In this document: positions 1 through 64,000 of the stretch, one piece after another | How the letters are laid out: every line of letters begins with the position of its first letter | How positions within the stretch are numbered: the first letter of the stretch is position 1 | From: Candidatus Amesbacteria bacterium RIFCSPLOWO2_01_FULL_48_25 | GTDB lineage: Bacteria > Patescibacteriota > Microgenomatia > CAZETR01 > Amesbacteraceae | Reading direction: 5' to 3' | DNA length: 64,000 nt | Assembly: GCA_001773695.1 (NCBI GenBank) | Contig: MEXN01000003.1 | Span: forward strand, 25,547 to 89,546 | The notes under the pieces: model-generated | The model's input: the letters and a program-made list of their open reading frames with translations, nothing else | The model's database searches: none | What the model was told of the DNA's origin: nothing | Program-made: the position numbers and the translations under genes

Positions 1-1477
1 TGAGGTATTTTTTACCGGTTGGCAGATTTGCCACCGTGTCTGCCATCTCGCGGTCTACAACAAATTTGATCTTGTCTAAGCCATTTATCCAATACCAATT
101 GGCATGAAAATCCCATGAAGCATGGGCTTGAAAATCGGCCGGGTCCCACGGCCAATAGAAGGCCACGAATTCATGCGGCTCACCATAGCGCTTTGTAAAA
201 ATAATTTGATCATAATCTAGATAATGATTCTTGACATAATTGACGGCTGCTTTGTAACCAAATTGCCAGCTTTGGGAATAATTGACCGGATATTTCATGA
301 GGTAATTTTCCAAATACAAATCGAGGGAAATAAAAAAGGAAATTAGGATTGCAAAAATATAAATTTTGCGGAAACGTGTTTTCAGTCGGCGCCATGACCA
401 CCATACTCCCCAAGCTGATATGAGAACCAACGGGGGAATCATTAAGTTGGACCGAATAACAGCAAACTCGTCCCGAGTAATGGCCGCAGGGAATGGAGCC
501 AGAAACAGCCAAGCCAGTAAAAGTTTGTCCGAGGGAGATGATGATTTTAATTTAAACAAAATTAGGGTTAAACCGAGATAAAAGAACACAGCTTCCGGCC
601 AGAGGAGAACGCCAAACCCCGGCAGACTGTACTGAAATTGCGTGCCACCGGAGAGAGCTAAGAATTGGGGAGAGAAATATCCCAGGAAATGGGAAGCGAA
701 TTGACTGGCTAAATAAGCCGGTCGGTTGTAAATCAGCCGGGGAAATGGAGCCGGGAGAGAAGAGGCGACTCGGGACTGCTCAATCCCGGAAATGACTCCA
801 GGGTCTAAAATCCCCACCCAATTGCCGCGAGCCAGGGATGTGGGAGAAAGAAGAATCAATTCAGAAAGACCAAGAACAGCCAGTATAAAAAATATGTGCC
901 GACGGAAATATACCAAGAGAAAGATAGCAAATAAGGGAATTAAGATACGCGCGTTGTGGTATGAGAATAAACTGAGACCTAGAAACAGAAATGATAGACG
1001 AAAACTAGATCGAAGATAAAGAGCTAAAAAAATACTCATTAAAAATAGGGCCCAGTTGGATTGGAATACGGCGCGGGAAGGAAACAATGCCCAGGGCGTA
1101 ATGGCGAAGAGGAGGGAAGCTAATAATGCAAGTTTGAAGTTTTTGCGCCAGTAATAAGCGGCGGCAAAAATTGGGATAACGCCAACCGTGCCTATCAAAG
1201 CATGAGGAAATCGTGCGGTAAAATCGGTGGGGCCGAATAAAAACACGAAAGGAACAGTAAAGTAGAGATTTATCGGGGCCGGATAGTCACCATAGGCTCG
1301 AAATGAAACTAGCGGAAGAACTTGACCCCACTGGTCCCTGCCGGTTCGTAATAAAGAATAGGCGTTGTAGGCATGGCTCACCTCATCCCAATTGAGACTG
1401 GGTGGAAATTTGTCCAGATAAACCACCCGGAGAAAAATGGCCAATATTAAAATCAGGAAGAGATAAGTTTTTTGCAT
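1..1477 (-). CDS. GT-C membrane glycosyltransferase, ArnT/PMT (GT39-like) family A. Partial: the C-terminus runs off the window start.
   Basis: Not in the ORF track because there is no stop inside the window. I translated the minus strand by hand from the ATG at 1477: MQKTYLFLILILAIFLRVVYLDKFPPSLNWDEVSHAYNAYSLLRTGRDQWGQ...FSYHNARILIPLF...KRYGEPHEFVAFYWPWDP. It stays open to position 1. The NWDE..YNAYSLL.TGRD..G and SYH.ARI motifs match the paralogs at 3021..4613 and 6063..7592. Confidence 0.7.
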   Translation of the reverse strand, partial: MQKTYLFLILILAIFLRVVYLDKFPPSLNWDEVSHAYNAYSLLRTGRDQWGQVLPLVSFRAYGDYPAPINLYFTVPFVFLFGPTDFTARFPHALIGTVGVIPIFAAAYYWRKNFKLALLASLLFAITPWALFPSRAVFQSNWALFLMSIFLALYLRSSFRLSFLFLGLSLFSYHNARILIPLFAIFLLVYFRRHIFFILAVLGLSELILLSPTSLARGNWVGILDPGVISGIEQSRVASSLPAPFPRLIYNRPAYLASQFASHFLGYFSPQFLALSGGTQFQYSLPGFGVLLWPEAVFFYLGLTLILFKLKSSSPSDKLLLAWLFLAPFPAAITRDEFAVIRSNLMIPPLVLISAWGVWWSWRRLKTRFRKIYIFAILISFFISLDLYLENYLMKYPVNYSQSWQFGYKAAVNYVKNHYLDYDQIIFTKRYGEPHEFVAFYWPWDPADFQAHASWDFHANWYWINGLDKIKFVVDREMADTVANLPTGKKYL

Positions 1478-3024
1478 ACTATTCCCAACAGGGCTGTCGC
1501 GCTAATAAGGTTACCCAAAATGCGGGGAAGGGTGTCTTTAAACTGCAGGTTGACCAAATGATCACCCTTGGGAATACGGGCGGTAACTAACCCTAGGTTC
1601 CCACTGGGAAACACAGGAATTTCCCGACCGTCGATTATTGCGGTCCAATTGGGAAAATAAACGACCGGAAAGGATATTTTGGCGTACTCCGGCTCAACTA
1701 AAATCTTATAAACCCCAGTATCCAACAATTTTGAATAACCATTGCCAATGCGAATGGTGGGAGTTGCGGGAGCAAATTTGGTTGGCAGACTGGGGGCAGA
1801 TTGGGGCCAAAAGTCTGGAAGCGCAGATGACCTCTGTTCGTCCCAGAGTGGGCCACTAAATTGTTCTTTGTCGGTAATGCTTCTCCAGATATCCGGGCGG
1901 AAAAAGGAAAAGTTGATTAAAATAACTAAGGAAACCAAGGCGATTGAGGCAATTTTGGAATAATTTTTGGGAATTAAATTTACGATGGCTCCTGAAGACA
2001 GCGATAAAAATAGAGAGGAAATGGATAAGAAGCGCCAGGGAAACTGGATAAATTTCATGGGCTGGAGATAATTCCATATTGGAGAAGACTTACCGTGGGT
2101 TAGAAAGAGGGCGAGCACGCCAAGAGCGAAAAACAAAAGAAAGTTAGTAGAAGCTTCTTTAAATTTTCTAGTGACTATGATACCGATAATAATTAGTGGT
2201 ACTATCCAATGCAGGTGACCGGCAGAAACGCTTAAGAATTTTTGGGCCCACAGAGAAGCGCCATAGCCCCAAAACCGAGAAACGAACAGCTCGCGCAGGG
2301 TAGTGAAATGGATACGATAGTTGTAATAATCTTGAGTTGTATTGGCCAGAGTAATCAGTCGGCTTTCAAAAATAACTGGCAGAAGATAGAAAGCGGACAA
2401 CAAGAGACTAAAAAGCCCGGCTGGTATAAACTTGAGGTCGCGGCTTTTATAAAGCCAGAACGCGGCCAAAAACGGCAGAAACATAAAAACCGAAAGGTTG
2501 TGAGTCAATATGAGTGCGGCTAGAGATAGAGAAAATAACAAGTACTTTTTTCGATCAACTAATAGCAGAACGATGGGAAAGAGAACAAAAGAAAGAGCTT
2601 CCGGAAGAGCACCACGAACCCAAACATCGACTGAGCGATAAGGGGCGTAAATATAAAATATGGCCGATATTATGCCCCCGAAACTACCCCAATAAGTTCT
2701 TGCGAATATAAACATGGTAAATGCGGAAAGAACGAGGGATAAAATGAAGAGTAGCTTTACCGTATCAATAATCTGAAAACCAAGGGAATGGATAATTTCG
2801 CCTATCCAGTAAGGGAGCTGGCCATAATAATTGAAAACCGGTTCACCATAACCCAAACCCGCGTCAGGAGCCCAGCGGCAGGGAAAAGTTTTGGCCCGAA
2901 TGCATTTGTCAAACTCATATTGGCGAAATACATGGAAATCGTGCATGGTGTAAATTCCGGGCCGAAGCATAAGAGAAAATGAGGGGAAAGATAGTAGAAG
3001 TAACAAGAGTAGGGTTTTCCTCAT
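1453..3024 (-). CDS. Polytopic membrane protein of the MHD...GYG(Y/E)P family (putative GT-C-type transferase; possibly PF10131/YfhO-like)
   Basis: 523 aa with many TM helices. N-terminal motif MHDFHVFRQYEFDKC...PCRWAPDAGLGYGEPVFNYYGQLPY is shared with the paralog at 26111..27778. The 4-nt ATGA start overlaps the stop of the upstream gene. Confidence 0.55.
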   Translation of the reverse strand: MRKTLLLLLLLSFPSFSLMLRPGIYTMHDFHVFRQYEFDKCIRAKTFPCRWAPDAGLGYGEPVFNYYGQLPYWIGEIIHSLGFQIIDTVKLLFILSLVLSAFTMFIFARTYWGSFGGIISAIFYIYAPYRSVDVWVRGALPEALSFVLFPIVLLLVDRKKYLLFSLSLAALILTHNLSVFMFLPFLAAFWLYKSRDLKFIPAGLFSLLLSAFYLLPVIFESRLITLANTTQDYYNYRIHFTTLRELFVSRFWGYGASLWAQKFLSVSAGHLHWIVPLIIIGIIVTRKFKEASTNFLLFFALGVLALFLTHGKSSPIWNYLQPMKFIQFPWRFLSISSLFLSLSSGAIVNLIPKNYSKIASIALVSLVILINFSFFRPDIWRSITDKEQFSGPLWDEQRSSALPDFWPQSAPSLPTKFAPATPTIRIGNGYSKLLDTGVYKILVEPEYAKISFPVVYFPNWTAIIDGREIPVFPSGNLGLVTARIPKGDHLVNLQFKDTLPRILGNLISATALLGIVCKKLISS

Positions 3025-4613
3025 GGCGTTTTTTCGGCGATTTTTATAGCCGGTGTTCCGTTGGGGTAGTCCACATGGAAGTATTCGGGGTAATTTTCTG
3101 GAAACTGAGAAGGGGGGCCGATAAATAAAGTAGGGCGAGTAACAGGCTCAGAAAACTTGAGGTCTCCAAATCTAAATTTGCCTAAATAGTAGCCGTCCAA
3201 TTGATCTAGAAAGCGAAGTCCTTTGGCTTCAAAATCCAACCAGGCCGTTGACTCCTTTTGATACTCCTTTGGCGGATAGGCTGAATAAAAAGCGAGAAAA
3301 ATGTGCGACTCGGAGAAAATGCGGCTGACTCTAACGTCTGTAAATCTGTCGGAAATAGGTAAGCCTCGGGAAATGGCTTGGCGCCAACCGTATGACATGG
3401 CTGGTCCGTTAACCGAGGGGGCCAAGTAAATATAACGAAAGCCAAAATATGCTAAAGATACTAAATAAGCACCTGCGATAAAAAAAATGATTTTTTTGCG
3501 AGACCATATTTGCACAAATCCAATGGCTGCAGCCAAGACAAAAAACGGGGTCATGATGGCGGCGCGATTGGCGGCAAAGCCGGAGCTCTTGGATAGGGCT
3601 GCCGGAACGGGGGCTAGACCCAATAAAAGAATTAACAATAGCTGTGACCGAGTGGGCCGGCGGATAAATTGGGTCAGGAATACCCCCAACAACGGCAACT
3701 CGATTAGATAAAGGAGCCCGAGGCCCGGAAGCATGCCGTAAGTAGCCTCGGCTGGACCGGTAGCAAAAAGCGACGAAGGAGAAAAGTAAACCAAGTAGTT
3801 GTGAACGAACTGGGATAGGACGTTGGTCGCTTTGTTGGAAAATGTGCGGGCGACAAAATCCGGAAGCCCAAGGTTTCTGGCCACGAAACGATCCGTGGCC
3901 ACACTATGCCAGTTGTCCGTAGGACTTAGAATACTTACGTCCGCTACCCGCGGACCGAAAAAAGACCACAGGCCCGGGATAAATAACAGAAGCAGGATGG
4001 GGAAAGACTTGTGAGCCGTCAGGCGGACGGGTTTGTACCACCAGAGAAGGGCCAATATAACCGGGGTGAGTATTCGAGCGGAATGGTAGGAATAGAAGGA
4101 TAGTGCGAAGTACAAAGTACTAAGGGCTAAGCGCTGGGACAGAAAGAGATAAATGGCCAGGGGAATAAAAAGGGTGGCCAAATTAGCTTCAAAGGCGCCA
4201 CGGGAGAGCTGGATGTGCCATGGCGAAATCGCAAGGATAAACGAAGCCAGTAGAGGGAATAGCTCTCCCCTCATGAATTTTCGAGCCAGCAAATATATTG
4301 CTGCTATAGCCAAAGATCCAAATATTGCGTTGGGGAGGCGGGTGGCAAATTCGGTTAGGCCGAAGATTTTGACCGTGGGCACGGCCAAATAGGCATAGAG
4401 GGGTAACTTATAGTCACCAAAGGAACGCAAGTTGATAAAAAATAGTTCGTACCAAGGCTGGCCCCATTCGTCCCGGCCGGTAAGAAGTAATGAATAAGCA
4501 TTGTAGCCAAACGCGGCCTCATCCGGGGTAAACCCAGCGGGATAGTTGGATAAGCCAAAGACACGTATAAGTAATCCCAAAACGCAGATACACACCAACA
4601 CTACTTTTCTCAC
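3021..4613 (-). CDS. GT-C membrane glycosyltransferase, ArnT/PMT-like family A
   Basis: 530 aa. N-terminal TM helix then TPDEAAFGYNAYSLLLTGRDEWGQPW (the DE loop motif of ArnT/PMT_2 enzymes), FYSYHSARI, and many TM helices. Confidence 0.75.
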   Translation of the reverse strand: MRKVVLVCICVLGLLIRVFGLSNYPAGFTPDEAAFGYNAYSLLLTGRDEWGQPWYELFFINLRSFGDYKLPLYAYLAVPTVKIFGLTEFATRLPNAIFGSLAIAAIYLLARKFMRGELFPLLASFILAISPWHIQLSRGAFEANLATLFIPLAIYLFLSQRLALSTLYFALSFYSYHSARILTPVILALLWWYKPVRLTAHKSFPILLLLFIPGLWSFFGPRVADVSILSPTDNWHSVATDRFVARNLGLPDFVARTFSNKATNVLSQFVHNYLVYFSPSSLFATGPAEATYGMLPGLGLLYLIELPLLGVFLTQFIRRPTRSQLLLILLLGLAPVPAALSKSSGFAANRAAIMTPFFVLAAAIGFVQIWSRKKIIFFIAGAYLVSLAYFGFRYIYLAPSVNGPAMSYGWRQAISRGLPISDRFTDVRVSRIFSESHIFLAFYSAYPPKEYQKESTAWLDFEAKGLRFLDQLDGYYLGKFRFGDLKFSEPVTRPTLFIGPPSQFPENYPEYFHVDYPNGTPAIKIAEKTP

Positions 4614-4641
4614 GATTCAATTATAATGATATTTACCTGGA

Positions 4642-6078
4642 ATGGCCAAGTTTTTAAAATATATAGTTTGGGGAGGGGTACTAGTCAGGATCGGTTTATC
4701 TCTCTTGGTTCCGTTAGACGTGTCTGTACTCCAGGCTAAACTATTTTATCCCGACCCAAATGACCCATTTGTGGTGAGCCGGGTGTTGGTGAGAGGATGG
4801 GGAAAAATAACGGGGACAGGAACATATCAGACGGCTGGAATGGGTTTAATTATATTTTTGACATTGGTTTACTTAGTTTATAAGTCGATAAGTCACAAAA
4901 TCCCAGAGTCCCCCACTTGGTTGGTGGTGTTGGCTGCCATCTTTAATCCCTGGTTAAATTATTTGGCAGTTTTCCACTGGCAAGAAAGTTTGAGCTTGAT
5001 TTTTGCACTAATGTTTTGGCTGGACAAGGATAATTTTCGGCGGATGGCGTGGGTAATACTTCTGAGTCTGTCCTCTGCCAGTGGATTTGTTTTAGGGTTG
5101 GGTGTTTTGTTACTTTGGATACTTAGACAGCCAAAAATATTAAATCTGGTTCCGGTCCTTATTGTCCTTCTCTGGTTTGGGAGCAGATGGGATTTATTGG
5201 GGCCTTATTTTGAATCCAGCCCGATAAAAGAGCTGACACCGAAATACTTGGGAGGGCAGGTTGACGAGATTCAGAAAAATATATTTTTGGGATCGCAAAA
5301 AAAAATTATATATCCGGCAATTATAAGAAAGATCGTTTTTAATAAAGTAGTTTTGGGTGTTGATAAACTTCTGGGTAACGCTATAGGAGTCGTGGACTTT
5401 ACCCAATGGACGGCACCAGTGTCTGCCATGTCTGTTACCCGATTGTCCGGATTGCCCCCAAAGGGAATATTTACCCAAATGTATTATTGGGAATTGCCGA
5501 TATTAATTTACGGCGCTTGGTCGGCATGGAAAGAGAAGGAGCGGAAAATGTGGTGGGTTGTCTTTTTGGCCATAATACCTGCTTTATTTTGGGAAAAAAG
5601 GTGGTTCTACTTATCCGCATATGGTCTGATCCCTATTTTTGTGTGGTTGACAATGCGAGCAGTAACCCGAATGCCCTGGAAGGTAATATTCGTGGTTGGC
5701 GGGTTATATTGTGTGAGCGGGTTTTATTTTTGGAAACAGTTTTATTTCAACCCGGTTTCATATAGATCCAGTGATGTTTATTTGTATAAACAAATCAACC
5801 TGTGGGTCAGGAAAAATCAAGATAGATATCAAAAAATTATGATTACTAATATGTTTGGGCCGGCGGATTTTATGAACTTGTTTTACGGGGGAATCGACAA
5901 AACCAAAATGGCGTATGGAGAATTTGACCTACGAAAAAATGAGCCCGTTTCCGGTATGGTATATATCGGACTGCCGGGACAGTTTAAACCCGAACATTCA
6001 AACAGAGATATCGAAGTTATTAATTCCGAAGATGAACTTGTTTACAGATACGGGAAAGGATTATGGGTACTAAAGTAA
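4642..6078 (+). CDS. Polytopic membrane protein, function unknown (GT-C-like context)
   Basis: 478 aa, hydrophobic throughout with a soluble C-terminal segment. One of the few plus-strand genes. Its end overlaps the start of 6063..7592 by 16 nt. Confidence 0.45.
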   Translation: MAKFLKYIVWGGVLVRIGLSLLVPLDVSVLQAKLFYPDPNDPFVVSRVLVRGWGKITGTGTYQTAGMGLIIFLTLVYLVYKSISHKIPESPTWLVVLAAIFNPWLNYLAVFHWQESLSLIFALMFWLDKDNFRRMAWVILLSLSSASGFVLGLGVLLLWILRQPKILNLVPVLIVLLWFGSRWDLLGPYFESSPIKELTPKYLGGQVDEIQKNIFLGSQKKIIYPAIIRKIVFNKVVLGVDKLLGNAIGVVDFTQWTAPVSAMSVTRLSGLPPKGIFTQMYYWELPILIYGAWSAWKEKERKMWWVVFLAIIPALFWEKRWFYLSAYGLIPIFVWLTMRAVTRMPWKVIFVVGGLYCVSGFYFWKQFYFNPVSYRSSDVYLYKQINLWVRKNQDRYQKIMITNMFGPADFMNLFYGGIDKTKMAYGEFDLRKNEPVSGMVYIGLPGQFKPEHSNRDIEVINSEDELVYRYGKGLWVLK

Positions 6079-7592
6079 AATATTTAATTTGGATTTTGCC
6101 GGTAATACTAGCTGTGTTTGCCAGGTTTAGTTTTGCAGCTTTTTCACCGCCGTCTGTTAATTGGGACGAAGCGGCTTTTGGATACAACGCGTATAGCCTA
6201 CTTCTGACCGGAAAAGATGAGTATGGTTATAAATTGCCTCTGGCCTTTAGATCATTTGACGAATATAAACCGCCTCTATATGTTTACCTTTCGGTGCCGT
6301 TTATAAAGTTTATGGGGCTAAATGACATAAGTGTCCGGATGGTTTCTAGGGTGAGCGGGATCTTTGGTGTTATATTGATTATGGTCGTCGCTACACTGAT
6401 AACTCGAAACTGGATGGTCGGGCTCATTGGGGGTTTTCTAGCAGCGGTTGAGCCGTGGGTTCTTATGTTTTCCCGGATGGGGGTCGAGGCGACCTTGTCC
6501 TTGACGTTATTTTTGATTTGTCTGGCTTGGTTAATAAAAGCGGAAAAACAAAGTAGGTATTATTACTGGGCATTAGTTACGGCTGGAATAAATACTCTGG
6601 CGTACCACTCGGCTAAGGTGTATTTCGGCATAATCGCGGTCTACGTTCTGACTAGAGTCGGGCGGGATACTAAAAAACTTATTAGAACGGGTGCGGTTAT
6701 TTTGTTGGCTGGCGGCCCTATGATTTGGGGTCTGTTTACCGGATCGACACTAGCTCGGTTTAATTACACCAGTATCTTAACTTTGGCCAAAGATCGGCCA
6801 ATGTTCGTTTTTGTAGGCGAGGTGGTGAACAGATATTTTTCGTATTTCAATCCGACAAATCTATTTGTGAGGGGGAGTAATGAAACGGGACAGAAATTAG
6901 AAGGTTTTGCACCCTACATGAAAATAGAATTTGTCTTCTGGATTGTGGGTTTATGCATCGTAATTTCTGACAAGAAGCTTTCGCTTTTAAAAAAATGGCT
7001 GCTTGTGGGAGCGATACCGGCGATGATTACCTGGAGCTGGTTTTCGCTGGTGCGGATATTGCCACTATTGGCCGCTTTTACCATAGTTATCGCCATAGGC
7101 ATGACAAAACTTCTTAAGAAACGGGTCTTGGGGGTACTCTTCGTGGGTTTTTTAGTAATCAATACGGTATGGGTGTTGTCCAGCGTGTGGTTTACCACAC
7201 CTTATTTTCAATACGGGGATTGGCAGTGGGGATTTAGAGAAGTGGTGGAAGTGATCAAGCCGATTGAAAAGGACTATGACTGGATAGTGTGGGAGTCGCC
7301 CCATGCCCAACCGCATATTTTGACACTGTTTTACTGGAACTACCCGCCTAATCAATATCACAAAGACATCGTGTCCCCCGAGTCTATACCCTCACCTAGA
7401 CTAAGTTTTGATTTTGGAAAGTTCAGATTCCGAAAAATTTATTGGCCGGAAGACAGAGGCTTGAAGAAAGTCTTATTTGTAGGCGGAGTTTATTCATTAC
7501 CGGAGTCCGACCTGGCTCGGGATCAGGTAAAGATAATTAAAGACATTATCGACCCGCAAGGGTATGTATCTTTCCGGATTGCAGGAACTTGA
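6063..7592 (+). CDS. GT-C membrane glycosyltransferase, ArnT/PMT-like family A
   Basis: 509 aa. SVNWDEAAFGYNAYSLLLTGKDEYGYKLPL, AYHSAKVYF. Paralog of 3021..4613 and 1..1477. Confidence 0.75.
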   Translation: MGTKVKYLIWILPVILAVFARFSFAAFSPPSVNWDEAAFGYNAYSLLLTGKDEYGYKLPLAFRSFDEYKPPLYVYLSVPFIKFMGLNDISVRMVSRVSGIFGVILIMVVATLITRNWMVGLIGGFLAAVEPWVLMFSRMGVEATLSLTLFLICLAWLIKAEKQSRYYYWALVTAGINTLAYHSAKVYFGIIAVYVLTRVGRDTKKLIRTGAVILLAGGPMIWGLFTGSTLARFNYTSILTLAKDRPMFVFVGEVVNRYFSYFNPTNLFVRGSNETGQKLEGFAPYMKIEFVFWIVGLCIVISDKKLSLLKKWLLVGAIPAMITWSWFSLVRILPLLAAFTIVIAIGMTKLLKKRVLGVLFVGFLVINTVWVLSSVWFTTPYFQYGDWQWGFREVVEVIKPIEKDYDWIVWESPHAQPHILTLFYWNYPPNQYHKDIVSPESIPSPRLSFDFGKFRFRKIYWPEDRGLKKVLFVGGVYSLPESDLARDQVKIIKDIIDPQGYVSFRIAGT

Positions 7593-8229
7593 GAGAAAGA
7601 AAATAAAGCACAACTAATGTACCTGGAAAAACGACTAAAAACCTGGCTGACAAAGTTTGGGACACGAGTCTTAAAAACAGATCCTGGAGGAGGACAAATT
7701 TGTTTTCCGGACGGTAAAAAAGCTGGAAGGACAAATCCCCTGTCTCCTGGATGTCTTGTGAAGCGCCGGCCTGGTACGTATCTGAATTGGAAAATCCGGC
7801 TTCAATAATGTTCGATCCAAAATTCGTCTGAGGCGCTTCGAGGCGGATAACGAATTTCTTCCCAGCTGAGTCGAGTATGGGGGGAAACTGGAACCTGATT
7901 GTCTCGCCGTCCCCGATGTTTCGACCGCTGATAGTTAGCTGGCGGAGAACTTGGTTTTGGGCGTCGGTAAGATAAAATATTAACGGGTCGGTATTGAGAA
8001 GCATTTTGTTACGTAGATAAATTACAGCCGTATTAAAGCCATTATTCACTGGAATTATGGATTGGATTACTGCGTGGGTTCGGGTGATTGGGACTAGTTT
8101 TTCGCTGACCTCTTGGGATGAGTCTGGAATCCGCTTGACGGCAAAAACTGTTAAGAAAATAAGAATAAAAATCGGAGTTATCAGATAGATTAGACCTAAC
8201 GGAAACAGGATTTTAGGATTAAGTTTCAT
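7546..8229 (-). CDS. Hypothetical protein with an N-terminal membrane anchor
   Basis: 227 aa. N-terminal TM helix (ILFPLGLIYLITPIFILIFLTVFAV) followed by a soluble domain. No recognisable catalytic motif. Confidence 0.4.
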   Translation of the reverse strand: MKLNPKILFPLGLIYLITPIFILIFLTVFAVKRIPDSSQEVSEKLVPITRTHAVIQSIIPVNNGFNTAVIYLRNKMLLNTDPLIFYLTDAQNQVLRQLTISGRNIGDGETIRFQFPPILDSAGKKFVIRLEAPQTNFGSNIIEAGFSNSDTYQAGASQDIQETGDLSFQLFYRPENKFVLLQDLFLRLVSQTLSARFLVVFPGTLVVLYFLSLKFLQSGKIHTLAGR

Positions 8230-9415
8230 ATGTTTCTCTGATAAAAAGTAGGCCGAAAGCTACAAGAGTTGAACGGATAATCGACGCTAACAAGGTGAAG
8301 TCCGGAGGGGGGGTAACGAGGGCTACCAACGGGGGAATTGTCCCCAGATGGGGGTTGAGCGCGGAAAAAAGACCGATAGCTACAAATTGATCTTTTAAAA
8401 GAAGATTTAATCCCAAAGCTGAAAGGAAAATAAATAAGACGGGAGTCAAAAATTGACGGGATCGGGAAACGAAAAGTGTAAAAAAGGGTAGCAACCAAAC
8501 CAGCCATTGAATATGGAATTGAGACAGAAGAATGATTAAAAGCGTCACGGCAGTAAATGACGGCAAGAGAAAGCGTTGTTCTGGCTTTTTGGCAAAATTG
8601 GCAATTATTAGCACATACGCGACAACGAAGAAAATCACCCTTTGATCCGAGACGGCGAATCCGGAGGCAAACAATCGCTGGCCCAGGGAAGATTGGAAGA
8701 CAGAGGCGCGAAAATCAACTGATCCCAAAAACGGTAACATGGGAATGAACATGGTTGCTAACCCGACCGTAAGTGTAATTAAACGCCGTTTCCAGTCGGA
8801 ATTTGAAAACACTACGATAGGTAGCAATAGTATCGGATAGGTCTTGAGGGCTGCCCCCAGCCCTAGGAATATGGCCGACTGGATGTATTGTTTTTTGGAA
8901 GCCAAATTTAGAGCGACGATAGTGGTTAGAGCCGGTAAAATATCAAATTGGCCAATGGCATAAACCCAGTAAAGAACTAGCGGGTTAAAAAGCCACAGCC
9001 ATTTTATTTTTGATTTTTCATCTTCGGAGCGGCCAAAGTTAATGAGAATTTTAACTAAGTAAATTTCGGCAATAAAGTAGGGAATTTTTAAGACTAATAG
9101 ATTTAGAAAGATATTGGGATGGAAAAGGGCCCGGCTGCCCCAATCTGCCAGCCAATTGGTCAAATCCGGTCCGGCAATCACTGATGCAACTTTGTGCCAC
9201 GAACCTAAAAGGAAATAGATAAGAGGAGGATAATTGAAAGTGTCGGTGTAGGGTAGGTGGGGTTTGTTTTGAGATATATAGGAATAAATATTAAAAACAC
9301 CCTGGGAGAGGAAACTGGCTTGGTAATATTGGGTTTTGATGTCTGGATGATATAAAAACGCGGCAAAAAATACGCGCAGCAGCACGGCTAAAAAAATTAA
9401 TTTACTTAACTTCAC
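8219..9415 (-). CDS. Polytopic membrane protein, HPDI family (putative GT-C-type transferase)
   Basis: 398 aa. Starts MKLSKLIFLAVLLRVFFAAFLYHPDIKTQ with a GTG start. Paralog of 16987..18129, sharing HPDI and IGQFDI motifs. More than 10 TM helices. Confidence 0.5.
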   Translation of the reverse strand: MKLSKLIFLAVLLRVFFAAFLYHPDIKTQYYQASFLSQGVFNIYSYISQNKPHLPYTDTFNYPPLIYFLLGSWHKVASVIAGPDLTNWLADWGSRALFHPNIFLNLLVLKIPYFIAEIYLVKILINFGRSEDEKSKIKWLWLFNPLVLYWVYAIGQFDILPALTTIVALNLASKKQYIQSAIFLGLGAALKTYPILLLPIVVFSNSDWKRRLITLTVGLATMFIPMLPFLGSVDFRASVFQSSLGQRLFASGFAVSDQRVIFFVVAYVLIIANFAKKPEQRFLLPSFTAVTLLIILLSQFHIQWLVWLLPFFTLFVSRSRQFLTPVLFIFLSALGLNLLLKDQFVAIGLFSALNPHLGTIPPLVALVTPPPDFTLLASIIRSTLVAFGLLFIRETYET

Positions 9416-10662
9416 GACTTTTCTGATTTCAAATAATAAGTCAGGACAATTATGCTACACGTTGTGATTATGGTTGCCATAAGCTGGATGGTGTTCCAAA
9501 AAGAAAGCCAGTTAACTAATACGGGGATGCGGGGAAACCACCACTCGTGGTAAAGATTGGCCAGGTGGGCTAGTGAAAGTACAATAAAAATCGGCCATAA
9601 CCTGGGACGAAAGGCAGCAGCAAGGGCCAAGAAAGGGAGGGCTGGGGCTAAATAGCGTTCGTGCATCTTAGTGAGAAGGAGAAACGAAAGGATGGGCATC
9701 AGTGATGTCGCGAGAAAGAGATTTGAGAAAGAGATTTGAGAAAGGGTAAGTCTGATTAATACAAGAGAGGCGAATGTTCCAAAAAGAAAGAGGCCCAGTT
9801 GTCCGGCTGTGACTGACCCAATGACGGGAATGGTATCCGGAATCTTTTGCAAATGAGTCGTCCAGATCCAGGGATTAAAAGCGTGGTCGGTAACCCAATT
9901 GGACCCGGAGCCGGTTTGTAATCTGTCGACATAGATTTGGATCGGCCAAAGAAGAGAGATCGATGGGGCGAATGGTAAATACACCAAATAAACAACGGAA
10001 AACTGAAGGGTTATGCCGATGATCGTTTTCGGTAAACCGAAACGACGCCAAGAAAGAATTGCGAATATGGGAGCAAAAATAATAGATGATTGCTTGAAGA
10101 GTAATGCCGCCGTAAAAGCCAGGTTGGTGGCAAAGAAATGTTTTCTATGGGTGGACCAAAGGGCCAGGAGAAAGAAAAAAATAGGCAAGGACTCGATCTG
10201 GCCCCAAATGCTACTGAGGTACCAGACGGCCGGGTTAAAAATATAGGCCATGGTTGCAATAAAAGAGCGAGAAAACCGAAATATCAAAAAGCCGATGCCG
10301 ATGTCTGCGACAATACTGGTAATTTTGGTAAATGCCGGTAAAACGTCTTGGTCTTCCAGCGCCCAAATCAGACCGGAGGGAAAAACGGGCAGTGTACGGT
10401 TGATAAACGTGGCAGCTGAATACAACAGCCGATATAACCCCACCGAGGTAGTGAAGGAATACAGGGCCAGGGGGGGGTAAGTGGGTTGCATGACCCCGGG
10501 GTATTCATGATAGTAAGCGTTGTGAAACCCGGATCGCAGGATACCGTTTCCCCAAGCGACGTGGTTATTTAAATCGCCACTGTAAATAGTTACGCTAAGC
10601 GCTAGCCTGAGCACTACTCCTAAGACCAAAATTGCTATCAGTCTTTTAATTGGCCTGGTCAT
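9412..10662 (-). CDS. Polytopic membrane protein (putative GT-C-type transferase)
   Basis: Start trimmed to MTRPIKRLIAILVLG at 10662, which gives an ATGA overlap with the stop of 10659..12251. About 416 aa with many TM helices. Contains a C8 tract and a 13-nt direct repeat. Confidence 0.5.
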   Translation of the reverse strand: MTRPIKRLIAILVLGVVLRLALSVTIYSGDLNNHVAWGNGILRSGFHNAYYHEYPGVMQPTYPPLALYSFTTSVGLYRLLYSAATFINRTLPVFPSGLIWALEDQDVLPAFTKITSIVADIGIGFLIFRFSRSFIATMAYIFNPAVWYLSSIWGQIESLPIFFFLLALWSTHRKHFFATNLAFTAALLFKQSSIIFAPIFAILSWRRFGLPKTIIGITLQFSVVYLVYLPFAPSISLLWPIQIYVDRLQTGSGSNWVTDHAFNPWIWTTHLQKIPDTIPVIGSVTAGQLGLFLFGTFASLVLIRLTLSQISFSNLFLATSLMPILSFLLLTKMHERYLAPALPFLALAAAFRPRLWPIFIVLSLAHLANLYHEWWFPRIPVLVNWLSFWNTIQLMATIITTCSIIVLTYYLKSEKS

Positions 10663-12251
10663 GGGCGGGAAGTGACCAGGTAAAACAGGGGGCGATTGTA
10701 TGGATCGGTGGCGGTGCCCAGAACCTGGATATTCCCAGGGGGGCTGATGCGCCAGTCCCAATCGCCGCCCACGTCATCGCGCTGGCTTAACAAATAAAGA
10801 TTGTTGGGCTGAAGATTTAGTCCATGATTAAAGGTGCCGAAATAATATTTGTCGGTGAGATTAAATCCATCATAGCCGGGGACGATATCTTTTTGTAATT
10901 GATCGATGGTGAATTGGTTGTGGAAGTCGGCGGGTGAATATTTAGTGTAAAAAAGAAAGCGGATTAGAGACGGTTCGTAAGTATTATTTATAAAAACTTT
11001 TTGATAACTTGGAGCTAGTTGGGATAATGAGGTCATAGCCGTTTTAAAACCAACATGCCACCAGCGGGAATAGACTTTGGGATAATGAACTAAATAAAAA
11101 TGGGCAAACCAGAGAAAGTTAATAGTAAACAGTAATAGGAGGGCAAGATTTATGAATTTTGATTTAAGATTTATGATTTGAAAAATTCCAGCGCCGATAG
11201 CTACGGAGATAGGAGCAATCATTAGGAATAGGCGTGTGGCGTGGAAAGCGCCATCGACGGTCAATGCTGCCGGGATAGGAGCAAAAACTAGCCAGATTAA
11301 CCAAACCCAAATTTTTTTCCTGGCCAAATAATAGAGACCCAAGACAAGAAATGGAGCGGTAACTGGAAGGAGTTGGCCCATAACTTGAATGCTATGACGA
11401 CCTACGGGATCTCCTCTGACAAAAAGAAAATCGGAGGAGAATGAGCGGAGATAGTTGTAAGTGAAAAGATGTGTCCAACTTTCGATTTTGTTATGAAATA
11501 ATCTTTCTCCAATCACGTCTGGGGAATCTTTTCTTAAGGTGAGAATCTTATCTACGACTTCGTTACTTTTAAAGATACTGAGAAGACCAAAGCGGTTTTG
11601 GGCTCTGCCTGAAACCAGTGAAAGGCCGAGGGGAATGAGCAGGGCGAAAAATACGGCCGTTTGGACCAAGAATGGCTTGCGCCGGCTGAGTAAGAACAAT
11701 GAAGCTAGCCACAAAGGCACGAAGACTATGGCGGTACTGTAAGAGTACATGGCCAGGGTAAAGGGTAAAGCGGAAAGGGTGAGTCTTTTTTTGAGAAAGA
11801 GGAGAGTGCCTAGCATTATTAAATCCAGCATAATGACGACTTCAAAAGCAGCCCGGGAATAATAGAGGTGCCAGGGTAAGAGTGAAAGAGCGAGGGCACT
11901 TGTGATCGAGAGTAGTTTATTTCGTGTTGTCTGATGAACAAGTAAAAATAAGATGATCGGAGCAATTGAACCGAATATTATTTCGGGGAGGCGGATTCCT
12001 AGTTCCGTCAGGCCAAAAACCGCTATTGTGGGAACGGTGGCGTACATCAGAAGCGGGGTGCGCCACTCCGACAGCGAGTGGATATAGGTTGGTAGAGGCT
12101 GGTTATATAGGTCGCGGCCGGTTTTGAGCAAAGAATAGGCTTGATAACCGGCGTCTATTTCGTCGCCAAAGAGCTCCGGGGGGGAAGTGGTGACAAAACC
12201 CAAGCGAACGACCGTGGAGAGAATCAGGATAAAGCTTAAAATCAAGCCCAT
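10659..12251 (-). CDS. GT-C membrane glycosyltransferase, ArnT/PMT-like family A
   Basis: 530 aa. PPELFGDEIDAGYQAYSLLKTGRDLYNQPLP, YSYSTAIVF. Paralog of 3021..4613. Confidence 0.75.
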   Translation of the reverse strand: MGLILSFILILSTVVRLGFVTTSPPELFGDEIDAGYQAYSLLKTGRDLYNQPLPTYIHSLSEWRTPLLMYATVPTIAVFGLTELGIRLPEIIFGSIAPIILFLLVHQTTRNKLLSITSALALSLLPWHLYYSRAAFEVVIMLDLIMLGTLLFLKKRLTLSALPFTLAMYSYSTAIVFVPLWLASLFLLSRRKPFLVQTAVFFALLIPLGLSLVSGRAQNRFGLLSIFKSNEVVDKILTLRKDSPDVIGERLFHNKIESWTHLFTYNYLRSFSSDFLFVRGDPVGRHSIQVMGQLLPVTAPFLVLGLYYLARKKIWVWLIWLVFAPIPAALTVDGAFHATRLFLMIAPISVAIGAGIFQIINLKSKFINLALLLLFTINFLWFAHFYLVHYPKVYSRWWHVGFKTAMTSLSQLAPSYQKVFINNTYEPSLIRFLFYTKYSPADFHNQFTIDQLQKDIVPGYDGFNLTDKYYFGTFNHGLNLQPNNLYLLSQRDDVGGDWDWRISPPGNIQVLGTATDPYNRPLFYLVTSRP

Positions 12252-12271
12252 TCTGATATATTATACCTACA

Positions 12272-13144
12272 ATGCTGTCGGTAATCATCCTATCGTACAA
12301 CACAAAAGAACTAACCCTGGGATGCCTGGAGCACGTATTTGAATCAAAAAATGTTGATTTGGAAGTAATTGTTGTCGACAACGCGTCTACGGATGGGTCG
12401 GTGGAAGCCATTGAGAAAAAGTATGAAGATATTAAGATATTAAGAAATGAGAAAAATAACGGGTTTGCGGCGGGTAATAATCAGGCAATAAAAGTTGCGC
12501 GAGGAGATAAATTTTTACTTTTGAACAGCGATTGTTTCGTGAAATCGGATACGTTAGCTATGATTTATAATTTAAATTTAGATGTTGTGGGATGCAAATT
12601 ACTCAATAAAGACGGGTCTGTGCAACCGTCGTGGGGGTTTTACCCTACATTGCGGCGAGTTACTCAATTGATGCTATTTGTCGATAATTTTCCCGTAATT
12701 CGGAAATTTATCGATTCGATTCATGTGCGTGACGTGTCGAGATATGAAAGGGGGCAGGAAGTGGATTGGGTAACCGGGGCGTTTGTGATGCTTAAACGCG
12801 AGGTTTTTGAGAAAGTAGGGGGAATTGATGAGAAATATTTTATGTATGGGGAAGAGATGGAGTGGATGTATCGGATCAAAAAAGCCGGTTTCAAGGTGTG
12901 GTACTCCCCTATTGCATCGGCTACGCATTTACTGGGAGCTAGTTCGAAAAACCGTGCCCCAGCCGTAATCGGGGAAATGAAAGGCTGGGTTTATTGGTTT
13001 GCCAAACATAATCCTGTTTGGCAACAGAAAATACTAGCATGGATTATTTTGGGGGGGTGTCTTTTGAGAGTTATCTTGAAACCAGGTTTGTCTAAGTATT
13101 ACTACCAAGCAATTTTTGAAATTTTTGGCCGGTCCAGGAGATAA
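12272..13144 (+). CDS. Family 2 glycosyltransferase (WbbL-like, likely rhamnosyltransferase)
   Basis: 290 aa. LSVIILSYNTKELT...EVIVVDNASTDGS...GFAAGNNQAI...LLLNSDCFV, i.e. GT2 with DxD motif. Paralogous to 13092..13865 and 19884..20789. Confidence 0.75.
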   Translation: MLSVIILSYNTKELTLGCLEHVFESKNVDLEVIVVDNASTDGSVEAIEKKYEDIKILRNEKNNGFAAGNNQAIKVARGDKFLLLNSDCFVKSDTLAMIYNLNLDVVGCKLLNKDGSVQPSWGFYPTLRRVTQLMLFVDNFPVIRKFIDSIHVRDVSRYERGQEVDWVTGAFVMLKREVFEKVGGIDEKYFMYGEEMEWMYRIKKAGFKVWYSPIASATHLLGASSKNRAPAVIGEMKGWVYWFAKHNPVWQQKILAWIILGGCLLRVILKPGLSKYYYQAIFEIFGRSRR

Positions 13145-13865
13145 ACCACATCAAGTAATGTTTTATGGGACCGCTGTACCAAAGAGAAGATTGCCATAAA
13201 TATCCGCGCCAGTCTCCAGCTTCCGGATTTTTTTTGGCGGACTGACCGTGTTCATGAACAACAATAGTTTCGGAATTATAATAAACTTTTAATCCAGAGT
13301 TCCGAATACGACGACAGTAATCCATATCTTCGTAATACATAAAAACTTTTTCAGTAAATAGACCGACTTTGTCGAAAGTTGAACGGGGAAAAAACATGCA
13401 AGCCCCGGAAATAGCATCTACTTGGCTAACAACATCGAGACTGTATTTAGGAATATTTTTAAATATTGATGGCTCTTTAAATATCGAGCCCTGGGCAGTG
13501 CCGTCGGGATCGGTAAACTTGGGGCCCATGATACCCATGTCAGGATGGGACTTAGCAAAAGCAATGGCTTTGATAAAGAAGTCTTTTGGGAGCTGGGTGT
13601 CGGGATTGAGAAGTAAAATATAATCCCCTGTGGCAATTTTCAAGCCTTGATTGACGGCTTTTGGAAAACCGAGATTTAATGAATTTTTAATAGTCGTCAA
13701 ATCCGCATAATTTTTTAATATTTTTAATGATTTGTCGGATGAGGCGTTATCGACGATTATTACTTCCAAGCTGGAATATTTAGTGGCGAAGACCGAATTC
13801 AGACACCGCTTCAGAGACTCGGCTACATTCCAGTTGACGATGATAACGCTAATGGGTGGTTGCAT
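13092..13865 (-). CDS. Family 2 glycosyltransferase (WbbL-like)
   Basis: 257 aa. ISVIIVNWNVAESL...EVIIVDNASSDKS...GFPKAVNQGL...LLLNPDTQL...YYEDMDYCRRI. Confidence 0.75.
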   Translation of the reverse strand: MQPPISVIIVNWNVAESLKRCLNSVFATKYSSLEVIIVDNASSDKSLKILKNYADLTTIKNSLNLGFPKAVNQGLKIATGDYILLLNPDTQLPKDFFIKAIAFAKSHPDMGIMGPKFTDPDGTAQGSIFKEPSIFKNIPKYSLDVVSQVDAISGACMFFPRSTFDKVGLFTEKVFMYYEDMDYCRRIRNSGLKVYYNSETIVVHEHGQSAKKNPEAGDWRGYLWQSSLWYSGPIKHYLMWFISWTGQKFQKLLGSNT

Positions 13866-14607
13866 GACGAGAGGCTATAATTAGGGCCCGGTAATAGGGA
13901 GGAAAATTGAATAGGCTAAAAAAATTAGTGAGTGGGGCTAATAAAATATAAGCTGTGGTAAGAAACGAGAACTTGCTGAAGCCGAAAAACAGCAGACAAA
14001 CCCATAATATAACGTTGGTATTTCCTTGGGATGAAGTTTCCCATCCAGCGGCTGATATTTGGCTATCAACAATTGAGGATTGCGGCAAGGTGTAAAGTTG
14101 GTGTTCATGAAGATACGGGAAATCATGACCATAATTTGCTTTGTAATAACTGGCCAGTATGCTATCTGCTGATGCAGCCATGCGGCCACTGGGGAAAGTC
14201 AGATAGAGACGTGCTTTGGTTACCCGTAATAGTTCGGACATGAAGTGGCTACGATGTTGGGCAGGGATGTGCTCGAGTGTATCTACGCAGATACAAACGT
14301 CAAAAGAGCGATCGGGGAGAGGGAGGGTATATCCCCGATAGGGCACCATGCGCATCCGATTGCCCTGACTTCTAACCCCAAAGTCGACGTCGGCCCCGGT
14401 AAAGTTTTTGTACTTGGGGCTTAGATAGGGAAGGATTCCAAATTCACCGCAGCCAACTTCCAAAATTTCGGCAGAAGGGGGAAGCCTAGATTGGATGTCT
14501 CTGACTATTGGCAAGTAGCGCAAAGCGATAGTAATATCCCAATTGGGATAATTTTTTTGGACCCTACCAACTAACAAATTCTTGATCTGCTTAAGAAAGC
14601 TTGGCAT
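13849..14607 (-). CDS. Class I SAM-dependent methyltransferase with a C-terminal TM segment
   Basis: 252 aa. Motif I ILEVGCGEFGILPYL and ICVDTLEHIP, plus a C-terminal hydrophobic helix. Confidence 0.6.
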   Translation of the reverse strand: MPSFLKQIKNLLVGRVQKNYPNWDITIALRYLPIVRDIQSRLPPSAEILEVGCGEFGILPYLSPKYKNFTGADVDFGVRSQGNRMRMVPYRGYTLPLPDRSFDVCICVDTLEHIPAQHRSHFMSELLRVTKARLYLTFPSGRMAASADSILASYYKANYGHDFPYLHEHQLYTLPQSSIVDSQISAAGWETSSQGNTNVILWVCLLFFGFSKFSFLTTAYILLAPLTNFFSLFNFPPYYRALIIASRHATTH

Positions 14608-15460
14608 AAATCTCGGGGTCGGTGAGTATGTAACGGGAGGCTATTGTTCGACGAAACGCGAGAACATGGGGTAAATGGACTATGGCTAAAAGAGTGGGGA
14701 TAATGAATCCCGGATGATGAAAGATCCTAGATGCTAGACTGTAGATGTGTGAAAACAAATATTTTGAGTCTAGGTTTTTCCAATGGACCAACAAGTAGTT
14801 TCTGTCTTTAATGTAGCGAAGGTAGCTGTGGTTAAGAGAAGAGTTGAAGGCGGATTCTGGGGACTGGTGGATGATTTTGATATCTTTATCACCGATGATC
14901 TCGTATCCAGATTTGAGAGCCCGTAGACCCAAGTCGAGATCTTCAAAATATCCTGGGGTAAAAATCGGGTCAAATCCGCCTAATTTCTGCCAAATTGATT
15001 TTTTGAAGGCACAAGCACCACCGGATGCCCAAAGCGAGGGGTGGGTGTGAGTGTTCCCAGATCCAAGTCCGTATTGGATAATACCCTCTTCGATCCGACC
15101 GGTAGCCCAAAAGCTATGACCGTCATTAAAAGTCACTGCAAACAATTTAGGGCGGGAGAAATATTTTTGGACCTTGGAGATGAGTTTTGGGTCAGGCTGG
15201 ACGTCCTGATTGAGGAGAAGAATATAATCGCTCTTTGCCGCAGCCACTCCGTCGTTGACAGCTATCGGGAAACGGGTGTTTTGGACGTGATTAACAACCC
15301 GAACGTCTGGATAGTTGTCCGACAAGAATGCAAGAGTGCCGTCTGGCGAAACGTCGTTGACAATAATAATTTCGTCGGCTCCCAATTTGGTAACAGTGGG
15401 TAGATTGGCTTTTAGGAAATCAAGACCCCGGTAGGCCGGAATGACGACTGAGATTGTCAT
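14591..15460 (-). CDS. Family 2 glycosyltransferase
   Basis: Start trimmed to MTISVVIPAYRGLDF at 15460. EIIIVNDVSPDG...LLLNQDV...YFEDLDLGLR are GT2 motifs. Confidence 0.7.
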   Translation of the reverse strand: MTISVVIPAYRGLDFLKANLPTVTKLGADEIIIVNDVSPDGTLAFLSDNYPDVRVVNHVQNTRFPIAVNDGVAAAKSDYILLLNQDVQPDPKLISKVQKYFSRPKLFAVTFNDGHSFWATGRIEEGIIQYGLGSGNTHTHPSLWASGGACAFKKSIWQKLGGFDPIFTPGYFEDLDLGLRALKSGYEIIGDKDIKIIHQSPESAFNSSLNHSYLRYIKDRNYLLVHWKNLDSKYLFSHIYSLASRIFHHPGFIIPTLLAIVHLPHVLAFRRTIASRYILTDPEIYAKLS

Positions 15461-15470
15461 GGCATCTATT

Positions 15471-17027
15471 TTACTCTGACGTCCGACGGGTACGATTTTG
15501 GACGGTAATTTCACCGAATTGTTTTTGGTGATTAAAGCTGGAGTAATATTTTTCTTCGTCTAAGATTTTATCGGTCAAGTCTTGAGGAAGGCCTTGAGAG
15601 GGTTCTATAATAACAAATACAGAGTGGATATCTTGAGGTGGACGGGAAAGATTGTTGCCCTGAAGGCCGATTTGATTGCGGCCGTGCCAAAACGGGAAAT
15701 AACCGTATTTATCTTTGGCATACCAGTTAAATAAATAGGACCAGGTGGTATTGATATACAGCGGAGCGGTAATGGAGTTGAAAGTGAACGGCTTACCTTG
15801 GGCCTCGGAATACATGTAATCTATGGCGTCCAGTTCATGGCGTAAGGTCATGGTTTTTTGGATGGCAAATTCGGTTTCTCCTTTAGAGTTGTTACGGCTT
15901 ATGTATGCCAGATTAGAGAAAACAATGGGGATTAAAAAAAATGAAACTAATGGCGGGAACTTTGAAAAAAACTGCGAGAAAAAATAAACAAAAAATAATA
16001 TTACCGCTAATCCTAAACCAGCGTGGATGTAGGGAGTGCCGATACCACCTAAAACCAGAGGTGGGGCAAAAGACACAAGACTTACTGAGAAAAGCCACCA
16101 CCAGTCCGGCTTTCTGCCGAAAATCCCAAACCCCAAGTAACAGATCACAAAAAATATGATGGCCAGAGAGGGGTGGGTGGGGGTGATATTTAGACTAACG
16201 AGGCGTTTAAATTGATGGATTGATGTATTGAGAATAGTTGTAGGGCTGACCTGGAGACGGGAGTAGGTGGAACGGTTTAATAAGCCGGCCGGGCCGGAGC
16301 GACTGGGGAAGCCGAATTTTATTTCTGAGAGCCACATGGTGGAAGTGGTTAGGAGAAAGACACCAATAAAAACTGCGACTTGCCTGAGTGAAGGGCGGAC
16401 TTTGGAAATGAGAAATGAAAAAACGATGACTGCCAGATGATAAATAAAAATAAAATTTGCCTGGAAGCTTAAGCCCAGAGCCAGGCCAGTTAAAAAGGAC
16501 CCAGGTTTTTTCTGGTTTCTCCACAGCCATAAGCCAAAATAAATGAGAGGGACAAAGATAGTCGCCAGGGTGGTATTGGCTAAATATATGGAATACTGGG
16601 TTTGTTCGTAGGAGACGGCGATTAAAAGCGAGGTAATACCTGCCCAAAAACGGTTTTTTAACAGTTGTAAGGCGATAAAATAAGCCAAGAAGATCCCCAC
16701 AGAATTTACGGCTGATAACCAGATGGCTGCAATAGTCGGACTGCCATGGCCCAAAAAATATCCCGGGGCAAGAACGTAGTAGTATAAAACTCCATGGAAA
16801 AAGTCGCGGGTGGATGTGGGCGGACCTTGAATTTTTAAGTCTCCCCGCAGAAGTTCATTATTTATGGTGAATGCGTCACGGGCCTGATCATAACTGAACA
16901 TAAGCTGGCCTGAGGGGAGGTATTGAATGCGCAGCCAAAACCCGAAAATGAAAATAATACAAATTGGCCAGTGGGAAAACAGACGTTTAAGCACTTTTGA
17001 TAACGACAGCGAGGCTGGTTCCCGCAA
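15471..17027 (-). CDS. GT-C membrane glycosyltransferase, ArnT-like family B
   Basis: 518 aa. N-terminal TM helix then YDQARDAFTINNELL, GVLYYYVLAPGYFL. Paralog of 30748..32202, 32204..33670 and 33660..35108. Confidence 0.55.
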   Translation of the reverse strand: MREPASLSLSKVLKRLFSHWPICIIFIFGFWLRIQYLPSGQLMFSYDQARDAFTINNELLRGDLKIQGPPTSTRDFFHGVLYYYVLAPGYFLGHGSPTIAAIWLSAVNSVGIFLAYFIALQLLKNRFWAGITSLLIAVSYEQTQYSIYLANTTLATIFVPLIYFGLWLWRNQKKPGSFLTGLALGLSFQANFIFIYHLAVIVFSFLISKVRPSLRQVAVFIGVFLLTTSTMWLSEIKFGFPSRSGPAGLLNRSTYSRLQVSPTTILNTSIHQFKRLVSLNITPTHPSLAIIFFVICYLGFGIFGRKPDWWWLFSVSLVSFAPPLVLGGIGTPYIHAGLGLAVILFFVYFFSQFFSKFPPLVSFFLIPIVFSNLAYISRNNSKGETEFAIQKTMTLRHELDAIDYMYSEAQGKPFTFNSITAPLYINTTWSYLFNWYAKDKYGYFPFWHGRNQIGLQGNNLSRPPQDIHSVFVIIEPSQGLPQDLTDKILDEEKYYSSFNHQKQFGEITVQNRTRRTSE

Positions 17028-18129
17028 AAACGGCTCTAATTAAGGAGACATTTTGGTCCGAAAGAATACCAGCAAGGGAATAATCCAGCCCGAATAAACC
17101 AAAGTTGAGAGAGGATTCAAACGATAAGATAATCAGCATATAGCTTCCTAACAGCGCCAGGATAGGCAAGCGAGCTTTGGGTTTATGGACAAAGGCCAAT
17201 ATCAAAAAAGGGGAAGCCCAGGTAAACCACTGGGGATGAAAGTGAGTCAGAGAATAAAAGGCTAATAAAACCGCCAGCTGCCAACCCCAGGTAGTTTGTG
17301 ATTTAGGGGAAAAATAATGCCACCAAAATAGGGCGATAACTGCCACGAAAAACAGCGGCAAGTATTGTGATCCGGAGACCATAATTTTGGCGTAGACTGT
17401 TTTATCTGTTTGGTTTGCCAATAGGGCGTATTGGCGAAAAGCCTGGGAGGGGAGATAGGGCAAGATAAGTAGAATGTAGGTCAATAGGCCAGTAGTAATA
17501 TTTTTAAATTTGGAACCTGGGAGGAAGGGGAGGAAAAGGAGGGGGAAGGGCTTGAAACCAGCTGCCAAACCAACAAAGGCGGGGGCGAGTCTGGGATAAG
17601 CTAAAGCCAGGAGCAAAAATAAGGCGATAAATATGTCGAACTGACCGATCATGTAGGCTGAATATAAAGTAACAGGATTAAATATCCAAAGAAGAGAGCC
17701 TAAGAACTGGTGTTTAGAGTCCAATATCTTTCGCAAAACTAAAAGACCAAGAAAGTCTGCTACAAGATAGGGAAATTTGAGGAGAAAAGTTAGGAAGCCG
17801 AATCCAGCTAGTCCCTCTGCTTGGCCCATATCCAAGATGAGAAGGTTGAAAAGTTTTTGGGGGTAAAGGGGATAAAGAAACAAATTAAATACAGCGTGGG
17901 TAAGGTACGCCAGGGGCGGGTAGATAAACAGCCCGTCGTGATACAGGACTACTAGGGGATGGGTCCGTGGCAGACGACCAAGATGGTCGTAAAACCCCAA
18001 AAACTCCCTTTTTTGGGCAATGAGATACGCTGCAAGGTTGTGACCACGAATGTCAGGATGAACTGTGAAAATCATAAGAACTAATCTGAGTACAAGTCCA
18101 AGAATTAGAAATGGGGTTAATTTTTTCAT
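16987..18129 (-). CDS. Polytopic membrane protein, HPDI family (paralog of 8219..9415)
   Basis: 380 aa. MKKLTPFLILGLVLRLVLMIFTVHPDIRGH, MIGQFDIFIALFLLLALAY. ATGA overlap with the upstream GT4 gene. Confidence 0.5.
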   Translation of the reverse strand: MKKLTPFLILGLVLRLVLMIFTVHPDIRGHNLAAYLIAQKREFLGFYDHLGRLPRTHPLVVLYHDGLFIYPPLAYLTHAVFNLFLYPLYPQKLFNLLILDMGQAEGLAGFGFLTFLLKFPYLVADFLGLLVLRKILDSKHQFLGSLLWIFNPVTLYSAYMIGQFDIFIALFLLLALAYPRLAPAFVGLAAGFKPFPLLFLPFLPGSKFKNITTGLLTYILLILPYLPSQAFRQYALLANQTDKTVYAKIMVSGSQYLPLFFVAVIALFWWHYFSPKSQTTWGWQLAVLLAFYSLTHFHPQWFTWASPFLILAFVHKPKARLPILALLGSYMLIILSFESSLNFGLFGLDYSLAGILSDQNVSLIRAVFAGTSLAVVIKSA

Positions 18130-19157
18130 ATGAATTTGGCGAACTTTTGGTTGAATTGGGAGATGTCAAATATTTTACTCCTGACAATGGCGGCTTGAGA
18201 AAGGCGATTTGCCAGATCTGAATCTGATATCAGCCTGACAGTGAAACTTTGCAATTCGGCCAGATTGTCCCACAAAAATCCGCTATGACCGGGTTCAACT
18301 ATTTCTTTATGACCGCCCAAATTGGTGATAACCGGGACGGCTCCAGCTGCCATGGCCTCGACTACGGTAATGCCGAAGTGTTCGGTTTTTAGAGCAGGAG
18401 TCGATCCTGTGGGTGTAAATCCGCTAGCTGACCAGAAAATTTTCGCCCGAGAACAAAGATCCCTTATAGTTTTAAAGTCTGGGTCAAGAACAAACTCGAT
18501 GGGCAGTCCCCGAGCTTGATCCTTTAGATTTGATATTGTTGAGACCGTGGTGCCGACACTCGTACCGCCTGCTAAAATTAATTTCCAACCCGGAATTTTG
18601 GAATGGAGGCGATAAAAAGTGTCTATTAGTACCGAATGATTTTTGAGCTGGGTGAGGTGAGAAAAACGGCCGATGTAAATAATCAGGTTTTGTTTTTTGG
18701 CGGTTTTGAAAAGCGAAGTGTCTATTGGAGGATAAATTACCTGACAGGAGACGCCAAATTCATGGTCGACGGTCTCTTTGGTCAGCTGGGAATTGGCGAC
18801 AAATTTATAGAGGCGCGATTTGATCAAATTGGGAAGTGATTTGCCGCCGATGCCGGCAAGGGGGAATTGAAAGTGAACGATGGTTATTTTGGCCAGAGAT
18901 GTAGGTAAGCTGCCATCAGAAACCCAGAAGAGTAGGGAATAGGGAATAGTGCTTAGGGGATAGTTGGAACGAGACATAAATTTGGCTGCAGAGACATCGA
19001 TGCCGAAACGGTCCTTTATGGAAGCGGAAATATCTTTTGGCCAAAGGATATCTACTTGCCAGCTCTGGTCTAAAAGAAGTTTGACAAAAGCGGCGGTGTA
19101 GCGCTCCCCTCCCCCGAGTGAATCCCAATATGGGTTATGAATGCCAGCTCTTTTCAT
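18126..19157 (-). CDS. GT4 (group 1) glycosyltransferase
   Basis: Start trimmed to MKRAGIHNPYWDSLGGGERYTAAF at 19157. The GGGE motif is typical of a GT4 N-terminus, and a C-terminal E...E region is present. The ORF-track N-terminal extension is rejected. Confidence 0.65.
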   Translation of the reverse strand: MKRAGIHNPYWDSLGGGERYTAAFVKLLLDQSWQVDILWPKDISASIKDRFGIDVSAAKFMSRSNYPLSTIPYSLLFWVSDGSLPTSLAKITIVHFQFPLAGIGGKSLPNLIKSRLYKFVANSQLTKETVDHEFGVSCQVIYPPIDTSLFKTAKKQNLIIYIGRFSHLTQLKNHSVLIDTFYRLHSKIPGWKLILAGGTSVGTTVSTISNLKDQARGLPIEFVLDPDFKTIRDLCSRAKIFWSASGFTPTGSTPALKTEHFGITVVEAMAAGAVPVITNLGGHKEIVEPGHSGFLWDNLAELQSFTVRLISDSDLANRLSQAAIVRSKIFDISQFNQKFAKFI

Positions 19158-19884
19158 TCTGTAGCTCCCACAGCCTGGCATAAATAATAAACATGTTAAA
19201 CACTTGAAATAAACCATCAATAATGCCTTCGGGCCCGTCTTTCCACGCAGATAGCTTGATAAAGCGTAAATAAAATTCACTAACCATAACACGTAAAAAC
19301 CGCCACCAGACAACGGGTGGATGATTGACTTCTAATCGTAATTTAGCTTCGTAGTCGGTAAATTTTAAGGTCTTAACCAACATCGAGGATAGACCGCGGT
19401 GAGAGTGGTGAATGAGTTCATGGTTCATTGTTGATAGCTCCCCGGAATACTCCGGTTGCTCATGAAGTTCGCCCACATATTTTTTCAATAAAGATTTGTG
19501 AAATAAACGGATCACTTTATCGTTCCCCCAACCGCCATATTTCATTTCTTTTCCTAAAAATATATTTCGCCGGGGAATTTGATATACGCCTGGCTTCTTA
19601 ACAGATTTGATTTCGAGGCGAAGCTGGGGAGAAACCCGCTCATCGGCATCAACGTATAAAATCCAATCGCCATTGGCTGCTTTGAAACCGGTATTTCGAA
19701 ACTGAGAATAATCTTCTCCTGTTGACTTGATATTTATGGCGCCAAATGACCTGACAATATCATTAGTTTTATCGGTATTACCCGTGTCGACAACAATAAT
19801 TTCATCGGCTAAGTCTTTGACTGACACTAAACAGTCCCCAATCATCTTTTCTTCGTTTTTGGTAATGATAATTACCGAGAGCAT
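19135..19884 (-). CDS. Family 2 glycosyltransferase
   Basis: 249 aa. LSVIIITKNEEKMIGDCL...IIVVDTGNTDKT...ILYVDADERV. Paralog of 20786..21682. Confidence 0.7.
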   Translation of the reverse strand: MLSVIIITKNEEKMIGDCLVSVKDLADEIIVVDTGNTDKTNDIVRSFGAINIKSTGEDYSQFRNTGFKAANGDWILYVDADERVSPQLRLEIKSVKKPGVYQIPRRNIFLGKEMKYGGWGNDKVIRLFHKSLLKKYVGELHEQPEYSGELSTMNHELIHHSHRGLSSMLVKTLKFTDYEAKLRLEVNHPPVVWWRFLRVMVSEFYLRFIKLSAWKDGPEGIIDGLFQVFNMFIIYARLWELQNEKSWHS

Positions 19885-20789
19885 TATTTATACGAACCTG
19901 GGCCAAAATTCATTAAATAAAAATCAAGGACACCGCGGCGCTGCCAGGGGCGGCCAGTAAATAACAGTTTAAGCGATTCCTTGATAAGGGCAATTTTGGT
20001 TCGCAGAGGCGCCCAGCGTAGGCCAAATAATAATCGATTTCTAGAAATGTAGTAGTCCTGCAAGGTGGAGCCGATACCTGCTGCTTGGGCATTGGCATGC
20101 CAGGCTACACTATCTGGAACATAAATAATTTTAAACCCGGCTTTTCTGGCTCGTTGGCATAAATCGTTTTCCTCGTAATACAGGTAATATTGAGGGTTAA
20201 TTAGACCGACTTTAGTTAAAACTCCCTGTCTCAAAAAAATCGATGCGCCGGTGGCAAAATCGACCACTAAATCTGAATTGTATTGGCCAATATCCACCTC
20301 ATCTACGCCGCGATGGGACGTAATGAGATTTGCCCAATCTATAAGTCCTCCGGCTGACCAAATGACTTTACCCAACTCGTCTTTGGTATAACGATCCGAG
20401 TGGAATTCATAACCCGGGGAGAAATATATTTTGGGAGTGAATATTCCGGCCTGGGGATGCCTGTCTGCGGCTTTCAAAAACACGACGAGACTGCTTGGCT
20501 GTAATTGAATGTCCGGATTGACGATCCAGATGAAGTCTGACTCATGATCAAGAGCATGTTTGATTCCGACGTTATTTCCGGCTGCGTACCCAAGGTTTGA
20601 ACCACTTTCTATCAAGGTGAATCTGGGATATTTCTTTTTAACGAATGCCGCAGAACCATCAGATGAGTCGTTGTCGACCACTACAACCTCTACCTGAGCT
20701 GAATCACTATCAAGTTTTTTGATTGAATCTAAACAACTCGAAATATATTTCTTTGAATTCCAAGACAAGACAACGATGGAGATCTTCAT
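19884..20789 (-). CDS. Family 2 glycosyltransferase (WbbL-like, likely rhamnosyltransferase)
   Basis: 301 aa. KISIVVLSWNSKKY...VVVDNDSSDGS...GYAAGNNVGI...YYEENDLCQRA. Confidence 0.75.
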   Translation of the reverse strand: MKISIVVLSWNSKKYISSCLDSIKKLDSDSAQVEVVVVDNDSSDGSAAFVKKKYPRFTLIESGSNLGYAAGNNVGIKHALDHESDFIWIVNPDIQLQPSSLVVFLKAADRHPQAGIFTPKIYFSPGYEFHSDRYTKDELGKVIWSAGGLIDWANLITSHRGVDEVDIGQYNSDLVVDFATGASIFLRQGVLTKVGLINPQYYLYYEENDLCQRARKAGFKIIYVPDSVAWHANAQAAGIGSTLQDYYISRNRLLFGLRWAPLRTKIALIKESLKLLFTGRPWQRRGVLDFYLMNFGPGSYK

Positions 20790-21682
20790 GACAACTTGCG
20801 CAACAACTTGAGGAACGGTTTAACCAGGATGTTGGCTTGATCGATTTTGGCTTGATAACTCCACCATTTCCATTCTGAAGACTTTTTCCCAATTTGATTT
20901 TCCAGCTGAGCTGGTGTAATTTCTTGGGAAACAAATTTGCTTTGTTGCCATAACTTTAAATATAAAACTAGTTCCGAGAACGCCTGGAGAGACGAAAGGG
21001 CAAGGCCATGAAGGCCTTGGGTATAACCCTGCCGAGAAAAGTACTGAGTAATAAATTCAGCGAAAGGTTTGTCGATAATATCTATCCAGTTGAAGTTATA
21101 ACCTCGGGACTGAACTAGGTCCAATTGGTGGTCGGTATATCGATTGAGGCGATCAACGTATTGAAATATGGTGTCGTAATGATGATGAATAATGGCATGC
21201 TCCTCGTCGGCCAAAAAATCGTGACCGATACCTCTGGTGTAGGGGATACTGTGGATAGTAGGATCCCAGGTCATGCTACCTTTTTTGAATAACCGGTAGA
21301 CGTAATCTGGCCACCAGTGGTTACTCTTGATCCACTTGCCAAAAATTGTGTTTTGCCTGGGGAAACGATAGTAGTCGGCCGAGGCATTTTTTATTGTTTC
21401 TTTGATGATTTTCGCCAAGGGCTGGGTAATTTCCTCATCTGCGTCCAAAAGTAAGATCCAGTCGCCACGGGCCTTGGAAATAGAAAAGTTGCGAACCGGT
21501 TCGACAATACCGGTGTTTTTATGGCCATAGATTTTGGCTCCAAGTTTTTTTGCTATTTCTGCCGTTTTGTCTGTACTTTCGGTATCGACAACGACTATTT
21601 CGTCAGCGATAGTTTTAGCCGAAGATATAGCCCGGGCAATATTTTTCTCCTCATTCCAAGCGGTAATGACTACCGAGAGCAT
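20786..21682 (-). CDS. Family 2 glycosyltransferase
   Basis: Start trimmed to MLSVVITAWNEEKNIARAI at 21682. IVVVDTESTDKT...LLLDADEEIT. ATGA overlap at 20786-20789. Confidence 0.7.
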   Translation of the reverse strand: MLSVVITAWNEEKNIARAISSAKTIADEIVVVDTESTDKTAEIAKKLGAKIYGHKNTGIVEPVRNFSISKARGDWILLLDADEEITQPLAKIIKETIKNASADYYRFPRQNTIFGKWIKSNHWWPDYVYRLFKKGSMTWDPTIHSIPYTRGIGHDFLADEEHAIIHHHYDTIFQYVDRLNRYTDHQLDLVQSRGYNFNWIDIIDKPFAEFITQYFSRQGYTQGLHGLALSSLQAFSELVLYLKLWQQSKFVSQEITPAQLENQIGKKSSEWKWWSYQAKIDQANILVKPFLKLLRKLS

Positions 21683-21701
21683 GGTGATATCATTATAGCT
21701 G

Positions 21702-23129
21702 ATGCCACCCAAGAAAGTTCTCATCGTATTTCTGACGGCTGCTTTTCTGTTTACATTCAAACTTTTACAGGTTCCGCCGGGAATGGAAACGGATGAGGGG
21801 GTAATTGCCCATAACGCGGCCTTAATTTCTAAGACCGGGCGAGATCAGAATGGCAGGTTTATGCCGGCATTTATTTTATCCAGCGACAAGATGGACTGGA
21901 AGCAGCCAGTTTCGATATATCTGACCGCAATTTATTTCAAAATTTTCGGAATGTCTCTGTGGGTATTTAAGCTGGTGAACGTATCCGTGGCTTTGGTCAG
22001 CTTGTGTCTGATGTGGGTTTTACTAAGAACGTTACTTGGAGATAGGGAGGCGGTTTGGGGAACAATTATTTTGATGACGACTCCGATGGTCGTGATTTCC
22101 ACCCGAATTGGAACCGAAGCTATCAGCCCGCTTTTGTTTGCAACGGCTTGGCTATTAACAATTGCTTTATACAGAAAAAATGGACGACTAATAAACCTGG
22201 TACTATCTGCATTAACTTTGGGGGTAGGATTTTACAGTTATAAGGGAATGAGGTTGGTGATTCCACCGTGGACTTTAATGACCATTGGATACATCTATCA
22301 CAAATCGGCTCGTGATTGGAGTAAGTTTTTCCGAAGTGTGGGAGTATTTACAATCATGTTATTTCCCTTTTTCGCCATTACTCCGTTTCTGGAATTTAAA
22401 TACCCGGGAGCAGTGTTTGAAAGGGCCACATTGGCTCTGGAGTCTTACAGGCACTATGCTTATTACTGGCTATCAAATTTGGACTTGGGATTTTTGTTTT
22501 TGCAAGGAGACGTGGGAAGGATATTCTCCGTGGAATTGTTTGGGTCATTTCTTCTGGGAGCATTACCTTTCTTTCTGGTAGGAATCAAAAAGGCTGTCGA
22601 TAGGATGTCGTTTTTTACATACGTCCTTGGCAGTTATCTATTGACGCCGGTTCTTTTTGGAATGGCCGGGTCGATGGGATATGGACATAGATTGGTAGCG
22701 ATCATTCCCGCATTTGTTATAATCGCCACGCTGGGAATTAGAGAGATGAGATGGAGGTGGAGAGCTCTATTTGGGTTATTTTTTGCCATTAACTTCTTTA
22801 ACTTTTTTAGTTATTACTTTTTCAAATACCCACAGCTTCATGAGACTAGAACTGCGTTCTCGAACAATCTGGACCGGGCTTACTATCGCCTTGCAACCCT
22901 ATCTAAAAAGGAACAGCTGGTGCCTTACGTTCAAGAGAATGTGCACGAGCAACATGGTGAGGGAAATCTATTTTTTGAGGCGGCATATTTTGATAGGCCG
23001 TTGACTTTATGGAAACAAGGTTCAAAACTACCGCCCAATAGTTTGCTGTTGACGAATATGGAATTGGTTGATGGTTTGGAAAAATTCAATATTGATGCCG
23101 CGCCTTTGTTTATCCAGAAGTCTCGCTAA
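21702..23129 (+). CDS. GT-C membrane glycosyltransferase, ArnT/PMT-like family A
   Basis: 475 aa. PPGMETDEGVIAHNAALISKTGRDQNGRFMP, YSYKGMRLV. Many TM helices. Confidence 0.7.
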   Translation: MPPKKVLIVFLTAAFLFTFKLLQVPPGMETDEGVIAHNAALISKTGRDQNGRFMPAFILSSDKMDWKQPVSIYLTAIYFKIFGMSLWVFKLVNVSVALVSLCLMWVLLRTLLGDREAVWGTIILMTTPMVVISTRIGTEAISPLLFATAWLLTIALYRKNGRLINLVLSALTLGVGFYSYKGMRLVIPPWTLMTIGYIYHKSARDWSKFFRSVGVFTIMLFPFFAITPFLEFKYPGAVFERATLALESYRHYAYYWLSNLDLGFLFLQGDVGRIFSVELFGSFLLGALPFFLVGIKKAVDRMSFFTYVLGSYLLTPVLFGMAGSMGYGHRLVAIIPAFVIIATLGIREMRWRWRALFGLFFAINFFNFFSYYFFKYPQLHETRTAFSNNLDRAYYRLATLSKKEQLVPYVQENVHEQHGEGNLFFEAAYFDRPLTLWKQGSKLPPNSLLLTNMELVDGLEKFNIDAAPLFIQKSR

Positions 23130-24715
23130 TTGACCGAGTAGATGACCACTTCCGAGTTGGAAAATATCTTATTTGCAGGAAAACCTGAGGTGGGAATTTG
23201 CTGATTTAATAAATAAATATACTTAATTTGATTTTGTGTCAAAAACTGGACTGAAGGCCGGTTAAAGAAAGACAGCTCCCGTAAACGACGGTCCTGCCAA
23301 GGATAGTTGGTGATATTTAGATTCACTTCGTCGCTTAGGTATGTAGGCTGGCCAGAAATAGCGGAGACATAGGCTGTGGATTCATAGAGATAAAGCGGAC
23401 GGGGAGGGGAGGCGTAAGGATCGGAAGAACCAGGATAAGTTAAAACTACACCGGATGGCAATTTTTTCAAATAATTTAGAGCTTGTAATTCACCGGGTGA
23501 TATTTTGGCTGGAGGACGAGAGGGTAGATACACCTTGGTCAAGGTGTCCCAGGTGGTGAGGAGAGTTCCTGCAATTACAAATACACAAATCCCAAATCTC
23601 AAATAATTATTTAATTTCTTAATTTTCAATACTTCAGAAAGGGCGAGTCCTGCGAGGATGGAGGAGAAAAATAGGGAGTAGTAAAAAAACTGGATAGTGT
23701 TCCAGGCGGTACCGGTTTGCAAAAAAAACATGGGAATAATTCCACCGGCAATAATTATCGCCGCATAAAAGGAGTCCAGCCAAGTAATTTCACGAACATT
23801 CTTTACCCATTTAAAAATCAGGATTTCTTTGAATAATCGGGAGCCCATATTGCCCACCCAAAAAACGGCAAAGGCAAATAAATATGCAAGTAAAGACTTA
23901 AATGAAAGCGTTTTTTGACTGTAAGTAGTTAGGGCGGAAAATAAGCGTGGCCAATTTAACCGGTCCGGAGCAAATAACGTCTGAAGAAACCAACCAGGGT
24001 TCCAAACCAGTAGTTTGGAGTTGTTGGTTAATAGTTGATAGTTACTTGGAAGATATATTAATAAGCCTATTATCAAGGTGAGAAATATTTTTTTATTTTT
24101 TATCCCGGCGGCGATAAGGCCAAAGAAGGCTAACAATCCGGCGTAGATTTTGACTTGGGGGAGCAGGGCTACGACTAAGGCTGCCAATATATACCGCTCT
24201 TTTTTAAGTAATAGTAATAATAATAGTAATAGGACTAGCGAGAGGGCAAAAGGGGGGTTGATGAGCGTGGAAATGGCTTGTTGGGACCAGAATGTGGATT
24301 CGCCTTTGCCCAATACCCACCCCAGACTGCCACCGAAATAAACAAAAAAAATAACCCATAAGTTTTTGGTTAATTTGTAAGTTAACCAACCGATTAAAAA
24401 GGCCAGAACTGGGGGAATTATTTGAAAATAGAGATTGATAACTGAGATTCGCGTTAAAAAGTGAATTACGGCTAGTAAAATATCAAAACCTAGATGATAG
24501 TTTTTGATCTGAGCTCCTGCGAATATGGGCATCTCGAAGCTGCCCCGGGAGAGACTATTGATGAGGGCGACGTGCCAGATGCCGTCGTGGCCGTTGGGTC
24601 CCCAAAAGCCCATGCCAAAGTCATAAATTAAGCCGCTTTTGATCATGGTTGCTGACCAAATGATCGTGCCCGCGGCTATTAACAACCAGTGGTTATGTTT
24701 TTTTAACCAAGACAT
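23126..24715 (-). CDS. Polytopic membrane protein with C-terminal soluble domain (putative GT-C-type transferase/polymerase)
   Basis: 529 aa with more than 10 TM helices, including an L-rich LVLLLLLLLLKK stretch. Confidence 0.4.
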   Translation of the reverse strand: MSWLKKHNHWLLIAAGTIIWSATMIKSGLIYDFGMGFWGPNGHDGIWHVALINSLSRGSFEMPIFAGAQIKNYHLGFDILLAVIHFLTRISVINLYFQIIPPVLAFLIGWLTYKLTKNLWVIFFVYFGGSLGWVLGKGESTFWSQQAISTLINPPFALSLVLLLLLLLLLKKERYILAALVVALLPQVKIYAGLLAFFGLIAAGIKNKKIFLTLIIGLLIYLPSNYQLLTNNSKLLVWNPGWFLQTLFAPDRLNWPRLFSALTTYSQKTLSFKSLLAYLFAFAVFWVGNMGSRLFKEILIFKWVKNVREITWLDSFYAAIIIAGGIIPMFFLQTGTAWNTIQFFYYSLFFSSILAGLALSEVLKIKKLNNYLRFGICVFVIAGTLLTTWDTLTKVYLPSRPPAKISPGELQALNYLKKLPSGVVLTYPGSSDPYASPPRPLYLYESTAYVSAISGQPTYLSDEVNLNITNYPWQDRRLRELSFFNRPSVQFLTQNQIKYIYLLNQQIPTSGFPANKIFSNSEVVIYSVN

Positions 24716-26177
24716 TGTAGAACCGGCGAAAATCCGATACTAATTCTTTACCGGTTAATATGTAAATTGCTATAGCGAAAGTGGATACAGAAATCACAAT
24801 GTTAATAAATAGATTGCTAATAAAAATCGATACAGAAAGCATAATAACTGTAGCTACGGCTGGCTTTAGAAAACTGTCTTTGAGACTAAAGTCTACGTAC
24901 CTCTTGACAATAATAACCGGAACCACTGATGACAACGCGATGATCGCGGTAGCGTAAGCAACACCTAAATAGCCAAACTTTAGGGCTAAGGCCGGAGTCA
25001 GAAGCCAGGCGAGAGCTGTCCACATAATCATAAGGTAAGTATTTATTTTGACTTTTCCGATGGCGTTTAAAGTGTTGGTCAAGGGGGTTGAGATGGCTGC
25101 TAATGCACTATTGAAACAGTACAAAGCCAGGGGAATGAGTGCGGTTTCCCATTTTGAGTAGCGGGGAATTATCTTGACTGCCAGTGGAGCTAATGTGGCC
25201 AGTAAGGCAACTATCGGGAAGGTGATGAGAGAGATGAAAAAAAGAGTTTTTTCGATGGCCTTTTTAAGTTCTTGGGGATCGTGCTGGAGACGGGAATAAG
25301 CCGGGAAGGTGACTTTGGTGACGTTGTCCATGATAAAGCGGAGGGGTTTCTGGGACCAGGTCTGGGCCCAGCCGATTATTCCTACCCCATCTGCGCCGAT
25401 GATTTTCCATAAGAAAATATTTAAAAAGCGGTCTTTAACCACGGCCATTAAAGAATTAATCTGGTAGGGGAGTCCGAACGAAAGTAAGGTCTTTAGAGAT
25501 GTTTTGGATAGTTCTAGGCCAATTTTCCAGGGGGCCAAGTAATAAATTAGACCCGTGCCGATGATGCCGCGAAAAAGAACCGCCCAAGCGTATGAGGCGA
25601 CTCCCCTCCCCTGCCAAGCCAAAATTACGGCAATTGTATAAAACACCAATGTTTCAATAACTTCGACTGAAGCTAATATCTCAAAGCGGAGCTGGCGTTC
25701 GAGAACAACCGAGGGAATGGTTTTAAGCGAAGCCAAAAAGAAAGCTATCAGCAGACTGTAGAATAACCAGGTACCGCCGTTTGTGATTTGATAGTAGTTA
25801 AAGAGCCAGGGAGAAATAGTAATAGTGAATAGTAATAGTAATAGCACTAAAATCTGCTGAAATGTAAACGTGGTGCGTAGATCAGAAAGAGTGACTTTGT
25901 CTTTTTTTTGAATTAATGAGGCGGCTAGACCAATATCGGAGAAATACCCCAATATAGAGACTAAATCATTGACGGCTATAAATAACCCGATTTCTGGGCG
26001 GCCTAGAAATACTGAAAGTAAAAAAAAACCGCCAGTGGCAATGATTTGAAGGATAAAAGACCGGCTGATGAGGGTAACCACTCCGGTTAATGACCTAGTC
26101 TTGACCGTGGTCAAATCCACATCCCCAAGCGTAACTTCCGCATCCATGCGATCATTATACCCAAGATCAGTGTCCAA
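24693..26177 (-). CDS. Wzx-like oligosaccharide flippase (MOP superfamily, Polysacc_synt-like)
   Basis: 494 aa, about 12 TM helices. FLGRPEIGLFIAVNDLVSILGYFSDIGLAASLIQKK matches the conserved first loop of Wzx/Polysacc_synt proteins. Confidence 0.65.
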   Translation of the reverse strand: MDTDLGYNDRMDAEVTLGDVDLTTVKTRSLTGVVTLISRSFILQIIATGGFFLLSVFLGRPEIGLFIAVNDLVSILGYFSDIGLAASLIQKKDKVTLSDLRTTFTFQQILVLLLLLFTITISPWLFNYYQITNGGTWLFYSLLIAFFLASLKTIPSVVLERQLRFEILASVEVIETLVFYTIAVILAWQGRGVASYAWAVLFRGIIGTGLIYYLAPWKIGLELSKTSLKTLLSFGLPYQINSLMAVVKDRFLNIFLWKIIGADGVGIIGWAQTWSQKPLRFIMDNVTKVTFPAYSRLQHDPQELKKAIEKTLFFISLITFPIVALLATLAPLAVKIIPRYSKWETALIPLALYCFNSALAAISTPLTNTLNAIGKVKINTYLMIMWTALAWLLTPALALKFGYLGVAYATAIIALSSVVPVIIVKRYVDFSLKDSFLKPAVATVIMLSVSIFISNLFINIVISVSTFAIAIYILTGKELVSDFRRFYNVLVKKT

Positions 26178-27778
26178 GAGATGAATGATAAGGAATTTCC
26201 GAGGGTGCGGATGGGGGTGTTACCAAAAACTGCAACTAGTTCGTGGCGGCCAGGAGTTAGATCAAATTGCGGTCTACCCAAAAGAGGGTCCAGTTTATAA
26301 CTTGTGATCTCGGAGTTATCAAGATAATATTTCCAGCCGGGGAAGTAGTAGGTTTGCAGCTCGATGCTTCCCAGGGTAGCCATAGTAATTAAATATTTCT
26401 GGCGGTTAGATTTGAACAGCAGTGGGGAAAAAATGCCCTGACCGAAGGTAATATTTATCTCGCTACCGCGGGCGTCGGCGGGAGGAGCCGGAGCCCACTT
26501 GGGCAAATAGTCAAAAATCCCTGATGTAACTAATAACTGCCAGGTTTTGCCGGAAAACTTCTTGGCGTCGGTCATATCCGGGAACCACTCTCTGGGCCTG
26601 AAGTAATTTCCGTTTAATAATATTAATAACACTAATATTATGGAATGAAAAAGTTTTTTATTAATTACCATCGCTATGGCTCCGGAGAGGAAGGAGGCGG
26701 TGAAGACGGCCAGGGTAAGAAAGCGCCAGGGAAATTGGAGAAACTCGAGAGGTTTTAGGGCTAACCAGATGGGAGTAGATTTAGAATGACTCATAAATAA
26801 TGCTCCGAGAGTTATAAGAGCGAGAATTATGATTAGAGATTTACGGTTTATGAATTTTTTTGAGAAAATAAACAACAGGATCAGGATTGGAATTATCCAA
26901 TGTAAAAACCCCAGGGCGAAAGACATTGAATCATTGGGGCCAAGTTCGGACGAGCCGTAACCCCAATTGATGTTGAGAAATATTTGCCTGACGTCTAAAA
27001 AATGGGCCAGGTAGTTGAAATACCCGGAAGTGAGGGTCCAAACCGAAACAAATTTCGTTTCGAAAAGGACGGGGAGAGTGAAAAAAGCGGCTAGGCCGAG
27101 AGACCAAAGAGCAGACAAGGACAAATTTCTAATCGTTAGATATACAATTGACTTAACTGACCTAAATTTTATAAGCCAGAAAAGACACCAGAGAATAAGA
27201 ACTGGGGCGAAGATCATAAGCATGGGGTTGTGGGAAAGCATAAGAGCGGCGATGGAGAGGGAGGCGAAGGAAATCCATTTTGGTTTTTGACTGGCAATGA
27301 GTTTGTAGGTAGTCCAAAAGATAAGAGGATAAAAGGCCATGGCCCAGAATTCGTTTATGGCACCACGAACATAAAAGTCCACTGAATGATACGGGGCGTA
27401 AGTGTAAAAAACCGAAGAAATCAACCCCCCTCCCCTACCCCAAAACTCCCGACCCAATAAATACATATTCAAAGCCGTTATCCCAAATCCCAAAATGCCA
27501 ATGATTTTTACCACATCAATATATTGAAATCCCAAGGCACGAAATGGCTGGCCAATAAGATATGGCAAAGGTGGATAATAATTAAAAAGTGGGTAACCGT
27601 ACCCGTAGCCCAGATCTGAGACCCAGCGGCAAGGAATCTGCCAATCGGTAAAGCACTTGTCCAGTTGATACTGGCGCATGGATTGCAAATCATCATGCAT
27701 GGAAAAATAGCCTGGTTGAAGAAGCCAAGCAAAGGCAGGAAAAATAAGTAAAACAAGCAAAAATAAGTCTTTTTTCAT
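26111..27778 (-). CDS. Polytopic membrane protein of the MHD...GYGYP family (paralog of 1453..3024)
   Basis: 555 aa. SMHDDLQSMRQYQLDKC...PCRWVSDLGYGYGYPLFNYYPPLPY. Confidence 0.55.
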   Translation of the reverse strand: MKKDLFLLVLLIFPAFAWLLQPGYFSMHDDLQSMRQYQLDKCFTDWQIPCRWVSDLGYGYGYPLFNYYPPLPYLIGQPFRALGFQYIDVVKIIGILGFGITALNMYLLGREFWGRGGGLISSVFYTYAPYHSVDFYVRGAINEFWAMAFYPLIFWTTYKLIASQKPKWISFASLSIAALMLSHNPMLMIFAPVLILWCLFWLIKFRSVKSIVYLTIRNLSLSALWSLGLAAFFTLPVLFETKFVSVWTLTSGYFNYLAHFLDVRQIFLNINWGYGSSELGPNDSMSFALGFLHWIIPILILLFIFSKKFINRKSLIIILALITLGALFMSHSKSTPIWLALKPLEFLQFPWRFLTLAVFTASFLSGAIAMVINKKLFHSIILVLLILLNGNYFRPREWFPDMTDAKKFSGKTWQLLVTSGIFDYLPKWAPAPPADARGSEINITFGQGIFSPLLFKSNRQKYLITMATLGSIELQTYYFPGWKYYLDNSEITSYKLDPLLGRPQFDLTPGRHELVAVFGNTPIRTLGNSLSFISWTLILGIMIAWMRKLRLGMWI

Positions 27779-29277
27779 TTGGGTAACACCTGAAAAAATA
27801 GGGTGTATTCGCGGGTGCCGTCTGGTTTGACAGCTTTGGGGTAGCTAGAAAGAAGCTTTAAACCAATTTTTTCCGGGTCGTCATTATGGAAACGGGATGA
27901 GTTGACGATCAAAAACACTTGATTGTCGGCCAGGGCATTTTGGAGCTTTTCGTGAACCGAGTCTATCCATACTCCCACACCGATGACCCGGACATTGGAA
28001 ACGTTATTCAAATAAAGTTGCAAAGCATCAAATGGAGTGCCGAAAAATCCTTCTGACCCAACTAATACCGGCCCGGACTTTGCAAATTGGGCCAATTGGA
28101 AAGATATATCACGCAAACCTTGGCCGGCGGTCCATTCCTCTAAATATCCGGCCCGTTCTATACGGGGAAGGGGGGTGGACGGGGGGTTGAACAATAGCGA
28201 CCAGTCGACTACCAACGAAGGAATAATGACTAGACCGGCTGCAGCCAGGGTAAGAACGTGCTTTTGGGACTTTTGGCCAAAGTGTTCTATTGCGTGGGCA
28301 ATTAGAATCACGGCAAAAGGGACTGTAAACAATAAATATCTGGCGGTGAAGGCTTTGGCCAGGGATGATTGGACGAATATGGGAACGAGAAACCATAAGG
28401 CTAAGATGAGCCTCTGGCGAAGATGAGAGCGATGGACTTCAAAAGTGCCCCATATAGCAAACAGCAGGCCAATGGGAGTAGCTAAATAGAAATAAAAATT
28501 TAGAGAGTCCTTGAGATGGGGAATTAAGGGATCTAAAGGATGGCGGATAACTTCAAGCACCGGATAAACGTAATCGGCATTTCTGATCGCAATCATGTGG
28601 AACTGGGGACCGAGGCGGAGAATGTTGTACATCCCGATAGCTATCACACAAGCCACAAGCCACAAGCCACAAGCCACAATGAAATTTCTGCGAGTGAGGG
28701 GTTTAATTAAAAGAAAAACCGAAGGAGATAGGAGAAATACGAATACTGCCGGGGATTTGGTCAGCCAAGCAAAACCTAATGAGAAACCGGCGAGCATGGC
28801 CAAATCTAACCGCAGATGGATGAAAGACAGGGCCAGGAGGTTGAAAGTCCAAACATAAAACATGACCAAAAGGCTATCTGCTAAAGCCATACGGCCGAAA
28901 AAGACTGAGTAGGGCAAAACGGAGTAAATTGCGCCTGCTAGTACGGATAAACGTTTGTTTTTGAATAAAATATACGCTGTGAATGCGACACCCATGATTG
29001 TCGCTAAATCGGCAAGGGCTGAAAGAGTTCTACCGGCAAGTAAAGGATCGGAGATGATTTTGAAAAAGGGAATGGTCAACCACATGAAGAACGGTTGTTT
29101 ACCGTCGGACAAGGGCAGGAAACGAAGCGTCGCCTCGGCCCGCATGACCTGGGACCAGCGCACATAAATTGCTTCGTCGGCGAAAATTGGAAGCGAATTT
29201 AGATTTGTAAAACGAAGTAGAATACCGAAAAATAGAATTACAGCGCCAGTTAAAACTATTTTTTTCCAAGAGGTCAT
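27775..29277 (-). CDS. GT-C membrane glycosyltransferase, ArnT/PMT-like
   Basis: 500 aa. NSLPIFADEAIYVRWSQVM is the ArnT-type DE motif. Contains the 7-nt tandem repeat that encodes LWLVACGLWLVAC. Confidence 0.7.
   Translation of the reverse strand: MTSWKKIVLTGAVILFFGILLRFTNLNSLPIFADEAIYVRWSQVMRAEATLRFLPLSDGKQPFFMWLTIPFFKIISDPLLAGRTLSALADLATIMGVAFTAYILFKNKRLSVLAGAIYSVLPYSVFFGRMALADSLLVMFYVWTFNLLALSFIHLRLDLAMLAGFSLGFAWLTKSPAVFVFLLSPSVFLLIKPLTRRNFIVACGLWLVACVIAIGMYNILRLGPQFHMIAIRNADYVYPVLEVIRHPLDPLIPHLKDSLNFYFYLATPIGLLFAIWGTFEVHRSHLRQRLILALWFLVPIFVQSSLAKAFTARYLLFTVPFAVILIAHAIEHFGQKSQKHVLTLAAAGLVIIPSLVVDWSLLFNPPSTPLPRIERAGYLEEWTAGQGLRDISFQLAQFAKSGPVLVGSEGFFGTPFDALQLYLNNVSNVRVIGVGVWIDSVHEKLQNALADNQVFLIVNSSRFHNDDPEKIGLKLLSSYPKAVKPDGTREYTLFFQVLPK
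28648..28675. repeat. Heptanucleotide tandem repeat (acaagcc) x4 perfect plus partial flanks, inside CDS 27775..29277
   Basis: Read directly: cacaagccacaagccacaagccacaagccacaatg. The unit length is not a multiple of 3. Confidence 0.9.
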
Positions 29278-30021
29278 CTATGCAAGTATAACTGGTCGAG
29301 AATGGATCTGGCGAATGCGCCACAAGTCGCGAAGCATGTTGACTACCCCTTCCCAAAATCTAACATGGCTGCCGGGGGAATCAGACCAATCAACTGGAAT
29401 TTCTTTTATGGTTAGCCTCGCCTTTTCGGCTAAATATAATATCTCAGCGTCGAACATGAAGCGGTCGATTTTGGCAAGATTGAATAACTGCCTGGCAATT
29501 GATCCTTTGTAAGCTTTGAAACCGCATTGAGTGTCTTTAAATTTTCGCAATCCGACTAGCATAAATTTGACTTGGTCAAAGACATACGATGCAAGTAATC
29601 TGTAGATTGGAGGGCTTTTCTTTACTTTGGTTCTGTCTTGGCCACGAGACCCGATAACAATATCTGCTGTTTTTAATATGTGCAAAATATGGGGGATTTC
29701 TTCTAGGGGAGTAGAAAGATCTGCGTCCATAAAGAGGACGACGGAACCTCGCGATGCGTGTACTCCTGTTCTAATTGCGTAACCCTTGCCCCGATTGGGA
29801 TGATATGAAACTAACTTTGCTCGCGGTTCTTTGGCAATGGCACGGGATACCGTTTGAGCAGTGTTATCAGTGCTGCCATCGTCCACTATGATCAGTTCAT
29901 AGTTCGGATAATGGGTATCGAGATATTTTAAAACGGGTTTCAGATGTGGTCCCAAGCGATATTGTTCGTTATAAGCGGGGATGATGACTGACAAATGGGG
30001 TTTAATTTTATTTATACGCAT
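29278..30021 (-). CDS. GT2 polyprenol-phosphate sugar synthase (DPM1/GtrB/ArnC-like)
   Basis: 247 aa. LSVIIPAYNEQYRL...ELIIVDDGSTDNT...VLFMDADLSTP...IGSRG. Tandem paralog of 30008..30751. Confidence 0.75.
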   Translation of the reverse strand: MRINKIKPHLSVIIPAYNEQYRLGPHLKPVLKYLDTHYPNYELIIVDDGSTDNTAQTVSRAIAKEPRAKLVSYHPNRGKGYAIRTGVHASRGSVVLFMDADLSTPLEEIPHILHILKTADIVIGSRGQDRTKVKKSPPIYRLLASYVFDQVKFMLVGLRKFKDTQCGFKAYKGSIARQLFNLAKIDRFMFDAEILYLAEKARLTIKEIPVDWSDSPGSHVRFWEGVVNMLRDLWRIRQIHSRPVILA

Positions 30022-30751
30022 GGGTGAGGGAGCGGTAGCGAACCGTAAGAAGGCCGGTCAAGCCGGCTATGGCGTCTTTGATAAAACTGACACGGCGACT
30101 TTCCTGATGTCGCCAAGAAACTCGAACTTCGGAAATTTTGAACCCGAGTTTACGGCCCAAATATAAAAGTTCCACGTCGAAGCCAGGATTGACGGCTGGG
30201 CCAGAAACTACTTTGGGTGGATGAACCTGATTCATGATGGTAAATATTTTTTGGGCAGCATTGCGGTTGAAAGCTTTGAAACCGCACTGAGAGTCTTTGA
30301 CCGGAAGTCGAAGAATAAGGTTGCGAAGGATTATATTTCCGAAAGCCAGGATTTTTCTAAACAGGGGAGCGTTGGGACGACCAGATCTGGAACCAATAAC
30401 AATATCTGATCCGCTTTCTAGAAGAGGCAAGAATTTATCAAATTCGGATATGGGGGTGGCTTGGTCCATGTCCGTAAACAAAATTAATTCTCCTTTGGCT
30501 GCAAGTGCTCCGGAAATAATCCCAGCGGCTTTGCCCATGTGGGGATTATTTATGACTCGGGAATGTGGATGAGATTTGGCGAATTGGTTCAACTGGGCTA
30601 ATGTGGTGTCGGTCGAACCATCATTGACCAGAATTAACTCCCAAGTAAATTTCTGGTGTTTGAGATAATCTGCTACTAATTCCAGTGACCCACGATGTAA
30701 ATTGTCTTCTTCGTTATAAGCTGAGACTATGACAGATAAGTATGGAGTCAC
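30008..30751 (-). CDS. GT2 polyprenol-phosphate sugar synthase (DPM1/GtrB/ArnC-like)
   Basis: 247 aa. LSVIVSAYNEEDNL...ELILVNDGSTDTT...ILFTDMDQATP...IGSRS. GTG start with a GTGA overlap. Confidence 0.75.
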   Translation of the reverse strand: MTPYLSVIVSAYNEEDNLHRGSLELVADYLKHQKFTWELILVNDGSTDTTLAQLNQFAKSHPHSRVINNPHMGKAAGIISGALAAKGELILFTDMDQATPISEFDKFLPLLESGSDIVIGSRSGRPNAPLFRKILAFGNIILRNLILRLPVKDSQCGFKAFNRNAAQKIFTIMNQVHPPKVVSGPAVNPGFDVELLYLGRKLGFKISEVRVSWRHQESRRVSFIKDAIAGLTGLLTVRYRSLTHAYK

Positions 30752-32202
30752 TTTGTAAATCCAAACATGGGGTCAGTAAGATTAGAATCAGCTCCGGAAC
30801 AGCTTTCGACTATTGATTGCGGAGTGTAGCGGGAGTATTCAGGCCAAATCAACCCCAGGGCACCAAATGTCCGATCCAGTCGGCCTACGAGGGAATGGGG
30901 AAAAACGATGGTATATACGGGGGCCAGGCTGGAGGGTGGAGCTAGTTTTTGGCCGGCTAGCCAAAAAAGATAACGGTAGCCAAGATCGTTTCCAGGAGTG
31001 ACGATGTACGAAACAGCCACGCACGGAAAATTGCGGGCTATGGCATCGTTGCGAATGGCCTGGACAATAGTCTGGCGATAAACATAGCCGCTGCGATTGA
31101 CGGGGGATGAGATGAGGCGGTATATATTGTGAATCACAAATATGGCGATAATTGCCCAAGCAATTTTGTGGTTTAGACGAGCGAGGGAGAGGGCAGCAAT
31201 AGCAATCCAGACAATATTCAGCCCGTTGAGATAGTACTCTGAAAGGTTAATTGGGTGAAGTACAAAAAAAACAAACGTTAATCCTAGCCATCCTGAAATA
31301 AAAAATAGCAAGCGGGGAGTGAAAAACCTGCGGGAAAAGTGGATTACAAAACCCAGAAGTAAGATTGTTGGTAGTAAGTGAATGGAAACTCCGCCTGGTT
31401 TGTCCCAAAAAATATTATTGGCGTTTCTGGCGGAGTATAGCCAAACTTGGGCAATTTTCTGGGTATACGACCTGGTTACTTGAGCGCGCGAAGAAAATGA
31501 ATTTATAAATGATCTAACCTGGACAAAGTTGTGGCGGGTTTCAAACACAAAAAGCGGCAGGGAGAGAGTGATAAAAACCAGGATCGGCAAAAGAAAGTCG
31601 CTTGTCGTGAATTTACTTCGTTGTTTCCACCAGATTATAAAAACCAATGGAAAAAGCAGGCCCAGGGCTAGATGAATATTCCAGACAAGTCCCCCGAGGG
31701 TAGCCAGTATTAATAAGGAAGACTTACGTCCCCGCCATAAGCCATGGGCGGCATAGAGAAACCAAACGGTCCATAAAAAAACCGGGGCAGTGGGAACAAT
31801 TTCCCGTTCGGTTTGGCTGATATTAAAAGACGTGGCGTATATTAAAAGTCCTATTATCGAGACCCGATATCCCCATAATTTATTAAAGACCCAGGTTACG
31901 CTGAATAAAGCAGCGATGCTTATAATTAAAGAAAAACCCATTACTCCCGCTGGATCCATCCGGGAGGCGAGATAAAACGGGATGAGGGAGTAATAAAAAT
32001 AGGGGCCGATGAAAATGCCGGGGGAGGAAGTGAGTTGACCAATTAGACGGGGGTGGCCGTCTATTAACATGTCTTTGACAATCCATGAGGACAGATCGGT
32101 GTCGTGGTTGTACTGGAATCGCTCAAGCGGCTGGTAAAGGCGCATGAAAAGACCAAGGGTGATAATTGTTGAAAGCAAAATTAACCTAATTGACTTAAAC
32201 AT
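30748..32202 (-). CDS. GT-C membrane glycosyltransferase, ArnT-like family B
   Basis: Start trimmed to MFKSIRLILLSTIITLGLFMRLY at 32202. NHDTDLSSWIVKDM, GPYFYYSLIPFYL. Paralog of 32204..33670. Confidence 0.55.
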   Translation of the reverse strand: MFKSIRLILLSTIITLGLFMRLYQPLERFQYNHDTDLSSWIVKDMLIDGHPRLIGQLTSSPGIFIGPYFYYSLIPFYLASRMDPAGVMGFSLIISIAALFSVTWVFNKLWGYRVSIIGLLIYATSFNISQTEREIVPTAPVFLWTVWFLYAAHGLWRGRKSSLLILATLGGLVWNIHLALGLLFPLVFIIWWKQRSKFTTSDFLLPILVFITLSLPLFVFETRHNFVQVRSFINSFSSRAQVTRSYTQKIAQVWLYSARNANNIFWDKPGGVSIHLLPTILLLGFVIHFSRRFFTPRLLFFISGWLGLTFVFFVLHPINLSEYYLNGLNIVWIAIAALSLARLNHKIAWAIIAIFVIHNIYRLISSPVNRSGYVYRQTIVQAIRNDAIARNFPCVAVSYIVTPGNDLGYRYLFWLAGQKLAPPSSLAPVYTIVFPHSLVGRLDRTFGALGLIWPEYSRYTPQSIVESCSGADSNLTDPMFGFTK

Positions 32203-32203
32203 G

Positions 32204-33670
32204 TTAATTGAATTTGTGCCTGTAGCGGCGTTGAACAGTGAGCGGCCCAAACGATTTGGTAGTTTCCAGAGAGCTGTAATAAGTCTGACGAATTAGCCAA
32301 TTATTGAGAAGTGTGGGGTGCTCCCAATCCGGTTCCTGGATAGTGTACAGCCGGGTTTGCAAGGGGGTTGATGGCTGGTATCCGTACTTGGTCGAACCTA
32401 GCCACAGAAAAAGATAGTCGTAAGCCAGGGGAATAATTGGGGGAACGTAAACATCGGTATTAAACGCCTGGCCAGCTGCATCCACGTATACCCAATCTAT
32501 GGCAAGGAGCTGGGGAGTGAGTGAGATATATCCGGGGAGAGCCTGGGTATAGAAGAGGTAGTTGTTTTTCAAGTTTTGAAAAAGGAAAAGGGAAACTAAG
32601 AATATGACGACCAACCGACTTTTGGGAAAATGATAGAAAGCGTATGTCCAGATTGAGGCAATCAAAAGTATGAAAACGGGGTACACGCCGGTAAAATAAT
32701 AATCCCAAACATAGCCCTTGTTACCATGATAAAAGAGTAGAATGACCACGGGAGTCAACCACCAAATAAAGGTTGAGACAATTGGTTTGGAAGATATGTG
32801 ATGACGAACTAATAAAAACAAGGCGAGGGATAAAACGACGAATAACAGCATGGCCCAAGGTAAGGTGAAAAGTTTGGAAGTAAAAAATTGATAATATAGG
32901 GCCAGTCTGGTGGTAAAGAAATCAGTGACAGCGGGTTGAAAACTGCGATCCCCTATTAAAAACTTCATAAAAGAGTTTAATAGTATGTTTTGATGCCGGA
33001 AGTTAAATAAGATCTGGGGGACAAGCGTGGATACAAAAGGCAATGATGAGAAGATAAAATTGTTACGATTTAGGATTAATGATTTACGGTTTAGGAAGAG
33101 AATAATAAGAGTCGAGGGAATAAAAAAAATGGCAGAGGCGGCTTCTAGCTGTAAAGTGAGACCGATACCCAAACCCAAGAAAAGCCAGTATCTTTTGCGA
33201 GGGGAAGAGGAAATTATTTTCAGAATACTCCAGAAAGTAATCAAGGCAAAAAGAGGAAGCGGAGTAGGATTAGACAGCCAACGGTGGTAACGGATTAGCT
33301 CTGATGAAAAAGACACTATGGCCGCTGCTAGAAGGCCGGTAGGTTGAGAAAAAAACTCACTGCCAATACGATAAAGGAGATAAATTGCCAGCACGTTGAG
33401 CCCGGCCAAAAAAACGCTTGGAAAAGCAGGATTGCCTTGACCCAGAAGATATGCCGGAGTGATGAGATAGTAATAAAAAGGTCCCAAAAATATACCCTCG
33501 ATTCCAGTGGTCGGTCCAACCAAAAATAACTTTTGTTTATGAATGAGATCCCAAACGACTTTGGCGTCCCGTCCTTGGTCGTACCAAAAGCCCAAAAAAT
33601 CCTGGGTGCGGTAGACCCTAAGGAAAAAAGCTGATACCAAAATCGAAACGAGAATTATTTTATGTTTCAT
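32204..33670 (-). CDS. GT-C membrane glycosyltransferase, ArnT-like family B
   Basis: 488 aa. FWYDQGRDAKVVWDLI, LGPFYYYLITPAYLL. Confidence 0.55.
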   Translation of the reverse strand: MKHKIILVSILVSAFFLRVYRTQDFLGFWYDQGRDAKVVWDLIHKQKLFLVGPTTGIEGIFLGPFYYYLITPAYLLGQGNPAFPSVFLAGLNVLAIYLLYRIGSEFFSQPTGLLAAAIVSFSSELIRYHRWLSNPTPLPLFALITFWSILKIISSSPRKRYWLFLGLGIGLTLQLEAASAIFFIPSTLIILFLNRKSLILNRNNFIFSSLPFVSTLVPQILFNFRHQNILLNSFMKFLIGDRSFQPAVTDFFTTRLALYYQFFTSKLFTLPWAMLLFVVLSLALFLLVRHHISSKPIVSTFIWWLTPVVILLFYHGNKGYVWDYYFTGVYPVFILLIASIWTYAFYHFPKSRLVVIFLVSLFLFQNLKNNYLFYTQALPGYISLTPQLLAIDWVYVDAAGQAFNTDVYVPPIIPLAYDYLFLWLGSTKYGYQPSTPLQTRLYTIQEPDWEHPTLLNNWLIRQTYYSSLETTKSFGPLTVQRRYRHKFN

Positions 33671-35108
33671 TTTTTCCGGAAGGGTTGGGTACTAGTCGAT
33701 AAAGCTTTACTCCCCAGGGAAAATCCCAAACTCCATCTATTTTGGCCCAACCGAAGGAAGCGATTTCCCAAAGGGAGTTACCGATGGGCTGGCAATCTGG
33801 AATTTCACAGATGACAAATAACTGACCAGTTATTTTCTGATGGATAGTAAAGTACGGAGCTTCGTTTAACTGGAGAAAATAACGGTAAGCGGCATCGTAA
33901 TTGGTTTTGGCAAGAAGCGCCAGATTAAAGGGCTGGTCTGCTGATTCAGATTTAATAAATTCGGCGATCTGGCGGGTATGGGCCAGCTGGTTATTGGGAG
34001 GATAGCGAAAAGAATTACTTTGCAAATTAATAAAAATTAGGGGCAAAATTAAAATAAAATTTAGCTTGAAACCTCTTAAGAAGTAGCCGACCAGGAGGAA
34101 TACGGCCGGAAAGAGAAACCCATAGTAATGATCGTAAATGTGTTGTTTATAGAGACCCAGTCCCAAAAGTCCAAAGCCTAACCAGGAGGCAATAAACCAA
34201 AAGTCCCTATTTTTGCTGCGGATTAAATAAAAGACTGTGGATAAAGCGAGAATCACTGCCGTCCACTGGCCAATCAATAAATTCTTGGCTGCCAATAGGC
34301 TAGTGACCATGTCCTGCCAAATTGGCCAGAGATTCGGGATGGCCTTGTAGGCTTTGAAATTTACGGTAGTTTGTCTGTCGGTAAAAAATGTTTTGATGGC
34401 AGCAAAGTTTTGACCATTGTGACGAAGATCGAAAAATAATAATGGAGACATAAGTAATGCCCAAATCACGAATCCCAGAATCAAATATTTTTTATTAGAT
34501 AGTTTGTTTGGACTCAAAAATAGAAATAAACATATCGATGGGGCTAGGAGCAAGCCCAAGTAATGAGAATTGAGAACGAAAGCAAAAGAAACTGCCGAAA
34601 TAAGCAGCCAGTGCCAGTAACCAAAGCGCCAAACTTTCCAAATTCCATACATGGCGGGCAGGGCGAAGAACGGCATAACGTTAGGGTTCCAAGAGGAACG
34701 GGAATAGATAATCACCGTTGGGGAAACAGCGTAAAGAGTAGCTACCGCCAGGGCAGGAAATCTGCCAAACCATTGACGACCTACCCACCAGATCAGGCCA
34801 ACTGTCATTAGTCCAATGACCGAAACGAAAATGGCTGGACCAACTGGGGACAAATTAAAAACTAAAAGAGATGGAGCAACGAGGTAATAATAGAGAGGGC
34901 CGAGATACATGTTGCCTATAGATGTACCTGGGCCGATGGCGGGGAAATGTTTAAGTGTGACCATGTCCTTCATGACGATGGCATCCCGACCTTCATCACC
35001 CAAAAAGGTCATATATTGGTCTATTTTGTAAAGGCGCATGATTGCGCCAAACAAAAGTATAAAAATGATCGCGACTCTTTCTAACTTTGTTATCGAAGTT
35101 TTTTCCAT
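33660..35108 (-). CDS. GT-C membrane glycosyltransferase, ArnT-like family B
   Basis: 482 aa. FLGDEGRDAIVMKDMV, LGPLYYYLVAPSLLV. Confidence 0.55.
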   Translation of the reverse strand: MEKTSITKLERVAIIFILLFGAIMRLYKIDQYMTFLGDEGRDAIVMKDMVTLKHFPAIGPGTSIGNMYLGPLYYYLVAPSLLVFNLSPVGPAIFVSVIGLMTVGLIWWVGRQWFGRFPALAVATLYAVSPTVIIYSRSSWNPNVMPFFALPAMYGIWKVWRFGYWHWLLISAVSFAFVLNSHYLGLLLAPSICLFLFLSPNKLSNKKYLILGFVIWALLMSPLLFFDLRHNGQNFAAIKTFFTDRQTTVNFKAYKAIPNLWPIWQDMVTSLLAAKNLLIGQWTAVILALSTVFYLIRSKNRDFWFIASWLGFGLLGLGLYKQHIYDHYYGFLFPAVFLLVGYFLRGFKLNFILILPLIFINLQSNSFRYPPNNQLAHTRQIAEFIKSESADQPFNLALLAKTNYDAAYRYFLQLNEAPYFTIHQKITGQLFVICEIPDCQPIGNSLWEIASFGWAKIDGVWDFPWGVKLYRLVPNPSGKNET

Positions 35109-35782
35109 AGCTTAATCAGGTCCACCAGACTTTTTAGAACTACTTTGAGATTGGCACCTGTTTGTTGGCCATGTTCGCGAGGATAATGGTGGACGCCTAC
35201 CTCAGCAAACTTGAATCCTAGTCTCTGAGCCTTGACCAACATTTCGATTTGAGTCACTTTTTCTTCACCCACCAGAGGTTGAATGGAATCAAAAACTTTC
35301 TTTTTGAGAAGTTTAAATCCGCATGAATAGTCTTTAACTTGCATGCCAAATAAAATTTTTGGGATTAATGCCCAACAGAAAGTGTAAATCTTGCGCATTA
35401 AAGAATCGGCTCTTTTTAGGCGGTAGCCTAAAATCAGATCTGCGAAGGATGATTTGTCGATAAATTTGGTGATTTCGGAGAAATCGAATTGTCCATCTGC
35501 ATCGGTAAATGCCACCCAGGAATATTTGGCTTGAGTGAAGCCGGTTTTAAGCGCGCCCCCGTACCCGCGGTTTGGAGAGTGGTGAATCACTCTGATGTGG
35601 GATTTTTTTTGGGCTAGCTTGTCTGCTATCTCTCCCGTTTTGTCTTTTGACCCATCGTCTACTATGATTATCTCCCAAATCCTTGCGACTTGGTTAAGAA
35701 CCGGTATAACTTTTTGTATCGTTTCTTCTAGATTGCTCTCCTCATTGTACGCCGGAAAAAAGACCGATAGTTCGTCAAGCAT
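35090..35782 (-). CDS. GT2 polyprenol-phosphate sugar synthase (DPM1/GtrB/ArnC-like)
   Basis: 230 aa. LSVFFPAYNEESNL...EIIIVDDGSKDKT...VAFTDADGQFD...LGYR. Confidence 0.75.
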   Translation of the reverse strand: MLDELSVFFPAYNEESNLEETIQKVIPVLNQVARIWEIIIVDDGSKDKTGEIADKLAQKKSHIRVIHHSPNRGYGGALKTGFTQAKYSWVAFTDADGQFDFSEITKFIDKSSFADLILGYRLKRADSLMRKIYTFCWALIPKILFGMQVKDYSCGFKLLKKKVFDSIQPLVGEEKVTQIEMLVKAQRLGFKFAEVGVHHYPREHGQQTGANLKVVLKSLVDLIKLWKKLR

Positions 35783-35815
35783 GCCTTAATCATATCAAAA
35801 TGGTAATATTTAGGG

Positions 35816-36859
35816 GTGACCAGAGTGGTTAGAGATTGCCTGATTTTGGTGGGGGTAGCGGTTGTTTCCACGGTAGTATTGTGGGTGGCAGTGGGAATGA
35901 AGACGATTTACCAGAATTTTGACGGGCCATATTACGCAGTGATCGCCAAATGCTGGTATGACAAAGAGTGTGTTGGGAAAAATTTTTCTTTCCCATTACC
36001 AGCAGAGTATTATCTGGCTCACTTCCCGCTCTACCCTGCCCTGATGGGACTATTTGGAGGAGTGGGTCTCGTGAGAGCGGCAGCATTAATAAACCTGTTG
36101 GCAACAATTGGAGCGGCTGTGGTGTTATATAAAATGGCAGGGGAGAAATTGTGGATAGCTTTGACCTGGCTGTTTTGGTGGCCGAGAATGTGGGTGGTGC
36201 GGTCTGTGGGGGGTGCGGAAACGCTACTGATACTTGGGTTGTTAGTGTCAATGTATTTTTTTATTAAGAAAAAATATGTGTGGGCTGGTGTGATTGGGGC
36301 TCTAGCTGTACTAGCTAAGCCGCCGGGAATTTTACTGTTTGGGGGATATGCGTTGTATTTTCTGGTTAAAAAGTTCGACTGGAGAGCTTGGCCACTTTTT
36401 TTAATGCCGGTAGTTCTTGGGGGCTTATTTTGGTTTTACAAAGTTCAAACCGGAGATTTCTGGGCATATTTTCATTCCGGGGACAATATTCATCTGCAAA
36501 TGCTTCCCTTTGGTGTGTTTGACAGTAATCAGCCATGGGTGGGGACGTTTTGGCTGGAGGATGTGCTGTGGGTTTATCTCATTGGTCTAATTGGAGTAAT
36601 TAGAGCGATGCGAAAAAACCCAATGTTGGGATATTTTGGAGCAGTATTTTACACGACTATTTTATTCGTGTCACACCGGGATATTGCCAGATACAGCTTG
36701 CCGCTAGTTCCGGTAGTTTTGATTGGACTATCCGAGATATTTGAACGTCGTGAGGTCAGATGGGCACTGGTACTACTGGTAATACCCATGTTTTTTTACA
36801 GCGTAAACTTTTTGCTTCATAACCAAGTGGCTATTTCCGACTGGGGACCGTTTTTGTGA
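35816..36859 (+). CDS. Polytopic membrane protein (putative GT-C-type mannosyl/glycosyltransferase)
   Basis: 347 aa, GTG start, about 10 TM helices. Plus strand, divergent from 35090..35782. Confidence 0.4.
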   Translation: MTRVVRDCLILVGVAVVSTVVLWVAVGMKTIYQNFDGPYYAVIAKCWYDKECVGKNFSFPLPAEYYLAHFPLYPALMGLFGGVGLVRAAALINLLATIGAAVVLYKMAGEKLWIALTWLFWWPRMWVVRSVGGAETLLILGLLVSMYFFIKKKYVWAGVIGALAVLAKPPGILLFGGYALYFLVKKFDWRAWPLFLMPVVLGGLFWFYKVQTGDFWAYFHSGDNIHLQMLPFGVFDSNQPWVGTFWLEDVLWVYLIGLIGVIRAMRKNPMLGYFGAVFYTTILFVSHRDIARYSLPLVPVVLIGLSEIFERREVRWALVLLVIPMFFYSVNFLLHNQVAISDWGPFL

Positions 36860-36862
36860 TAA

Positions 36863-37306
36863 TTAGGGAAGCATCAAGTCCGTGCGGGAAATTCCCACGT
36901 TGGATTCTAGGCGGTTGATAGCTTTGGCGCTTTTGATGTGGAGGCGGTCCAGAAAGTCAAAATCTTCCCTGATGACTTTTTCGATTTTGGTTAACCTTCG
37001 TTCGATTGGTTTAAGTTCTTTCTTAATAATTGCCGGAACGCTCTTACTGATTATGTTGGGCACCAATTGGTTAATGATCGCGGGGACACTCTGGTTAATG
37101 ATCGCGGGGACACTCTGGTTAATGATCGCGGGGACACTCTGGTTAATGATCGCGGGGACACTCTGGTTAATGATCGCGGGGACACTCTGGTTAATGATCG
37201 CGGGGACACTCTGGTTAATGATCGCGGGGACACGCGCGTCAACGATTGCCGTGACCTTCCTGTCAATCAGATCACCTACTTTTTGTAAATCAGAGTTAGT
37301 CAGCAT
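36863..37306 (-). CDS. Tandem-repeat protein with (S/R)VPAIINQ x8; function unknown
   Basis: 147 aa. MLTNSDLQKVGDLIDRKVTAIVDARVPAIINQ(SVPAIINQ)x6..LVPNIISKSVPAIIKKELKPIERRLTKIEK. The repeats are encoded by the 24-bp DNA tandem repeat. No signal peptide or TM helix. Confidence 0.5.
   Translation of the reverse strand: MLTNSDLQKVGDLIDRKVTAIVDARVPAIINQSVPAIINQSVPAIINQSVPAIINQSVPAIINQSVPAIINQSVPAIINQLVPNIISKSVPAIIKKELKPIERRLTKIEKVIREDFDFLDRLHIKSAKAINRLESNVGISRTDLMLP
37069..37236. repeat. 24-bp tandem repeat (ggttaatgatcgcggggacactct): six perfect copies plus one variant copy, with degenerate copies on both flanks
   Basis: Counted directly at 37069-37092, 37093-37116, 37117-37140, 37141-37164, 37165-37188 and 37189-37212. 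The copy at 37213-37236 ends in cgcg. Confidence 0.95.
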
Positions 37307-37318
37307 AGATGAATTGTA

Positions 37319-38455
37319 TCATTTGAGTGACGTCTTCCAGATAAACTTGTTGTAGATGTAGTAGTTGGCCACAAGGACGATGGCGATGGCGCCGAAATAG
37401 AAGAATTGGATAATGAGGCCGTTACCCCGAGCGAAAAATTCTCCGATGCGCAAGACGACAAACTGGATAGCCAGGGCCAGGAGTGAGGTCAGATTGAATT
37501 GGAAGAACTTGCCAATTATTTTAGCTCCCGTGACCTGATAATCCTTAAAAGTCCAGAGATTGTTGAGAGTGAAGTTACTGATGATAGCGATTTCCCCGCC
37601 AATAACTGTGGCTATGGATGGAGTCAGGATATGGGTGAAAACACTGGTAATTTCGAAAAACAGGGTTTGGAGAGTGAGTCCGGTGCCACCGACGACTGCG
37701 AACTTGAGGAAACGACGGATTTTAGGGTTGTGCCATTGAAGAAGAAAGATGACGCGAAGAGTTTCCTGCATTTCGTTTTTGATGATTTTGGACTCTCCTT
37801 CCTCGCGATTTCCGAACGCAAATGGGACTTCTTTGACCTTGGCTCCTTTTTGAACCATGTAGAAAAACAGATGAATCTTGTAAGCAAATCGCTTGGATAA
37901 AAGGGTACTAAAATCAAATTCATCCATAAACCCTTTGACCCGGGATAGTTTGAAGCCGCCAGTGACGTCATGAATATGCGGCATCATAAGAGTAATCCTG
38001 GCGACTAGATTGCCAACAACGCTTAAAAATTTTCGATCAATGCTCCAATTATTTGGTATGGAGCCTCCCGGTACATAACGAGAGGCAACTATATAGTCAT
38101 AACCGCGATCAATCTGCTCGATCAGGCGGGGAATATCAGCTGGGGGGTGTTGAAAGTCGGCGTCCATTTCCATTAACCAGTCTGCTTTGAGTTCCTCCAT
38201 GGCATACGGCATGCCCGCAGCATAAGCGGCACCTAGTCCTTCTTTTTTGGAGTTGACCAATAGATGCAGCCAGGGATATTTTTTTTGAAACTGTCTGACG
38301 ATATCTGCTGTCCCGTCCGGACTGGTATCGTCTACATAAAGAAGCTCAACCTGATGATTTTTGATGTTGGGTAAAATATCTGCCATTGCCGAAACCATAC
38401 GGGGAACACTTTCGGCTTCGTTATAAGAAGGCATGACAATAACAACTTTGACCAT
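37319..38455 (-). CDS. GT2 polyprenol-phosphate glycosyltransferase (GtrB/DPM1-like) fused to a C-terminal GtrA-like flippase domain
   Basis: Start trimmed to MVKVVIVMPSYNEAESV at 38455. LLYVDDTSPDG...MEMDADFQHPP...VASRY. The C-terminal LKFAVVGGTGLTLQTLFFEI...IWKTSLK is GtrA-like, with 4 TM helices. Confidence 0.7.
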   Translation of the reverse strand: MVKVVIVMPSYNEAESVPRMVSAMADILPNIKNHQVELLYVDDTSPDGTADIVRQFQKKYPWLHLLVNSKKEGLGAAYAAGMPYAMEELKADWLMEMDADFQHPPADIPRLIEQIDRGYDYIVASRYVPGGSIPNNWSIDRKFLSVVGNLVARITLMMPHIHDVTGGFKLSRVKGFMDEFDFSTLLSKRFAYKIHLFFYMVQKGAKVKEVPFAFGNREEGESKIIKNEMQETLRVIFLLQWHNPKIRRFLKFAVVGGTGLTLQTLFFEITSVFTHILTPSIATVIGGEIAIISNFTLNNLWTFKDYQVTGAKIIGKFFQFNLTSLLALAIQFVVLRIGEFFARGNGLIIQFFYFGAIAIVLVANYYIYNKFIWKTSLK

Positions 38456-38504
38456 AATTACATGATACAGGCTGACGGTTTGATTTGCATTAGGCTTCCG
38501 GTAA

Positions 38505-39197
38505 TTAAAGAGTGAGAAGGTCTGAGATGTTGGCTGCCTGCAACGATGGTCGAATTCCACCATCTGAAGTTTCTGGGCTGAAAATCTTGGTTCTGCCGTT
38601 GGGAACATGTATGGTATAAGATCCGAGCTTCCCCGGAATACGTAGATCAGCTTGCAAATCGTCGCCAATTATGACCCATTTCCGGGGAGGGGTTTGGGAC
38701 TGCGAAAAAAAATCCTGCCATTGCTCTGACTTAGGTCTCTCAACTCGAAAACAATGAGTATGAGCAAACTTGCCAGACAAGCCAGTTTTGTTTTTCTTGT
38801 GATTTGTCCAATTGAGTAGAGCGTGGGTAGTCATAACAGTAACGAAATGTTGATTTAATTGATCCATGACGGCGATGGCACCCGGAAACAAATTGGGAAT
38901 ATCGGTGGCGTAAATTTGATCGATTCTATCTAAAGCCGCTTCTACTTTGGAATCTGTGTCGGGAATTATCAGTGTCCTGGCAGCTATCAGTACTGCCACT
39001 TTGACGATAACCGGATTGACGTTGAACTCTTTTTTGGTTCCGCGAACGCAATCGTCAATGACTTTCCTATCCACGCCTAAGGTTTGGCTGGCCTGGGCGA
39101 TCGCTTTTGAGAATACTTTTGATGTATCAATCAGTGTTCCGTCAAAGTCGACGGCGACATGAGTATATCCCTGATCTCTTAGCTTCTCGAACAGCAT
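38505..39197 (-). CDS. HAD-superfamily hydrolase/phosphatase
   Basis: 230 aa. VAVDFDGTLID is motif I (DxDGT), and IIGDD is motif IV. Confidence 0.65.
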   Translation of the reverse strand: MLFEKLRDQGYTHVAVDFDGTLIDTSKVFSKAIAQASQTLGVDRKVIDDCVRGTKKEFNVNPVIVKVAVLIAARTLIIPDTDSKVEAALDRIDQIYATDIPNLFPGAIAVMDQLNQHFVTVMTTHALLNWTNHKKNKTGLSGKFAHTHCFRVERPKSEQWQDFFSQSQTPPRKWVIIGDDLQADLRIPGKLGSYTIHVPNGRTKIFSPETSDGGIRPSLQAANISDLLTL

Positions 39198-39234
39198 GCT
39201 TTTGGAGTATACACGATGGTAAAATTGACTGAAG

Positions 39235-39870
39235 GTGAAAATAGATATTTTGACACTGTTTCCGGAGATGTTTTCCGGGCCGTTTGACTATTCAATTCTT
39301 CGGCGAGCTCAGGACAAGCAGCTCGTGAAGATTGACATACATAATTTGCGGGATTGGGCGGCGGATAAGTATAAATCGGTCGATGATAGGCCGTACGGTG
39401 GAGGGGCGGGGATGATCCTGAAGGTGGATATTATCGACCGAGCGGTCGCAAGCCTCAAATCCCAGGCCTCAAATCCCAAAATAATATTGCTGGATGCAGG
39501 GGGAAAGAAATACACTCAGGAAAAGGCCGGAGAATTATCCCGGGGAGAACACTTAATCGTCATTTGTGGGCATTATGAGGGGGTGGACCATCGGGTACAT
39601 GAGCACGTTGCTGACGAGGTGATTTCTATAGGCGATTATGTGCTGTCCGGAGGAGAAGTCCCGGCTATGGTGATCGTGGACTCGGTAGTTAGATTATTAC
39701 CGGGAGCATTAGGGAATAAGAAATCCCTGGCCGAGGAATCACATAATAATGAGGAAATCGAATATCCTCAATATACCCGGCCGGAGGAGTATAAGGACTG
39801 GAAAGTGCCGGAAATTTTGCTGTCCGGGGATCACAAGAAAATTGAAGAGTGGAAGAAATTTAGGCAGTAA
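39235..39870 (+). CDS. trmD: tRNA (guanine37-N1)-methyltransferase TrmD
   Basis: 211 aa. MKIDILTLFPEMF...YGGGAGMILKVD...LICGHYEGVDHRV...GDYVLSGGE. This is the characteristic TrmD pattern. Confidence 0.9.
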   Translation: MKIDILTLFPEMFSGPFDYSILRRAQDKQLVKIDIHNLRDWAADKYKSVDDRPYGGGAGMILKVDIIDRAVASLKSQASNPKIILLDAGGKKYTQEKAGELSRGEHLIVICGHYEGVDHRVHEHVADEVISIGDYVLSGGEVPAMVIVDSVVRLLPGALGNKKSLAEESHNNEEIEYPQYTRPEEYKDWKVPEILLSGDHKKIEEWKKFRQ

Positions 39871-40732
39871 ATCCGTCTTTGATTAATCTGTCTTCGATAT
39901 CCTGCCAGGTACCGTAGCTCATTCCTAATTTTTCTTGTGTTCTTATTGGATTTAGCCCTCCATATTGGAGATAGCGGTTCGGATCTACGCTTGTAGTTTT
40001 AATTTGACTAGTGTCGTGACCGAGCTTTTGTAAGAAGCGGGTAATAATATTATAAGCTGTACCGGTGTTTGTGGCACTGATATGAAATATACCCGTAAGT
40101 CCTTCGTTGATTATCTTAATCAAAGACTCTGATACGTCTGGTATCAGACTTAATGATAACCATTGGTCTATAAAAAGTGGATAGAGATTCCCTACGATAT
40201 ATCTTTCGAGTGGGCCGTGTAAGTAATCGGGTTTTGGGGGAAATCTTTTTGGACCAACTGGGCTATTTATCCTGACTATCGCGTGTCTTTGGTTTTGTGG
40301 ATCCAAAAGTCTTTCAGCCAGATTTTTAGATTGACTGTAGACTAGAGTTAATCGGTCAGGATCCGGAAGAGGATGGTTTTCCGCGTATGGGCCACGGTCA
40401 TCTGCTGTTCCTGGAAAGACCATTTCGGTGGAAATTTGAATAAAGTGAGTGTGTGAGGGAAGATGTTTGAGTATATTTTCTACTCCACCTACATTTACCT
40501 TAAGGCATCTTTGGGCTTCTTCTTGGGCTTTTGAAACACTGGTATAGGCTGCAAAGTTGACAACATCTGTAAAAGTATGAGCAGCAAAATAATTTCGAAC
40601 TGAGGGTTCGCTAGCGATATCAAGCTCATTTGGAAGAGGAGCGCTAACATGGTATTTACTACCATATCTGCCTATAAAGTCAGACCCGACTAAACCTGTG
40701 GCGCCGGTGACTAGAATTTTTTCACCATTCAC
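39860..40732 (-). CDS. rmlD: dTDP-4-dehydrorhamnose reductase (RmlD-like NAD(P)-dependent reductase)
   Basis: 290 aa. KILVTGATGLVGSDF is a Rossmann motif, followed by YSQSK (YxxxK). Context with rmlA, rmlB and rmlC supports the call. Confidence 0.65.
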   Translation of the reverse strand: MNGEKILVTGATGLVGSDFIGRYGSKYHVSAPLPNELDIASEPSVRNYFAAHTFTDVVNFAAYTSVSKAQEEAQRCLKVNVGGVENILKHLPSHTHFIQISTEMVFPGTADDRGPYAENHPLPDPDRLTLVYSQSKNLAERLLDPQNQRHAIVRINSPVGPKRFPPKPDYLHGPLERYIVGNLYPLFIDQWLSLSLIPDVSESLIKIINEGLTGIFHISATNTGTAYNIITRFLQKLGHDTSQIKTTSVDPNRYLQYGGLNPIRTQEKLGMSYGTWQDIEDRLIKDGFTA

Positions 40733-41279
40733 TTTTAGGCTGCCAGATATCTGTTAAGAGAGTTTGCGTGGAAATCTTAAAGTTATCTGAAGTGTCTGGG
40801 GAGCTGAGAAGATTTATTATAATCGAATTTTCTTCCAGGGCTTTCCAGCCCTTGAGGACAACAGGAGGGATTTTTATAAACAACGGGTTTTTACTGCTAG
40901 CGATAAATTGATTAACATGGCCGAAGGACCGGCTTTCTTTTCTCAAATCTATGAGGACTATTTGCATTTTGCCAGCCAGACAAACGAATTGGCTGAAAGT
41001 CTTTTCGTGCCAATGCCAACCTTTTGTGATGTCTTTATCTGTGAGGTTGTAGTAGATGTGCTCTGGCTTAAGTATGTTTTTGTCTTCCCATTTCAAGCTC
41101 CAAATTTCTGTTAGGTCCCCTCTCCCATCCGCAAGAGTTTTTAGTTTTTTTACATAGACACCTTGAATGGTGGGGTCTGACCAAACGGATTGGATCTGAA
41201 GTCGGATATCTTTGAATTTTTCGGGGTCAAAACTAGTAGTTTTTCCCATAGATTTTTTCATAAGCTTTGCGATATTCAC
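40722..41279 (-). CDS. rmlC: dTDP-4-dehydrorhamnose 3,5-epimerase (RmlC, cupin). The start is uncertain and may be at 41261 or 41249.
   Basis: About 175-185 aa. DGRGDLTEIW...KGWHWHEKTFSQFVCLAGKMQIVLIDLRKESRSFG is cupin-fold RmlC-like. It lies between rmlB and rmlD. Confidence 0.6.
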   Translation of the reverse strand: MNIAKLMKKSMGKTTSFDPEKFKDIRLQIQSVWSDPTIQGVYVKKLKTLADGRGDLTEIWSLKWEDKNILKPEHIYYNLTDKDITKGWHWHEKTFSQFVCLAGKMQIVLIDLRKESRSFGHVNQFIASSKNPLFIKIPPVVLKGWKALEENSIIINLLSSPDTSDNFKISTQTLLTDIWQPKSEW

Positions 41280-42249
41280 CGGATTTTATCTTCTTCCACC
41301 ACCGAGTATTTTTCATATACCACTCGACGGTGAGGCGGATCGACTGGTCTAGGGAATATTTGGGCTTCCAGCCTAACTTACCTATTTTAGTCCAGTCCAC
41401 GGCGTATTTACGATCGTGGCCGGGGCGATCTGTGACAAATTCCATCCAATCCCCAGGTATATCCATAACTTTGATAATTTTACTCAGGAGTTGAATATTG
41501 TTGATTTCCCGGTGATCAGAGCCGATCAAATACCTCTCGCCCGGTTTACCTTTTTTCAGGATAACGTCGATGGCCCGGCAATGATCGATCACATAAATCC
41601 AATCCCGAATGTTTTTGCCGGTGCCATATACGGGAACTTTTTTGCCCTCGAGAATGTTGGTGATGGCCAAGGGGACAAACTTCTCCGGATATTGGTATGG
41701 ACCGATATTGTTGGTGCAGTTAGATATCGTGGCCGGCAAGTGATGAGTGTGAAGATAGGCCATAATAAACATTTCGGCAGAGGCTTTGGAAGCGGCGTAT
41801 TCATTACTGGGGTTAAGTAAAGTCTCGGCCGTAAATTTGTGCTTGTCATTAATGGCCAAGTCCCCAAAAACTTCGTCTGTCGATATTTGGTGAAATCGCT
41901 TAACTTGGTACTTAAGACAGGCTTCGAGGAGGTTGCGGGTACCAATGATGTTGCTGTTTATAAATTCGTTAGGCTCGTATAAGGAGCGGTCGACGTGAGT
42001 CTGGGCGGCAAAATTGACAACCACATCTACCCCTTGCTTGAATATCGGTTCAATCTCATCATAGCGGCTGATGTCTGAGTGATAAAATTTGTATTTGGGG
42101 CTTTTCTCAATATCGCGGAGATTATCGAGGTTGCCGCTGTACTTGAGGGCGTCTAAATTGATGACTATGTCTTTGGGGTAATTATCCAGCCAATAGTGAA
42201 CAATGTTGCTGCCGATAAAGCCCGCGCCGCCGGTAATTAAGACTTTCAT
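41233..42249 (-). CDS. rmlB: dTDP-glucose 4,6-dehydratase (RmlB)
   Basis: 338 aa. MKVLITGGAGFIGSN...VINLDALKYSGNLDNL...ISTDEVFG...YAASKA...DHREINN...RPGHDRKYA. Confidence 0.85.
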   Translation of the reverse strand: MKVLITGGAGFIGSNIVHYWLDNYPKDIVINLDALKYSGNLDNLRDIEKSPKYKFYHSDISRYDEIEPIFKQGVDVVVNFAAQTHVDRSLYEPNEFINSNIIGTRNLLEACLKYQVKRFHQISTDEVFGDLAINDKHKFTAETLLNPSNEYAASKASAEMFIMAYLHTHHLPATISNCTNNIGPYQYPEKFVPLAITNILEGKKVPVYGTGKNIRDWIYVIDHCRAIDVILKKGKPGERYLIGSDHREINNIQLLSKIIKVMDIPGDWMEFVTDRPGHDRKYAVDWTKIGKLGWKPKYSLDQSIRLTVEWYMKNTRWWKKIKSGEYRKAYEKIYGKNY

Positions 42250-42977
42250 ACTTTGAGGCCTTTTTCTTTAGCCCAATATACATTGGCCGCCAGAAGACTG
42301 TCAAAAGTGCCAACATCATGCCAATAGCCCTTGAGCTCCTCCCACTTCATACTGCCGTCCCGAATGTAATAATTTTGAACATCGGTGATTTCTAGTTGTC
42401 CCCTTTTGGAGAGTTTAAGTTTGCGGGCCACGCTAAAACAGCGATGATCAAAAAGATAAAGTCCGACCGATGCGTATTGAGAGGGAGGGTGGACAGGTTT
42501 TTCGACAATGCCAACAAGTTTTTTAGGGTGGTTTTTATCGAATACCGGAACGCCGAAACGCTCGGGATCGGGGACTTTTTTGAGAAACATCACTGAACCT
42601 GTGGTAAATGAGGTTACAGACTTGGAAATATCGGCATCAGTAACATTGTCTCCCAGAATAAAGGTTATGGGTTTACCCTCGGCGAAATCTTCGGCGACCT
42701 TGAGGCCGTCTGCTAGGCCCCCGGTCGGATTATCTTGATACCCATACTCGAGATGATTAAGACCTAATTCCTTGCCATTTTTCAAAATGCTTATGAACTG
42801 TCCCGAATGGGGGCCGCTGACGACGATCATCGCCTCTCTTATCCCGGCCCTGACCAGCGTCCGGATGGGGTAATAGATCATGGGCTCGTCGTAGATGGGA
42901 AGGAGGTGTTTATTGGTAGCGTATGTGAGAGGATAAAGCCGGGTGCCCAGCCCACCAGCGAGAATTACTCCTTTCAT
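42246..42977 (-). CDS. rmlA: Glucose-1-phosphate thymidylyltransferase (RmlA, short form)
   Basis: 243 aa. MKGVILAGGLGTRLYPLTYATNKHLLPIYDEPMIYYPIRTLVRAGIREAMIV. ATGA overlaps at both ends. Confidence 0.8.
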   Translation of the reverse strand: MKGVILAGGLGTRLYPLTYATNKHLLPIYDEPMIYYPIRTLVRAGIREAMIVVSGPHSGQFISILKNGKELGLNHLEYGYQDNPTGGLADGLKVAEDFAEGKPITFILGDNVTDADISKSVTSFTTGSVMFLKKVPDPERFGVPVFDKNHPKKLVGIVEKPVHPPSQYASVGLYLFDHRCFSVARKLKLSKRGQLEITDVQNYYIRDGSMKWEELKGYWHDVGTFDSLLAANVYWAKEKGLKV

Positions 42978-43546
42978 GATGAGGTGGATTGTAGCATAAA
43001 CCTGGCCTTTTTTTGATAGGTGGAGCCGGAGCGGGAGAGAAAGCTTTCGTAGAGAGTAATGTGGTCTACGGTAAATTTTGGGAGTGGGGAAAATTCGTAA
43101 TCGTCGATTTGACCTAGGTACCGTTTGGTGAGAGCGGGGTCTTGGCGGCGAAGTTTGCCAATTGTAATGTGAGGCAAAAACCGTATAGGTTGAGGAAATT
43201 TGATTTTAGATAGAGATAGTGATAGCGATTTTTGAAAATCTAACAACTCTGGTGAGGAAGCCGCTAGATATATTAGCGATGGTTCATGCCGCTGATATAA
43301 AGTTTCTAAAAAATGAGGAGTTAAGGTCAAAGGCGGATAGGATGAGACCACTCTATTGAGAGTTTTTTCGACCAGGGGAATATCTTTTTCTTCTACCCGA
43401 CCGAGAAAATTTAGTGTTAGGTGCATTTTTTGAGGTTTCTCCCAGTCCACTGGTAAGTTTAATCTGGAAAGACTTGTTTGAAGAACAACAACATTTTCAA
43501 GTGTGGTTTCAGGCAGGTCGAGGGCAATAAAAAGTCGGTGTTTCAA
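42974..43546 (-). CDS. thpR: RNA 2',3'-cyclic phosphodiesterase (ThpR/LigT, 2H phosphoesterase)
   Basis: 190 aa. Two H-x-T/S-x motifs: HLTLNFLG and HITIG. Starts RLFIALDLPE. Confidence 0.7.
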   Translation of the reverse strand: MKHRLFIALDLPETTLENVVVLQTSLSRLNLPVDWEKPQKMHLTLNFLGRVEEKDIPLVEKTLNRVVSSYPPLTLTPHFLETLYQRHEPSLIYLAASSPELLDFQKSLSLSLSKIKFPQPIRFLPHITIGKLRRQDPALTKRYLGQIDDYEFSPLPKFTVDHITLYESFLSRSGSTYQKKARFMLQSTSS

Positions 43547-43821
43547 GTCCTAAGAAGAAGTGAGCCAAAGAGTAACACGGCAAATAAAGCGACCAGGACA
43601 TATTCGAAAATAATCTTGAAATGTAGATCCCGATGCTGGTGGTGATGTACGACTCCCCAAACTACGTACGCCACTGCCATACTGAGTAATATGGTAAATT
43701 GCATGGCGTGGTCGTAATTGAACCAAAACAAACCCCACAACCCCACCAGCTGCAAGCTTAAAAGGGTAAAGTAGTGGAGCGGGTGGCGGGATAAATCTTT
43801 CTCAAAAAGAATTTGGGTCAT
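43543..43821 (-). CDS. Small membrane protein, hypothetical
   Basis: 92 aa, 3 predicted TM helices, HHHQH cluster. Confidence 0.35.
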   Translation of the reverse strand: MTQILFEKDLSRHPLHYFTLLSLQLVGLWGLFWFNYDHAMQFTILLSMAVAYVVWGVVHHHQHRDLHFKIIFEYVLVALFAVLLFGSLLLRT

Positions 43822-43832
43822 AATTTTTTATT

Positions 43833-44720
43833 TTACAGGATCTGACCCTGTAACACAGTAAATGCAGCGACTAAGAGAACAGAAATAAAGATGAGATGAG
43901 CGGGGCTACGGCTAGTCCAGCGAATTATCTGTCCTCGTCGAACTAAAACCACATCCACCAACAAAACCGTTGCGATAACGGCAAGTAAGGAAAGAGAGAT
44001 GGCCCGAGTGATATCAAACGGGTTGGCCACGGGTGTAGCCGAAAAGATCGATTGGGGAGGGACCTGGACTTGCATGACGGCTACGGCCGGGGCTGAGGCT
44101 GCTGGCTCTTCCTGCGCCTGGACGGTAAACGAGGCCTGGCGGCTTACGGCCGGGACCGCGGATAAGCGGGTGCCTAATAACTGGACTACCAAAGTTGTAT
44201 CACGACCACTAAGCTGGCCATCTACTACGGCGACACCAATATCTTGATATTTAGAGCTTAAGAGATTTTCCCGATGGGTGGGAGAGTCCACCCAGGCTTG
44301 GACTATTGAGCCGGGGTTTGAAAAATCCCGGGCCAAGTTTTCCCCAGCGTAGCGATAGGAGTAGCCAACTTCGGTAAAAAAGTACCAGGGAAGCGTGCCT
44401 ATAGGCGAGACGTGGGCCCAGTAGTCGCGGGCAAACATGTCTGCGGCTTTGAGAACGGCGGCCTGGGTAAGCTCGCTATCCAACTTGAGGGCGGGTAGAC
44501 CTTGGGACTCGCGATTGACATTTGTGAGGCGAACAATTTCAGCGGGCGGAATTTGCGAGGCATACCCTAAAATTGCGGGGTAAGACGAAGATACATAATT
44601 GATGGCAATTTGGACTAGAGTAAAGAAGCCTATGATAAGGCCGAAGGAACTGGGATGGAGGAGTTTGGCGCGTTGATTGTTGGACTCGTGCGGCAGGAAC
44701 AAGTGTCTAAACCAGGACAT
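43833..44720 (-). CDS. CAP/SCP (PR-1-like, YkwD-type) domain protein with N- and C-terminal membrane segments
   Basis: Start trimmed to MSWFRHLF at 44720. YWAHVSPIG...GENLARDFSNPGSIVQAWVDSPTHRENLLSSKYQDIGVAVV is a CAP-domain signature. Then an A/V/Q-rich linker and a C-terminal hydrophobic segment followed by RRGQ. Confidence 0.6.
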   Translation of the reverse strand: MSWFRHLFLPHESNNQRAKLLHPSSFGLIIGFFTLVQIAINYVSSSYPAILGYASQIPPAEIVRLTNVNRESQGLPALKLDSELTQAAVLKAADMFARDYWAHVSPIGTLPWYFFTEVGYSYRYAGENLARDFSNPGSIVQAWVDSPTHRENLLSSKYQDIGVAVVDGQLSGRDTTLVVQLLGTRLSAVPAVSRQASFTVQAQEEPAASAPAVAVMQVQVPPQSIFSATPVANPFDITRAISLSLLAVIATVLLVDVVLVRRGQIIRWTSRSPAHLIFISVLLVAAFTVLQGQIL

Positions 44721-44739
44721 TGACCCTATTATGAAGAAT

Positions 44740-45303
44740 TTAGAACGGCTTGGCAACAATGACGAGTCGGAGAGAGTCGAGAAAACCGGTGCAGGTAAAA
44801 ATGGTGAGCCGGGTATCTTGAGTCGCCTGGATAATGTCGATTTGACTGGGTTTGACAATAGATATGTCTGTAATTGAGAAAACCTCGGAGTGCCCATCTG
44901 CATAAATAATGGTTACCAATTGTCCCTCTTTCGCATCTTGGAGATTTTTAAAAATATTTGGCCAGTTGTGTCCATATATGACTGAGTTTCCCTGCTGGCC
45001 CGGAAGAACCGAGGTCGTCAAATATGAGACACCTTTAGATGTATAATCCCAGCGATTATTACGAATTTTGGCCGGATAAATGGGTAGAGTGAGGTTTAGT
45101 TCGTGGATGATAAAGGTTTGAGGGGAGGAAGCAGGAGCGCTGGTCCAAACTTCTCCCGGGGCGGCTGAAGCTGTGATGGGAGCATATCGCTGCCAAAGCA
45201 AAAAACCTGCCCAGGTAAAGCAGGTTAGGGATATCAAAAGTAATATCCAGAAGAAAACGTTACGCACTTTGTTTTGGGCGACGAAAGAGCATTGCCAAGA
45301 CAC
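44740..45303 (-). CDS. Sortase (transpeptidase), possibly class E-like
   Basis: 187 aa. N-terminal TM anchor; catalytic His in NSVIYGHNWPNIF; TLxTC motif RLTIFTCTG; C-terminal R. Confidence 0.7.
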   Translation of the reverse strand: MSWQCSFVAQNKVRNVFFWILLLISLTCFTWAGFLLWQRYAPITASAAPGEVWTSAPASSPQTFIIHELNLTLPIYPAKIRNNRWDYTSKGVSYLTTSVLPGQQGNSVIYGHNWPNIFKNLQDAKEGQLVTIIYADGHSEVFSITDISIVKPSQIDIIQATQDTRLTIFTCTGFLDSLRLVIVAKPF

Positions 45304-46114
45304 CCGCGGATAAGCCTAGCAAAATCAGGGTTAGAAGAGGGGCAAGGCTTCCGGTTGAGGCCAGTCCCAAGACTTGACCCCCAGTGGCCTGGCTTGGAGT
45401 AGCCCAGTCCCCGGGCATACAATTATTTACAGCGCGGAGGGCAAAGTAATAAGATTGGCTTGGATCCAGAGAGCCGATGGTGTAAGTGGTGACATTCCCC
45501 GTATTGGAAACGCCATAAATATAGTCGTCGGTCTTTAATCCGTATCCGATGGTGTAGTGGGACGCATTGGGGACGGTAGACCAAGAAAGAGTGGCGGTTG
45601 AACCGGAACGATTGACTGAAACCGAGGCCGGAGTGCCTGGTTTGGCCGAGTCACAAACAGGGGCTGGTCCGGCCTGGGCTTGGGAAAATCCGCTTTCCCC
45701 TCCCCCGCCACAATTGAAGTTGCTGTTTTGAGCCAGATAAGAAACCGGGTCCAGTCCCCAGGCTGAGCCGTCAGGAATAACGATCCATCCCAGCTTGGTG
45801 AGCTGGTCGATTTGATCTTGGGATAGACTGTCTTGCTTCCACCAGTTGGTTTGGATACCGGCGCCCGTGGCGGCACAAAAACATTGGACTAATTGGGAGT
45901 TGGAAACGGTGTAAACTACATCGCTGCCTACGTATTGACCCGCATCGCCCGGAATACCGTGAACTCCCGAGGAGTAGCTGACTTTGACTGAACCTGAAGG
46001 GCTTGTGCAGCTGGGGAACTGGGGAATATCGATAGCAAACACTGGCCGGCTGAAGGCGATCACCAAACCCGCTAAAACTAGGGCATGGATAATGAAACGA
46101 CCAAGATTTCTCAT
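45260..46114 (-). CDS. Secreted surface protein with FN3 domain and C-terminal LAXTG-type sorting signal (putative sortase substrate)
   Basis: 284 aa. Signal peptide. FN3-like TATLSWSTVPNASHYTIGYG...YYFALRAVNN. C-terminal GLASTG, a hydrophobic stretch LAPLLTLILLGLSAGVLAMLF, then RRPKQSA. This is a tripartite cell-wall sorting signal. Confidence 0.6.
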   Translation of the reverse strand: MRNLGRFIIHALVLAGLVIAFSRPVFAIDIPQFPSCTSPSGSVKVSYSSGVHGIPGDAGQYVGSDVVYTVSNSQLVQCFCAATGAGIQTNWWKQDSLSQDQIDQLTKLGWIVIPDGSAWGLDPVSYLAQNSNFNCGGGGESGFSQAQAGPAPVCDSAKPGTPASVSVNRSGSTATLSWSTVPNASHYTIGYGLKTDDYIYGVSNTGNVTTYTIGSLDPSQSYYFALRAVNNCMPGDWATPSQATGGQVLGLASTGSLAPLLTLILLGLSAGVLAMLFRRPKQSA

Positions 46115-46131
46115 CTTATGATGAGCAGGAG

Positions 46132-47364
46132 TTAGTGGAGTATACTCTTCTTAAGCTGCAAAAGCAAGTATTTGAGTCTAAAGAGTATTCCTTCGTGGAC
46201 TTTTTTTACTATAATACGGTGTATTTGGTTTTCCGAGTAGTTGTGGTATTCAGTTGAGTAGTAGCCTGGCGCGGATATTAGGAGGGGATTGTTCTCTTCT
46301 AGATAGGCCAGCTGGAATCTGCCTTGAGAGTCTGTCTGAACGGTGCGAACAGTTGAGAATATTTGGGCTTTAGCCACCGGCTCGTCTAGAGCGTTGACAA
46401 TAATCCCGGAGATGGTTTTGGGAATGTAGTAGGAAGTCAACATACCTACAGCAGACCTGGATTTACCACTAGTGCTCCACAACTGGGTTGAACCACCAAC
46501 GCTGGTCCAATAATTGACGCCGATGACTGATTTTGTCAGACTAAGCCCTCTCAGAGCCGAATCCAGCCAGCCGGACTGCTGGATTTCGGTCATATTCCCA
46601 TGTAAGTCTTTGATGGGTACCCCAAATTCCCCTAAAATAATTTGGGCGCCTGTTTTGGAAGATAAGTCAGAAAGATCGTTAACTAGTTTTTGGGGAGAGG
46701 AAACGTAGTGGTCAACGGCGATAATCCCCCCCAGTCCGGCTGATGTGGACGAATCCATAATGAGCTTGGCTACGTCTAGGTTGTGAGAGTTGAGCACCAA
46801 AACTTGTTTGTTGATTTTAGTAAATGCGGTAGAGGCTTTTGAATATTGCTGGAGAAGAAAGCCTCTGTAACCAGATACATCTCCGGTGTGCCTGGGGTCG
46901 CCAATTCCGCCGTTCTCACACTCCGGACAGGGAGAGAAAACATCCCCGTCGGCAAACATTTTTGGATGGCTGGTTATAAATTTTTCCGTTTGAATTAATA
47001 GGTCTTCTCTGGATATGGAGGGATAGTTGAACCAACGTTCCCAGCCGGACCAATTGCCACGAAACCATACCCCGAGGTTGTATTTGCGAGCGGTGGATAC
47101 CCAGCGGGATAGGAAAGGGTAAAATTCTTCGTCATAAGGGGTGGCAATGGCCACGTAGGTGGCGCCGGTAGCGGCAATGTTTTTGATTTGCTGGTCTATG
47201 ACTGCATCGAATTTGTTATCGTTTAACTTCTCCCGGGCTAGATCACGAGAATACTTCATGGTATCCACCGATTGAATTTGCCAAAGAGTGGTCCGGGGAG
47301 CGGCATGTATTGTCTGGACAGAGATGGCTAACGCTAACGGCAGTAGAAATATTGCGGCCATCAT
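46132..47364 (-). CDS. Secreted glycoside-hydrolase-like protein (TIM-barrel-like, GEFG motif) with a C-terminal carboxypeptidase-regulatory-like beta-sandwich
   Basis: 410 aa. Signal peptide. ILGEFGVP and PECENGG are possible catalytic motifs. The C-terminal GIIVNALDEPVAKAQIFS...TDSQGRFQL is CarboxypepD_reg-like. Family assignment is uncertain. Confidence 0.4.
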   Translation of the reverse strand: MMAAIFLLPLALAISVQTIHAAPRTTLWQIQSVDTMKYSRDLAREKLNDNKFDAVIDQQIKNIAATGATYVAIATPYDEEFYPFLSRWVSTARKYNLGVWFRGNWSGWERWFNYPSISREDLLIQTEKFITSHPKMFADGDVFSPCPECENGGIGDPRHTGDVSGYRGFLLQQYSKASTAFTKINKQVLVLNSHNLDVAKLIMDSSTSAGLGGIIAVDHYVSSPQKLVNDLSDLSSKTGAQIILGEFGVPIKDLHGNMTEIQQSGWLDSALRGLSLTKSVIGVNYWTSVGGSTQLWSTSGKSRSAVGMLTSYYIPKTISGIIVNALDEPVAKAQIFSTVRTVQTDSQGRFQLAYLEENNPLLISAPGYYSTEYHNYSENQIHRIIVKKVHEGILFRLKYLLLQLKKSILH

Positions 47365-48947
47365 TTTTGATTTTTAAATACGGGTTGGTATTGGAGCTGG
47401 GAGAGATAATCGGATCTTATTTCGTAGACGTCGGCGAAGGGTAAATGGAATAATAGGTCATAGCTGGAAAAACCCTGGGTGCGACTGACGAACTTCCAAG
47501 TAAGATCATTGTCATCGTAGGTGCGCATAATAATCCACCTGGCCCACCGTTCCGGGGCAGTTGTCGCCGCTTCCCAATATGCCCCGGTGCCTTCATGGAT
47601 AAACCGTTTCATGGGTAGGCCCGATGAGAAGATAATGGCGTCGTGCGAGGCTGCCGAAATGAGGATAAATCCGGGCTGGTTTTTGGCATATGTATTTAAA
47701 AACCCGGCTACCTCAGAAACGTTTTTTTGGCTGGCGCCCACCCGGGCATCGTCTATGGTCACTGCGTCCTGGTTGGCCATGGCAAAGAACAGGACGAAGG
47801 CGGTCAGGCCCACGACGGTCCAGCGAAGGTGTCCGGCCTTGTGGACTAAAAAGCCCAAGAAGATAGCGATGGAGGGCATAAGCATGACTCCGTAGCGGAC
47901 ATTAAACCAGGTGTTTCCAGACAAACCTTGGACAAAAAGAACCGAAAAGCCTAAATATAGTGCCAGTATATTAAAGGCCAATGGGGCCAGGAGGGTGAGG
48001 CTGGCAAGCTTGGTGGATAAAGATAGTGCTTTATCCTTAAGTAAAATTATTGCCCCTATTAGACCAAGGATGGCAGGGAGAGTATAAGAGTTGTACATTA
48101 GGGCATAGAAATAGATTTTGGTCGATAGGCCTAGGTTACCTTTGGTAGCTAAAACGCCGGCAGCAGATAATTGAGCTTGTTGAGCGCGAGCGGAAAAGGG
48201 GCCGAAAGCAAAATACAAAGCATCTTTGAAAATCAATTGATTCCATAAAAACCAAAGAGCAATCCCCAATCCCCCCAGAGTGCAAAATATAATGGTCATG
48301 CCTTCGGCGGTAGAGTAATTTTTCTTTTTCCAAGTGTGGAGAGCGACGAGAATTGTCGAGAACAAAAGCAAGAACCAGCCGTCGTAGCGGATAAGAGTGG
48401 ACAACATAATCCAGAAGGCGGACTGAATGAGCTCCAAGAGGTTATCCGTCTGGTGCCAAACCAGAAGCTTGTAACAGCCGGCGGTCATGGTGGCTAAAAG
48501 CATCAGTTCGGTCATGGCCGTGGATTGAAGATATAAAACATTTAAGTTAACGGCAAAAACAGCGACTCCCACCAAGCGACCAAGCGAGCCGACTTTTAAT
48601 CTTTCTAGAAACTTGTAAATCAAAATGCCGGTGGCCACAAAGGCGGCCATAGACTGAATGGCCCCGGAGAGGCCCGAGTGCCACATGAAGTCGTTGCCTA
48701 TCGTGGGAATCATGAGGGCGTGGGTCAGAGGCAGCCAGACGGAACCGAGCTGAGCTAATCCCGGCTTGAGCCCTTCCACCACGCGCCGACCAATATCTAG
48801 GTGCGACCTAGCGTCGTTATAGGCGAGTCCCAGGCCGTTTTGGAGAAACCGCAAATAATAGACTACCGATAAAACTACTAAACTTGTAAAAATCAGCCTG
48901 AGGAAAAGACGGGAAGAGTTAGTGACGTTCATAAGCTGTGTGTCCAA
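47361..48947 (-). CDS. Polytopic membrane protein with C-terminal soluble domain (putative GT-C-type transferase)
   Basis: 528 aa. YNDARSHLDIGRRV...VWLPLTHAL, about 12 TM helices, then a ~130-aa soluble tail. Confidence 0.45.
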   Translation of the reverse strand: MDTQLMNVTNSSRLFLRLIFTSLVVLSVVYYLRFLQNGLGLAYNDARSHLDIGRRVVEGLKPGLAQLGSVWLPLTHALMIPTIGNDFMWHSGLSGAIQSMAAFVATGILIYKFLERLKVGSLGRLVGVAVFAVNLNVLYLQSTAMTELMLLATMTAGCYKLLVWHQTDNLLELIQSAFWIMLSTLIRYDGWFLLLFSTILVALHTWKKKNYSTAEGMTIIFCTLGGLGIALWFLWNQLIFKDALYFAFGPFSARAQQAQLSAAGVLATKGNLGLSTKIYFYALMYNSYTLPAILGLIGAIILLKDKALSLSTKLASLTLLAPLAFNILALYLGFSVLFVQGLSGNTWFNVRYGVMLMPSIAIFLGFLVHKAGHLRWTVVGLTAFVLFFAMANQDAVTIDDARVGASQKNVSEVAGFLNTYAKNQPGFILISAASHDAIIFSSGLPMKRFIHEGTGAYWEAATTAPERWARWIIMRTYDDNDLTWKFVSRTQGFSSYDLLFHLPFADVYEIRSDYLSQLQYQPVFKNQK

Positions 48948-50442
48948 CTAAAAGACCCAGACCGCTGATAACGATTGGGAACAAAATCAGATGATAGTAT
49001 TGCCAGCTATTGAAGTATTTAGAACCAAAAGCCTTAAAGGCGAATGATTTGAGACGACCGGCTGATAAATGATCAAAATTTCTGCCAACGGTATATTTTT
49101 GTTGCATGCCGGAAATTTTCTCCAAGGCTAAAATTTCTACTTGCGGGGGATTGGCACTGGAAGTGAGGGCACCTGCTAAGTTGACGGCAACGGAATAGAC
49201 AAACAAGGCAAAGAAGAGGGCTGAAACCAATGGTTTGGGGCGGGATTTGGAAAGACCCACCCCAATAAAAATGGCTGATAGAGCATATGAAGGGATTAGG
49301 TAGCGGGACCCGAAACCCCACCCCCCCCACGGGTCTCCCCATAAAGAATATAGAACCAGATTTATGCCCAAAACACTTATAAGTAAAGGTAATAATGGGT
49401 GGTGAGAGCGAAAGAGATAAGAAGCGCCAAAGATTGCTAGGATTACGATAGGGGCGAAATATATAATCCCACGATCCGGACTAATAAAGTGGATGTAAAG
49501 TCCATTTAGTAGATTACGAGATTTAAAAAAGTTGACAGCAGATTTTTTTTGAATTTCCGGACGGACAAATCTCTCTAAGTCCTGCTGTGTATTTTGGGCG
49601 GCTTGGGGCACGCCCGGACGACCTTGAGCATCGATAGCTCTGACACCGGAGATGGTACCGGCGAGTTGAAAGGGGTTGCCATATGATTTGAGGTTAAAAT
49701 AACCGAGCAGTACTAAAGGAGGAACTACGGCCAGCACTGATAATAGTTTAATTGGACTTTTTTTGACATTGAATGTTTTAACCAAGGCGAAAAGTGCGAT
49801 AGGGACAAACATAACTAAGTTGGGATAGTCAACCGTGAAGGAAAAGGCCATGAAAAACCACACCAATGCCAGTCTTTTAAAATTGGGGGGTTGGGTCAAA
49901 AGATAAATACTAGTCAGAATAAGAAGAGTAGACGCGTGGTGTTGGTAGAGACTGACAGAGTAGGCAAAGGCAGGAGTAGCAAATAGAAATGTCAGTCCGG
50001 CTAGGCTGCCTGTGAAGAGTGAAGCGCCAAGTTTGCGGGAGATGACCCCAACGAGCAAGAAGTTGAGAAACGCAAACAAGGAAACGGTGGCATAGGATAA
50101 CAAGGGGCCGGAACCAATTAGTTTTCCTAACAAGTATCCCGGAGCGATCAGAAACGATAGCCCTGGTGCAAACAGAGAAACGTATTTGCCGTCTTTGTAA
50201 CCTAAGTCGGGAACGGCAAATCTGGCCAGAGGAATTGAATAGTGAAAGGAGCCATCTTCGATCAGGGAAAAGGTGACAGAGAATCGCCCTCTTTCAACAG
50301 ACAACTCGAATGGCCCACCTTCCGACCAACGAGGCGTGTTGAGTTCGCTGGCCGTGGGGTTACCCAAAAGCCCTCTGACTGAGCCGGCCAAAACTATGAC
50401 GGCAATAATAGAAACTGTGATAGTTAGAAATTTACCTTTCAT
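48919..50442 (-). CDS. Polytopic membrane protein (putative GT-C-type transferase)
   Basis: Start trimmed to MKGKFLTITVSIIAVIVLAGS at 50442, giving an ATGA overlap with the GT4 stop. The ORF-track N-terminal extension is rejected. Contains a G8 tract encoding WGGW. Confidence 0.45.
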   Translation of the reverse strand: MKGKFLTITVSIIAVIVLAGSVRGLLGNPTASELNTPRWSEGGPFELSVERGRFSVTFSLIEDGSFHYSIPLARFAVPDLGYKDGKYVSLFAPGLSFLIAPGYLLGKLIGSGPLLSYATVSLFAFLNFLLVGVISRKLGASLFTGSLAGLTFLFATPAFAYSVSLYQHHASTLLILTSIYLLTQPPNFKRLALVWFFMAFSFTVDYPNLVMFVPIALFALVKTFNVKKSPIKLLSVLAVVPPLVLLGYFNLKSYGNPFQLAGTISGVRAIDAQGRPGVPQAAQNTQQDLERFVRPEIQKKSAVNFFKSRNLLNGLYIHFISPDRGIIYFAPIVILAIFGASYLFRSHHPLLPLLISVLGINLVLYSLWGDPWGGWGFGSRYLIPSYALSAIFIGVGLSKSRPKPLVSALFFALFVYSVAVNLAGALTSSANPPQVEILALEKISGMQQKYTVGRNFDHLSAGRLKSFAFKAFGSKYFNSWQYYHLILFPIVISGLGLLVGHTAYERH

Positions 50443-51608
50443 GAGCCGAGGGCTGTTGTATACATTTTTTCTACCTGGAGGGAGATGTTTTGCCAAGAAT
50501 GGCCTCGGGTAAAATCTGTATTGCGCTTGCGCATTGCCAATATCTGCCTGGCATGAGAGGAATCGAGAATGTACTTGACAGCATCGGCCACTGATACCTC
50601 GTCGTATTCGGGGACACAAAAGCCATTTATCTTGTCTTTTATCAACTCTTCCAAGGCAGTGCCTCGGGATACGATACAAACACAGCCCTGACTCATCGAT
50701 TCGTGAATGACGTTACAATAACTTTCCCAAAGAGCCATGTGGACATTGACTACAGAATGTCTAAGCCAATAGTATTTATTTACACCAGAAATGACTCCTA
50801 AGAAATGCACCCGATCGAATAGGCCAAGTTGGGATATTAAGAGATCTAGAGACTTTTTATATTCGGGGTCGGTTACAGGGCCGATGATTACAAATTGGAT
50901 GTCTTGAGGTAAGTGTTTTAGCGCTTTAATGCCGGTGGCTTGATTTTTGATAGGGTGGATGCGACCGATCTGGATAAGATACCGGCCTAGTTTTCGGACT
51001 TGGTCTGTGGTTACTTGATTGGCTAGTTTTTCGATTTGGGTATAGACCTCTCTCTCCAAGCCGTTGTGAATAATGTGGATAATGTCTGGTCGCATCCCGT
51101 GTTTGATGCTTTCGACTGCCTCCCAATCCGAGACGGAACGCAGCCCGTCTACTGCCGCATTAATAAGATGCACTCCTAAAATTTCTTGATAGGTTTTTTT
51201 GATGAAACGAGAAAGGGGTGAAAAAGTTCTCCACTCGGGAGTGAAACCGCCGTGAGGGGTAAGGAAAACTTTGGGAGAACTCATTCCAAGAGTACGACGG
51301 ATGAGGACTATTATTAGGAGCCATGAGTGGGGAAAGATATTAAAATTGTGAAGTGCAATGGCAGGAGTATGTGCCCAGTCTATGCGGGGAACAAAGCCGT
51401 ACCAACGCCAAGGATAACGATGGATATTCATGCCGTCGAGATGATCGATTACAGGAAGGGAGTTTTTGGCCTCTGGCATGTCAGTCGAGGTGTGGATTGT
51501 GACATCCCAGCCGTGGGAAACCATGTGCTTATAGACGTTTCTGACATTGATTTCTATTCCTGCTGCCAGGGGATAAAAGTACTTGACGATGACATCTATT
51601 TTTTTCAT
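50439..51608 (-). CDS. GT4 (group 1) glycosyltransferase
   Basis: Start trimmed to MKKIDVIVKYFYPLAAGIEIN at 51608, with an ATGA overlap. The C-terminal ...ESYCNVIHESMSQGCVCIV...ELI is a GT4 E(x7)E-type region. Confidence 0.7.
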   Translation of the reverse strand: MKKIDVIVKYFYPLAAGIEINVRNVYKHMVSHGWDVTIHTSTDMPEAKNSLPVIDHLDGMNIHRYPWRWYGFVPRIDWAHTPAIALHNFNIFPHSWLLIIVLIRRTLGMSSPKVFLTPHGGFTPEWRTFSPLSRFIKKTYQEILGVHLINAAVDGLRSVSDWEAVESIKHGMRPDIIHIIHNGLEREVYTQIEKLANQVTTDQVRKLGRYLIQIGRIHPIKNQATGIKALKHLPQDIQFVIIGPVTDPEYKKSLDLLISQLGLFDRVHFLGVISGVNKYYWLRHSVVNVHMALWESYCNVIHESMSQGCVCIVSRGTALEELIKDKINGFCVPEYDEVSVADAVKYILDSSHARQILAMRKRNTDFTRGHSWQNISLQVEKMYTTALGS

Positions 51609-52276
51609 TTGATTGCGACCAGGGTAACTATACATGGGTATCTGACATCTGTAATCTCCAGATCCGCGATATTTACGTCTTGTTGGGACATGCCTACCCA
51701 AAAGTACTGGCCGGCTAGGACGTTGCCGTAAGTTTTTATATCTATGTTTTTTGACCTGAAATACTTTCCGAATATGTATTTGACAGAATAAGGAGTGAAA
51801 CGCCAATAGACTTTTTCTTTTAAGATCGGTCCCAGACAGGATGAGGTAAAAAGCAAGACTCCTCCCGGCTTGAGGATGCGATGGCATTCACATGCGGCCG
51901 CCTGGACATCGTCAATTAGACCCAAGACGTGAGTCAGAATAAGGCAATCGTAAGTATTGGATTTTACGGTAGTTAAATGCTTGAGGTCGCCATGAATAGT
52001 GGCGAGTTTATTTTTTGGATTGATGTCTAGCACGTCACTTTTAGTAACTTTTAAGCCAAATTTGATAGTATAAAATGAATCAGTGACTTCAAGGCATCTG
52101 CCAGTTATAAGTTTTTTATTAGCTGTGAGAAATTTTTCGATCCAATACCTATCTATTGGGTTTCCCCGATCGAAGCCAAATTTGTGGCTTAACGGCTTGG
52201 CGCTTGGCCTGGCTAACCAATATAGTCCGGCTGGGCGGAAAAGACGCATGATAAGAGCACGAATTTTTGAAATCAT
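51605..52276 (-). CDS. Class I SAM-dependent methyltransferase
   Basis: 223 aa. CLEVTDSFY...VLDINP...YDCLILTHVLGLIDD...LKPGGVLLF. Confidence 0.55.
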   Translation of the reverse strand: MISKIRALIMRLFRPAGLYWLARPSAKPLSHKFGFDRGNPIDRYWIEKFLTANKKLITGRCLEVTDSFYTIKFGLKVTKSDVLDINPKNKLATIHGDLKHLTTVKSNTYDCLILTHVLGLIDDVQAAACECHRILKPGGVLLFTSSCLGPILKEKVYWRFTPYSVKYIFGKYFRSKNIDIKTYGNVLAGQYFWVGMSQQDVNIADLEITDVRYPCIVTLVAIK

Positions 52277-53934
52277 TTTGTTAAACTCTTGGAACTAACC
52301 ACCATGTCCCAACGACTACTGACATTTGTTTGAGGGAGTAACTGCGATCTCAAAAAGGTAAATGAGACTAGCATTAAGTATAGAACGGCATAAATGGGAG
52401 ATTTAATAAATTCCCAAAATCCGGAAAAGAAATAAAGATACCACGGAGGATTGAAGTTGTTGTTCGTTATTTTTCGTCCGGAATTAAAGTAGCGCCAACT
52501 TTGTTTCCAGTGATCGGCCAGGGTTTTTGGTAAACGGTAGTAGATTCTAGTACTGGAAACAAATGTGTACTTAAAACCATGCAACTTGGCAAAAACATAA
52601 GTAAATTTGTCCTCCCCCCCCGAGTTGGGAAAATGAATGGCTTTGGCCAGACGCCGTGATAGGGCCCTAACTGGGCCGTGGCAAGACAGCGCGTTGTCAC
52701 CACCATTGAATGACTCGAAAACCCGGTTTTTTCCAGCCATGCCAACACTTAGAGTTTTCTCTAGCCAATTGGTGGGGGGAAGATGACGAATCGGGCAGGA
52801 AACCAGATCGGCTGATTCATTTACGAAGGGACGGGTAATTTGGGAAAGAAAGAAGGGATCGAAAACTCTGATATCGGCGTCCATTAATAGTGTCACATCG
52901 GAATCGGATCGAGAAAGCAAAACATTGTTGGCGTGGGTCCGACCGTGGCGCTTTTGGGAAGAGATTAAGTCTATCCGAGGATCAGAAAATCCGCGAACTA
53001 TTTTGTCCGTGTCGTCCGTGCTACCATCCGAATAGACTAGAATTTTTTGTAATTTGTAATGGGGGGAAGGGAAATGATTGAGTAAGTCATCGAGAAATTT
53101 AGCAATGTTTTGGGATTCGTTGTGAGCCGGAACTGTGACGGTTACTGATAGTTGTTTAACTGGAGAAGAATGATAAAAAGATTCCAATTTGGGGATATTT
53201 GATAAATTGCCTTTGAATATTGCTTTGACCTGTGAGGTATATTGGGATATCGAATTGATTTTCTGTGAATGATTTAAAGAGACGACCAATTTTTTAGGAT
53301 TTAGAAGTTGAACAAATTTGGGATCAACTGAAAATTTGAATATATAAGGAAAATCTTCCCAGTAATAAACATTTGTAAATGTTTGGGCGCATAAGTCGCG
53401 GACGATCACATGATCTACGTGATTACCCACTGCCATTGGGCAAAAAATCAAAGAACTAGGAGCGTTAATAATATTTAATAGCCTTTTTCTTACTTGAATT
53501 AGAGTCTCCAAATCTTTTTCGGAAACTTGTCCACGAGAAATATGCCATCTATAAGTTGGGTAGATTTTTTCACGCCACAGAGCATCGGTGAATCCCAAAT
53601 TAACTACTTTGACATGCGGGAAGAAGGAAAAGGCCCGTTTGTCTTCTTGTATGCGGACTTTTTGCAGCACGATTGGATCTTTAAAACCACTCTGGCGAAG
53701 GAATGCGAGTTGAGATAACGATTGAGGCCCGGCGTGTGTTTTAGTGAAGATGTTTATGACAGTTACCGGAACTTTATCAGAGAGATATGAGATTAGTCCC
53801 CCGGCTGAAAATAATGCATCGTCGAGATGGGGGGAAATAAAATAGACAGGAGTGTTGTTTTTGATGATATTTTTGATTGTCTTGGTCATACTGGACTGAG
53901 AGAAATTCCCTTCTTTAGCAAGTTGGTGTACCAA
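52273..53934 (-). CDS. Bifunctional fusion: N-terminal PIG-L/LmbE-family de-N-acetylase plus C-terminal family 2 glycosyltransferase
   Basis: 553 aa. The N-terminal VYFISPHLDDALFSAGGLISYL...MAVGNHVDHVIV is a PIG-L signature. The C-terminal VTVTVPAHNESQNI...ILVYSDGSTDDT...LLMDADIRV is GT2. Contains a G8 tract encoding SGGE. Confidence 0.65.
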   Translation of the reverse strand: MVHQLAKEGNFSQSSMTKTIKNIIKNNTPVYFISPHLDDALFSAGGLISYLSDKVPVTVINIFTKTHAGPQSLSQLAFLRQSGFKDPIVLQKVRIQEDKRAFSFFPHVKVVNLGFTDALWREKIYPTYRWHISRGQVSEKDLETLIQVRKRLLNIINAPSSLIFCPMAVGNHVDHVIVRDLCAQTFTNVYYWEDFPYIFKFSVDPKFVQLLNPKKLVVSLNHSQKINSISQYTSQVKAIFKGNLSNIPKLESFYHSSPVKQLSVTVTVPAHNESQNIAKFLDDLLNHFPSPHYKLQKILVYSDGSTDDTDKIVRGFSDPRIDLISSQKRHGRTHANNVLLSRSDSDVTLLMDADIRVFDPFFLSQITRPFVNESADLVSCPIRHLPPTNWLEKTLSVGMAGKNRVFESFNGGDNALSCHGPVRALSRRLAKAIHFPNSGGEDKFTYVFAKLHGFKYTFVSSTRIYYRLPKTLADHWKQSWRYFNSGRKITNNNFNPPWYLYFFSGFWEFIKSPIYAVLYLMLVSFTFLRSQLLPQTNVSSRWDMVVSSKSLTK

Positions 53935-54875
53935 ATGACGTTTTCGCGGGGAGCGTTCCAGGTGAGGTTGTGAATCTCACAGTTGATCATGAGACTACTG
54001 ACCCTCTTGGTGTAATTGGGGTCTTTTTTAGATTTGGCTGAAATACGAGAAAAAAGTCTGTTTCTCAGACCGTGGCTGATACCCATAGTAGAAATAGAGG
54101 TGACAGTTTCAAACTCCGGATACGTATAAGAGACTTGTTCCACATCGAGGATATGGATCTTTTTACCGCGGAGATAGATATTTCTGAAATTCAGATCACC
54201 ATGAACAAGCGTGGATTGATAATAACCTGTGAAAGCCGAAATGTTTTTGACAAATACCCAAATACCGCGAAGAATATCCAAGAATAAATTGGGGTGCTCG
54301 AAAATTGCGGCGATGGTGATTAGGGGCAGTATGCATAAATATTCCCCGATGAGTTTATGGCGGAACTGGGATACTTCAAGTCTGGTCATGTGGCGACCCA
54401 AAAATCTTAAATAGCCAACTACTTGATTGTGTATTTGGATCTGACGACGTGAATCATGGACTTTCGCCAGTGGTTTACCCAAAATAAATTTTGTTCCTAA
54501 AATTAATTTATGTTTTTCGTGGCGGGAGAAAGCCACGTTAGGTATGGAAAGTGCTTTGTACTTTGGTGGGAGAATATGGGCGACCCGGTCGTGGACATTG
54601 TTTAAGATTTGGATTGAGGTAAGCTGATGAAGCAGGTCATAATAATGGATGTCTTTTCTCTTGCCAGTCCAAATCTTCATAACAACCCGCAACCCTAACG
54701 GGTCTTGATATAGGCCCACTTTGAATGGAAAATGTTTTTCCGGTTGCAAATCACGAATTAACTTGAAGCGATCAATATGTTGGGGCATCTGCCTGGGAAC
54801 GTCCCGAAACCTTTTTTCGAATAGGCTGTTGTATAAATAACTAAAAATGATATTGACAAGCTTACTGATATTCAT
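53886..54875 (-). CDS. Protein-kinase-like fold phosphotransferase (APH/ChoK/Kdo-kinase-like)
   Basis: 329 aa. Catalytic-loop-like LVHGDLNFRNIYL (HGDxxxxN), then IHILDVEQVSY, which is DxE/DFG-like. Confidence 0.5.
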   Translation of the reverse strand: MNISKLVNIIFSYLYNSLFEKRFRDVPRQMPQHIDRFKLIRDLQPEKHFPFKVGLYQDPLGLRVVMKIWTGKRKDIHYYDLLHQLTSIQILNNVHDRVAHILPPKYKALSIPNVAFSRHEKHKLILGTKFILGKPLAKVHDSRRQIQIHNQVVGYLRFLGRHMTRLEVSQFRHKLIGEYLCILPLITIAAIFEHPNLFLDILRGIWVFVKNISAFTGYYQSTLVHGDLNFRNIYLRGKKIHILDVEQVSYTYPEFETVTSISTMGISHGLRNRLFSRISAKSKKDPNYTKRVSSLMINCEIHNLTWNAPRENVIWYTNLLKKGISLSPV

Positions 54876-57800
54876 ATGCTGGTTGATGGCTTAGGGGAAC
54901 ATCAATTTCGGGAACTAGGAGAAGTTTGACTGCCTCTAAAAAAGACCGTGATTGTGATTCCCAGGAGAATTGGCGAGACCAGGCTTGAGAATTTTTGGAA
55001 AAATATTTGAGGATCGAGGGGCGGTGAATCAGGGATTTAATCGTATTTGCCAAGGTATATGGATCAAGGGGGGGAACCAGGATACCGGTTTGGTTGTGGC
55101 GAACCGAATCGCGAAGACCAATTACATCCGAGGCGATGGCGGGAGTGCCACAAGCGTTGGCTTCGATGACGGTAATCCCCCACCCTTCGAACGAACTGGG
55201 CTGAAGCATGGCCCAAGATTGGGACAACAACTGGACTTTTTCTTTCTCCGTCACCCGGCCGAGAAAATAAACATTATTACTTAAGTTTAAATCTTCGGCG
55301 AGGTGCCGCAATTCTTTTATCCCCTCACCGACTCCGGCAATGTTCAGCCGGGCTTTGGGATGATCACGAACCACTTGAGAGAAAGCCCGAATAGCCACGT
55401 CTATATTTTTGTACGGGCGGATCCGGCCCACATAAACAAACGATGGATTTTTTGTTTTTGGCGCTTTGCGGATGTACTCCCTAAGAGTAATCCCGGGATT
55501 AACTATGGTGATATCTTCCGGACGGCTTAAACCGATGCGGACGATGTCGTTTTTGGAGGATTCGGAGACAGTAATAATCTTTTGGTTATGGTAGACAAGG
55601 GGCATGAGACGGGATTCCAAAGCCATGGCAAACTGAGCCACGGGAAAGGGCAGACGGCCCTGGAAAATTATTTTATCCTGATGGATGTGATGGATGAGGA
55701 GAATTTTGGGAATACGGGCGAATAGTGGAGTAAAAAATGGGATACCGTTTTCAGAGTCGATAACAATGTCAAATCGGTTCCGAAGACGCAACAAATAATA
55801 TATTACAGCCCAGAAATAGACTGTGTAAAAACCGCCATGGCGAATGATTTTCACTCCGTCGATTGTTTCCTTGCGGGGACAATTGCCGTCATTGCCGCAA
55901 AAAATGGTGACCGTATGGCCCTGGGCAGCCCAACGCTTGCCAAGCTCGTGAATATAGACCTCGGCGCCGCCGGCCCATTTATGGCGGATGTCCCGCCAGT
56001 TGAAAATTAGAATCCGGAGAGAATCCGATTTGGATGGGGAAAGTTCGCGAGGAAAAAAGCGGATCAATAAATCCCATAGATCCCTGATGTTGTTGGTCAC
56101 CGACCAGGAAAACTGGTAATAGAAATGGAGCATGAGAAAACTGCCCAGGTAAACTAAACTTAAAACCAGCATGACAGTGACTAAATCCGCAAGACTTGAA
56201 TGGAAAAAGTAGACTAAAACCGGTTGGAGGGAAGCTAAAATGAAGCCTAAAATGGGAAAGACATATTGGCGACGGGCTTGGTGATAATTGACGATACTAC
56301 CAGACAGGGTGAAGTTGACCATGGCCAGGCAGTACCAGGTTAACAAGGGGATGACGGAAATGATCTTCGGGCCGAAAAGAAGAGGAGCGAAAATTGACCC
56401 CAATGGCCCCAAAGCGACAAAGCCCATGATACTGGTAACGCTATTGCCCAGCAACAGGCGGTAAAACAGCGGCTTGGGATTGGCACCTTCCCCCTCGGCC
56501 CGACTGACTACGGGGATGATGAATGGATCAAATAAAGAGCCTAGAAAATAAACAATTTTACCGGCTAACGATATCAGAACATATTGACCGGCGATAGCGG
56601 GAGGTAAATAGATTTTGGCTAAGATTACGTCCAAACTCAAAAACGCCAGAGATGAAAGCTTGATAAGAATCGAGGTGCTAAAAAACCGAAAGGGGAAATG
56701 GGGTGCTGATTGCAGGGTCTTTGTGGCAACTATTTGGGGTTTGATAGCTCTGACTGCCAACCAACAGACTGCGAGAGCGGCGACTAATGAGAGAGGGTGA
56801 GAAGCGTATATATATTGGGGCCAACCCAAGCGGACAAAAAAGACGGCGAAAGCAAACTTGGATACAGATTCGACAGTGACCATAGCAGCAAGTACCGCAA
56901 ACCGGTGATGGCCAGCTAGGAATCCCCGATTCGTGGCCACTAAGGCAGTCGCTAACCATAACGGGGTGATAAGGAAAAACGGAGTCGTATTGCCGTTTGC
57001 TTGGAAAACCCGGGACATCCACGGAATGACCGCGATCCAGACGGCTGTCACTCCTAGCGAAATATACAAAACCCGACTTTTGATAAAGTTCCAAAAGTGG
57101 TTTACATAACGGTTCTTTTGACCCAAAAGAAATGCTACCCGGTGCGAGAGAGTTTTGGAGAGAGCGGTGGTAGGGATTTGCACCAAATAGGCAATACTAC
57201 CCATTAGGCCCACCAGACTGAATTCTTCTATGGAAATGGCCCGACCCAAATATATGTTGTAGAGAAAATTGAAAAAATTGCTGAGCATGGTAGAGGCTAC
57301 CAGAAGCGTGCCTCCCTTAAGTAAGGGTTGGGGTAGAACTCCCAGCCGTCCAAATTGATGAGAAACAAAGTTCCTCAGGCTTGAGAGCCAGGACTGACGG
57401 GCTTCTTTGGAAACTTCGAACAAATGGAGACCGTGGTGGGTTTTTTCCCAGTAATAGGGACGGAATACCAACTGCCAGAATGCCTTGAAAGCTGCTAGGC
57501 TTATAAACAGCCAGTAGAGGGGGACGGCAAATACGTATTTGACCAATTCCCACCGGCCGCGTTTGGCACAGCCAATCATGTAGTAATAGAGGTAGAGAAA
57601 ATTGCCGAAAATAGCGGAGAAGGCAGCCAGATAAAAGATGGCGGCGGGATAGAGGGACTCGATAGTGGGTCCGACATATTTATAAAGAGCAAAATAAGAA
57701 ATTGTCGCCAGCCACAAGAAGGGGTTAATAAGCATAAATGCGATCCGGCCGCCGACGATAAGCTGAAAAATTAGAGCGTGCCAACCGTGGGACTTTAAAA

Positions 57801-59571
57801 ACCTTAAGGGATGGCGATTATGAACAAAAAAGGTTTGCAGGTAGCCCTTGATCCAGCGGGAGCGCTGACGTAACCAGTTACCAAGATCGCTGTTGGCTTC
57901 CTCCAGAGTTGTGGAGTCAATAATGGCGGTGGTGTAGCCTTCTTTAAACAGTCTGGCGCCCAGATCGCAGTCCTCAGTAACATTGAAGGCGTCCCAGCCG
58001 TGGAGACTTTTTAAAATGGTGGTTCGGAAATGATTTGAAGTCCCGCCTAATGGAATAGTGGTCCCCAGTGACTGAAGGCCGGGGAGGACAACGTCGAACC
58101 AGAGGGAATACTCGGTAGTGAATAATCGGGTCAAAAGGTTGTGGTGGGGATTGTAGTAATTGAGTTTGGCTTGGAGGCACGCGGTTTGGGGAGGGACGCG
58201 GTGAGTAAAAGTGAAATACGCCTTTTTGAGTTGGTCCGGCTCGGGACGGTCCTCCGCATCATAGATGACGATGTATTCTCCTGTGGCCCGGGATAGGCCA
58301 TAATTGCAGGCTTTGGGTTTGGTCTTGGGATTCGAATGAGGGACAACGACGACGTGGAAGTAGTCCGGGAGAGCCAAGTTTTTAGCTGCTTCCCGCGTTT
58401 GGTGATCGTCTTCTTCCAGAAGCAGAAGAACTTCCAGTTTATCTTTGGGCCAGTCCAGCTGAGAAATGTTTTCTACAAACTGAGGCAGGACCCGGGCCTC
58501 GTGATAGAGGGGGCAAAGAATCGTGTAAACAGGGAGTTTATCAGTTGCCCAGTTTTGCAGTTGAGCCACTGAAATGGAGATTTCAGGGGGTGACTTGAGA
58601 CTTCTGTAAATTAAAATGAAGTTGAAAACAACGTCGGCAAAATAAATGGCTGAGAGCAGGCCAACAAGAGTGATGGCTGTAGACTGCGGCCAGAGGAGAA
58701 AGCTGACGGACATTAGAGCGAGAGCGCCCAGAAGAGCTAGTTTTTGAAGTCGATGTAGGGTCACTATGGCGGAGTAGTGATGCGGCAGGGTGGAGTGAGT
58801 AACATAGCCGCGACGACGGTAGATCATACCGGCTCCGGCCATTGAACTGTTTGAGGCTGGTGGCAGGGAATAGATTTTTCCGGGCGAAAATCGCAATCTT
58901 ATGGCGGTGGTACTAATTTCTCTGGCGGCTTGAAAAAATTCTGACCGGGCTTGAGATGATCCGGACTCCCTGGGTGTAAAGGTGATGGGAACGACCCCTA
59001 TTGAGTAACCCAATTCACGGGCTGTATGCAGAAGCGGCATGTCTATCGCCCATGCTCTGACGTCACTTTCGGATAGATGGACGGCAACTTCCCGCCGGAA
59101 AAGTTTTAACCCCGATTGGACATCGCAGTTCAGCCCCAGAAGTAGTCGGCCAAAGATAAAGGTGTTTAGGTGGGAACCAATTTTACGTAACAGTGAGGAA
59201 TGGGACTTGGTCCGGTTGGCGACCACGACACCATGGACGGCAAGCTGGGGATACATCTGAGGGATGGCTTCAGGAGGATATTCCAAGTCCCCGTCAATCA
59301 TGGCCATAAAAGGAGCGGAACTTGCACGAATGCCTTCGATAATGGAAAAGGCCTTCCCACGCATCCCTCTTTTCACAACCAATCTTATGGGGTACTTTTG
59401 GGAAAGTCGGGTGATAAGTTCGCGGGTGTCATCTGTAGAGTGGTCGTCGACAAAAATTATTGAGTATGGAATCTTGGCTTTTTGCAGGCTGGAATTTATG
59501 CGGCGGGTAAGTTCAACTAGACTGGCCTCTTCGTTATAGACGGGGACGATGATATCTAATCTTCTGGACAT
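54862..59571 (-). CDS. Giant multidomain glycosyltransferase (1569 aa): GT2 (DPM1-like), TM helices, processive GT2 (QxxRW), TM bundle with MOP/Wzx-like domain, then GT4
   Basis: A single uninterrupted ORF. Residues 1-230 are DPM1-like (IIVPVYNEEASL..IIFVDDHSTDDT..AMIDGDLEYPP). About 340-620 is synthase-like GT2 (YDAEDRPEPDQL...TEDCDLGARL...QRSRWIKGYLQ). The central region has more than 15 TM helices and includes GRAISIEEFSLVGLMGSIAYL, which is a Wzx-like loop. The C-terminal ~400 aa is GT4 (ILIFNWRDIRHKWAGGAEVYIHEL...QPSSFEGWGITVIEANACGTPAIASD). Confidence 0.75.
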   Translation of the reverse strand: MSRRLDIIVPVYNEEASLVELTRRINSSLQKAKIPYSIIFVDDHSTDDTRELITRLSQKYPIRLVVKRGMRGKAFSIIEGIRASSAPFMAMIDGDLEYPPEAIPQMYPQLAVHGVVVANRTKSHSSLLRKIGSHLNTFIFGRLLLGLNCDVQSGLKLFRREVAVHLSESDVRAWAIDMPLLHTARELGYSIGVVPITFTPRESGSSQARSEFFQAAREISTTAIRLRFSPGKIYSLPPASNSSMAGAGMIYRRRGYVTHSTLPHHYSAIVTLHRLQKLALLGALALMSVSFLLWPQSTAITLVGLLSAIYFADVVFNFILIYRSLKSPPEISISVAQLQNWATDKLPVYTILCPLYHEARVLPQFVENISQLDWPKDKLEVLLLLEEDDHQTREAAKNLALPDYFHVVVVPHSNPKTKPKACNYGLSRATGEYIVIYDAEDRPEPDQLKKAYFTFTHRVPPQTACLQAKLNYYNPHHNLLTRLFTTEYSLWFDVVLPGLQSLGTTIPLGGTSNHFRTTILKSLHGWDAFNVTEDCDLGARLFKEGYTTAIIDSTTLEEANSDLGNWLRQRSRWIKGYLQTFFVHNRHPLRFLKSHGWHALIFQLIVGGRIAFMLINPFLWLATISYFALYKYVGPTIESLYPAAIFYLAAFSAIFGNFLYLYYYMIGCAKRGRWELVKYVFAVPLYWLFISLAAFKAFWQLVFRPYYWEKTHHGLHLFEVSKEARQSWLSSLRNFVSHQFGRLGVLPQPLLKGGTLLVASTMLSNFFNFLYNIYLGRAISIEEFSLVGLMGSIAYLVQIPTTALSKTLSHRVAFLLGQKNRYVNHFWNFIKSRVLYISLGVTAVWIAVIPWMSRVFQANGNTTPFFLITPLWLATALVATNRGFLAGHHRFAVLAAMVTVESVSKFAFAVFFVRLGWPQYIYASHPLSLVAALAVCWLAVRAIKPQIVATKTLQSAPHFPFRFFSTSILIKLSSLAFLSLDVILAKIYLPPAIAGQYVLISLAGKIVYFLGSLFDPFIIPVVSRAEGEGANPKPLFYRLLLGNSVTSIMGFVALGPLGSIFAPLLFGPKIISVIPLLTWYCLAMVNFTLSGSIVNYHQARRQYVFPILGFILASLQPVLVYFFHSSLADLVTVMLVLSLVYLGSFLMLHFYYQFSWSVTNNIRDLWDLLIRFFPRELSPSKSDSLRILIFNWRDIRHKWAGGAEVYIHELGKRWAAQGHTVTIFCGNDGNCPRKETIDGVKIIRHGGFYTVYFWAVIYYLLRLRNRFDIVIDSENGIPFFTPLFARIPKILLIHHIHQDKIIFQGRLPFPVAQFAMALESRLMPLVYHNQKIITVSESSKNDIVRIGLSRPEDITIVNPGITLREYIRKAPKTKNPSFVYVGRIRPYKNIDVAIRAFSQVVRDHPKARLNIAGVGEGIKELRHLAEDLNLSNNVYFLGRVTEKEKVQLLSQSWAMLQPSSFEGWGITVIEANACGTPAIASDVIGLRDSVRHNQTGILVPPLDPYTLANTIKSLIHRPSILKYFSKNSQAWSRQFSWESQSRSFLEAVKLLLVPEIDVPLSHQPAYEYQ

Positions 59572-59687
59572 AACTGCGATAAAAATACCCGCGACTCGAC
59601 GGTCGGGGTTTTTCTCTCTGTCGGACTTCGTCCGATGTTTGACGCTTCAGCTCTCGATCTAATGATCGGGGCACTACGCGTCGTGAT

Positions 59688-59711
59688 CAAAAAAACGCCC
59701 CCGGATGGGCA
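59688..59711 (-). terminator. Possible weak rho-independent terminator downstream of 59747..60511
   Basis: The minus strand reads GCCCAUCCGGGGGC followed by GUUUUUUU. This is a short GC stem plus a U-run. It is weak. Confidence 0.2.
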
Positions 59712-59746
59712 TAGTGGGAGATTATACTATAGTACCTAAAACTTTG

Positions 59747-60511
59747 CTATGGGATATGGGAAGGATGGGAGAAAAGCACTAAAGATAGGCCTAAACCCAC
59801 AAGTCCGATAGATATTAAAATTGCGGCGAGCCAGTTGTGGCTGGATGTAGAGGTGGATAAAATTTCTGGAGTAGGATCAGTTTTCACAAGCAATGTTGGC
59901 TCGGCTTCACGGAAGGTGGCTAGGACCTTTTCTTCTGGACCAACTGATATCGACAGTGTGGGAATGATTGTAAATTTAGGTAATGGAGTAGGAGTGGGAG
60001 TAGGTTTGGGAGTGGAGGTGGGTGGCTTGGGGGTTGAGGTGGGCGCTGGGGCGGAAGTTGGGGGAATAGAAGTGGGGGTGGGAGAGGGACCCGTAACAGT
60101 AATGGGCAACGAAGATGATGTCTGCGCAAAGCTGTCTCCACTTGCGGTATAACGGCCGAGTTTGAAAAAGTAACTACCTGGAGGTTTTTGCGGGTCAAAC
60201 TTGAATTTTAATTTGCCACTATAGCTTCCTTCTTCTATTTTAAAATATTGGGTTTTGTCGTCTGACGTGGAAATCCACTGCCCTGCATTATTTAGTGAGA
60301 AGCCTGAATAGGTATGACTGGATTCGGGATAAAAAAAGACACCCCGCAAGTAAGAGATGCCGCAAGATGTACAATCTAACGTGGCATCGGCTTCAAATTC
60401 CTGGTCAACATTGATAGATGGAGGAAGATTGTTAAGGGTAAGAGCGATCTCTGCTGAGATAGTGGTGGGGGTGAGGAGAAAAAGGAGAAAGGCAATCCCC
60501 CACCGGGTCAT
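59747..60511 (-). CDS. Secreted/surface protein with Pro/Thr-rich linker and C-terminal TM anchor
   Basis: 254 aa. Signal peptide, a ~130-aa globular region, a PT-rich linker (PSPTPTSIPPTSAPAPTSTPKPPTSTPKPTPTPTP), then the C-terminal TM helix WLAAILISIGLVGLGLSLVLF. Confidence 0.45.
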   Translation of the reverse strand: MTRWGIAFLLFLLTPTTISAEIALTLNNLPPSINVDQEFEADATLDCTSCGISYLRGVFFYPESSHTYSGFSLNNAGQWISTSDDKTQYFKIEEGSYSGKLKFKFDPQKPPGSYFFKLGRYTASGDSFAQTSSSLPITVTGPSPTPTSIPPTSAPAPTSTPKPPTSTPKPTPTPTPLPKFTIIPTLSISVGPEEKVLATFREAEPTLLVKTDPTPEILSTSTSSHNWLAAILISIGLVGLGLSLVLFSHPSHIP

Positions 60512-60527
60512 GAAAAAAACTATATCA

Positions 60528-61607
60528 CTATTGGACGTGTAGGTATAAAGTCTTTAGGCCGGAGCCGTGGTCTATGTACTTGATTTTCAGCTCGGAGGCG
60601 CCGCATTTGCCGGTATATGAGTAGAGAATGCCGTCTGCCGGGGCCCGGATAACTGCGTCGGAACTGACCATGTCAATACCGGTGTGAATACCGCCACTAT
60701 ATATGTATCTATAAGAATAGGGGGTTTTGCCGTAGCGCTGGGTGATTTCGATCGACCCATTTAGCGGCCAGTTCCAGTTACCCGAGCCGATTTTTAAGCC
60801 CCATTTGTCGGTTATGGGTTTTAGATAGGTCTCGGCGTTGACCCAAGTATCATTTACCCGGACCTCGAAATGCAAGTGGGTGCCGGTGGAGCAACTGGGA
60901 TAGCCGGAGTTGCCCATGACGGCAATGGCATCCCCGGCCTTGACCGGACCTTGCCTAGTGGCCAGAGCCAGAGCCTTTTCCAAAGCTTCTAATTCCAGGC
61001 GGGCCTGTTCCAACTGATGTTGATAAACCGCCTCGTCGTTTTTGGTCTCTTTAAGAAGATTATCCCGGTCGGTCCGAAGCGAGGCTAAAGAGGCTTTTTG
61101 AGTTTTAAGCCGCTCCCGGGAATCTTCGAGAAGCAGTTTCTGCTGGGCGTAGTTTGATTGAACTACTTGGGTATCGTGGAGAAACCGACGATTATGGGCT
61201 TGAACGGATTGTAGATACTTGAAGCGGGATAGAGTTTGGGAAAAATTGATGGTGGATAAAAATAGTTGAAAATGGTTGGCCCCACCTTGTTTGTAAGTCT
61301 GGACGATCTGGCGTTCCAAAATTACAGTTCGTTTTTGCAAGCGGTCTTCCAGAATATTTATTTTGGACCCGATCGAGTCGATTAATTCTTCACTTTGAGA
61401 GATTTTGAGCGTGGCAAGAACTATTTGGTTGTCATAATAGGCAATTTGGCCCGCTAGAGTCTTGGCCTTGGACTGAAGTTCAGTAACTTTTTTTTCCAGT
61501 TCTTCTATCTGACGCTGCTTGTCTGAGAGGGAGTCGGCCCGGGCTATAGGCAAAGTAAGCAAGGAAAACAAAAGGAGGCAAAGACAGGCAAAGACTAATT
61601 TTTTCAT
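60528..61607 (-). CDS. M23 family metallopeptidase with N-terminal coiled coil (EnvC-like). The M23 segments appear in permuted order.
   Basis: Start trimmed to MKKLVFACLCLLLFSLL at 61607, giving an ATGA overlap with the ftsX stop. Signal peptide, a ~200-aa coiled coil, then GNSGYPSCSTGTHLHFEV (the HxH motif), followed by GGIHTGIDMV (the HxxxD motif) and TLYLHVQ. This is the reverse of the usual M23 order. Confidence 0.65.
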   Translation of the reverse strand: MKKLVFACLCLLLFSLLTLPIARADSLSDKQRQIEELEKKVTELQSKAKTLAGQIAYYDNQIVLATLKISQSEELIDSIGSKINILEDRLQKRTVILERQIVQTYKQGGANHFQLFLSTINFSQTLSRFKYLQSVQAHNRRFLHDTQVVQSNYAQQKLLLEDSRERLKTQKASLASLRTDRDNLLKETKNDEAVYQHQLEQARLELEALEKALALATRQGPVKAGDAIAVMGNSGYPSCSTGTHLHFEVRVNDTWVNAETYLKPITDKWGLKIGSGNWNWPLNGSIEITQRYGKTPYSYRYIYSGGIHTGIDMVSSDAVIRAPADGILYSYTGKCGASELKIKYIDHGSGLKTLYLHVQ

Positions 61608-62482
61608 CCTTTGAGGAAACGGTAGACGGCCATGGCTCCCCCGAATCCTCCCACGAGAGTACCCAAACCCACCAACCCGCCCAAAAGACTTATCATTGAA
61701 GTTGGCGACGGAGGGAGAGTGACAATGCCTGACAAGAAACCGGCCCAAAAACCTGTGGAGTAAAGAATCACCAGGTAGGAGATGCCCCAGGCCAAAACGG
61801 CTCCCAATACCCCGTAAATTATGCCCTCGAAGATAAAGGGGGCAGAAATGTAGGCAGGAGTGGCGCCGACTAATTGGAGAAGGGAAATTTCGTCTCTTCG
61901 CCCCGAAACCTTGATCCCCACGACCAACAGGATAACGGTAAAAGTAATGAAGATATGGATGCCAACCAGGACGGCTCCGGTGGTGCGGATTGAGCTGATC
62001 CAACGGTTTAGTGTCCCGACTACGTCTTCGGCAAAACGAACGTCCTCGATACCCGGTTCTTTTTTCAAAATGTCTGCTAATTGCTTGAGGTCGCGGGGAT
62101 TTTTGGCCGAAATTTCAACCGAGGCCGGTAAAAGGTTGGCGGTGACGGCTTCTGTTAGCAGGGGATCGTTTTGGTTGAGGTCTTTGTATATTTTCAGGGC
62201 GTCTTCTTTGGAAATATAACGGACTGATTCAACTAGGCCAGTATTAGTAAGATGAGAGGTAATCAAATTGACCTGGTCGGATGACGGGGTGAGGTCTATT
62301 TGGAAAAAGCCGTTAATTTGGGGACGGGTCTCGAAGTATTTCAGGACCAGGTTGCTACCCATGGCTAAAATGACAAAAAAGCCGGCTAAAAAAAGCGACA
62401 TAGTCATGATAGAAATTGCCGATATGGCCTGGTACGGGGATCTGCGGATACGTTGCCAAGCGAGGTTTAGGTGCTTAATCAT
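61604..62482 (-). CDS. ftsX: Cell division permease FtsX
   Basis: 292 aa with 4 TM helices and a large extracytoplasmic loop after TM1. Located immediately downstream of ftsE. Confidence 0.8.
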   Translation of the reverse strand: MIKHLNLAWQRIRRSPYQAISAISIMTMSLFLAGFFVILAMGSNLVLKYFETRPQINGFFQIDLTPSSDQVNLITSHLTNTGLVESVRYISKEDALKIYKDLNQNDPLLTEAVTANLLPASVEISAKNPRDLKQLADILKKEPGIEDVRFAEDVVGTLNRWISSIRTTGAVLVGIHIFITFTVILLVVGIKVSGRRDEISLLQLVGATPAYISAPFIFEGIIYGVLGAVLAWGISYLVILYSTGFWAGFLSGIVTLPPSPTSMISLLGGLVGLGTLVGGFGGAMAVYRFLKG

Positions 62483-63152
62483 ATTTGCCCTTGGGAGAAT
62501 CTTTGGAAATTCGGCCTTCGTCTAATGAAATTACTCGCTGGGAAAAGCTATTGACGATATCAGCGTTGTGGGTGGCCATAATCACAGTGGTTTTCAACTC
62601 GGAGTGGATGTCTTTAAGAAGCTTGACGATGTTTTTTCCGGTTTTGGGATCCAGATTGCCGGTGGGCTCATCAGCCAGCAATAACCTGGGTCGACCGACG
62701 ATGGCCCGGGCCAGGGCCACGCGCTGCAACTCGCCCCCGGACAATTGGGAAGGAAACATGGAAGAACGGGGGGTGAGACCGACTAGTTCTAATGCGACTT
62801 TGGCAGCTGATCTGATCTTGGCTGGGGGAATACCCCGAACTTCCAAGGGCAGAGAGACATTTTCCCAGACGTTTCTATCTGACAATAGCTTGAAATCCTG
62901 GAAGACTACGCCAATTGTGCGGCGAAGCGAGGGTAATTTGGATCCTGGGAGCTTGGAGACTTCCTGGTTGTCCACCTGGATCGTGCCGGAATCTGGCTTG
63001 AGATCACGGTAAATGAGACGCAGAAGGGTTGTCTTTCCGGATCCGGACGGGCCGGTGAGAAAGACGAACTCACCTGTCGGAATTTCTAAAGTGAGATCTT
63101 GCAAGGCGAGAATACTCCCAAATTTTTTAGTCAGATTCTTGGCAGTGACCAT
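62475..63152 (-). CDS. ftsE: Cell division ATP-binding protein FtsE
   Basis: 225 aa. Walker A GPSGSGKTT, ABC signature LSGGELQRVALARA, Walker B LLLADEPTGNLD. Confidence 0.9.
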   Translation of the reverse strand: MVTAKNLTKKFGSILALQDLTLEIPTGEFVFLTGPSGSGKTTLLRLIYRDLKPDSGTIQVDNQEVSKLPGSKLPSLRRTIGVVFQDFKLLSDRNVWENVSLPLEVRGIPPAKIRSAAKVALELVGLTPRSSMFPSQLSGGELQRVALARAIVGRPRLLLADEPTGNLDPKTGKNIVKLLKDIHSELKTTVIMATHNADIVNSFSQRVISLDEGRISKDSPKGKYD

Positions 63153-63178
63153 CCTTACTTAGTTTACTAGTTTAACAG

Positions 63179-63619
63179 TTATTCAAGAATTTTGAGGCGG
63201 CCGACGTCCATGAGCCAGCCGACGCGTTGAGCCCGGATAGTTTCGCCCCAAACCTGGACCTTTTTACCCAAGTATTGCTCTAAATCAACGATTGACGAGA
63301 TGAGGTAAACGGTTTGGGAGGGGCCGCCGTCGCGAGTGAGGTGGTGGGTACCTTCCCCGTTTGATCCCCCGGTCTCTAGGGTACCGGTAGCAGTATCACG
63401 AAAAGTTTGAGTGTCGGTGGAACCTATTTCTGTGGCTGATTTGACCATGGCGGGAGTGGCAGAGGAAGAGTTTGTTTTACCATTTTGAGGAGCCTGAGTT
63501 AATAAAAATCCGACAACTGCGCCAGAAATGATCAAAACCGCGGCTCCTATAATTAGAAGCGCCTTGGGGGGGAGGTTGGACTTGGAAGATAAATCGTGGA
63601 GCAATTCACCCTCTGGCAT
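63179..63619 (-). CDS. Hypothetical membrane-anchored protein
   Basis: 146 aa. N-terminal TM helix (LLIIGAAVLIISGAVVGFLL), a T/S-rich linker and a small C-terminal domain. Confidence 0.35.
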   Translation of the reverse strand: MPEGELLHDLSSKSNLPPKALLIIGAAVLIISGAVVGFLLTQAPQNGKTNSSSATPAMVKSATEIGSTDTQTFRDTATGTLETGGSNGEGTHHLTRDGGPSQTVYLISSIVDLEQYLGKKVQVWGETIRAQRVGWLMDVGRLKILE

Positions 63620-63642
63620 GAGGCTAGTATATCACAGACAAA

Positions 63643-64000
63643 TTATCCCAACTGTCTGAGTTGGGCGTCTATGAACATGTCCAGATCACCATCTAAGACG
63701 GCTTCGGCCTGGGAGGTTTCCACACCGGTGCGCAGATCTTTAACGAGTTTGTAGGGGTGAAGAACGTAAGACCGGATTTGATTGCCCCAACTGGCTGCCT
63801 TGTATTCTCCTTTGAGCTGTTTTTGAGTTTCGTCTCGCTGTTGTTGTTGTCTGTCCCACAACTTGGCTTTTAAGAGAGATAGGGCGATTTTGCGATTTTG
63901 TTCTTGGAAACGCTGGGTTTGACAGGCGACTGAGATGCCGGTCGGTTTGTGGGTCAGGCGGACAGCGGTGCTAACTTTGTTGACGTTTTGACCACCATGA
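63643..64000 (-). CDS. prfB: Peptide chain release factor 2 (RF2). C-terminal part only; the N-terminus lies beyond the window end.
   Basis: Hand translation of 64000 down to 63862 gives [47 protein letters not shown] (the GGQ motif). The ORF-track tail [44 protein letters not shown] is RF2-type (IRSYV...KDLRTGVET). Confidence 0.85.

Follow-up and report, generated by a model that had tools for sequence, protein, structure and literature searches.

The locus studied here raises the question of what kind of surface glycan a bacterium with a tiny genome would assemble with a large array of membrane-embedded glycosyltransferases, and whether all of these genes serve one system. The analyzed stretch of 64,000 nucleotides (the window) belongs to Candidatus Amesbacteria, a member of the Patescibacteria/CPR from Rifle aquifer groundwater. 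A first-pass annotation had described positions 1-59571 as a single envelope-glycosylation super-cluster. All gene classes that it named were recovered by Pfam and NCBIfam close to where it had placed them; however, the GT-C/Wzx core, the rml genes and the giant-synthase module are each conserved apart in other genomes. The proposed extent also required correction: the cluster is cut by the left end of the window and continues for 10 kb in L030, from the same organism (two PMT_2 paralogs, a PIG-V-like gene, an o20 paralog, a sixth DPM1-like gene, one GT2 and one GT4), whereas trmD, LigT and a HAD hydrolase within the annotated range are unrelated housekeeping genes. We consider it rather likely that the locus is a composite one for envelope glycans, at least 70 kb in size, in which separately conserved modules stand side by side and act as proposed below. 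Such an investment in extracellular sugar coats by a tiny-genome CPR bacterium provides a concrete handle on the CPR cell envelope.

Repertoire of GT-C glycosyltransferases

Paralogy, Pfam, profile-profile comparison and structure identify 19 GT-C genes and one probable member (o30) in the window, so that the presence of this class was anticipated correctly while its size, put at about twelve, was underestimated. Out of a summed gene length of 59.9 kb, in which neighboring genes overlap slightly, they account for 28.0 kb, and for 29.1 kb when o30 is included, or roughly 47-49% of the region. They comprise eleven PMT_2-group members, three GT87-like members, two members of the o22 family (PTPS_related-like), and o20, o44 and o45. 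The other classes are five DPMS/ArnC/GtrB-type polyprenyl-phosphate-sugar synthase domains, a Wzx flippase, seven further GT2, two GT4, two methyltransferases, a PIG-L::GT2 fusion and rmlA-D. Folds, families and motifs are reported as observed; the assignments of o01, o08, o14, o22, o30, o45, RmlA, RmlC and RmlD fall under curated cutoffs.

The profile of the PMT_2 group (alignment A1, first sequence o23) matches ArnT (5ezm) with E=1.6e-7, and the loop-1 Asp is retained in nine of ten aligned paralogs. The remaining GT-C families have an invariant acidic residue after TM1; the GT87-like trio, the o22 family and the o45 family each align with the PMT_2 profile (hhalign Prob 96%), and two families without a Pfam match take the GT-C fold. 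The ArnT match, the loop-1 Asp and these folds argue against the possibility, raised earlier, that the membrane proteins with DE motifs are not GT-C enzymes. Both Pfam cutoffs are exceeded by o02 (3021..4613, minus strand; PF13231 30.7 bits, PF02366 24.7 bits; PDEAA loop-1 motif) and o23 (27775..29277, minus; 45.7 and 30.6 bits); PF13231 also detects o04 (6063..7592, plus; E=6.7e-9, WDEAA) and o19 (21702..23129, plus; E=4e-11, TDEGV). In the array o26, o27 and o28 (30748..35108, minus), with orthologs in L026, L028 and L029, PF13231 detects o27 and o28 (E=3e-10) and BLAST links o26. The open frame of o00 (1..1477, minus) is truncated by the left end of the window (492 aa visible; 523 aa in L030); it has an NWDE loop-1 motif and 32% identity to o02 (E=7e-54). 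Similarly, o08 (10659..12251, minus; orthologs in L028 and L029) is 30% identical to o02 and just misses the PF13231 cutoff with 24.8 bits, and o13 (15471..17027, minus; orthologs 37-48% identical in L026 and L028) has a YDQAR motif in A1 and 28% identity to o27 over 519 aa. The last member, o03 (4642..6078, plus), has no Pfam match and a weak BLAST link to o02; in A1 it carries VLQ at the DE position of the other paralogs and thus lacks the loop-1/catalytic Asp, suggesting a possibly inactive protein.

The GT87-like trio includes o06 (8219..9415, minus; PF09594 30.1 bits, cutoff 25), o07 (9412..10662, minus; a 416 aa gene call in L030, linked by BLAST to o14) and o14 (16987..18129, minus; weak PF09594 match, 30% identity to o06, 57% to its L026 ortholog). 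Their profile (A2), in which Asp25 is invariant, aligns with the PMT_2 profile over 305 columns (Prob 95.8%, E=7e-9). The o22 family consists of o22 (26111..27778, minus; orthologs 41-63% identical in L026, L028 and L029) and o01 (1453..3024, minus; 39% identical to o22), which match PF10131 under its cutoff (E=8e-5 and 7e-4, respectively); their profile A7 aligns with A1 at Prob 96% (E=4e-9). Finally, o30 (35816..36859, plus) is a probable GT-C-like membrane protein of the PIG-V/AZOBR_p60025-like type: it matches the NCBIfam family "cell surface glycopolymer formation protein" under cutoff (E=2.6e-11), and its L030 paralog exceeds the Pfam PIG-V cutoff (27.7 vs 22.4 bits).

Donor synthases, Wzx flippase and conserved gene order of the core

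The five DPM1/GtrB/ArnC-like domains predicted earlier, one of them fused to GtrA, were confirmed as o24, o25, o29, o32 and the N-terminus of o50. Their joint profile (A6) matches Pyrococcus DPMS (1.7e-44), ArnC (about 1e-36) and GtrB (1e-32) over the full length, whereas the remaining GT2 structures match over the N-terminal part only, with E of 4e-24 or weaker. Genes o24 and o25 (29278..30751, minus; full-length PF00535, best NCBIfam ArnC and PgfS) and o29 (35090..35782, minus; best NCBIfam ArnC, E=2e-24; 19 nt overlap with o28) encode synthases without a TM helix, while the 414-aa o32 (37319..38563, minus) joins a DPM1-like GT2 (PF00535 E=7e-28) to a GtrA flippase-type domain (PF04138 E=2e-12). 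The predicted Wzx is o21 (24693..26177, minus), a MOP flippase (PF13440, Polysacc_synt_3, E=1e-45; NCBIfam E=4.5e-35). Next to it lies o20 (23126..24715, minus), a GT-C of an undescribed family that adjoins Wzx in all four genomes examined. The single protein P0284 contains Wzx (45% identical to o21), a soluble domain and a domain of the o20 family; likewise, among the 120 closest homologs of o28, 90 have a GT2 domain fused in front of PMT_2, and in all 90 fusions this domain matches o29 best. These directly observed fusions point to functional coupling of the respective parts of the locus.

The cytoplasmic enzymes of the core include the soluble GT2 proteins o09 (plus strand), o10 and o12 (PF00535 E=1e-21 to 1e-27) and the SAM methyltransferase o11 (PF08241), all within 12272..15514, and a glycan-assembly block at 18126..21760 (minus) with o15 (GT4, start codon uncertain) and the GT2 genes o16, o17 and o18, assigned by Pfam. 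Orthologs of o10 and o12 are found in L028 and L029, where o15-o18 also lie in identical order beside the o20 ortholog; in L026, two genes are inserted between. Altogether, the order o27-o26-o25-o23-o22-Wzx-o20-o18-o17-o16-o15-(o14)-o13-o12-o10-o08 is kept in three further genomes of Patescibacteria, L026, L028 and L029, with clear one-to-one orthologs. The core paralogs are 35-70% identical to their orthologs in these distant relatives versus at most about 36% (mostly at most 33%) to the next-best paralog in the window. This conservation, itself directly observed, leads us to favor an ordered assembly line over the many optional decorations suggested by the first-pass annotation, although it could also fit several separate glycans.

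Genes for dTDP-6-deoxyhexose supply

The genes rmlD, rmlC, rmlB and rmlA (o35-o38; 39860..42977, minus), identified by Pfam, probably supply a dTDP-6-deoxyhexose, most plausibly L-rhamnose. The earlier description of a complete rmlABCD pathway holds for the presence and order of the four genes; at the level of family cutoffs, only RmlB exceeds the NCBIfam equivalog threshold (425.8 vs 365.1), whereas RmlA (217 bits), RmlC (35 bits) and RmlD (87 bits) exceed Pfam cutoffs only. RmlC is very divergent (35 vs 155.75 bits) and also matches FdtA. In L026, L028 and L029, the rml genes do not adjoin the core. The "WbbL-like" rhamnosyltransferases of the first-pass annotation correspond to TIGR01556 matches that score 35-75 bits, and no protein in the window reaches the cutoff of 200; the best NCBIfam family of o10 is a rhamnosyltransferase subfamily (under cutoff), with o09 and o17 close behind.

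Giant-synthase module

The right-hand part of the cluster (43.8-59.6 kb), a CPR-wide module, is built around o50 (54862..59571, minus), a 1569-aa fusion of a DPMS-like GT2 (residues 1-210), a processive BcsA/PgaC-like GT2 (349-629) with a QRSRW motif at residue 569, a TM domain (about 750-1140) and a GT4 (1201-1530). Its PDB sequence matches include DPMS (2.5e-18), ArnC (2e-14) and BcsA (1.7e-12); the comparison of the TM domain with the Wzx family (hhalign Prob 71%) lends moderate support to a Wzx-like assignment. Full-length homologs with 43-70% identity occur in at least 14 Patescibacteria MAGs. The adjacent genes at 50439..54875 (minus), co-conserved with o50 in CPR loci, encode, according to Pfam, a GT4 (o46), a methyltransferase (o47), a PIG-L deacetylase::GT2 fusion (o48) and a kinase-like protein (o49). 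Both methyltransferases (o11 and o47) and the deacetylase fusion are as first annotated, while the kinase call relies on a weak RIO1 match (E=4e-4) and an HGDLNFRN motif. Two GT-C genes follow: o45 (48919..50442, minus), an LA_3751/LA_3752-like protein (NCBIfam E=5e-16, under cutoff) whose family profile A8 aligns with A1 over 328 columns (Prob 96%, E=2.6e-9), and o44 (47361..48932, minus), which is 60-65% identical across CPR and shows no detectable sequence relationship to any known family. The region 43833..47361 (minus), also assigned by Pfam, encodes a CAP-domain membrane protein (o40), a sortase (o41), an fn3 protein (o42) that ends in an LASTG sorting signal, a TM segment and RRPK, and a secreted protein with a CarboxypepD_reg domain (o43); these genes are co-conserved with o50 in L006, L016, L017 and L018. 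The o50-to-o40 block occurs in at least ten CPR loci, of which only L021 has a PMT_2-group gene nearby, without the GT-C/Wzx core; conversely, the core recurs without o50 in L026, L028 and L029. Thus, the locus is modular.

Alternative interpretations

Three rival readings of the locus were weighed. The pairing of o20 with Wzx, together with the sortase, the LASTG substrate and a secreted protein rich in Pro and Thr in the window and the scores of o02 and o23 above the Pfam PMT cutoff, would fit an ER-like protein glycosylation. In this scheme, a lipid-linked oligosaccharide would be assembled within the cell and flipped by Wzx; many GT-C enzymes would then elongate it on the outside with polyprenyl-phosphate-sugars (as do ALG3/9/12/6/8/10), and o20 would transfer it en bloc to surface proteins, for example sortase substrates, S-layer proteins or pilins. 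However, the WWDxG motif that defines STT3, PglB and AglB is absent among the conserved residues of the o20 family, and o20 is matched by ArnT and AftA, two enzymes with lipid or glycan acceptors, as well as or better than by oligosaccharyltransferases. C-terminal domains like that of o20 are also found in GT-C enzymes other than oligosaccharyltransferases. We regard this scheme as unlikely.

A streptococcal-type rhamnose wall polysaccharide (gac/rgp/scc), with a polyrhamnose backbone made from dTDP-Rha and side chains added by GtrB and GT-C enzymes, is suggested by the rml genes, by the rhamnosyltransferase-like GT2 proteins, and by GacI-like donor synthases, Wzx and PMT_2-type GT-C that agree with GacI/K/L (PMC8035078). 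This analogy, also drawn by the first-pass annotation, nevertheless appears decidedly improbable: the window contains neither an RgpC/D-type ABC exporter (its only ABC pair is FtsE/FtsX) nor an LCP ligase, the rhamnosyltransferase scores are far below cutoff, RmlC is divergent, the rml genes lie apart from the core elsewhere, and 19-20 GT-C enzymes are far more than the one or two that add side chains in known loci. Moreover, the host is a CPR bacterium and not a classical Gram-positive. The abundance of paralogs of one fold, most pairs of which are only 22-39% identical, and a variable tandem repeat inside the locus might instead reflect interchangeable or variably used decorations that diversify the surface (serotype-like variation, phage/host evasion), and such enzymes do generate serotypes in Gtr and Listeria systems (PMC8035078). 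Against this, one-to-one orthologs keep their order between genomes with protein identities of only 35-70%, Rifle contigs from different samples are 99.8-100% identical over 14-21 kb, and only 5-6 donor synthases face 20-24 GT-C; a toolbox of this kind is thus highly improbable.

Proposed pathway

For the preferred composite locus, we infer the sugars, the acceptor and the order of steps as follows. In the core, o09, o10, o12, o15-o18 and the methyltransferase would, on the inner side of the membrane, assemble a lipid-linked glycan that Wzx would move to the outer face, where o20 may catalyze either the first outside step or the transfer of the glycan to its acceptor. The soluble synthases o24, o25 and o29, as well as o32, would put single sugars on polyprenyl phosphate, and o32, through its GtrA domain, would help to flip these donors; the other 15 confirmed GT-C enzymes would each add one defined sugar on the outside. 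Neither the window nor the 10 kb that extend it on the left encode an initiating phosphoglycosyltransferase (WecA/WbaP type), Wzy, WaaL or an LCP ligase, and thus the start and the end of the pathway are missing there. As a guess, the glycan is attached to a heteroglycan bound to the wall or the membrane, with surface proteins as possible further acceptors; the first-pass annotation had named protein O-glycosylation, S-layer glycosylation or a rhamnose polymer as possible targets. The rmlA-D products (Module B) would feed the cytoplasmic GT2 enzymes. In the giant-synthase module (Module C), o50 would polymerize and export a glycan via its QxxRW synthase domain, while its DPMS-like domain may produce a lipid-linked sugar that o44 and o45 attach outside the membrane; the GT4, methyltransferase, PIG-L::GT2 and kinase-like proteins would modify the product. 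The central logic of the first-pass annotation, that is, lipid-linked donors from DPM1/GtrB/ArnC-type GT2 enzymes, a flippase and outer-face GT-C, is retained, and this general scheme agrees with the published definition of such systems (PMC8035078).

Gene Content and GT-C Repertoire of the Locus

The gene content of the window was assessed using a mechanical list of 55 ORFs of at least 150 aa and a curated map of 51 genes that extends as far as position 59,571. The minus strand carries 88% of the coding bases of the 51 curated genes, and overlaps of a few bases between neighbors are common. Every gene class proposed by the first-pass annotation was confirmed when all ORFs were scanned against Pfam and NCBIfam; however, the annotation's estimate of about 12 GT-C glycosyltransferases was too low, since we found 19 GT-C genes and one probable further member, which together occupy 28-29 kb of the 59.9 kb summed gene length. 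Neither tRNA genes nor Rfam families were found in the window.

All-against-all BLAST comparison resolves three sets of membrane proteins: ten PMT_2-group paralogs, a GT87-like trio (o06, o07, and o14), and a pair with weak PTPS_related matches (o01 and o22). The left edge of the window truncates one more gene of the PMT_2 group, the eleventh (o00), which encodes an NWDE motif. The Pfam PMT family (PF02366) scores above its cutoff in o02 (24.7) and o23 (30.6), both of which have a DE motif; the PMT_4TMC C-terminal domain is not among the reported Pfam matches of the window. The loop-1 Asp is kept in nine of the ten aligned PMT_2 paralogs, o03 being the exception. The latter gene (4642-6078, plus strand), a PMT_2-group paralog without a Pfam match, encodes VLQ where the others have DE and may represent a non-catalytic partner or a decaying copy.

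The profile built from the PMT_2 paralogs matches the aminoarabinose transferase ArnT (5ezm) with an E-value of 1.6e-7 over 360 positions, which is its sole significant match in the PDB sequence search. No match was obtained when PDB sequences were searched with the profiles of the o20 family, the o44 family, the o22 pair, and the GT87-like trio, and a Pfam scan at relaxed stringency (E up to 10), run on those membrane proteins of the window that lacked an assignment, returned noise only. Comparison with the PMT_2 profile by hhalign became informative only after family alignments had been built: single-sequence runs of o20, o44, o45, and o30 gave nothing useful, whereas profile-profile alignment linked three further groups to this profile, with Prob 95.8% for the GT87-like trio and Prob 96% for both the o22/o01 family and the o45 family, the latter over 328 columns. 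The o30 protein, which matches an NCBIfam 'glycopolymer formation' model with E=2.6e-11 and has a paralog just beyond the window that passes the Pfam PIG-V cutoff, is the probable further GT-C. The window encodes the multi-TM GT-C fold with an acidic outer-loop motif that is typical of transmembrane glycosylation systems.

Extent and Modular Organization

Contig L030 of the same organism shows the locus continuing for another 10 kb to the left. The o00 gene is complete there and is accompanied by two additional PMT_2 paralogs, one gene each of GT2 and GT4, a gene for a PIG-V-like protein, an o20 paralog, and a sixth DPM1-like gene. With these further GT-C genes the locus therefore spans at least 70 kb and contains about 24 GT-C genes. 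The region had been described as a single glycosylation super-cluster. The glycosylation genes are indeed present, but the locus is a composite of separately conserved modules, namely the GT-C/Wzx core, the rml genes (o35-o38), and a 'giant synthase' module (o40-o50). Moreover, trmD, LigT, and HAD hydrolase genes that have no glycosylation link in Pfam lie inside the range described. The right flank (60528-64000, minus strand) carries housekeeping and cell division genes encoding an M23/PcsB-like peptidase, FtsX, FtsE, and a release-factor-like ORF; the latter has a GGQ motif and runs off the end of the window.

The gene order of the GT-C/Wzx core is kept around three o20 homologs (50-55% identical; L026, L028, and L029) as o27-o26-o25-o23-o22-Wzx-o20-o18-o17-o16-o15-(o14)-o13-o12-o10-o08. 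Each core gene in these loci is 35-70% identical to one window paralog, while the next-best paralog reaches at most about 36% and mostly no more than 33%. This one-to-one pattern implies that the paralogs are old and that each has been retained for its own role; recent lineage-specific duplication of the core paralogs is therefore rejected, and is possible within the o00/o02/o04/o08 subfamily. The first-pass annotation had read the paralogs as encoding many distinct decorations of the cell surface. One-to-one orthology combined with conserved order instead argues for an ordered assembly line acting outside the membrane, as judged from sequence comparison, rather than for a set of interchangeable decorations.

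The 'giant synthase' neighborhood recurs with o50, a kinase-like protein, GT2, methyltransferase, GT4, o45, o44, o43, an fn3 protein, sortase, and CAP. Homologs of o44 that are 60-65% identical occur in most of these loci; a PMT_2-group gene lies nearby in only one of them (L021), and the GT-C/Wzx core was found beside the 'giant synthase' homologs in none of the loci examined. The rml genes adjoin trmD in the window and a 'giant synthase' homolog in L011.

Donor Synthases, Flippase, and Fusion Proteins

In all-against-all BLAST, one subfamily is formed by o24, o25, o29, the GT2 domain of o32, and the N-terminus of o50 (residues 1-210). Over its full length, their joint profile matches Pyrococcus DPMS (1.7e-44), GtrB (1e-32), and ArnC (three entries, about 1e-36) in the PDB, whereas with other GT2 structures the match is limited to the N-terminal part, at E-values no better than 4e-24. 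All five domains are thus predicted to belong to the DPMS/ArnC/GtrB subfamily of polyprenyl-phosphate-sugar synthases. Flippase candidates include the GtrA domain of o32 (PF04138, 47.6 bits against a cutoff of 26.1) and the Wzx protein o21 (PF13440, 156 bits). Zero TM helices are predicted in o24, o25, and o29, which have their counterpart in GacI/GacJ, where the GT-A enzyme is soluble and has no TM segment of its own (PMC8035078).

Among the 120 closest homologs of o28, 90 are GT2::PMT_2 fusions of 650-745 aa, and the N-terminal domain of every one of these 90 has o29 as its best match. In the window and in the two nearest relatives the o28 and o29 halves are separate genes, which in the window overlap by 19 nt.

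Two GT-C Families Without Library Matches

The o20 and o44 genes encode membrane proteins of 520-530 aa that have no family-library match; each has more than 1300 homologs, none of them with a Pfam domain. The o20 family comprises 1527 cluster representatives in a library of 1.84 billion proteins, and a protein identical (100%) to o20 is annotated as 'hypothetical protein' A2634_05015 in Candidatus Amesbacteria bacterium RIFCSPHIGHO2_01_FULL_48_32. AlphaFold2 models of both proteins were built from 37-sequence alignments. The top structural matches of these models are ALG12, ALG9, ALG3, STT3B, and AglB, at only 7-15% sequence identity, and AftA, AftB, AftD, and PimE are also among the matches. 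The alignment of the o44 family against the PMT_2 profile gave a non-significant Prob of 20%, and it is the predicted structure alone that decides for o44 as a putative GT-C.

The o20 protein combines a GT-C TM core with a C-terminal globular domain, as oligosaccharyltransferases do. The WWDxG motif of the STT3/PglB/AglB enzymes is, however, absent from both the consensus and the invariant columns of the 37-sequence family alignment, which speaks against assigning o20 to that class. One member of the o20 family (P0284, 1639 aa) starts with a Wzx domain that shares 45% identity with o21. In other genomes, many members of the family reach 1000-1160 aa (e.g., P0243, P0246, P0250, P0253, P0260, and P0264) because of an additional secreted domain of about 450-590 aa at the N-terminus, which shows only a weak DUF3863 match and no Pfam match; the window does not encode such a domain.

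The Four-Domain Synthase o50 and Its Neighbors

The o50 protein (1569 aa) is built of four domains. In the PDB sequence search residues 2-211 match DPMS (2.5e-18) and also ArnC, and residues 347-624 match BcsA (9fmv, 1.7e-12); the latter domain (PF13632, E=6e-25) contains QRSRW at position 569, and TM segments flanking it are predicted at about 275, 297, 597, 637, and 676. They are followed by a Wzx-family region at residues 764-946 (hhalign Prob 71%; Pfam Polysacc_synt E=8e-5, under cutoff) and by a Pfam GT4 domain at residues 1201-1530. The middle domain, which shares the QxxRW motif and flanking TM helices with BcsA, PgaC, HAS, and NodC, is accordingly built like a processive GT2 and is a predicted member of that class. 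Firmicutes homologs that are 44% identical over the synthase part of o50 are MshEN::GT2 proteins (L023:8485-10773 in a Lachnospiraceae MAG and L025:3554-5785 in a Desulfotomaculaceae MAG), both encoded next to a gene for a distant o44-like membrane protein. They have the c-di-GMP-binding MshEN domain where o50 has its DPMS-like domain; in contrast to these proteins, o50 lacks a c-di-GMP module and is fused to the DPMS-like domain, the Wzx-like TM domain, and GT4. In a scan of a genome collection, full-length o50 homologs, 43-55% identical, occur in Gottesmanbacteria, WWE3, Microgenomates, Parcubacteria, and MAGs labelled 'Saccharibacteria', and a second Amesbacteria MAG encodes one at 70% identity.

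PDB sequence searches gave no match for the kinase-like o49 or for o43, and a role of o43 as the glycoside hydrolase of the system is unsupported. Directly downstream of the giant synthase lies o51 (59747-60511, minus strand). Its product is secreted, contains a Pro/Thr-rich linker (PSPTPTSIPPTSAPAPTSTPKPPTSTPKPTPTPTPLP), carries a TM segment at the C-terminus, and is a plausible O-glycosylation substrate. Possible protein targets encoded nearby are o51 and the LASTG sortase substrate o42, whose module includes a sortase; sortase is near-universal in Microgenomates (PMC6744442).

Deoxyhexose Pathway and Comparison with Known Glycosylation Systems

RmlB passes its NCBIfam equivalog cutoff (425.8 vs. 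365.1), whereas RmlA (217 vs. 360.65), RmlC (35 vs. 155.75), and RmlD (87 vs. 224) are under theirs and pass Pfam. The best NCBIfam matches of RmlA, RmlC, and RmlD are the rml models, and RmlC also matches FdtA. A dTDP-6-deoxyhexose can be safely predicted as the product, and L-rhamnose is the likely sugar. The proposed analogy to the streptococcal gac/rgp/scc clusters breaks down at the exporter: no RgpC/RgpD (Wzm/Wzt)-type ABC exporter was found in the window or in the 10-kb left extension, and the sole ABC pair in the window is FtsE/FtsX. Matches to the rhamnosyltransferase model TIGR01556 range from 35 to 75 bits against a cutoff of 200.55, and the window contains neither teichoic-acid genes nor LCP genes.

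The same three functions are found in transmembrane glycosylation (CsbB/YfhO, GtlA/GtlB, GacI/J/K/L, and CsdAB/CD/EF) and in the GtrA/GtrB/Gtr(type) O-antigen systems, where a GT-A enzyme makes a C55-P-sugar, a GtrA/Wzx-type flippase follows, and a GT-C, often with PMT_2, acts outside (PMC8035078). The parts encoded here fit this published scheme in a greatly enlarged form (PMC8035078). Known Gram-positive and Gtr genomes have one to three scattered pairs, each decorating a pre-existing polymer, whereas here a single CPR locus of at least 70 kb brings together five to six donor synthases and 20-24 GT-C genes, in an order kept across genomes. The GT2::PMT_2 and Wzx::GT-C fusions in relatives are a further difference.

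In its logic, the predicted assembly line is similar to the synthesis of arabinogalactan and LAM in mycobacteria or to the ALG pathway. In mycobacterial arabinogalactan, LAM, and PIM synthesis (Ppm1 and DPA donors; AftA-D, EmbA-C, PimE, and MptA-C; WbbL and rmlA-D for the linker), many GT-C enzymes, including GT87, extend the glycan outside from polyprenyl-phosphate-sugars after a dTDP-rhamnose-dependent cytoplasmic start. The mycobacterial genes are dispersed, however, and those described here are clustered; the lineage is another one without a mycolate envelope, and identities are at the fold or clan level only. Neither arabinose-donor pathway genes nor Emb-type C-terminal carbohydrate-binding modules were found at the locus. 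The ALG/OST pathway (DPM1/ALG5, Rft1-like flipping, ALG3/9/12/6/8/10, and STT3/AglB) has the order of events modeled here, i.e., cytoplasmic GTs, a flip, and several Dol-P-sugar GT-C steps, and the donor synthases match DPMS best; the pathway differs in the WWDxG motif, which is absent here, and transfer of the glycan to protein is hypothetical in our system. In the case of the lipid A aminoarabinose pathway, ArnC is among the top donor-synthase matches and ArnT matches the PMT_2 profile; this assignment was rejected, with the ArnC model scoring 46-86 bits against a cutoff of 529 and with ArnA, ArnB, ArnD, ArnE, and ArnF absent from all Pfam and NCBIfam tables of the window. Lipid A synthesis is not known from CPR bacteria.

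Biological Significance

The CPR (Patescibacteria) represent a large share of bacterial diversity and have genomes of roughly 1 Mb, a host-cell-attached lifestyle, and an essentially uncharted envelope chemistry. At 70 kb or more, the locus would take up about 7-9% of a genome of 0.8-1 Mb (the chromosome of a relative has 810,692 bp), and a surface glycan would therefore be central to these organisms. A bolder reading, which we regard as rather unlikely, is a CPR counterpart of the ER lipid-linked-oligosaccharide pathway: synthesis would start in the cytoplasm, Wzx would flip the intermediate, a dozen or more dedicated GT-C enzymes, some fused to their own donor synthase, would extend it stepwise outside from polyprenyl-phosphate-sugars, and the o20 family, Wzx-fused in at least one relative, would then move the whole glycan onto surface proteins or the wall. 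If true, this ER-like pathway would constitute a conserved core of the CPR envelope and perhaps of host-cell attachment as well. An initiating phosphoglycosyltransferase, a terminal ligase, and an acceptor were not found in the window or in the 10-kb left extension.

Neither the enzyme classes nor the three-function logic is new. What does appear to be new is the scale (about 24 GT-C genes, with a genome size that is probably about 1 Mb), the gene order conserved across Patescibacteria, the two GT-C families invisible to sequence annotation, the GT2::GT-C and Wzx::GT-C fusions, and the four-domain synthase. Literature searches yielded no description of CPR GT-C clusters or of any of these features. 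A 2019 survey of CPR protein families reported that unannotated membrane proteins account for many of the families enriched in Microgenomates, and these families and sortase are all that it remarked on this subject (PMC6744442). Experimental handles are provided by the o20 and o44 families missed by sequence-based annotation, the Wzx::GT-C fusion, the 'self-supplying' GT2::GT-C fusion, which could be assayed as one protein, and the CPR-conserved 1569-aa synthase. The locus is, to our knowledge, among the densest collections of GT-C paralogs, and the set offers a natural test bed for specificity determinants.

Additional Sequence Features

Three Rifle-aquifer metagenome contigs are 99.8-100% identical to the window over 14-21 kb, and unchanged copies of the RmlB and o01 proteins are encoded on contigs from this aquifer. 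Together with the 100% identity of o20, these matches place the window in a Microgenomates-group member of the Patescibacteria/CPR. Between the LigT and CAP-domain genes lies a small gene for a predicted membrane protein of 92 aa (43543-43821, minus strand), which is also among the gene calls of the metagenome contigs; the protein has no family match. A 24-bp perfect tandem repeat of 6.9 copies (37068-37233) lies within a small ORF (36863-37306, minus strand) that encodes (SVPAIINQ)n. The window has six full copies, contig L001 four, and contig L002 one, on contigs that are otherwise 99.8-100% identical, and the copy number thus varies within the population. The third-codon-position GC skew over 1-59571 is +0.32 for plus-strand genes and, on the coding strand, -0.30 for minus-strand genes; G thus predominates on the plus strand irrespective of gene direction. 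The C-rich strand holds 88% of the coding bases, an orientation that would run head-on into replication in the case of a replication-derived skew.

What the first reader, a model, noticed from the sequence alone, without database searches (positions are those of the whole stretch)
1453..35108. Expansion of membrane transferase families in one locus: two ArnT-like GT-C families, MHD/GYGYP pair, HPDI pair, tandem GT2 duplicates
Family A (NWDE..YNAYSLL.TGRD, SYH.ARI) has six or more members, at 1..1477, 3021, 6063, 10659, 21702 and 27775. Family B (YDQ/GDEGRDA ... YYY) has four members, at 15471, 30748, 32204 and 33660, three of them in tandem. Two MHD...GYGYP proteins lie at 1453 and 26111. Two HPDI proteins lie at 8219 and 16987. 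Back-to-back DPM1-like GT2 duplicates lie at 29278..30021 and 30008..30751. Such within-locus paralog radiation suggests diversification of acceptor or donor specificity, producing a combinatorial surface glycan code. Recent tandem duplications also provide substrate for recombination-driven variation.
Basis: seen in the sequence. Interest (0 to 1): 0.5.

Follow-up and report, generated by a model that had tools for sequence, protein, structure and literature searches.

The report
Ancient glycosyltransferase supercluster in Microgenomates bacterium
The repeated membrane-enzyme genes are real. They are very old copies kept in the same order across a whole group of tiny uncultured bacteria, which points to a fixed multi-step sugar-coat assembly line built outside the cell membrane, not a fast-changing surface code.

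Summary
All ORFs lie at the stated coordinates and the four membrane families and the GT2 pair are true homologues (BLAST E from 1e-21 to 1e-108; 21702 and 27775 are only loose members of family A).

The window comes from a Candidatus Amesbacteria genome (CPR/Microgenomates). Profile comparisons link all four families to one superfamily.

Positions 1-38,434 hold 33 genes:
- 17 GT-C genes, plus one protein sharing only the GT-C C-terminal half
- four DPMS/ArnC/GtrB-like polyprenyl-phosphate sugar synthases
- six other GT2 genes, one GT4, a Wzx flippase and a methyltransferase

dTDP-rhamnose genes lie next door, and the locus continues at least 10 kb left of the window.

The "recent duplication / recombination substrate" reading fails. 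Paralogues are at most 41% identical and share no DNA tracts. Each has a positional orthologue at 35-77% identity in other Amesbacteria, Blackburnbacteria and Woesebacteria, with conserved gene order in 80 species.

Most likely function: stepwise extracytoplasmic assembly of a conserved envelope glycan from lipid-linked sugars.

Extra finding: the unannotated gene 23126-24715 has a GT-C fold with an oligosaccharyltransferase-like C-terminal domain.

The parts
1..1477 (-). Family A GT-C (PMT_2-like), truncated by the window edge; the full gene encodes 523 aa
   Evidence: BLASTP to 3021 32% identity, E 4e-54. Motifs WDE, YNAYSLLRTGRD and SYHNARI present. Full-length copy seen in L083. Has its own orthologue clade.
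1453..3024 (-). MHD family GT-C (PF10131 PTPS_related)
   Evidence: 39% identity, E 7e-108 to 26111. 10 of 13 family members hit PF10131, 2 hit PMT_2 and 1 hits STT3. hhalign to family B gives 96% probability.
3021..4601 (-). Family A GT-C (PMT/PMT_2)
   Evidence: Pfam PMT_2 30.7 bits and PMT 24.7 bits, both above cut-off. 100% identical to the Amesbacteria protein A2634_04925; orthologues are 44-58% identical. Gene start taken from the gene call in L083.
4642..6078 (+). Membrane protein homologous to the C-terminal half of family A; co-occurs with 6063
   Evidence: hhalign of family A columns 246-508 against the 4642 family: 96.5% probability, E 9e-10. Present together with a 6063 orthologue in L010, L011, L032 and L089. 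No Pfam hit.
6063..7592 (+). Family A GT-C (accessory lineage)
   Evidence: Pfam PMT_2 36.6 bits. Its clade contains only Amesbacteria L010 and Woesebacteria L032. An orthologue is present in 6 of 47 full-length loci.
7546..8229 (-). 227-aa protein of unknown function with an N-terminal and a C-terminal hydrophobic segment; travels with 8219
   Evidence: No Pfam hit. Orthologues lie next to 8219 orthologues in L010, L011, L013, L016 and L018.
8219..9415 (-). HPDI family GT-C (GT87 / PimE / PIG-M-like)
   Evidence: Pfam GT87 30.1 bits against a cut-off of 25. The family profile hits PIG-M 23gx at 1e-12, ALG6 6snh at 3e-6 and PimE 9dm5 at 7e-6 (9dm5 is named PimE).
9412..10662 (-). Distant third member of the GT87-like family
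   Evidence: BLASTP to 16987 E 2e-6. Aligns in A5 with invariant D, PP and K columns. An orthologue is present in 30 of 47 loci. The 416-aa gene call comes from L083.
10659..12251 (-). Family A GT-C (core lineage)
   Evidence: BLASTP E 2e-47 to 3021. An orthologue is present in 47 of 47 loci. Its clade spans Amesbacteria, Blackburnbacteria and Woesebacteria.
12272..15514 (.). Three cytoplasmic GT2 genes (12272+, 13092-, 14591-; rhamnosyltransferase/GlfT1-like) and a SAM methyltransferase (13849-)
   Evidence: Pfam Glycos_transf_2 76-96 bits; Methyltransf_11. Best or near-best NCBIfam family is rhamnosyltransferase TIGR01556, below its cut-off.
15471..17027 (-). Family B GT-C
   Evidence: 28% identity, E 2e-26 to 32204. 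Motifs YDQARDA and YYY present. Family B against family A by hhalign: 97.5% probability.
16987..18129 (-). HPDI family GT-C (GT87-like)
   Evidence: 30% identity, E 1e-21 to 8219. HPDI motif at residue 24. Has its own orthologue clade.
18126..21760 (-). One GT4 (18126) and three GT2 genes (19135, 19884, 20786), all cytoplasmic
   Evidence: Pfam hits. 19135 against 20786: 33% identity, E 1e-33. Positional orthologues are 35-65% identical.
21702..23129 (+). Divergent family A-like GT-C
   Evidence: Pfam PMT_2 43.7 bits. BLASTP E 2e-11 to 3021. TDE and NAALISKTGRD present.
23126..24715 (-). Unannotated GT-C family with an oligosaccharyltransferase-like architecture
24693..26177 (-). Wzx-type lipid-linked oligosaccharide flippase
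   Evidence: Pfam Polysacc_synt_3 156 bits. Orthologues are 65-77% identical.
26111..27778 (-). MHD family GT-C (PF10131)
   Evidence: Orthologues are 44-67% identical.
27775..29277 (-). PMT/PMT_2 GT-C, a separate lineage only loosely related to family A
   Evidence: Pfam PMT_2 45.7 bits and PMT 30.6 bits. BLASTP to family A only 3e-5. Orthologues are 47-65% identical.
29278..30751 (-). Two tandem short GT2 genes: polyprenyl-phosphate sugar synthases (DPMS/ArnC/GtrB-like)
   Evidence: 31% identity, E 7e-35 between them. The family profile hits DPMS 5mlz at 1e-36, ArnC at 5e-36 and GtrB at 1e-34. Each has a 70-71% identical orthologue in L086.
30748..35108 (-). Three tandem family B GT-C genes (30748, 32204, 33660)
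   Evidence: Pfam PMT_2 about 41 bits for 32204 and 33660. Orthologues are 45-62% identical, against 23-26% between the paralogues.
35090..35782 (-). Third short polyprenyl-phosphate sugar synthase GT2; fused to the 33660-type GT-C in relatives
   Evidence: Pfam 109 bits. Best NCBIfam hit is ArnC. Fused 716-aa and 727-aa proteins occur in L086 and L087.
35816..36859 (+). GT-C related to the Mannosyl_trans2 / PMT type
   Evidence: hhalign to the HPDI family: 96% probability. Its paralogue in L083 hits PF04188 weakly and its orthologue in L088 hits PF02366. Invariant N-x-D-G after TM1.
37319..38434 (-). GT2 fused to a GtrA-type membrane domain: lipid-sugar synthase plus putative flippase
   Evidence: Pfam Glycos_transf_2 98 bits plus GtrA_DPMS_TM 47.6 bits. 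The 371-aa gene call comes from L001.
39860..42977 (-). RmlD, RmlC, RmlB and RmlA: the dTDP-L-rhamnose pathway
   Evidence: Pfam RmlD_sub_bind, dTDP_sugar_isom, GDP_Man_Dehyd/Epimerase and NTP_transferase.

Best explanation
The region is the core of a conserved cell-envelope glycan assembly supercluster. It spans the window to about 59.6 kb plus at least 10 kb to the left (about 70 kb in all) and belongs to a Candidatus Amesbacteria genome (CPR / Microgenomates).

Proposed mechanism:
1. Cytoplasmic GT2/GT4 enzymes, fed by the adjacent dTDP-rhamnose pathway, build a lipid-linked oligosaccharide.
2. A Wzx flippase exports it.
3. The neighbouring oligosaccharyltransferase-like GT-C (23126) probably transfers it to its acceptor.
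4. In parallel, four DPMS/ArnC/GtrB-like GT2 enzymes load single sugars onto polyprenyl phosphate. One of them carries a GtrA flippase domain.
5. About 17 GT-C membrane enzymes of at least six sequence families use these lipid-linked sugars outside the membrane. Each adds a defined residue or linkage to the growing polysaccharide and/or to surface proteins.

The paralogues are ancient, non-redundant steps of one assembly line, not recent copies.

Shown here: homology, family and fold assignments, the age of the duplications, synteny, and the GT2-GT-C gene fusion.
Inferred: donor sugars, acceptor, order of steps, and the role of 23126.
For: Paralogy and motifs.

GT-C identity:
- Pfam PMT_2, PMT and GT87 above cut-off for 8 proteins.
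- PF10131 in 10 of 13 MHD family members.
- Profile hits to PIG-M, ALG6, PimE and ArnT.
- An hhalign network links families A, B, MHD, HPDI and 35816 at 90-97.5% probability.
- An invariant Asp follows TM1 in every family.

Lipid-sugar synthases: full-length profile matches to DPMS, ArnC and GtrB at E about 1e-35. The top NCBIfam hits (ArnC, PgfS) and several further hits (Dol-P-hexose transferase, PpgS) are polyprenyl-phosphate transferases. A GtrA domain sits on 37319.

Functional coupling: the 35090-type GT2 and the 33660-type GT-C form one polypeptide in L086 and L087.

Wzx and Rml genes.

23126 fold.

Age and conservation:
- Orthologues are 35-77% identical, against at most 41% for paralogues.
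- Trees.
- 80 syntenic loci from Amesbacteria, Blackburnbacteria, Woesebacteria and Shapirobacteria, including three complete genomes of 0.81-0.90 Mb.
- Median of 8 GT-C genes within 10 kb either side of the 3021 orthologue.
- Five genes are present in 42-47 of 47 loci.
- Same gene order in a relative whose 3021 orthologue is 82% identical.
Against: - No initiating phosphoglycosyltransferase, Wzy polymerase or LCP ligase was found in the window or in the left extension. The pathway is therefore incomplete as seen here.
- No biochemical data exist for any member.
- Donor and acceptor identities cannot be read from sequence.
- 23126 has no WWDYG motif in the sequence read, so a true oligosaccharyltransferase role is uncertain.
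- Some modules are patchy across relatives, so not every step is universally required.
- Orthology counts are limited to 10 kb either side of one anchor gene.
Confidence: 0.72

Rival explanations
1. One reading: a recent within-locus radiation of transferase paralogues, with tandem duplicates acting as substrate for recombination or gene conversion, generates a variable combinatorial surface-glycan code.
For: Several families do sit in tandem (30748/32204/33660; 29278/30008). Some modules differ between distant relatives. L088 carries three tandem MHD genes.
Against: - Paralogues are 22-41% identical.
- There are no shared DNA tracts.
- Every paralogue has closer orthologues in other candidate phyla.
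- Both tandem GT2 genes are already separate in Amesbacteria GW2011_GWA2_47_11b, each 70-71% identical to its own orthologue.
- Gene order is unchanged in a relative whose 3021 orthologue is 82% identical.
Confidence: 0.05
2. The locus is mainly a protein glycosylation machine. PMT-like GT-Cs O-glycosylate, and the OST-like 23126 glycosylates en bloc, surface proteins such as sortase-anchored or Pro/Thr-rich proteins. It would not build a wall polysaccharide.
For: - PMT and PMT_2 hits.
- 23126 is closest to STT3, AglB, PglB, DPY19 and Pmt4.
- The short GT2 enzymes resemble PgfS, part of the streptococcal Pgf protein O-glycosylation pathway (PMC12041528).
- A sortase lies nearby, as does an fn3 protein ending in LASTG plus a hydrophobic tail, and a protein with a long PT-rich linker at 59747-60511.
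Against: - Rml genes, rhamnosyltransferase-like GT2 genes and a Wzx flippase are typical of polysaccharide loci.
- GT87/PimE-, AftA- and ArnT-like enzymes act on lipids and polysaccharides.
- About 17 GT-Cs is far more than known bacterial protein O-glycosylation systems use.
- The two readings are not mutually exclusive.
Confidence: 0.25
3. The 'families' are an artefact of shared transmembrane-helix composition and not true homology.
For: All the proteins are polytopic and hydrophobic. 27775 and 21702 match family A only weakly.
Against: - E-values reach 1e-108 with compositional adjustment.
- Invariant loop motifs lie outside the TM helices.
- Curated Pfam thresholds are passed.
- Profile-profile probabilities are 90-97.5%.
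Confidence: 0.01

Closest known systems
Three-component (GtrA/GtrB/GtrC-type) extracytoplasmic glycosylation systems, for example Shigella/Salmonella O-antigen glucosylation, Citrobacter Rib-f addition (PMC11127046) and streptococcal GacI/J/K/L
   Same: A GT2 polyprenyl-phosphate sugar synthase, a flippase (a GtrA domain on 37319) and a GT-C transferase are encoded together. A GT2-GT-C fusion in relatives ties a synthase to its transferase.
   Different: Known systems add one side-chain sugar with a single GT-C. Here four synthases serve about 17 GT-Cs of at least six families in one locus, and the set is conserved across a whole class-level clade instead of being serotype-specific.
Mycobacterial arabinogalactan / lipoarabinomannan assembly (WbbL, GlfT1/2, then AftA-D, EmbA-C, PimE, MptA-type GT-Cs using decaprenyl-phosphate sugars)
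   Same: Cytoplasmic rhamnosyl/GT2 priming is followed by multi-step extracytoplasmic elongation by many GT-C enzymes. GT87/PimE-like and AftA-like folds are present. PpgS-like and Ppm1-like short synthases are present.
   Different: There is no close sequence orthology, only family- or fold-level matches. No DPA pathway genes were seen. The genes are gathered in a single locus in a genome under about 1 Mb. The organism is a CPR bacterium with an uncharacterised envelope.
Rhamnose-rich cell-wall polysaccharide loci of streptococci, lactococci and enterococci (PMC9574508, PMC10821137)
   Same: RmlABCD, rhamnosyltransferase-like GT2 genes and a Wzx-type flippase are combined with GT-C/GtrB-type side-chain modules in a monoderm organism.
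   Different: The number and diversity of GT-C enzymes is far larger. No ABC transporter or LCP ligase was seen in the window. The GT-C families involved (PMT_2, GT87-like, PF10131, the new 23126 family) differ from those in these loci.
Protein O-mannosyltransferases (GT39: PMT/Pmt with Ppm1) and streptococcal GtrB/PgtC2 and PgfS/PgfM1 systems (PMC12041528)
   Same: PMT and PMT_2 domains are present, with a DE motif in loop 1. The donor synthase is DPM1/PgfS-like.
   Different: No MIR domain was detected. Pfam scores are only just above threshold. The acceptor is unknown. The gene multiplicity is unprecedented for protein O-glycosylation.
Oligosaccharyltransferases STT3 / AglB / PglB (GT66)
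   Different: About 10-12% identity. No Pfam STT3 hit. No WWDYG motif was seen in the sequence. Membership of GT66 is not established.

Membership tests
GT-C glycosyltransferase superfamily | Polytopic membrane protein with 7-13 TM helices | tested here: met
   A crude hydropathy scan gives 5-11 segments for all candidates. The AF2 model of 23126 is a multi-helix bundle.
GT-C glycosyltransferase superfamily | Conserved acidic residue in the first extracytoplasmic loop, directly after TM1 | tested here: met
   Invariant residues: D31-E32 in family A, D47 in family B, D29 in MHD, D25 in HPDI, D36 in the 35816 family and H43-D44 in the 23126 family. Loop topology is inferred, not measured.
GT-C glycosyltransferase superfamily | Sequence or fold homology to established GT-C families | tested here: met
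GT-C glycosyltransferase superfamily | Uses a polyprenyl-phosphate-linked sugar donor outside the membrane | not testable with these tools
   Supported only by the co-encoded DPMS/GtrB-like synthases and the GT2-GT-C fusion.
GT39 protein O-mannosyltransferase (PMT) | PF02366 PMT domain with a DE motif in loop 1 | tested here: met
   3021 scores 24.7 bits and 27775 scores 30.6 bits against a cut-off of 22.7. The DE motif is present. Other family A and B members hit only PMT_2.
GT39 protein O-mannosyltransferase (PMT) | Mannosylates Ser/Thr of secreted proteins | not testable with these tools
   Only circumstantial evidence: candidate PT-rich and sortase-type proteins lie nearby.
ArnT (GT83) lipid A aminoarabinose transferase | Specific homology to ArnT, with lipid A as acceptor | tested here: inconclusive
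   The family A profile hits ArnT 5ezm only at E 0.004 over about 125 residues. CPR bacteria are thought not to have a Gram-negative envelope (PMC6744442). The label 'ArnT-like' should therefore be read as 'PMT_2 fold' only.
GT87 (PimE-type polyprenyl-phosphate-mannose mannosyltransferase) | PF09594 above the gathering score | tested here: met
   8219 scores 30.1 bits against 25 (met). 16987 scores 18.4 bits, below the cut-off. 9412 has no hit. The family profile hits PimE 9dm5 at 7e-6.
Polyprenyl-phosphate glycosyltransferase subgroup of GT2 (DPMS/GtrB/ArnC) | Full-length catalytic-domain homology to DPMS, GtrB and ArnC | tested here: met
   Profile A9 hits 5mlz at 1e-36, 9bhc at 5e-36 and 5ekp at 1.5e-34, covering positions 4-231 of 244.
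Polyprenyl-phosphate glycosyltransferase subgroup of GT2 (DPMS/GtrB/ArnC) | C-terminal transmembrane helices anchoring the enzyme | tested here: not met
   29278, 30008 and 35090 are 230-247 aa with no predicted TM segment. In this they resemble TM-less enzymes such as PpgS (a 226-position model). 37319 does carry a GtrA TM domain, and the 35090 orthologues are fused to a GT-C in relatives.
Wzx/Wzy-dependent polysaccharide pathway | Wzx flippase present | tested here: met
   PF13440 at 156 bits.
Wzx/Wzy-dependent polysaccharide pathway | Wzy polymerase and an initiating phosphoglycosyltransferase present | tested here: not met
   No Wzy_C, Bac_transf or Glycos_transf_4 hit on any ORF listed at the length cut-offs used (150 aa up to 37 kb, 100 aa beyond) or in the left extension. 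They could lie elsewhere in the genome.
Recently duplicated / recombining contingency locus | High nucleotide identity or conversion tracts between copies; copy number varies among close relatives | tested here: not met
   (nothing above 84 nt at 73%). (same order in a relative whose 3021 orthologue is 82% identical). (the splits predate the divergence of these candidate phyla).
GT66 oligosaccharyltransferase (for 23126) | GT-C TM domain plus an AglB/PglB-type C-terminal globular domain | tested here: met
GT66 oligosaccharyltransferase (for 23126) | WWDYG and DK/MI motifs; Pfam STT3 | tested here: not met
   No Pfam hit in 6 members. No WWDxG motif in the sequence printed.

The most novel reading that the evidence does not exclude
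Microgenomates (and perhaps many Patescibacteria) devote an estimated 7-9% of a genome under about 1 Mb to a conserved supercluster. This cluster builds a complex envelope glycoconjugate almost entirely outside the membrane, using about 20 GT-C enzymes. The logic resembles mycobacterial arabinogalactan/LAM assembly or the eukaryotic ER-lumen toolkit (PMT-, PIG-M/ALG-, PIG-V- and STT3/DPY19-like enzymes). The cluster includes a previously unrecognised, Patescibacteria-wide OST-like GT-C family (23126). It would be the genetic basis of the still-unknown CPR cell surface that mediates host attachment.
Probability: 0.35. Interest if true: 0.7.

Novelty: new variant of a known kind. Interest (0 to 1): 0.5.

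Why it matters
The composition of the CPR/Patescibacteria cell envelope is essentially unknown, yet it is the interface through which these ultrasmall episymbionts attach to their hosts.

A syntenic locus conserved across the clade, with 17 GT-C enzymes in the window (about 21 counting the left extension) and four lipid-sugar synthases, indicates that Microgenomates invest heavily in a structurally complex, extracytoplasmically assembled glycan.

It provides a defined gene set for several approaches:
- metaproteomics
- heterologous expression
- glycan chemistry
- cryo-ET correlation

It also corrects an attractive but wrong reading, that of recent paralogue radiation. In addition, it assigns a fold to a widespread family of 'hypothetical' proteins (23126) that may be a divergent oligosaccharyltransferase.

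No paper in the searched library describes this cluster.

Tried and rejected
- **AF2 of the MHD protein.** Only the two window paralogues could be used as the alignment. The model was unusable (pLDDT 35), so the MHD fold rests on Pfam and hhalign.
- **PDB profile searches.** Nothing was found for the MHD, 23126 and 35816 families.
- **Lax Pfam scan.** No credible hit at E up to 1 for 47361, 48919, 4642, 7546, 9412, 35816, 15471 and 30748. 47361 and 48919 remain unassigned.
- **Fold search against afdb50.** The library was not available.
- **Gene-conversion search.** The repeat finder with seed 12 and blastn with word size 7 were both negative. The only 100% hit (47 nt) is the physical overlap of the adjacent ORF calls 30748 and 32204.
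- **tRNA and Rfam scans.** Both were empty.
- **Literature.** Searches for GT-C or GT39 expansion in Microgenomates/Patescibacteria returned nothing specific. Méheust 2019 notes only that Microgenomates-enriched families are mostly hypothetical, with many in the membrane.
- **'ArnT-like' as a functional label.** Considered and rejected: the match is weak and the organism presumably lacks lipid A.
- **Compositional-similarity artefact.** Considered and rejected.

Full report
**Source and setting**

The window is part of NCBI assembly GCA_035258405.1, contig DATEVR010000271.1 (207.5 kb). Its proteins are 100% identical to "hypothetical proteins" of Candidatus Amesbacteria bacterium RIFCSPHIGHO2_01_FULL_48_32. 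The organism is therefore a member of the CPR / Microgenomates. The same sequence recurs in several JGI and ENA groundwater metagenome assemblies. GC content is 41-52% and GC skew is persistently positive. No tRNA or Rfam element is present.

**Checking the observation**

All-vs-all BLASTP gives the following.

| Group | Members | Identity | E-value |
|---|---|---|---|
| Family A core | 1..1477, 3021, 6063, 10659 | 25-32% over about 450-510 aa | 2e-28 to 4e-54 |
| Family A, divergent | 21702 | N-terminal region mainly | 1e-8 to 2e-11 |
| Family A, marginal | 27775 | 22% over 86 aa (best hit) | 3e-5 and 4e-4 |
| Family B | 15471, 30748, 32204, 33660 | 23-29% | 7e-5 to 2e-26 |
| MHD pair | 1453, 26111 | 39% | 7e-108 |
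| HPDI pair | 8219, 16987 | 30% | 1e-21 |
| GT2 pair | 29278, 30008 | 31% | 7e-35 |

- 27775 shares only the ADE motif with family A.

**What the families are**

- Pfam places 3021, 6063, 21702, 27775, 32204 and 33660 in PMT_2 (3021 and 27775 also in PMT), and 8219 in GT87, all above the curated cut-offs.
- The MHD family is PF10131: 10 of 13 members hit it, best E 1.7e-9, and occasional members hit PMT_2 or STT3.
- A profile of the HPDI family plus 9412 hits solved structures of PIG-M (1e-12), ALG6 (3e-6) and mycobacterial PimE (7e-6) (9dm5 is named PimE).
- The family A profile weakly hits ArnT.
- Profile-profile comparison links the families: A-B 97.5%, B-MHD 96%, A-HPDI 95%, MHD-HPDI 90.5%, HPDI-35816 family 96%.
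- The same comparison shows that 4642 shares the C-terminal half of family A (96.5%).
- The four "different" motifs are one feature: an invariant Asp immediately after TM1. It is D31-E32 in A, D47 in B, D29 in MHD and D25 in HPDI. This is the hallmark catalytic loop of GT-C enzymes (definition in PMC11127046).
- The short GT2 genes 29278, 30008 and 35090 match Pyrococcus DPMS, ArnC and GtrB over the whole catalytic domain (E about 1e-35). Their top NCBIfam hits (ArnC, PgfS) and several others are polyprenyl-phosphate transferases, all below the equivalog cut-offs.
- 37319 is a fourth such enzyme, fused to a GtrA membrane domain.
- The other GT2 genes (12272, 13092, 14591, 19884) look like rhamnosyl/galactofuranosyl-type chain builders.

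**Anatomy**

Positions 1-38,434 hold 33 genes:
- 17 GT-C genes plus the GT-C-like 4642; together these cover 67% of the bases
- 6 ordinary GT2 genes
- 4 lipid-sugar synthase GT2 genes
- 1 GT4, 1 Wzx flippase and 1 methyltransferase

The glycan theme continues to the right:
- RmlDCBA
- two unassigned polytopic proteins (47361, 48919)
- a GT4, a methyltransferase and a PIG-L-GT2 fusion
- a 1,569-aa GT2-GT2-Wzx-GT4 fusion

It also continues at least 10 kb to the left of the window:
- two more family A genes
- a GT2, a GT4 and a further GT2
- a Mannosyl_trans2-like paralogue of 35816
- a paralogue of 23126

**Age of the duplications**

- Orthologues of 3021 in other Amesbacteria are 47-58% identical, and those in Blackburnbacteria about 44%. 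The best in-window paralogue is 32% identical.
- Orthologues of 32204 are 45-60% identical, against 24-28% for its paralogues.
- A scan of one genome per GTDB species returned 80 loci, all apparently Microgenomates. Named records are Amesbacteria, Blackburnbacteria, Woesebacteria and Shapirobacteria; many carry uninformative or wrong titles. Three are complete genomes of 0.81-0.90 Mb.
- ORF-by-ORF comparison shows conserved gene order on both sides of the anchor gene.
- Three further loci show the same for the right half, from TrmD through the three family B genes to Wzx and 23126. Positional orthologues there are 38-77% identical.
- Neighbour-joining trees for family A, family B, MHD, HPDI and the short GT2 genes put every window paralogue in its own clade with orthologues from other candidate phyla.
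- Both tandem GT2 genes already exist separately in Amesbacteria GW2011_GWA2_47_11b. Each is 70-71% identical to its own orthologue, against 31% to the paralogue.
- No nucleotide repeat links any pair of paralogues.
- A relative whose 3021 orthologue is 82% identical has the same order.
- Among 47 loci with full flanks, 3021, 10659 and one left-extension family A gene are present in all 47. The 1..1477 gene is in 42.
- 1453, 15471, 8219, 6063, 4642 and 21702 are accessory, found in 2-17 loci.
- The median number of GT-C genes within 10 kb either side of the anchor is 8, with a range of 4-13.

**Mechanism (inferred)**

- The gene set fits a two-tier pathway. In the cytoplasmic tier, GT2/GT4 enzymes using dTDP-rhamnose and other nucleotide sugars build a lipid-linked oligosaccharide that Wzx exports.
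- In the extracytoplasmic tier, four synthases make polyprenyl-phosphate monosaccharides, which a battery of GT-C enzymes add one by one. This is the logic of three-component glycosylation systems (PMC11127046), multiplied many-fold as in mycobacterial arabinan/mannan assembly.
- A Rosetta-stone fusion supports direct synthase-transferase coupling. The 35090-type GT2 and the 33660-type GT-C form a single 716-727-aa protein in two relatives. In the window the two genes overlap by 19 nt.
- The acceptor is unknown. A polysaccharide is favoured by the Rml genes, rhamnosyltransferase-like GT2 genes and Wzx.
- Protein glycosylation is also possible, perhaps in addition. Supporting hints are the PMT-type domains, the PgfS-like synthases (PMC12041528), the nearby sortase, an LASTG-type protein and a PT-rich protein.
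- No initiating phosphoglycosyltransferase, Wzy polymerase or LCP ligase was found in the sequence available.

**An extra finding**

- 23126-24715 lies next to Wzx. It has no Pfam domain and only "hypothetical" homologues. There are more than 1,300 of these; the few that carry a name are all Patescibacteria, and the best 120 are at least 48% identical.
- With a 45-sequence alignment, AF2 gives a confident model (pLDDT 88.9, pTM 0.91).
- It has no WWDYG motif in the sequence read, so it is OST-like in architecture but is not shown to be a GT66 member.

**Novelty and verdict**

- The enzyme classes and the three-component logic are known.
- What appears undescribed in the searched literature is a syntenic supercluster, conserved across Microgenomates, with about 20 GT-C genes in genomes of roughly 0.8-1 Mb, together with the new OST-like family.
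- I rate it a new variant of a known kind, of moderate interest.
Its evolutionary interpretation (recent, recombination-prone radiation) is not supported. Its functional intuition (diversified specificities building a complex surface glycan) is reasonable but unproven.

Noticed in passing
window 23126-24715 (-): A conserved Patescibacteria 'hypothetical' membrane protein with no Pfam domain. A confident AF2 model has a GT-C fold closest to STT3, AglB, Pmt4 and AftA, and an AglB-like C-terminal domain. The gene lies next to the Wzx flippase. A 28%-identical paralogue lies left of the window (L083:20133-21572).
   Followed up: yes
window 37068-37233 (ORF 36863-37306, - strand): A perfect 24-nt tandem repeat with 6.9 copies (100% matches). 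It encodes the octapeptide SVPAIINQ seven times in a 147-aa ORF between the 35816 GT-C and the GT2-GtrA gene. The relatives L086-L088 have no gene at this position. It may be a recently expanded or variable repeat protein.
   Followed up: partly
window 33660-35782 (-); L086:7854-10004; L087:7821-10004: The 35090-type GT2 (lipid-sugar synthase) and the 33660-type GT-C are separate genes overlapping by 19 nt in the window. In two relatives they are fused into one 716-727-aa protein. This is a Rosetta-stone link between a donor synthase and its transferase.
   Followed up: yes
window 54862-59571 (-): A 1,569-aa single ORF combining GT2, GT2, a Wzx-like (Polysacc_synt) multi-TM segment and GT4 domains.
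   Followed up: no
window 47361-48947 (-) and 48919-50679 (-): Two polytopic membrane proteins (7-8 TM segments) with no Pfam hit and no detectable similarity to the GT-C families of the locus. They lie between the surface-protein genes and further GT genes and could be additional unrecognised transferases.
   Followed up: partly
window 44740-46114 (-) and 59747-60511 (-): A sortase lies next to an fn3 protein that ends in LASTG, then a hydrophobic stretch, then a basic tail (a sortase-substrate-like sorting signal). Separately, a 254-aa protein has a long Pro/Thr/Ser-rich linker and a C-terminal TM segment. Both proteins are candidate glycoprotein acceptors.
   Followed up: partly
window 1-64000: GC skew is positive in every 2-kb bin (+0.05 to +0.23), with most genes on the minus strand. 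A published Microgenomates genome paper (PMC7143001) highlights an unusual strand composition disparity in its title.
   Followed up: no
L004, L005, L010, L013 and many other loci: Many genome records that clearly carry the Microgenomates cluster are titled 'uncultured Gammaproteobacteria bacterium' (TPA MAGs), and one is titled 'Clostridia bacterium'. These appear to be taxonomic mislabels in the public records.
   Followed up: no
L088:15047-20107: A Microgenomates relative carries three tandem MHD/PF10131 paralogues that are 29-44% identical to the window copies. Copy number of this family therefore varies between lineages.
   Followed up: partly

Follow-up and report, generated by a model that had tools for sequence, protein, structure and literature searches.

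An in-frame 24-bp tandem repeat of variable copy number in a gene for a small, probably cytoplasmic octad-repeat protein of the Patescibacteria

The 64-kb stretch of patescibacterial DNA analyzed here (hereafter, the window) carries on its minus strand a gene for a 147-aa protein, the middle of which is encoded by an array of 24-bp units, and in near-identical genomes this array comprises two, three, four, five or seven units without ever leaving the reading frame. We consider it likely that the locus is an in-frame variable-number tandem repeat (VNTR) in a real coding gene for a small, probably cytoplasmic, all-helical protein, the octads of which act as a length-tolerant spacer. According to this proposal, one octad would have been amplified lately at the DNA level in this lineage, and the array would grow and shrink by slipped-strand mispairing or unequal recombination between perfect 24-bp units, giving rise, within a population that is clonal in other respects, to alleles of two to at least five to seven units. 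Each unit would add eight residues to a spacer held between two conserved ends, such that a copy change would alter the length of the protein and never its expression.

The repeat array and its coding frame

Tandem Repeats Finder placed the top array of the window at 37068-37233 (period 24, 6.9 copies, 100% matches, score 332), with the runner-up among the 54 reported rows reaching a score of 66. Read in codon register on the minus strand, the array opens with RVPAIINQ (first codon CGT; 23/24 nt to the consensus), continues with five exact SVPAIINQ units (AGT GTC CCC GCG ATC ATT AAC CAG; 24/24 each) and closes with an SVPAIINQ unit that carries a final CAA in place of CAG (23/24). The unit length is a multiple of three, and the copies, 100% identical within the array and scoring 23-24 of 24 as codon-register units, form a suitable slippage substrate. 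An earlier note on this DNA had described a near-perfect 24-bp array with degenerate copies on both flanks, in agreement with the units listed in Table 1, while the eightfold repeat of its title gives way to a count of seven VPAIINQ units. Every unit contains a GATC site, amounting to seven sites at 24-bp spacing (37079-37223); across the window, GATC occurs near expectation (220 observed vs 238 expected).

Codon changes and homologs were used to assess the reading frame, the product of which includes the peptides VPAIINQSVPAIINQ and DFDFLDR. Relative to the consensus unit, the downstream unit SVPAIIKK differs at seven third, one first and no second codon positions; judging by the alignment, the downstream degenerate units are an old duplication that is maintained by purifying selection in the minus-strand frame. 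Outside the repeat, comparison with the sister-species ortholog yielded 26 synonymous and 16 non-synonymous changes. Moreover, in distant homologs of other lineages, adjacent DERVPKII units of the same amino acids differ at 1-7 of 24 nt. Being alike in peptide and diverged in DNA, these units point to selection on the peptide, and the octad repeat is, from such comparisons, under purifying selection. Taken together, codon-level comparison shows the minus-strand frame 36863..37306 to be a real protein-coding gene.

A different product can be imagined, as the plus-strand ORF 36882..37355 (157 aa) is open across the array and would specify a strongly hydrophobic (LMIAGTLW)n membrane peptide (maximum KD19 2.31); alternatively, the array might be a non-coding, protein-binding repeat. 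However, the plus-strand ORF shares sequence with the end of the GtrA gene, the sister-species ortholog contains stop codons in all antisense frames, the substitutions seen from unit to unit and from species to species lie at third positions when read in the minus-strand frame, and the minus-frame peptide motif is kept in distant homologs despite their diverged DNA. We regard these alternatives as highly improbable, and the 157-aa ORF was rejected as effectively refuted by the antisense stops, the third-position substitutions and the conservation of the minus-frame motif. Scanning of the whole 64 kb returned no Rfam family at gathering threshold and no tRNA gene, and at the repeat locus itself no informative feature emerged from the Rfam, tRNA or promoter/terminator scans.

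As the earlier note had stated, the 147-aa protein has neither a signal peptide nor a transmembrane (TM) segment; a hydrophobic N-terminus is likewise absent, the maximum 19-residue Kyte-Doolittle mean being 1.24. By hydropathy, the product is thus probably cytoplasmic, i.e., neither membrane-bound nor secreted. Its start codon lies 12 nt after the stop codon of a GT2 glycosyltransferase fused to a GtrA-like TM domain, an arrangement kept in the sister species, and because of this short distance the two genes are probably co-transcribed. The listed GT2-GtrA ORF (449 aa, TTG start) runs ~160 nt into the preceding HAD hydrolase gene and public gene calls give 414 or 371 aa, which makes a start codon downstream of the listed TTG probable. 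On the other side, a 347-aa polytopic membrane protein is encoded convergently, its stop codon being 3 nt from that of the repeat gene; at the corresponding place the sister species holds ~240 bp extra (L034 857-1096). Concerning these neighbors, the fusion protein had been named correctly, with both GT2 and GtrA recovered by Pfam, whereas the 347-aa protein, formerly termed a membrane transferase, has no Pfam match.

Around the repeat gene, envelope-glycosylation genes form a very large cluster, ~30 kb in extent (window ~16000-43300; loci L041-L046). It comprises at least four PMT_2 paralogs, about nine GT2 genes, one GT1 gene, a Polysacc_synt flippase and dTDP-rhamnose genes (rmlABCD-like), together with several large membrane proteins that lack a family match.

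Table 1 Features of the repeat locus and of two further perfect repeats in the window.
Feature	Position in window	Strand	Basis or remark
Convergent 347-aa polytopic membrane protein, no family match	35816..36859	+	conserved in all loci and in the sister species
147-aa octad-repeat protein gene (ATG at 37306, stop 36863-36865)	36863..37306	-	ORF list, codon changes, homologs
C-terminal helical, coiled-coil-like part, ELKPIERRLTKIEKVIREDFDFLDRLHIKSAKAINRLE...	36866..37018	-	hydrophobic moment peak at 100 degrees; AF2 pLDDT 92-97
Downstream degenerate units LVPNIISK and SVPAIIKK	37019..37066	-	12/24 and 16/24 nt to consensus
Variable tract in codon register, seven 24-nt VPAIINQ units	37067..37234	-	Tandem Repeats Finder and codon-register alignment
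Upstream degenerate unit KVTAIVDA	37235..37258	-	15/24 nt to consensus
Conserved N-terminal motif MLTNSDLQKVGDLIDR	37259..37306	-	family consensus M-x-LT-x-x-DL-x-x-I; alignments A1-A3
GT2 glycosyltransferase fused to GtrA-like TM domain, upstream gene	37319..38668	-	Pfam PF00535 and PF04138
Perfect 7-bp control repeat	28647-28679		CACAAGC x4.7 on plus strand, GCTTGTG x4 on gene strand
PMT_2-family membrane glycosyltransferase gene holding the 7-bp repeat	27775..29277	-	
Perfect 13-bp x2.5 repeat (GAGAAAGAGATTT)	9712-9744		unit not a multiple of three
449-aa ORF holding the 13-bp repeat	9412..10761	-	no Pfam match

Copy number across near-identical genomes

When about 5.8 billion proteins were searched, P0001 (four units), P0002 (three units) and P0003 (two units) were recovered, and the allele series was compiled from the contigs of these three proteins, from a metagenome scan for the 3′ junction of the array and from anchoring on an invariant neighbor gene with 10-kb flanks. 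Two units were present at loci L001-L010, L042 and L043 (22 contigs, including the NCBI MAG GCA_035258405.1), three at L011-L013, four at L015 as well as in P0001 (a protein without a locus, from a slightly different strain), five at L041 and L045, and seven in the window only. The junctions and the two edge units are the same in all of these alleles, which are always in frame, with full-length products of 107, 115, 123, 131 and 147 aa for two, three, four, five and seven units, respectively. Over 21.5 kb, both a two-unit (L043) and a five-unit locus (L041) aligned to the seven-unit window with 0 mismatches, the gap in the array being the sole difference. Thus, copy number differs among close genomes with conserved flanks, with counts of four and above being assembly-based and possibly under- or mis-estimated. 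P0001 is set apart by A24E and by loss of its stop codon, leading to an 11-residue C-terminal extension, unlike the normal 123-aa four-unit allele at L015. Exact look-up found neither the seven-unit protein nor P0001 on record elsewhere, and the exact array junction had 0 matches in GTDB representative genomes.

The earlier note had suspected a recent, in-frame and length-variable array and had proposed a comparison of repeat numbers among related genomes; the array proved to be all three, with 2-5 units in near-identical genomes against seven in the window and one in the sister species. As to how the series arose, the interior unit (AGT...CAG) is an exact chimera of the two edge units, as misaligned pairing predicts. 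It follows that the whole series is derivable from the two-unit allele by slippage alone, with zero point mutations, and slippage would be the mechanism we infer. In the sister species, whose flanks are about 82% identical, ortholog P0008 carries a single unit (KVPHIVKK) at the syntenic position, followed by a C-terminal part 74% identical to that of the window protein. The tract can hence shrink to one octad, and the expansion appears specific to the lineage of the window. That several alleles occur on a zero-SNP background is suggestive, though only suggestive, of reversible switching within a clone.

De Bruijn assemblers collapse a perfect array once it exceeds the k-mer in length but resolve one shorter than k, and perfect tandem arrays are a recognized cause of such collapse (PMC6868369). 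We therefore weighed whether a single true allele could underlie the series, with the differing counts produced by collapse or mis-expansion during short-read assembly. Most loci indeed stem from short-read metagenome assemblies and the counts partly follow the pipeline, nearly all megahit contigs having two units and JGI contigs having three, four or five. In addition, the seven-unit array (166 bp) is longer than typical reads and k-mers and lacks a second record. By our own calculation, the minimal array traversal at a given k has the shortest length that is not below k-1 and leaves a remainder of 22 on division by 24, corresponding to two units for k<=47, three for k<=71, four for k<=95, five for k<=119 and six for k<=143; five units are therefore what minimal traversal gives for k of 96-119. 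Against an artefactual origin of the whole series, megahit k141 contigs carry the 46-bp (two-unit) array and another scaffold the 70-bp (three-unit) array. Both are far shorter than k, so the k-mers spanning them are read-derived and the counts read-supported, whereas a 166-bp array collapsed at k=141 would have left 142 bp (six units) rather than 46. Furthermore, one and the same pipeline produced two units from samples ERZ4903070 and ERZ4903137 and three from ERZ4903125 (L013), the three-unit allele was recovered by three different assembly sources, and an internal control, i.e., a perfect 7-bp x4 repeat 8 kb from the array, was invariant in every locus. We accordingly judge a purely artefactual series to be unlikely and hold it credible that at least two alleles (two and three units) plus one or more long alleles are real. 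The four- and five-unit JGI contigs could be collapses of longer alleles, and the count of seven is that of the window alone.

Two further perfect repeats in the window (Table 1) have units that are not multiples of three. A change in copy number of the 7-bp repeat would frameshift the PMT_2 gene in which it lies, which is the geometry of a classical contingency locus; yet it has four copies in 6/6 related loci, and the exact 500-aa PMT_2 protein occurs in at least 23 contigs. Next to the VNTR, contigs from four separate assemblies (L005, L007, L009 and L012) begin at window position 37576, 37586 or 37308, in or just past the GtrA part, and L010 has SNPs at 37478 and 37489. Together, these contig starts and SNPs suggest a strain-variable spot or a recombination boundary beside the VNTR.

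Predicted structure, protein family and genomic context

Supplied with the family alignment, AlphaFold2 modeled the window protein as one continuous helix (residues 4-137, mean pLDDT 87), with pLDDT of 81-87 in the repeat and 92-97 in the tail, and family member P0148 likewise as a single helix (residues 7-98, pLDDT 83). The beta-solenoid that had been suggested for the repeat is thus replaced by a prediction of a single long helix. Along the repeat tract, the hydrophobic moment peaked sharply at 90 degrees per residue (period 4.0) and was low at 100, whereas that of the C-terminal 42 residues peaked at 100 degrees; a canonical heptad coiled coil (period ~3.5 residues, 100-103 degrees) was rejected for the tract on account of the 90-degree peak. 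The period of 4.0 and the proline recurring every eight residues fit poorly with a continuous alpha-helix or a heptad coiled coil, implying that the AF2 monomer models may be over-confident, and no structural precedent was found for an 8-residue, proline-punctuated repeat of period 4.0. The octad tract may nevertheless form a helical rod, and if it is helical each unit would add about 12 Å (8 x 1.5 Å), making for a difference of about 60 Å between alleles of two and seven units.

Neither the window protein nor up to 27 family members gave a match above threshold in Pfam, PHROGs, NCBIfam or PADLOC, and the window protein had no defence-system match. Among the sub-threshold hits, CdrL_M (PF24252) reached at best 18 bits vs a 27-bit cut-off, with 9/27 members matching weakly, and DUF5663 (PF18908), CIS_TMP (PF19268) and DUF445 (PF04286) matched up to 4/27 members. 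A relation to CdrS/CdrL was rejected, as the published CdrS/CdrL proteins are ribbon-helix-helix regulators of unrelated architecture. An exhaustive phmmer search returned 422 matches, mostly eukaryotic low-complexity proteins that align to the repeat only and were rejected as homologs for that reason; only small proteins whose N- or C-terminal parts match as well were kept as family members. The members thus defined are 75-200 aa long, every one of them labeled 'hypothetical', and share three parts, namely an N-terminal motif (M-x-LT-x-x-DL-x-x-I-x-x-[LI]-[IV]-D), a middle of one to about ten octads (xxVPxIIx, typically [DN]ERVPxII) and a heptad-like, coiled-coil-like helical tail. Going by named genomes, they are sparsely distributed over Saccharimonadales, other Patescibacteria and Lachnospiraceae from mouse gut. 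A search of the literature for the peptide motifs found no papers. The octad-repeat protein is, on this shared architecture, a member of a real but unannotated small-protein family, so that the earlier statement of 'no recognisable family' stands as regards curated entries and falls as regards the existence of a family. Since the members have one to about ten octads and the sister species a single unit, the tract appears tolerant of length; taken with the architecture, this favors a spacer role, for which we infer length variation to be mostly near-neutral or at most modulatory.

Gene neighborhoods of family members were stable inside each lineage and unrelated between lineages. The order is transketolase, aldolase, [gene], PfkB in Saccharimonadales and ilvC, 738-aa protein, Acyl_transf_3 (membrane acyltransferase), [gene], leuA in Lachnospiraceae, while the remaining members lie in SecA/RF-1, RecG or NUDIX contexts; conserved-neighbor analysis found no partner gene shared across lineages. 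Patescibacteria 'Hain_H41' contigs have ~1.9 kb without a called gene after the family member (L021 3936-5864), and in the sister contigs L022 and L023 no gene is called from the family member to the contig end, 1.1-1.6 kb downstream. A phage or mobile-element protein (tape measure, scaffold) was rejected because the contexts consist of chromosomal housekeeping genes; tblastn gave no match in 50,697 phage records, none was found in IMG/VR, and the PHROGs matches were all sub-threshold.

Considering the locus itself, one may ask whether the protein is an adaptive molecular ruler, i.e., a helical protein working with the co-transcribed GT2-GtrA and the envelope-glycan cluster, whose length would set a distance, with the VNTR creating population heterogeneity in a surface glycan of a bacterium of episymbiont type. 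This reading draws on the position of the gene directly behind GT2-GtrA, within the large cluster that contains GT2, PMT_2, flippase and rml genes, on the retention of that position in the sister species, on the presence of multiple alleles on a single haplotype and on the Lachnospiraceae homolog that directly follows a membrane acyltransferase. In documented coiled-coil rulers, insertions or truncations alter glycan length (PMC5082667). On the other hand, other family members sit among unrelated housekeeping genes, the octad-repeat protein has no catalytic domain or membrane anchor, and the sister species manages with one unit. We therefore find an adaptive ruler doubtful. Less probable still is the specific version of a free-standing cytoplasmic ruler or spacer for an envelope glycan, for which the 24-bp array would be a tuning knob that generates cell-to-cell heterogeneity in glycan length or spacing and might thereby affect host attachment or recognition. 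Were the ruler reading true, an episymbiont would possess a graded contingency mechanism instead of an on/off switch.

Significance and comparison with known systems

Patescibacteria (CPR) are ultra-small, mostly uncultured and often episymbiotic, and to our knowledge hypermutable loci are almost unstudied in them. The locus offers a clean natural allele series (1, 2, 3, 4, 5 and 7 units) within an envelope-glycosylation cluster, against a genome that is invariant elsewhere, and the VNTR is a ready marker for following sub-populations in time-series metagenomes. Should the length variation be functional, contingency here would be graded instead of binary; otherwise the locus would represent a neutral coding VNTR of an ordinary kind, located in a linker that tolerates changes in length. 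In addition, the analysis brings to notice a conserved, unannotated small-protein family common to Patescibacteria and Lachnospiraceae.

Exchangeable apolipoproteins A-I and A-IV resemble the octad-repeat protein in consisting of tandem short helical segments bounded by prolines. Indeed, apolipoprotein A-IV was the sole borderline PDB sequence match (E = 9e-4), and a weak match to Pfam Apolipoprotein was seen as well, but neither match passes its threshold and both are probably compositional. The periods are 11 and 22 residues in apolipoproteins, against 8 residues in the octad-repeat protein.

Another parallel is WbdD, the coiled coil of which sets O-antigen chain length in E. coli O9a (PMC5082667, PMC3482155). 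Similar to WbdD, the octad-repeat protein is predicted to form a long helical rod and could define a distance through its length; it is also likely cytoplasmic and is encoded in a setting of glycan biosynthesis. WbdD, however, combines kinase and methyltransferase domains, a membrane-binding C-terminus and a heptad trimer (PMC5082667, PMC3482155). The octad-repeat protein differs in having no catalytic or anchor domain—it is modeled as a helix only and has no membrane segment—as well as in a tract period of 4.0 with periodic prolines and in a family context that is not glycan-specific.

With contingency loci of Haemophilus and Neisseria, the locus shares a hypermutable intragenic repeat, placement in an envelope-glycosylation cluster and several alleles per population. 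Loci of that type switch genes on and off by frameshift or promoter spacing, and their units of 1-9 nt usually have a length not divisible by three. In contrast, the 24-nt unit described here changes length only, every allele being in frame with a full-length product. The earlier note had presented the repeat as a candidate length-variable contingency gene, a designation that does not hold in the classical sense, given a unit incapable of on/off switching, a product that looks cytoplasmic and distant members encoded outside glycosylation clusters. Nothing marked the product as surface-exposed, host-interacting or part of restriction-modification, its sole link to such functions being the location in the glycan cluster.

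The best match is with coding VNTRs. In-frame intragenic tandem repeats are known from yeast adhesins (Verstrepen et al. 2005, as cited in PMC6868369), and copy-number variation of tandem repeats is known in M. tuberculosis (PMC12817950). As in such VNTRs, the unit is a multiple of three and the copies are nucleotide-perfect; genomes that are otherwise identical differ in how many copies they carry, the changes never disturb the frame, and the array is probably generated by slippage or unequal recombination. The classic examples, with their known phenotypes, are found in surface adhesins, PE/PPE proteins or promoters, whereas the present repeat lies in a small protein that has neither a signal peptide nor an anchor and belongs to a lineage of uncultured Patescibacteria. 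The best-supported view is therefore that the mechanism belongs to a known category, intragenic tandem repeats, here operating in a small-protein family that had so far been undescribed.
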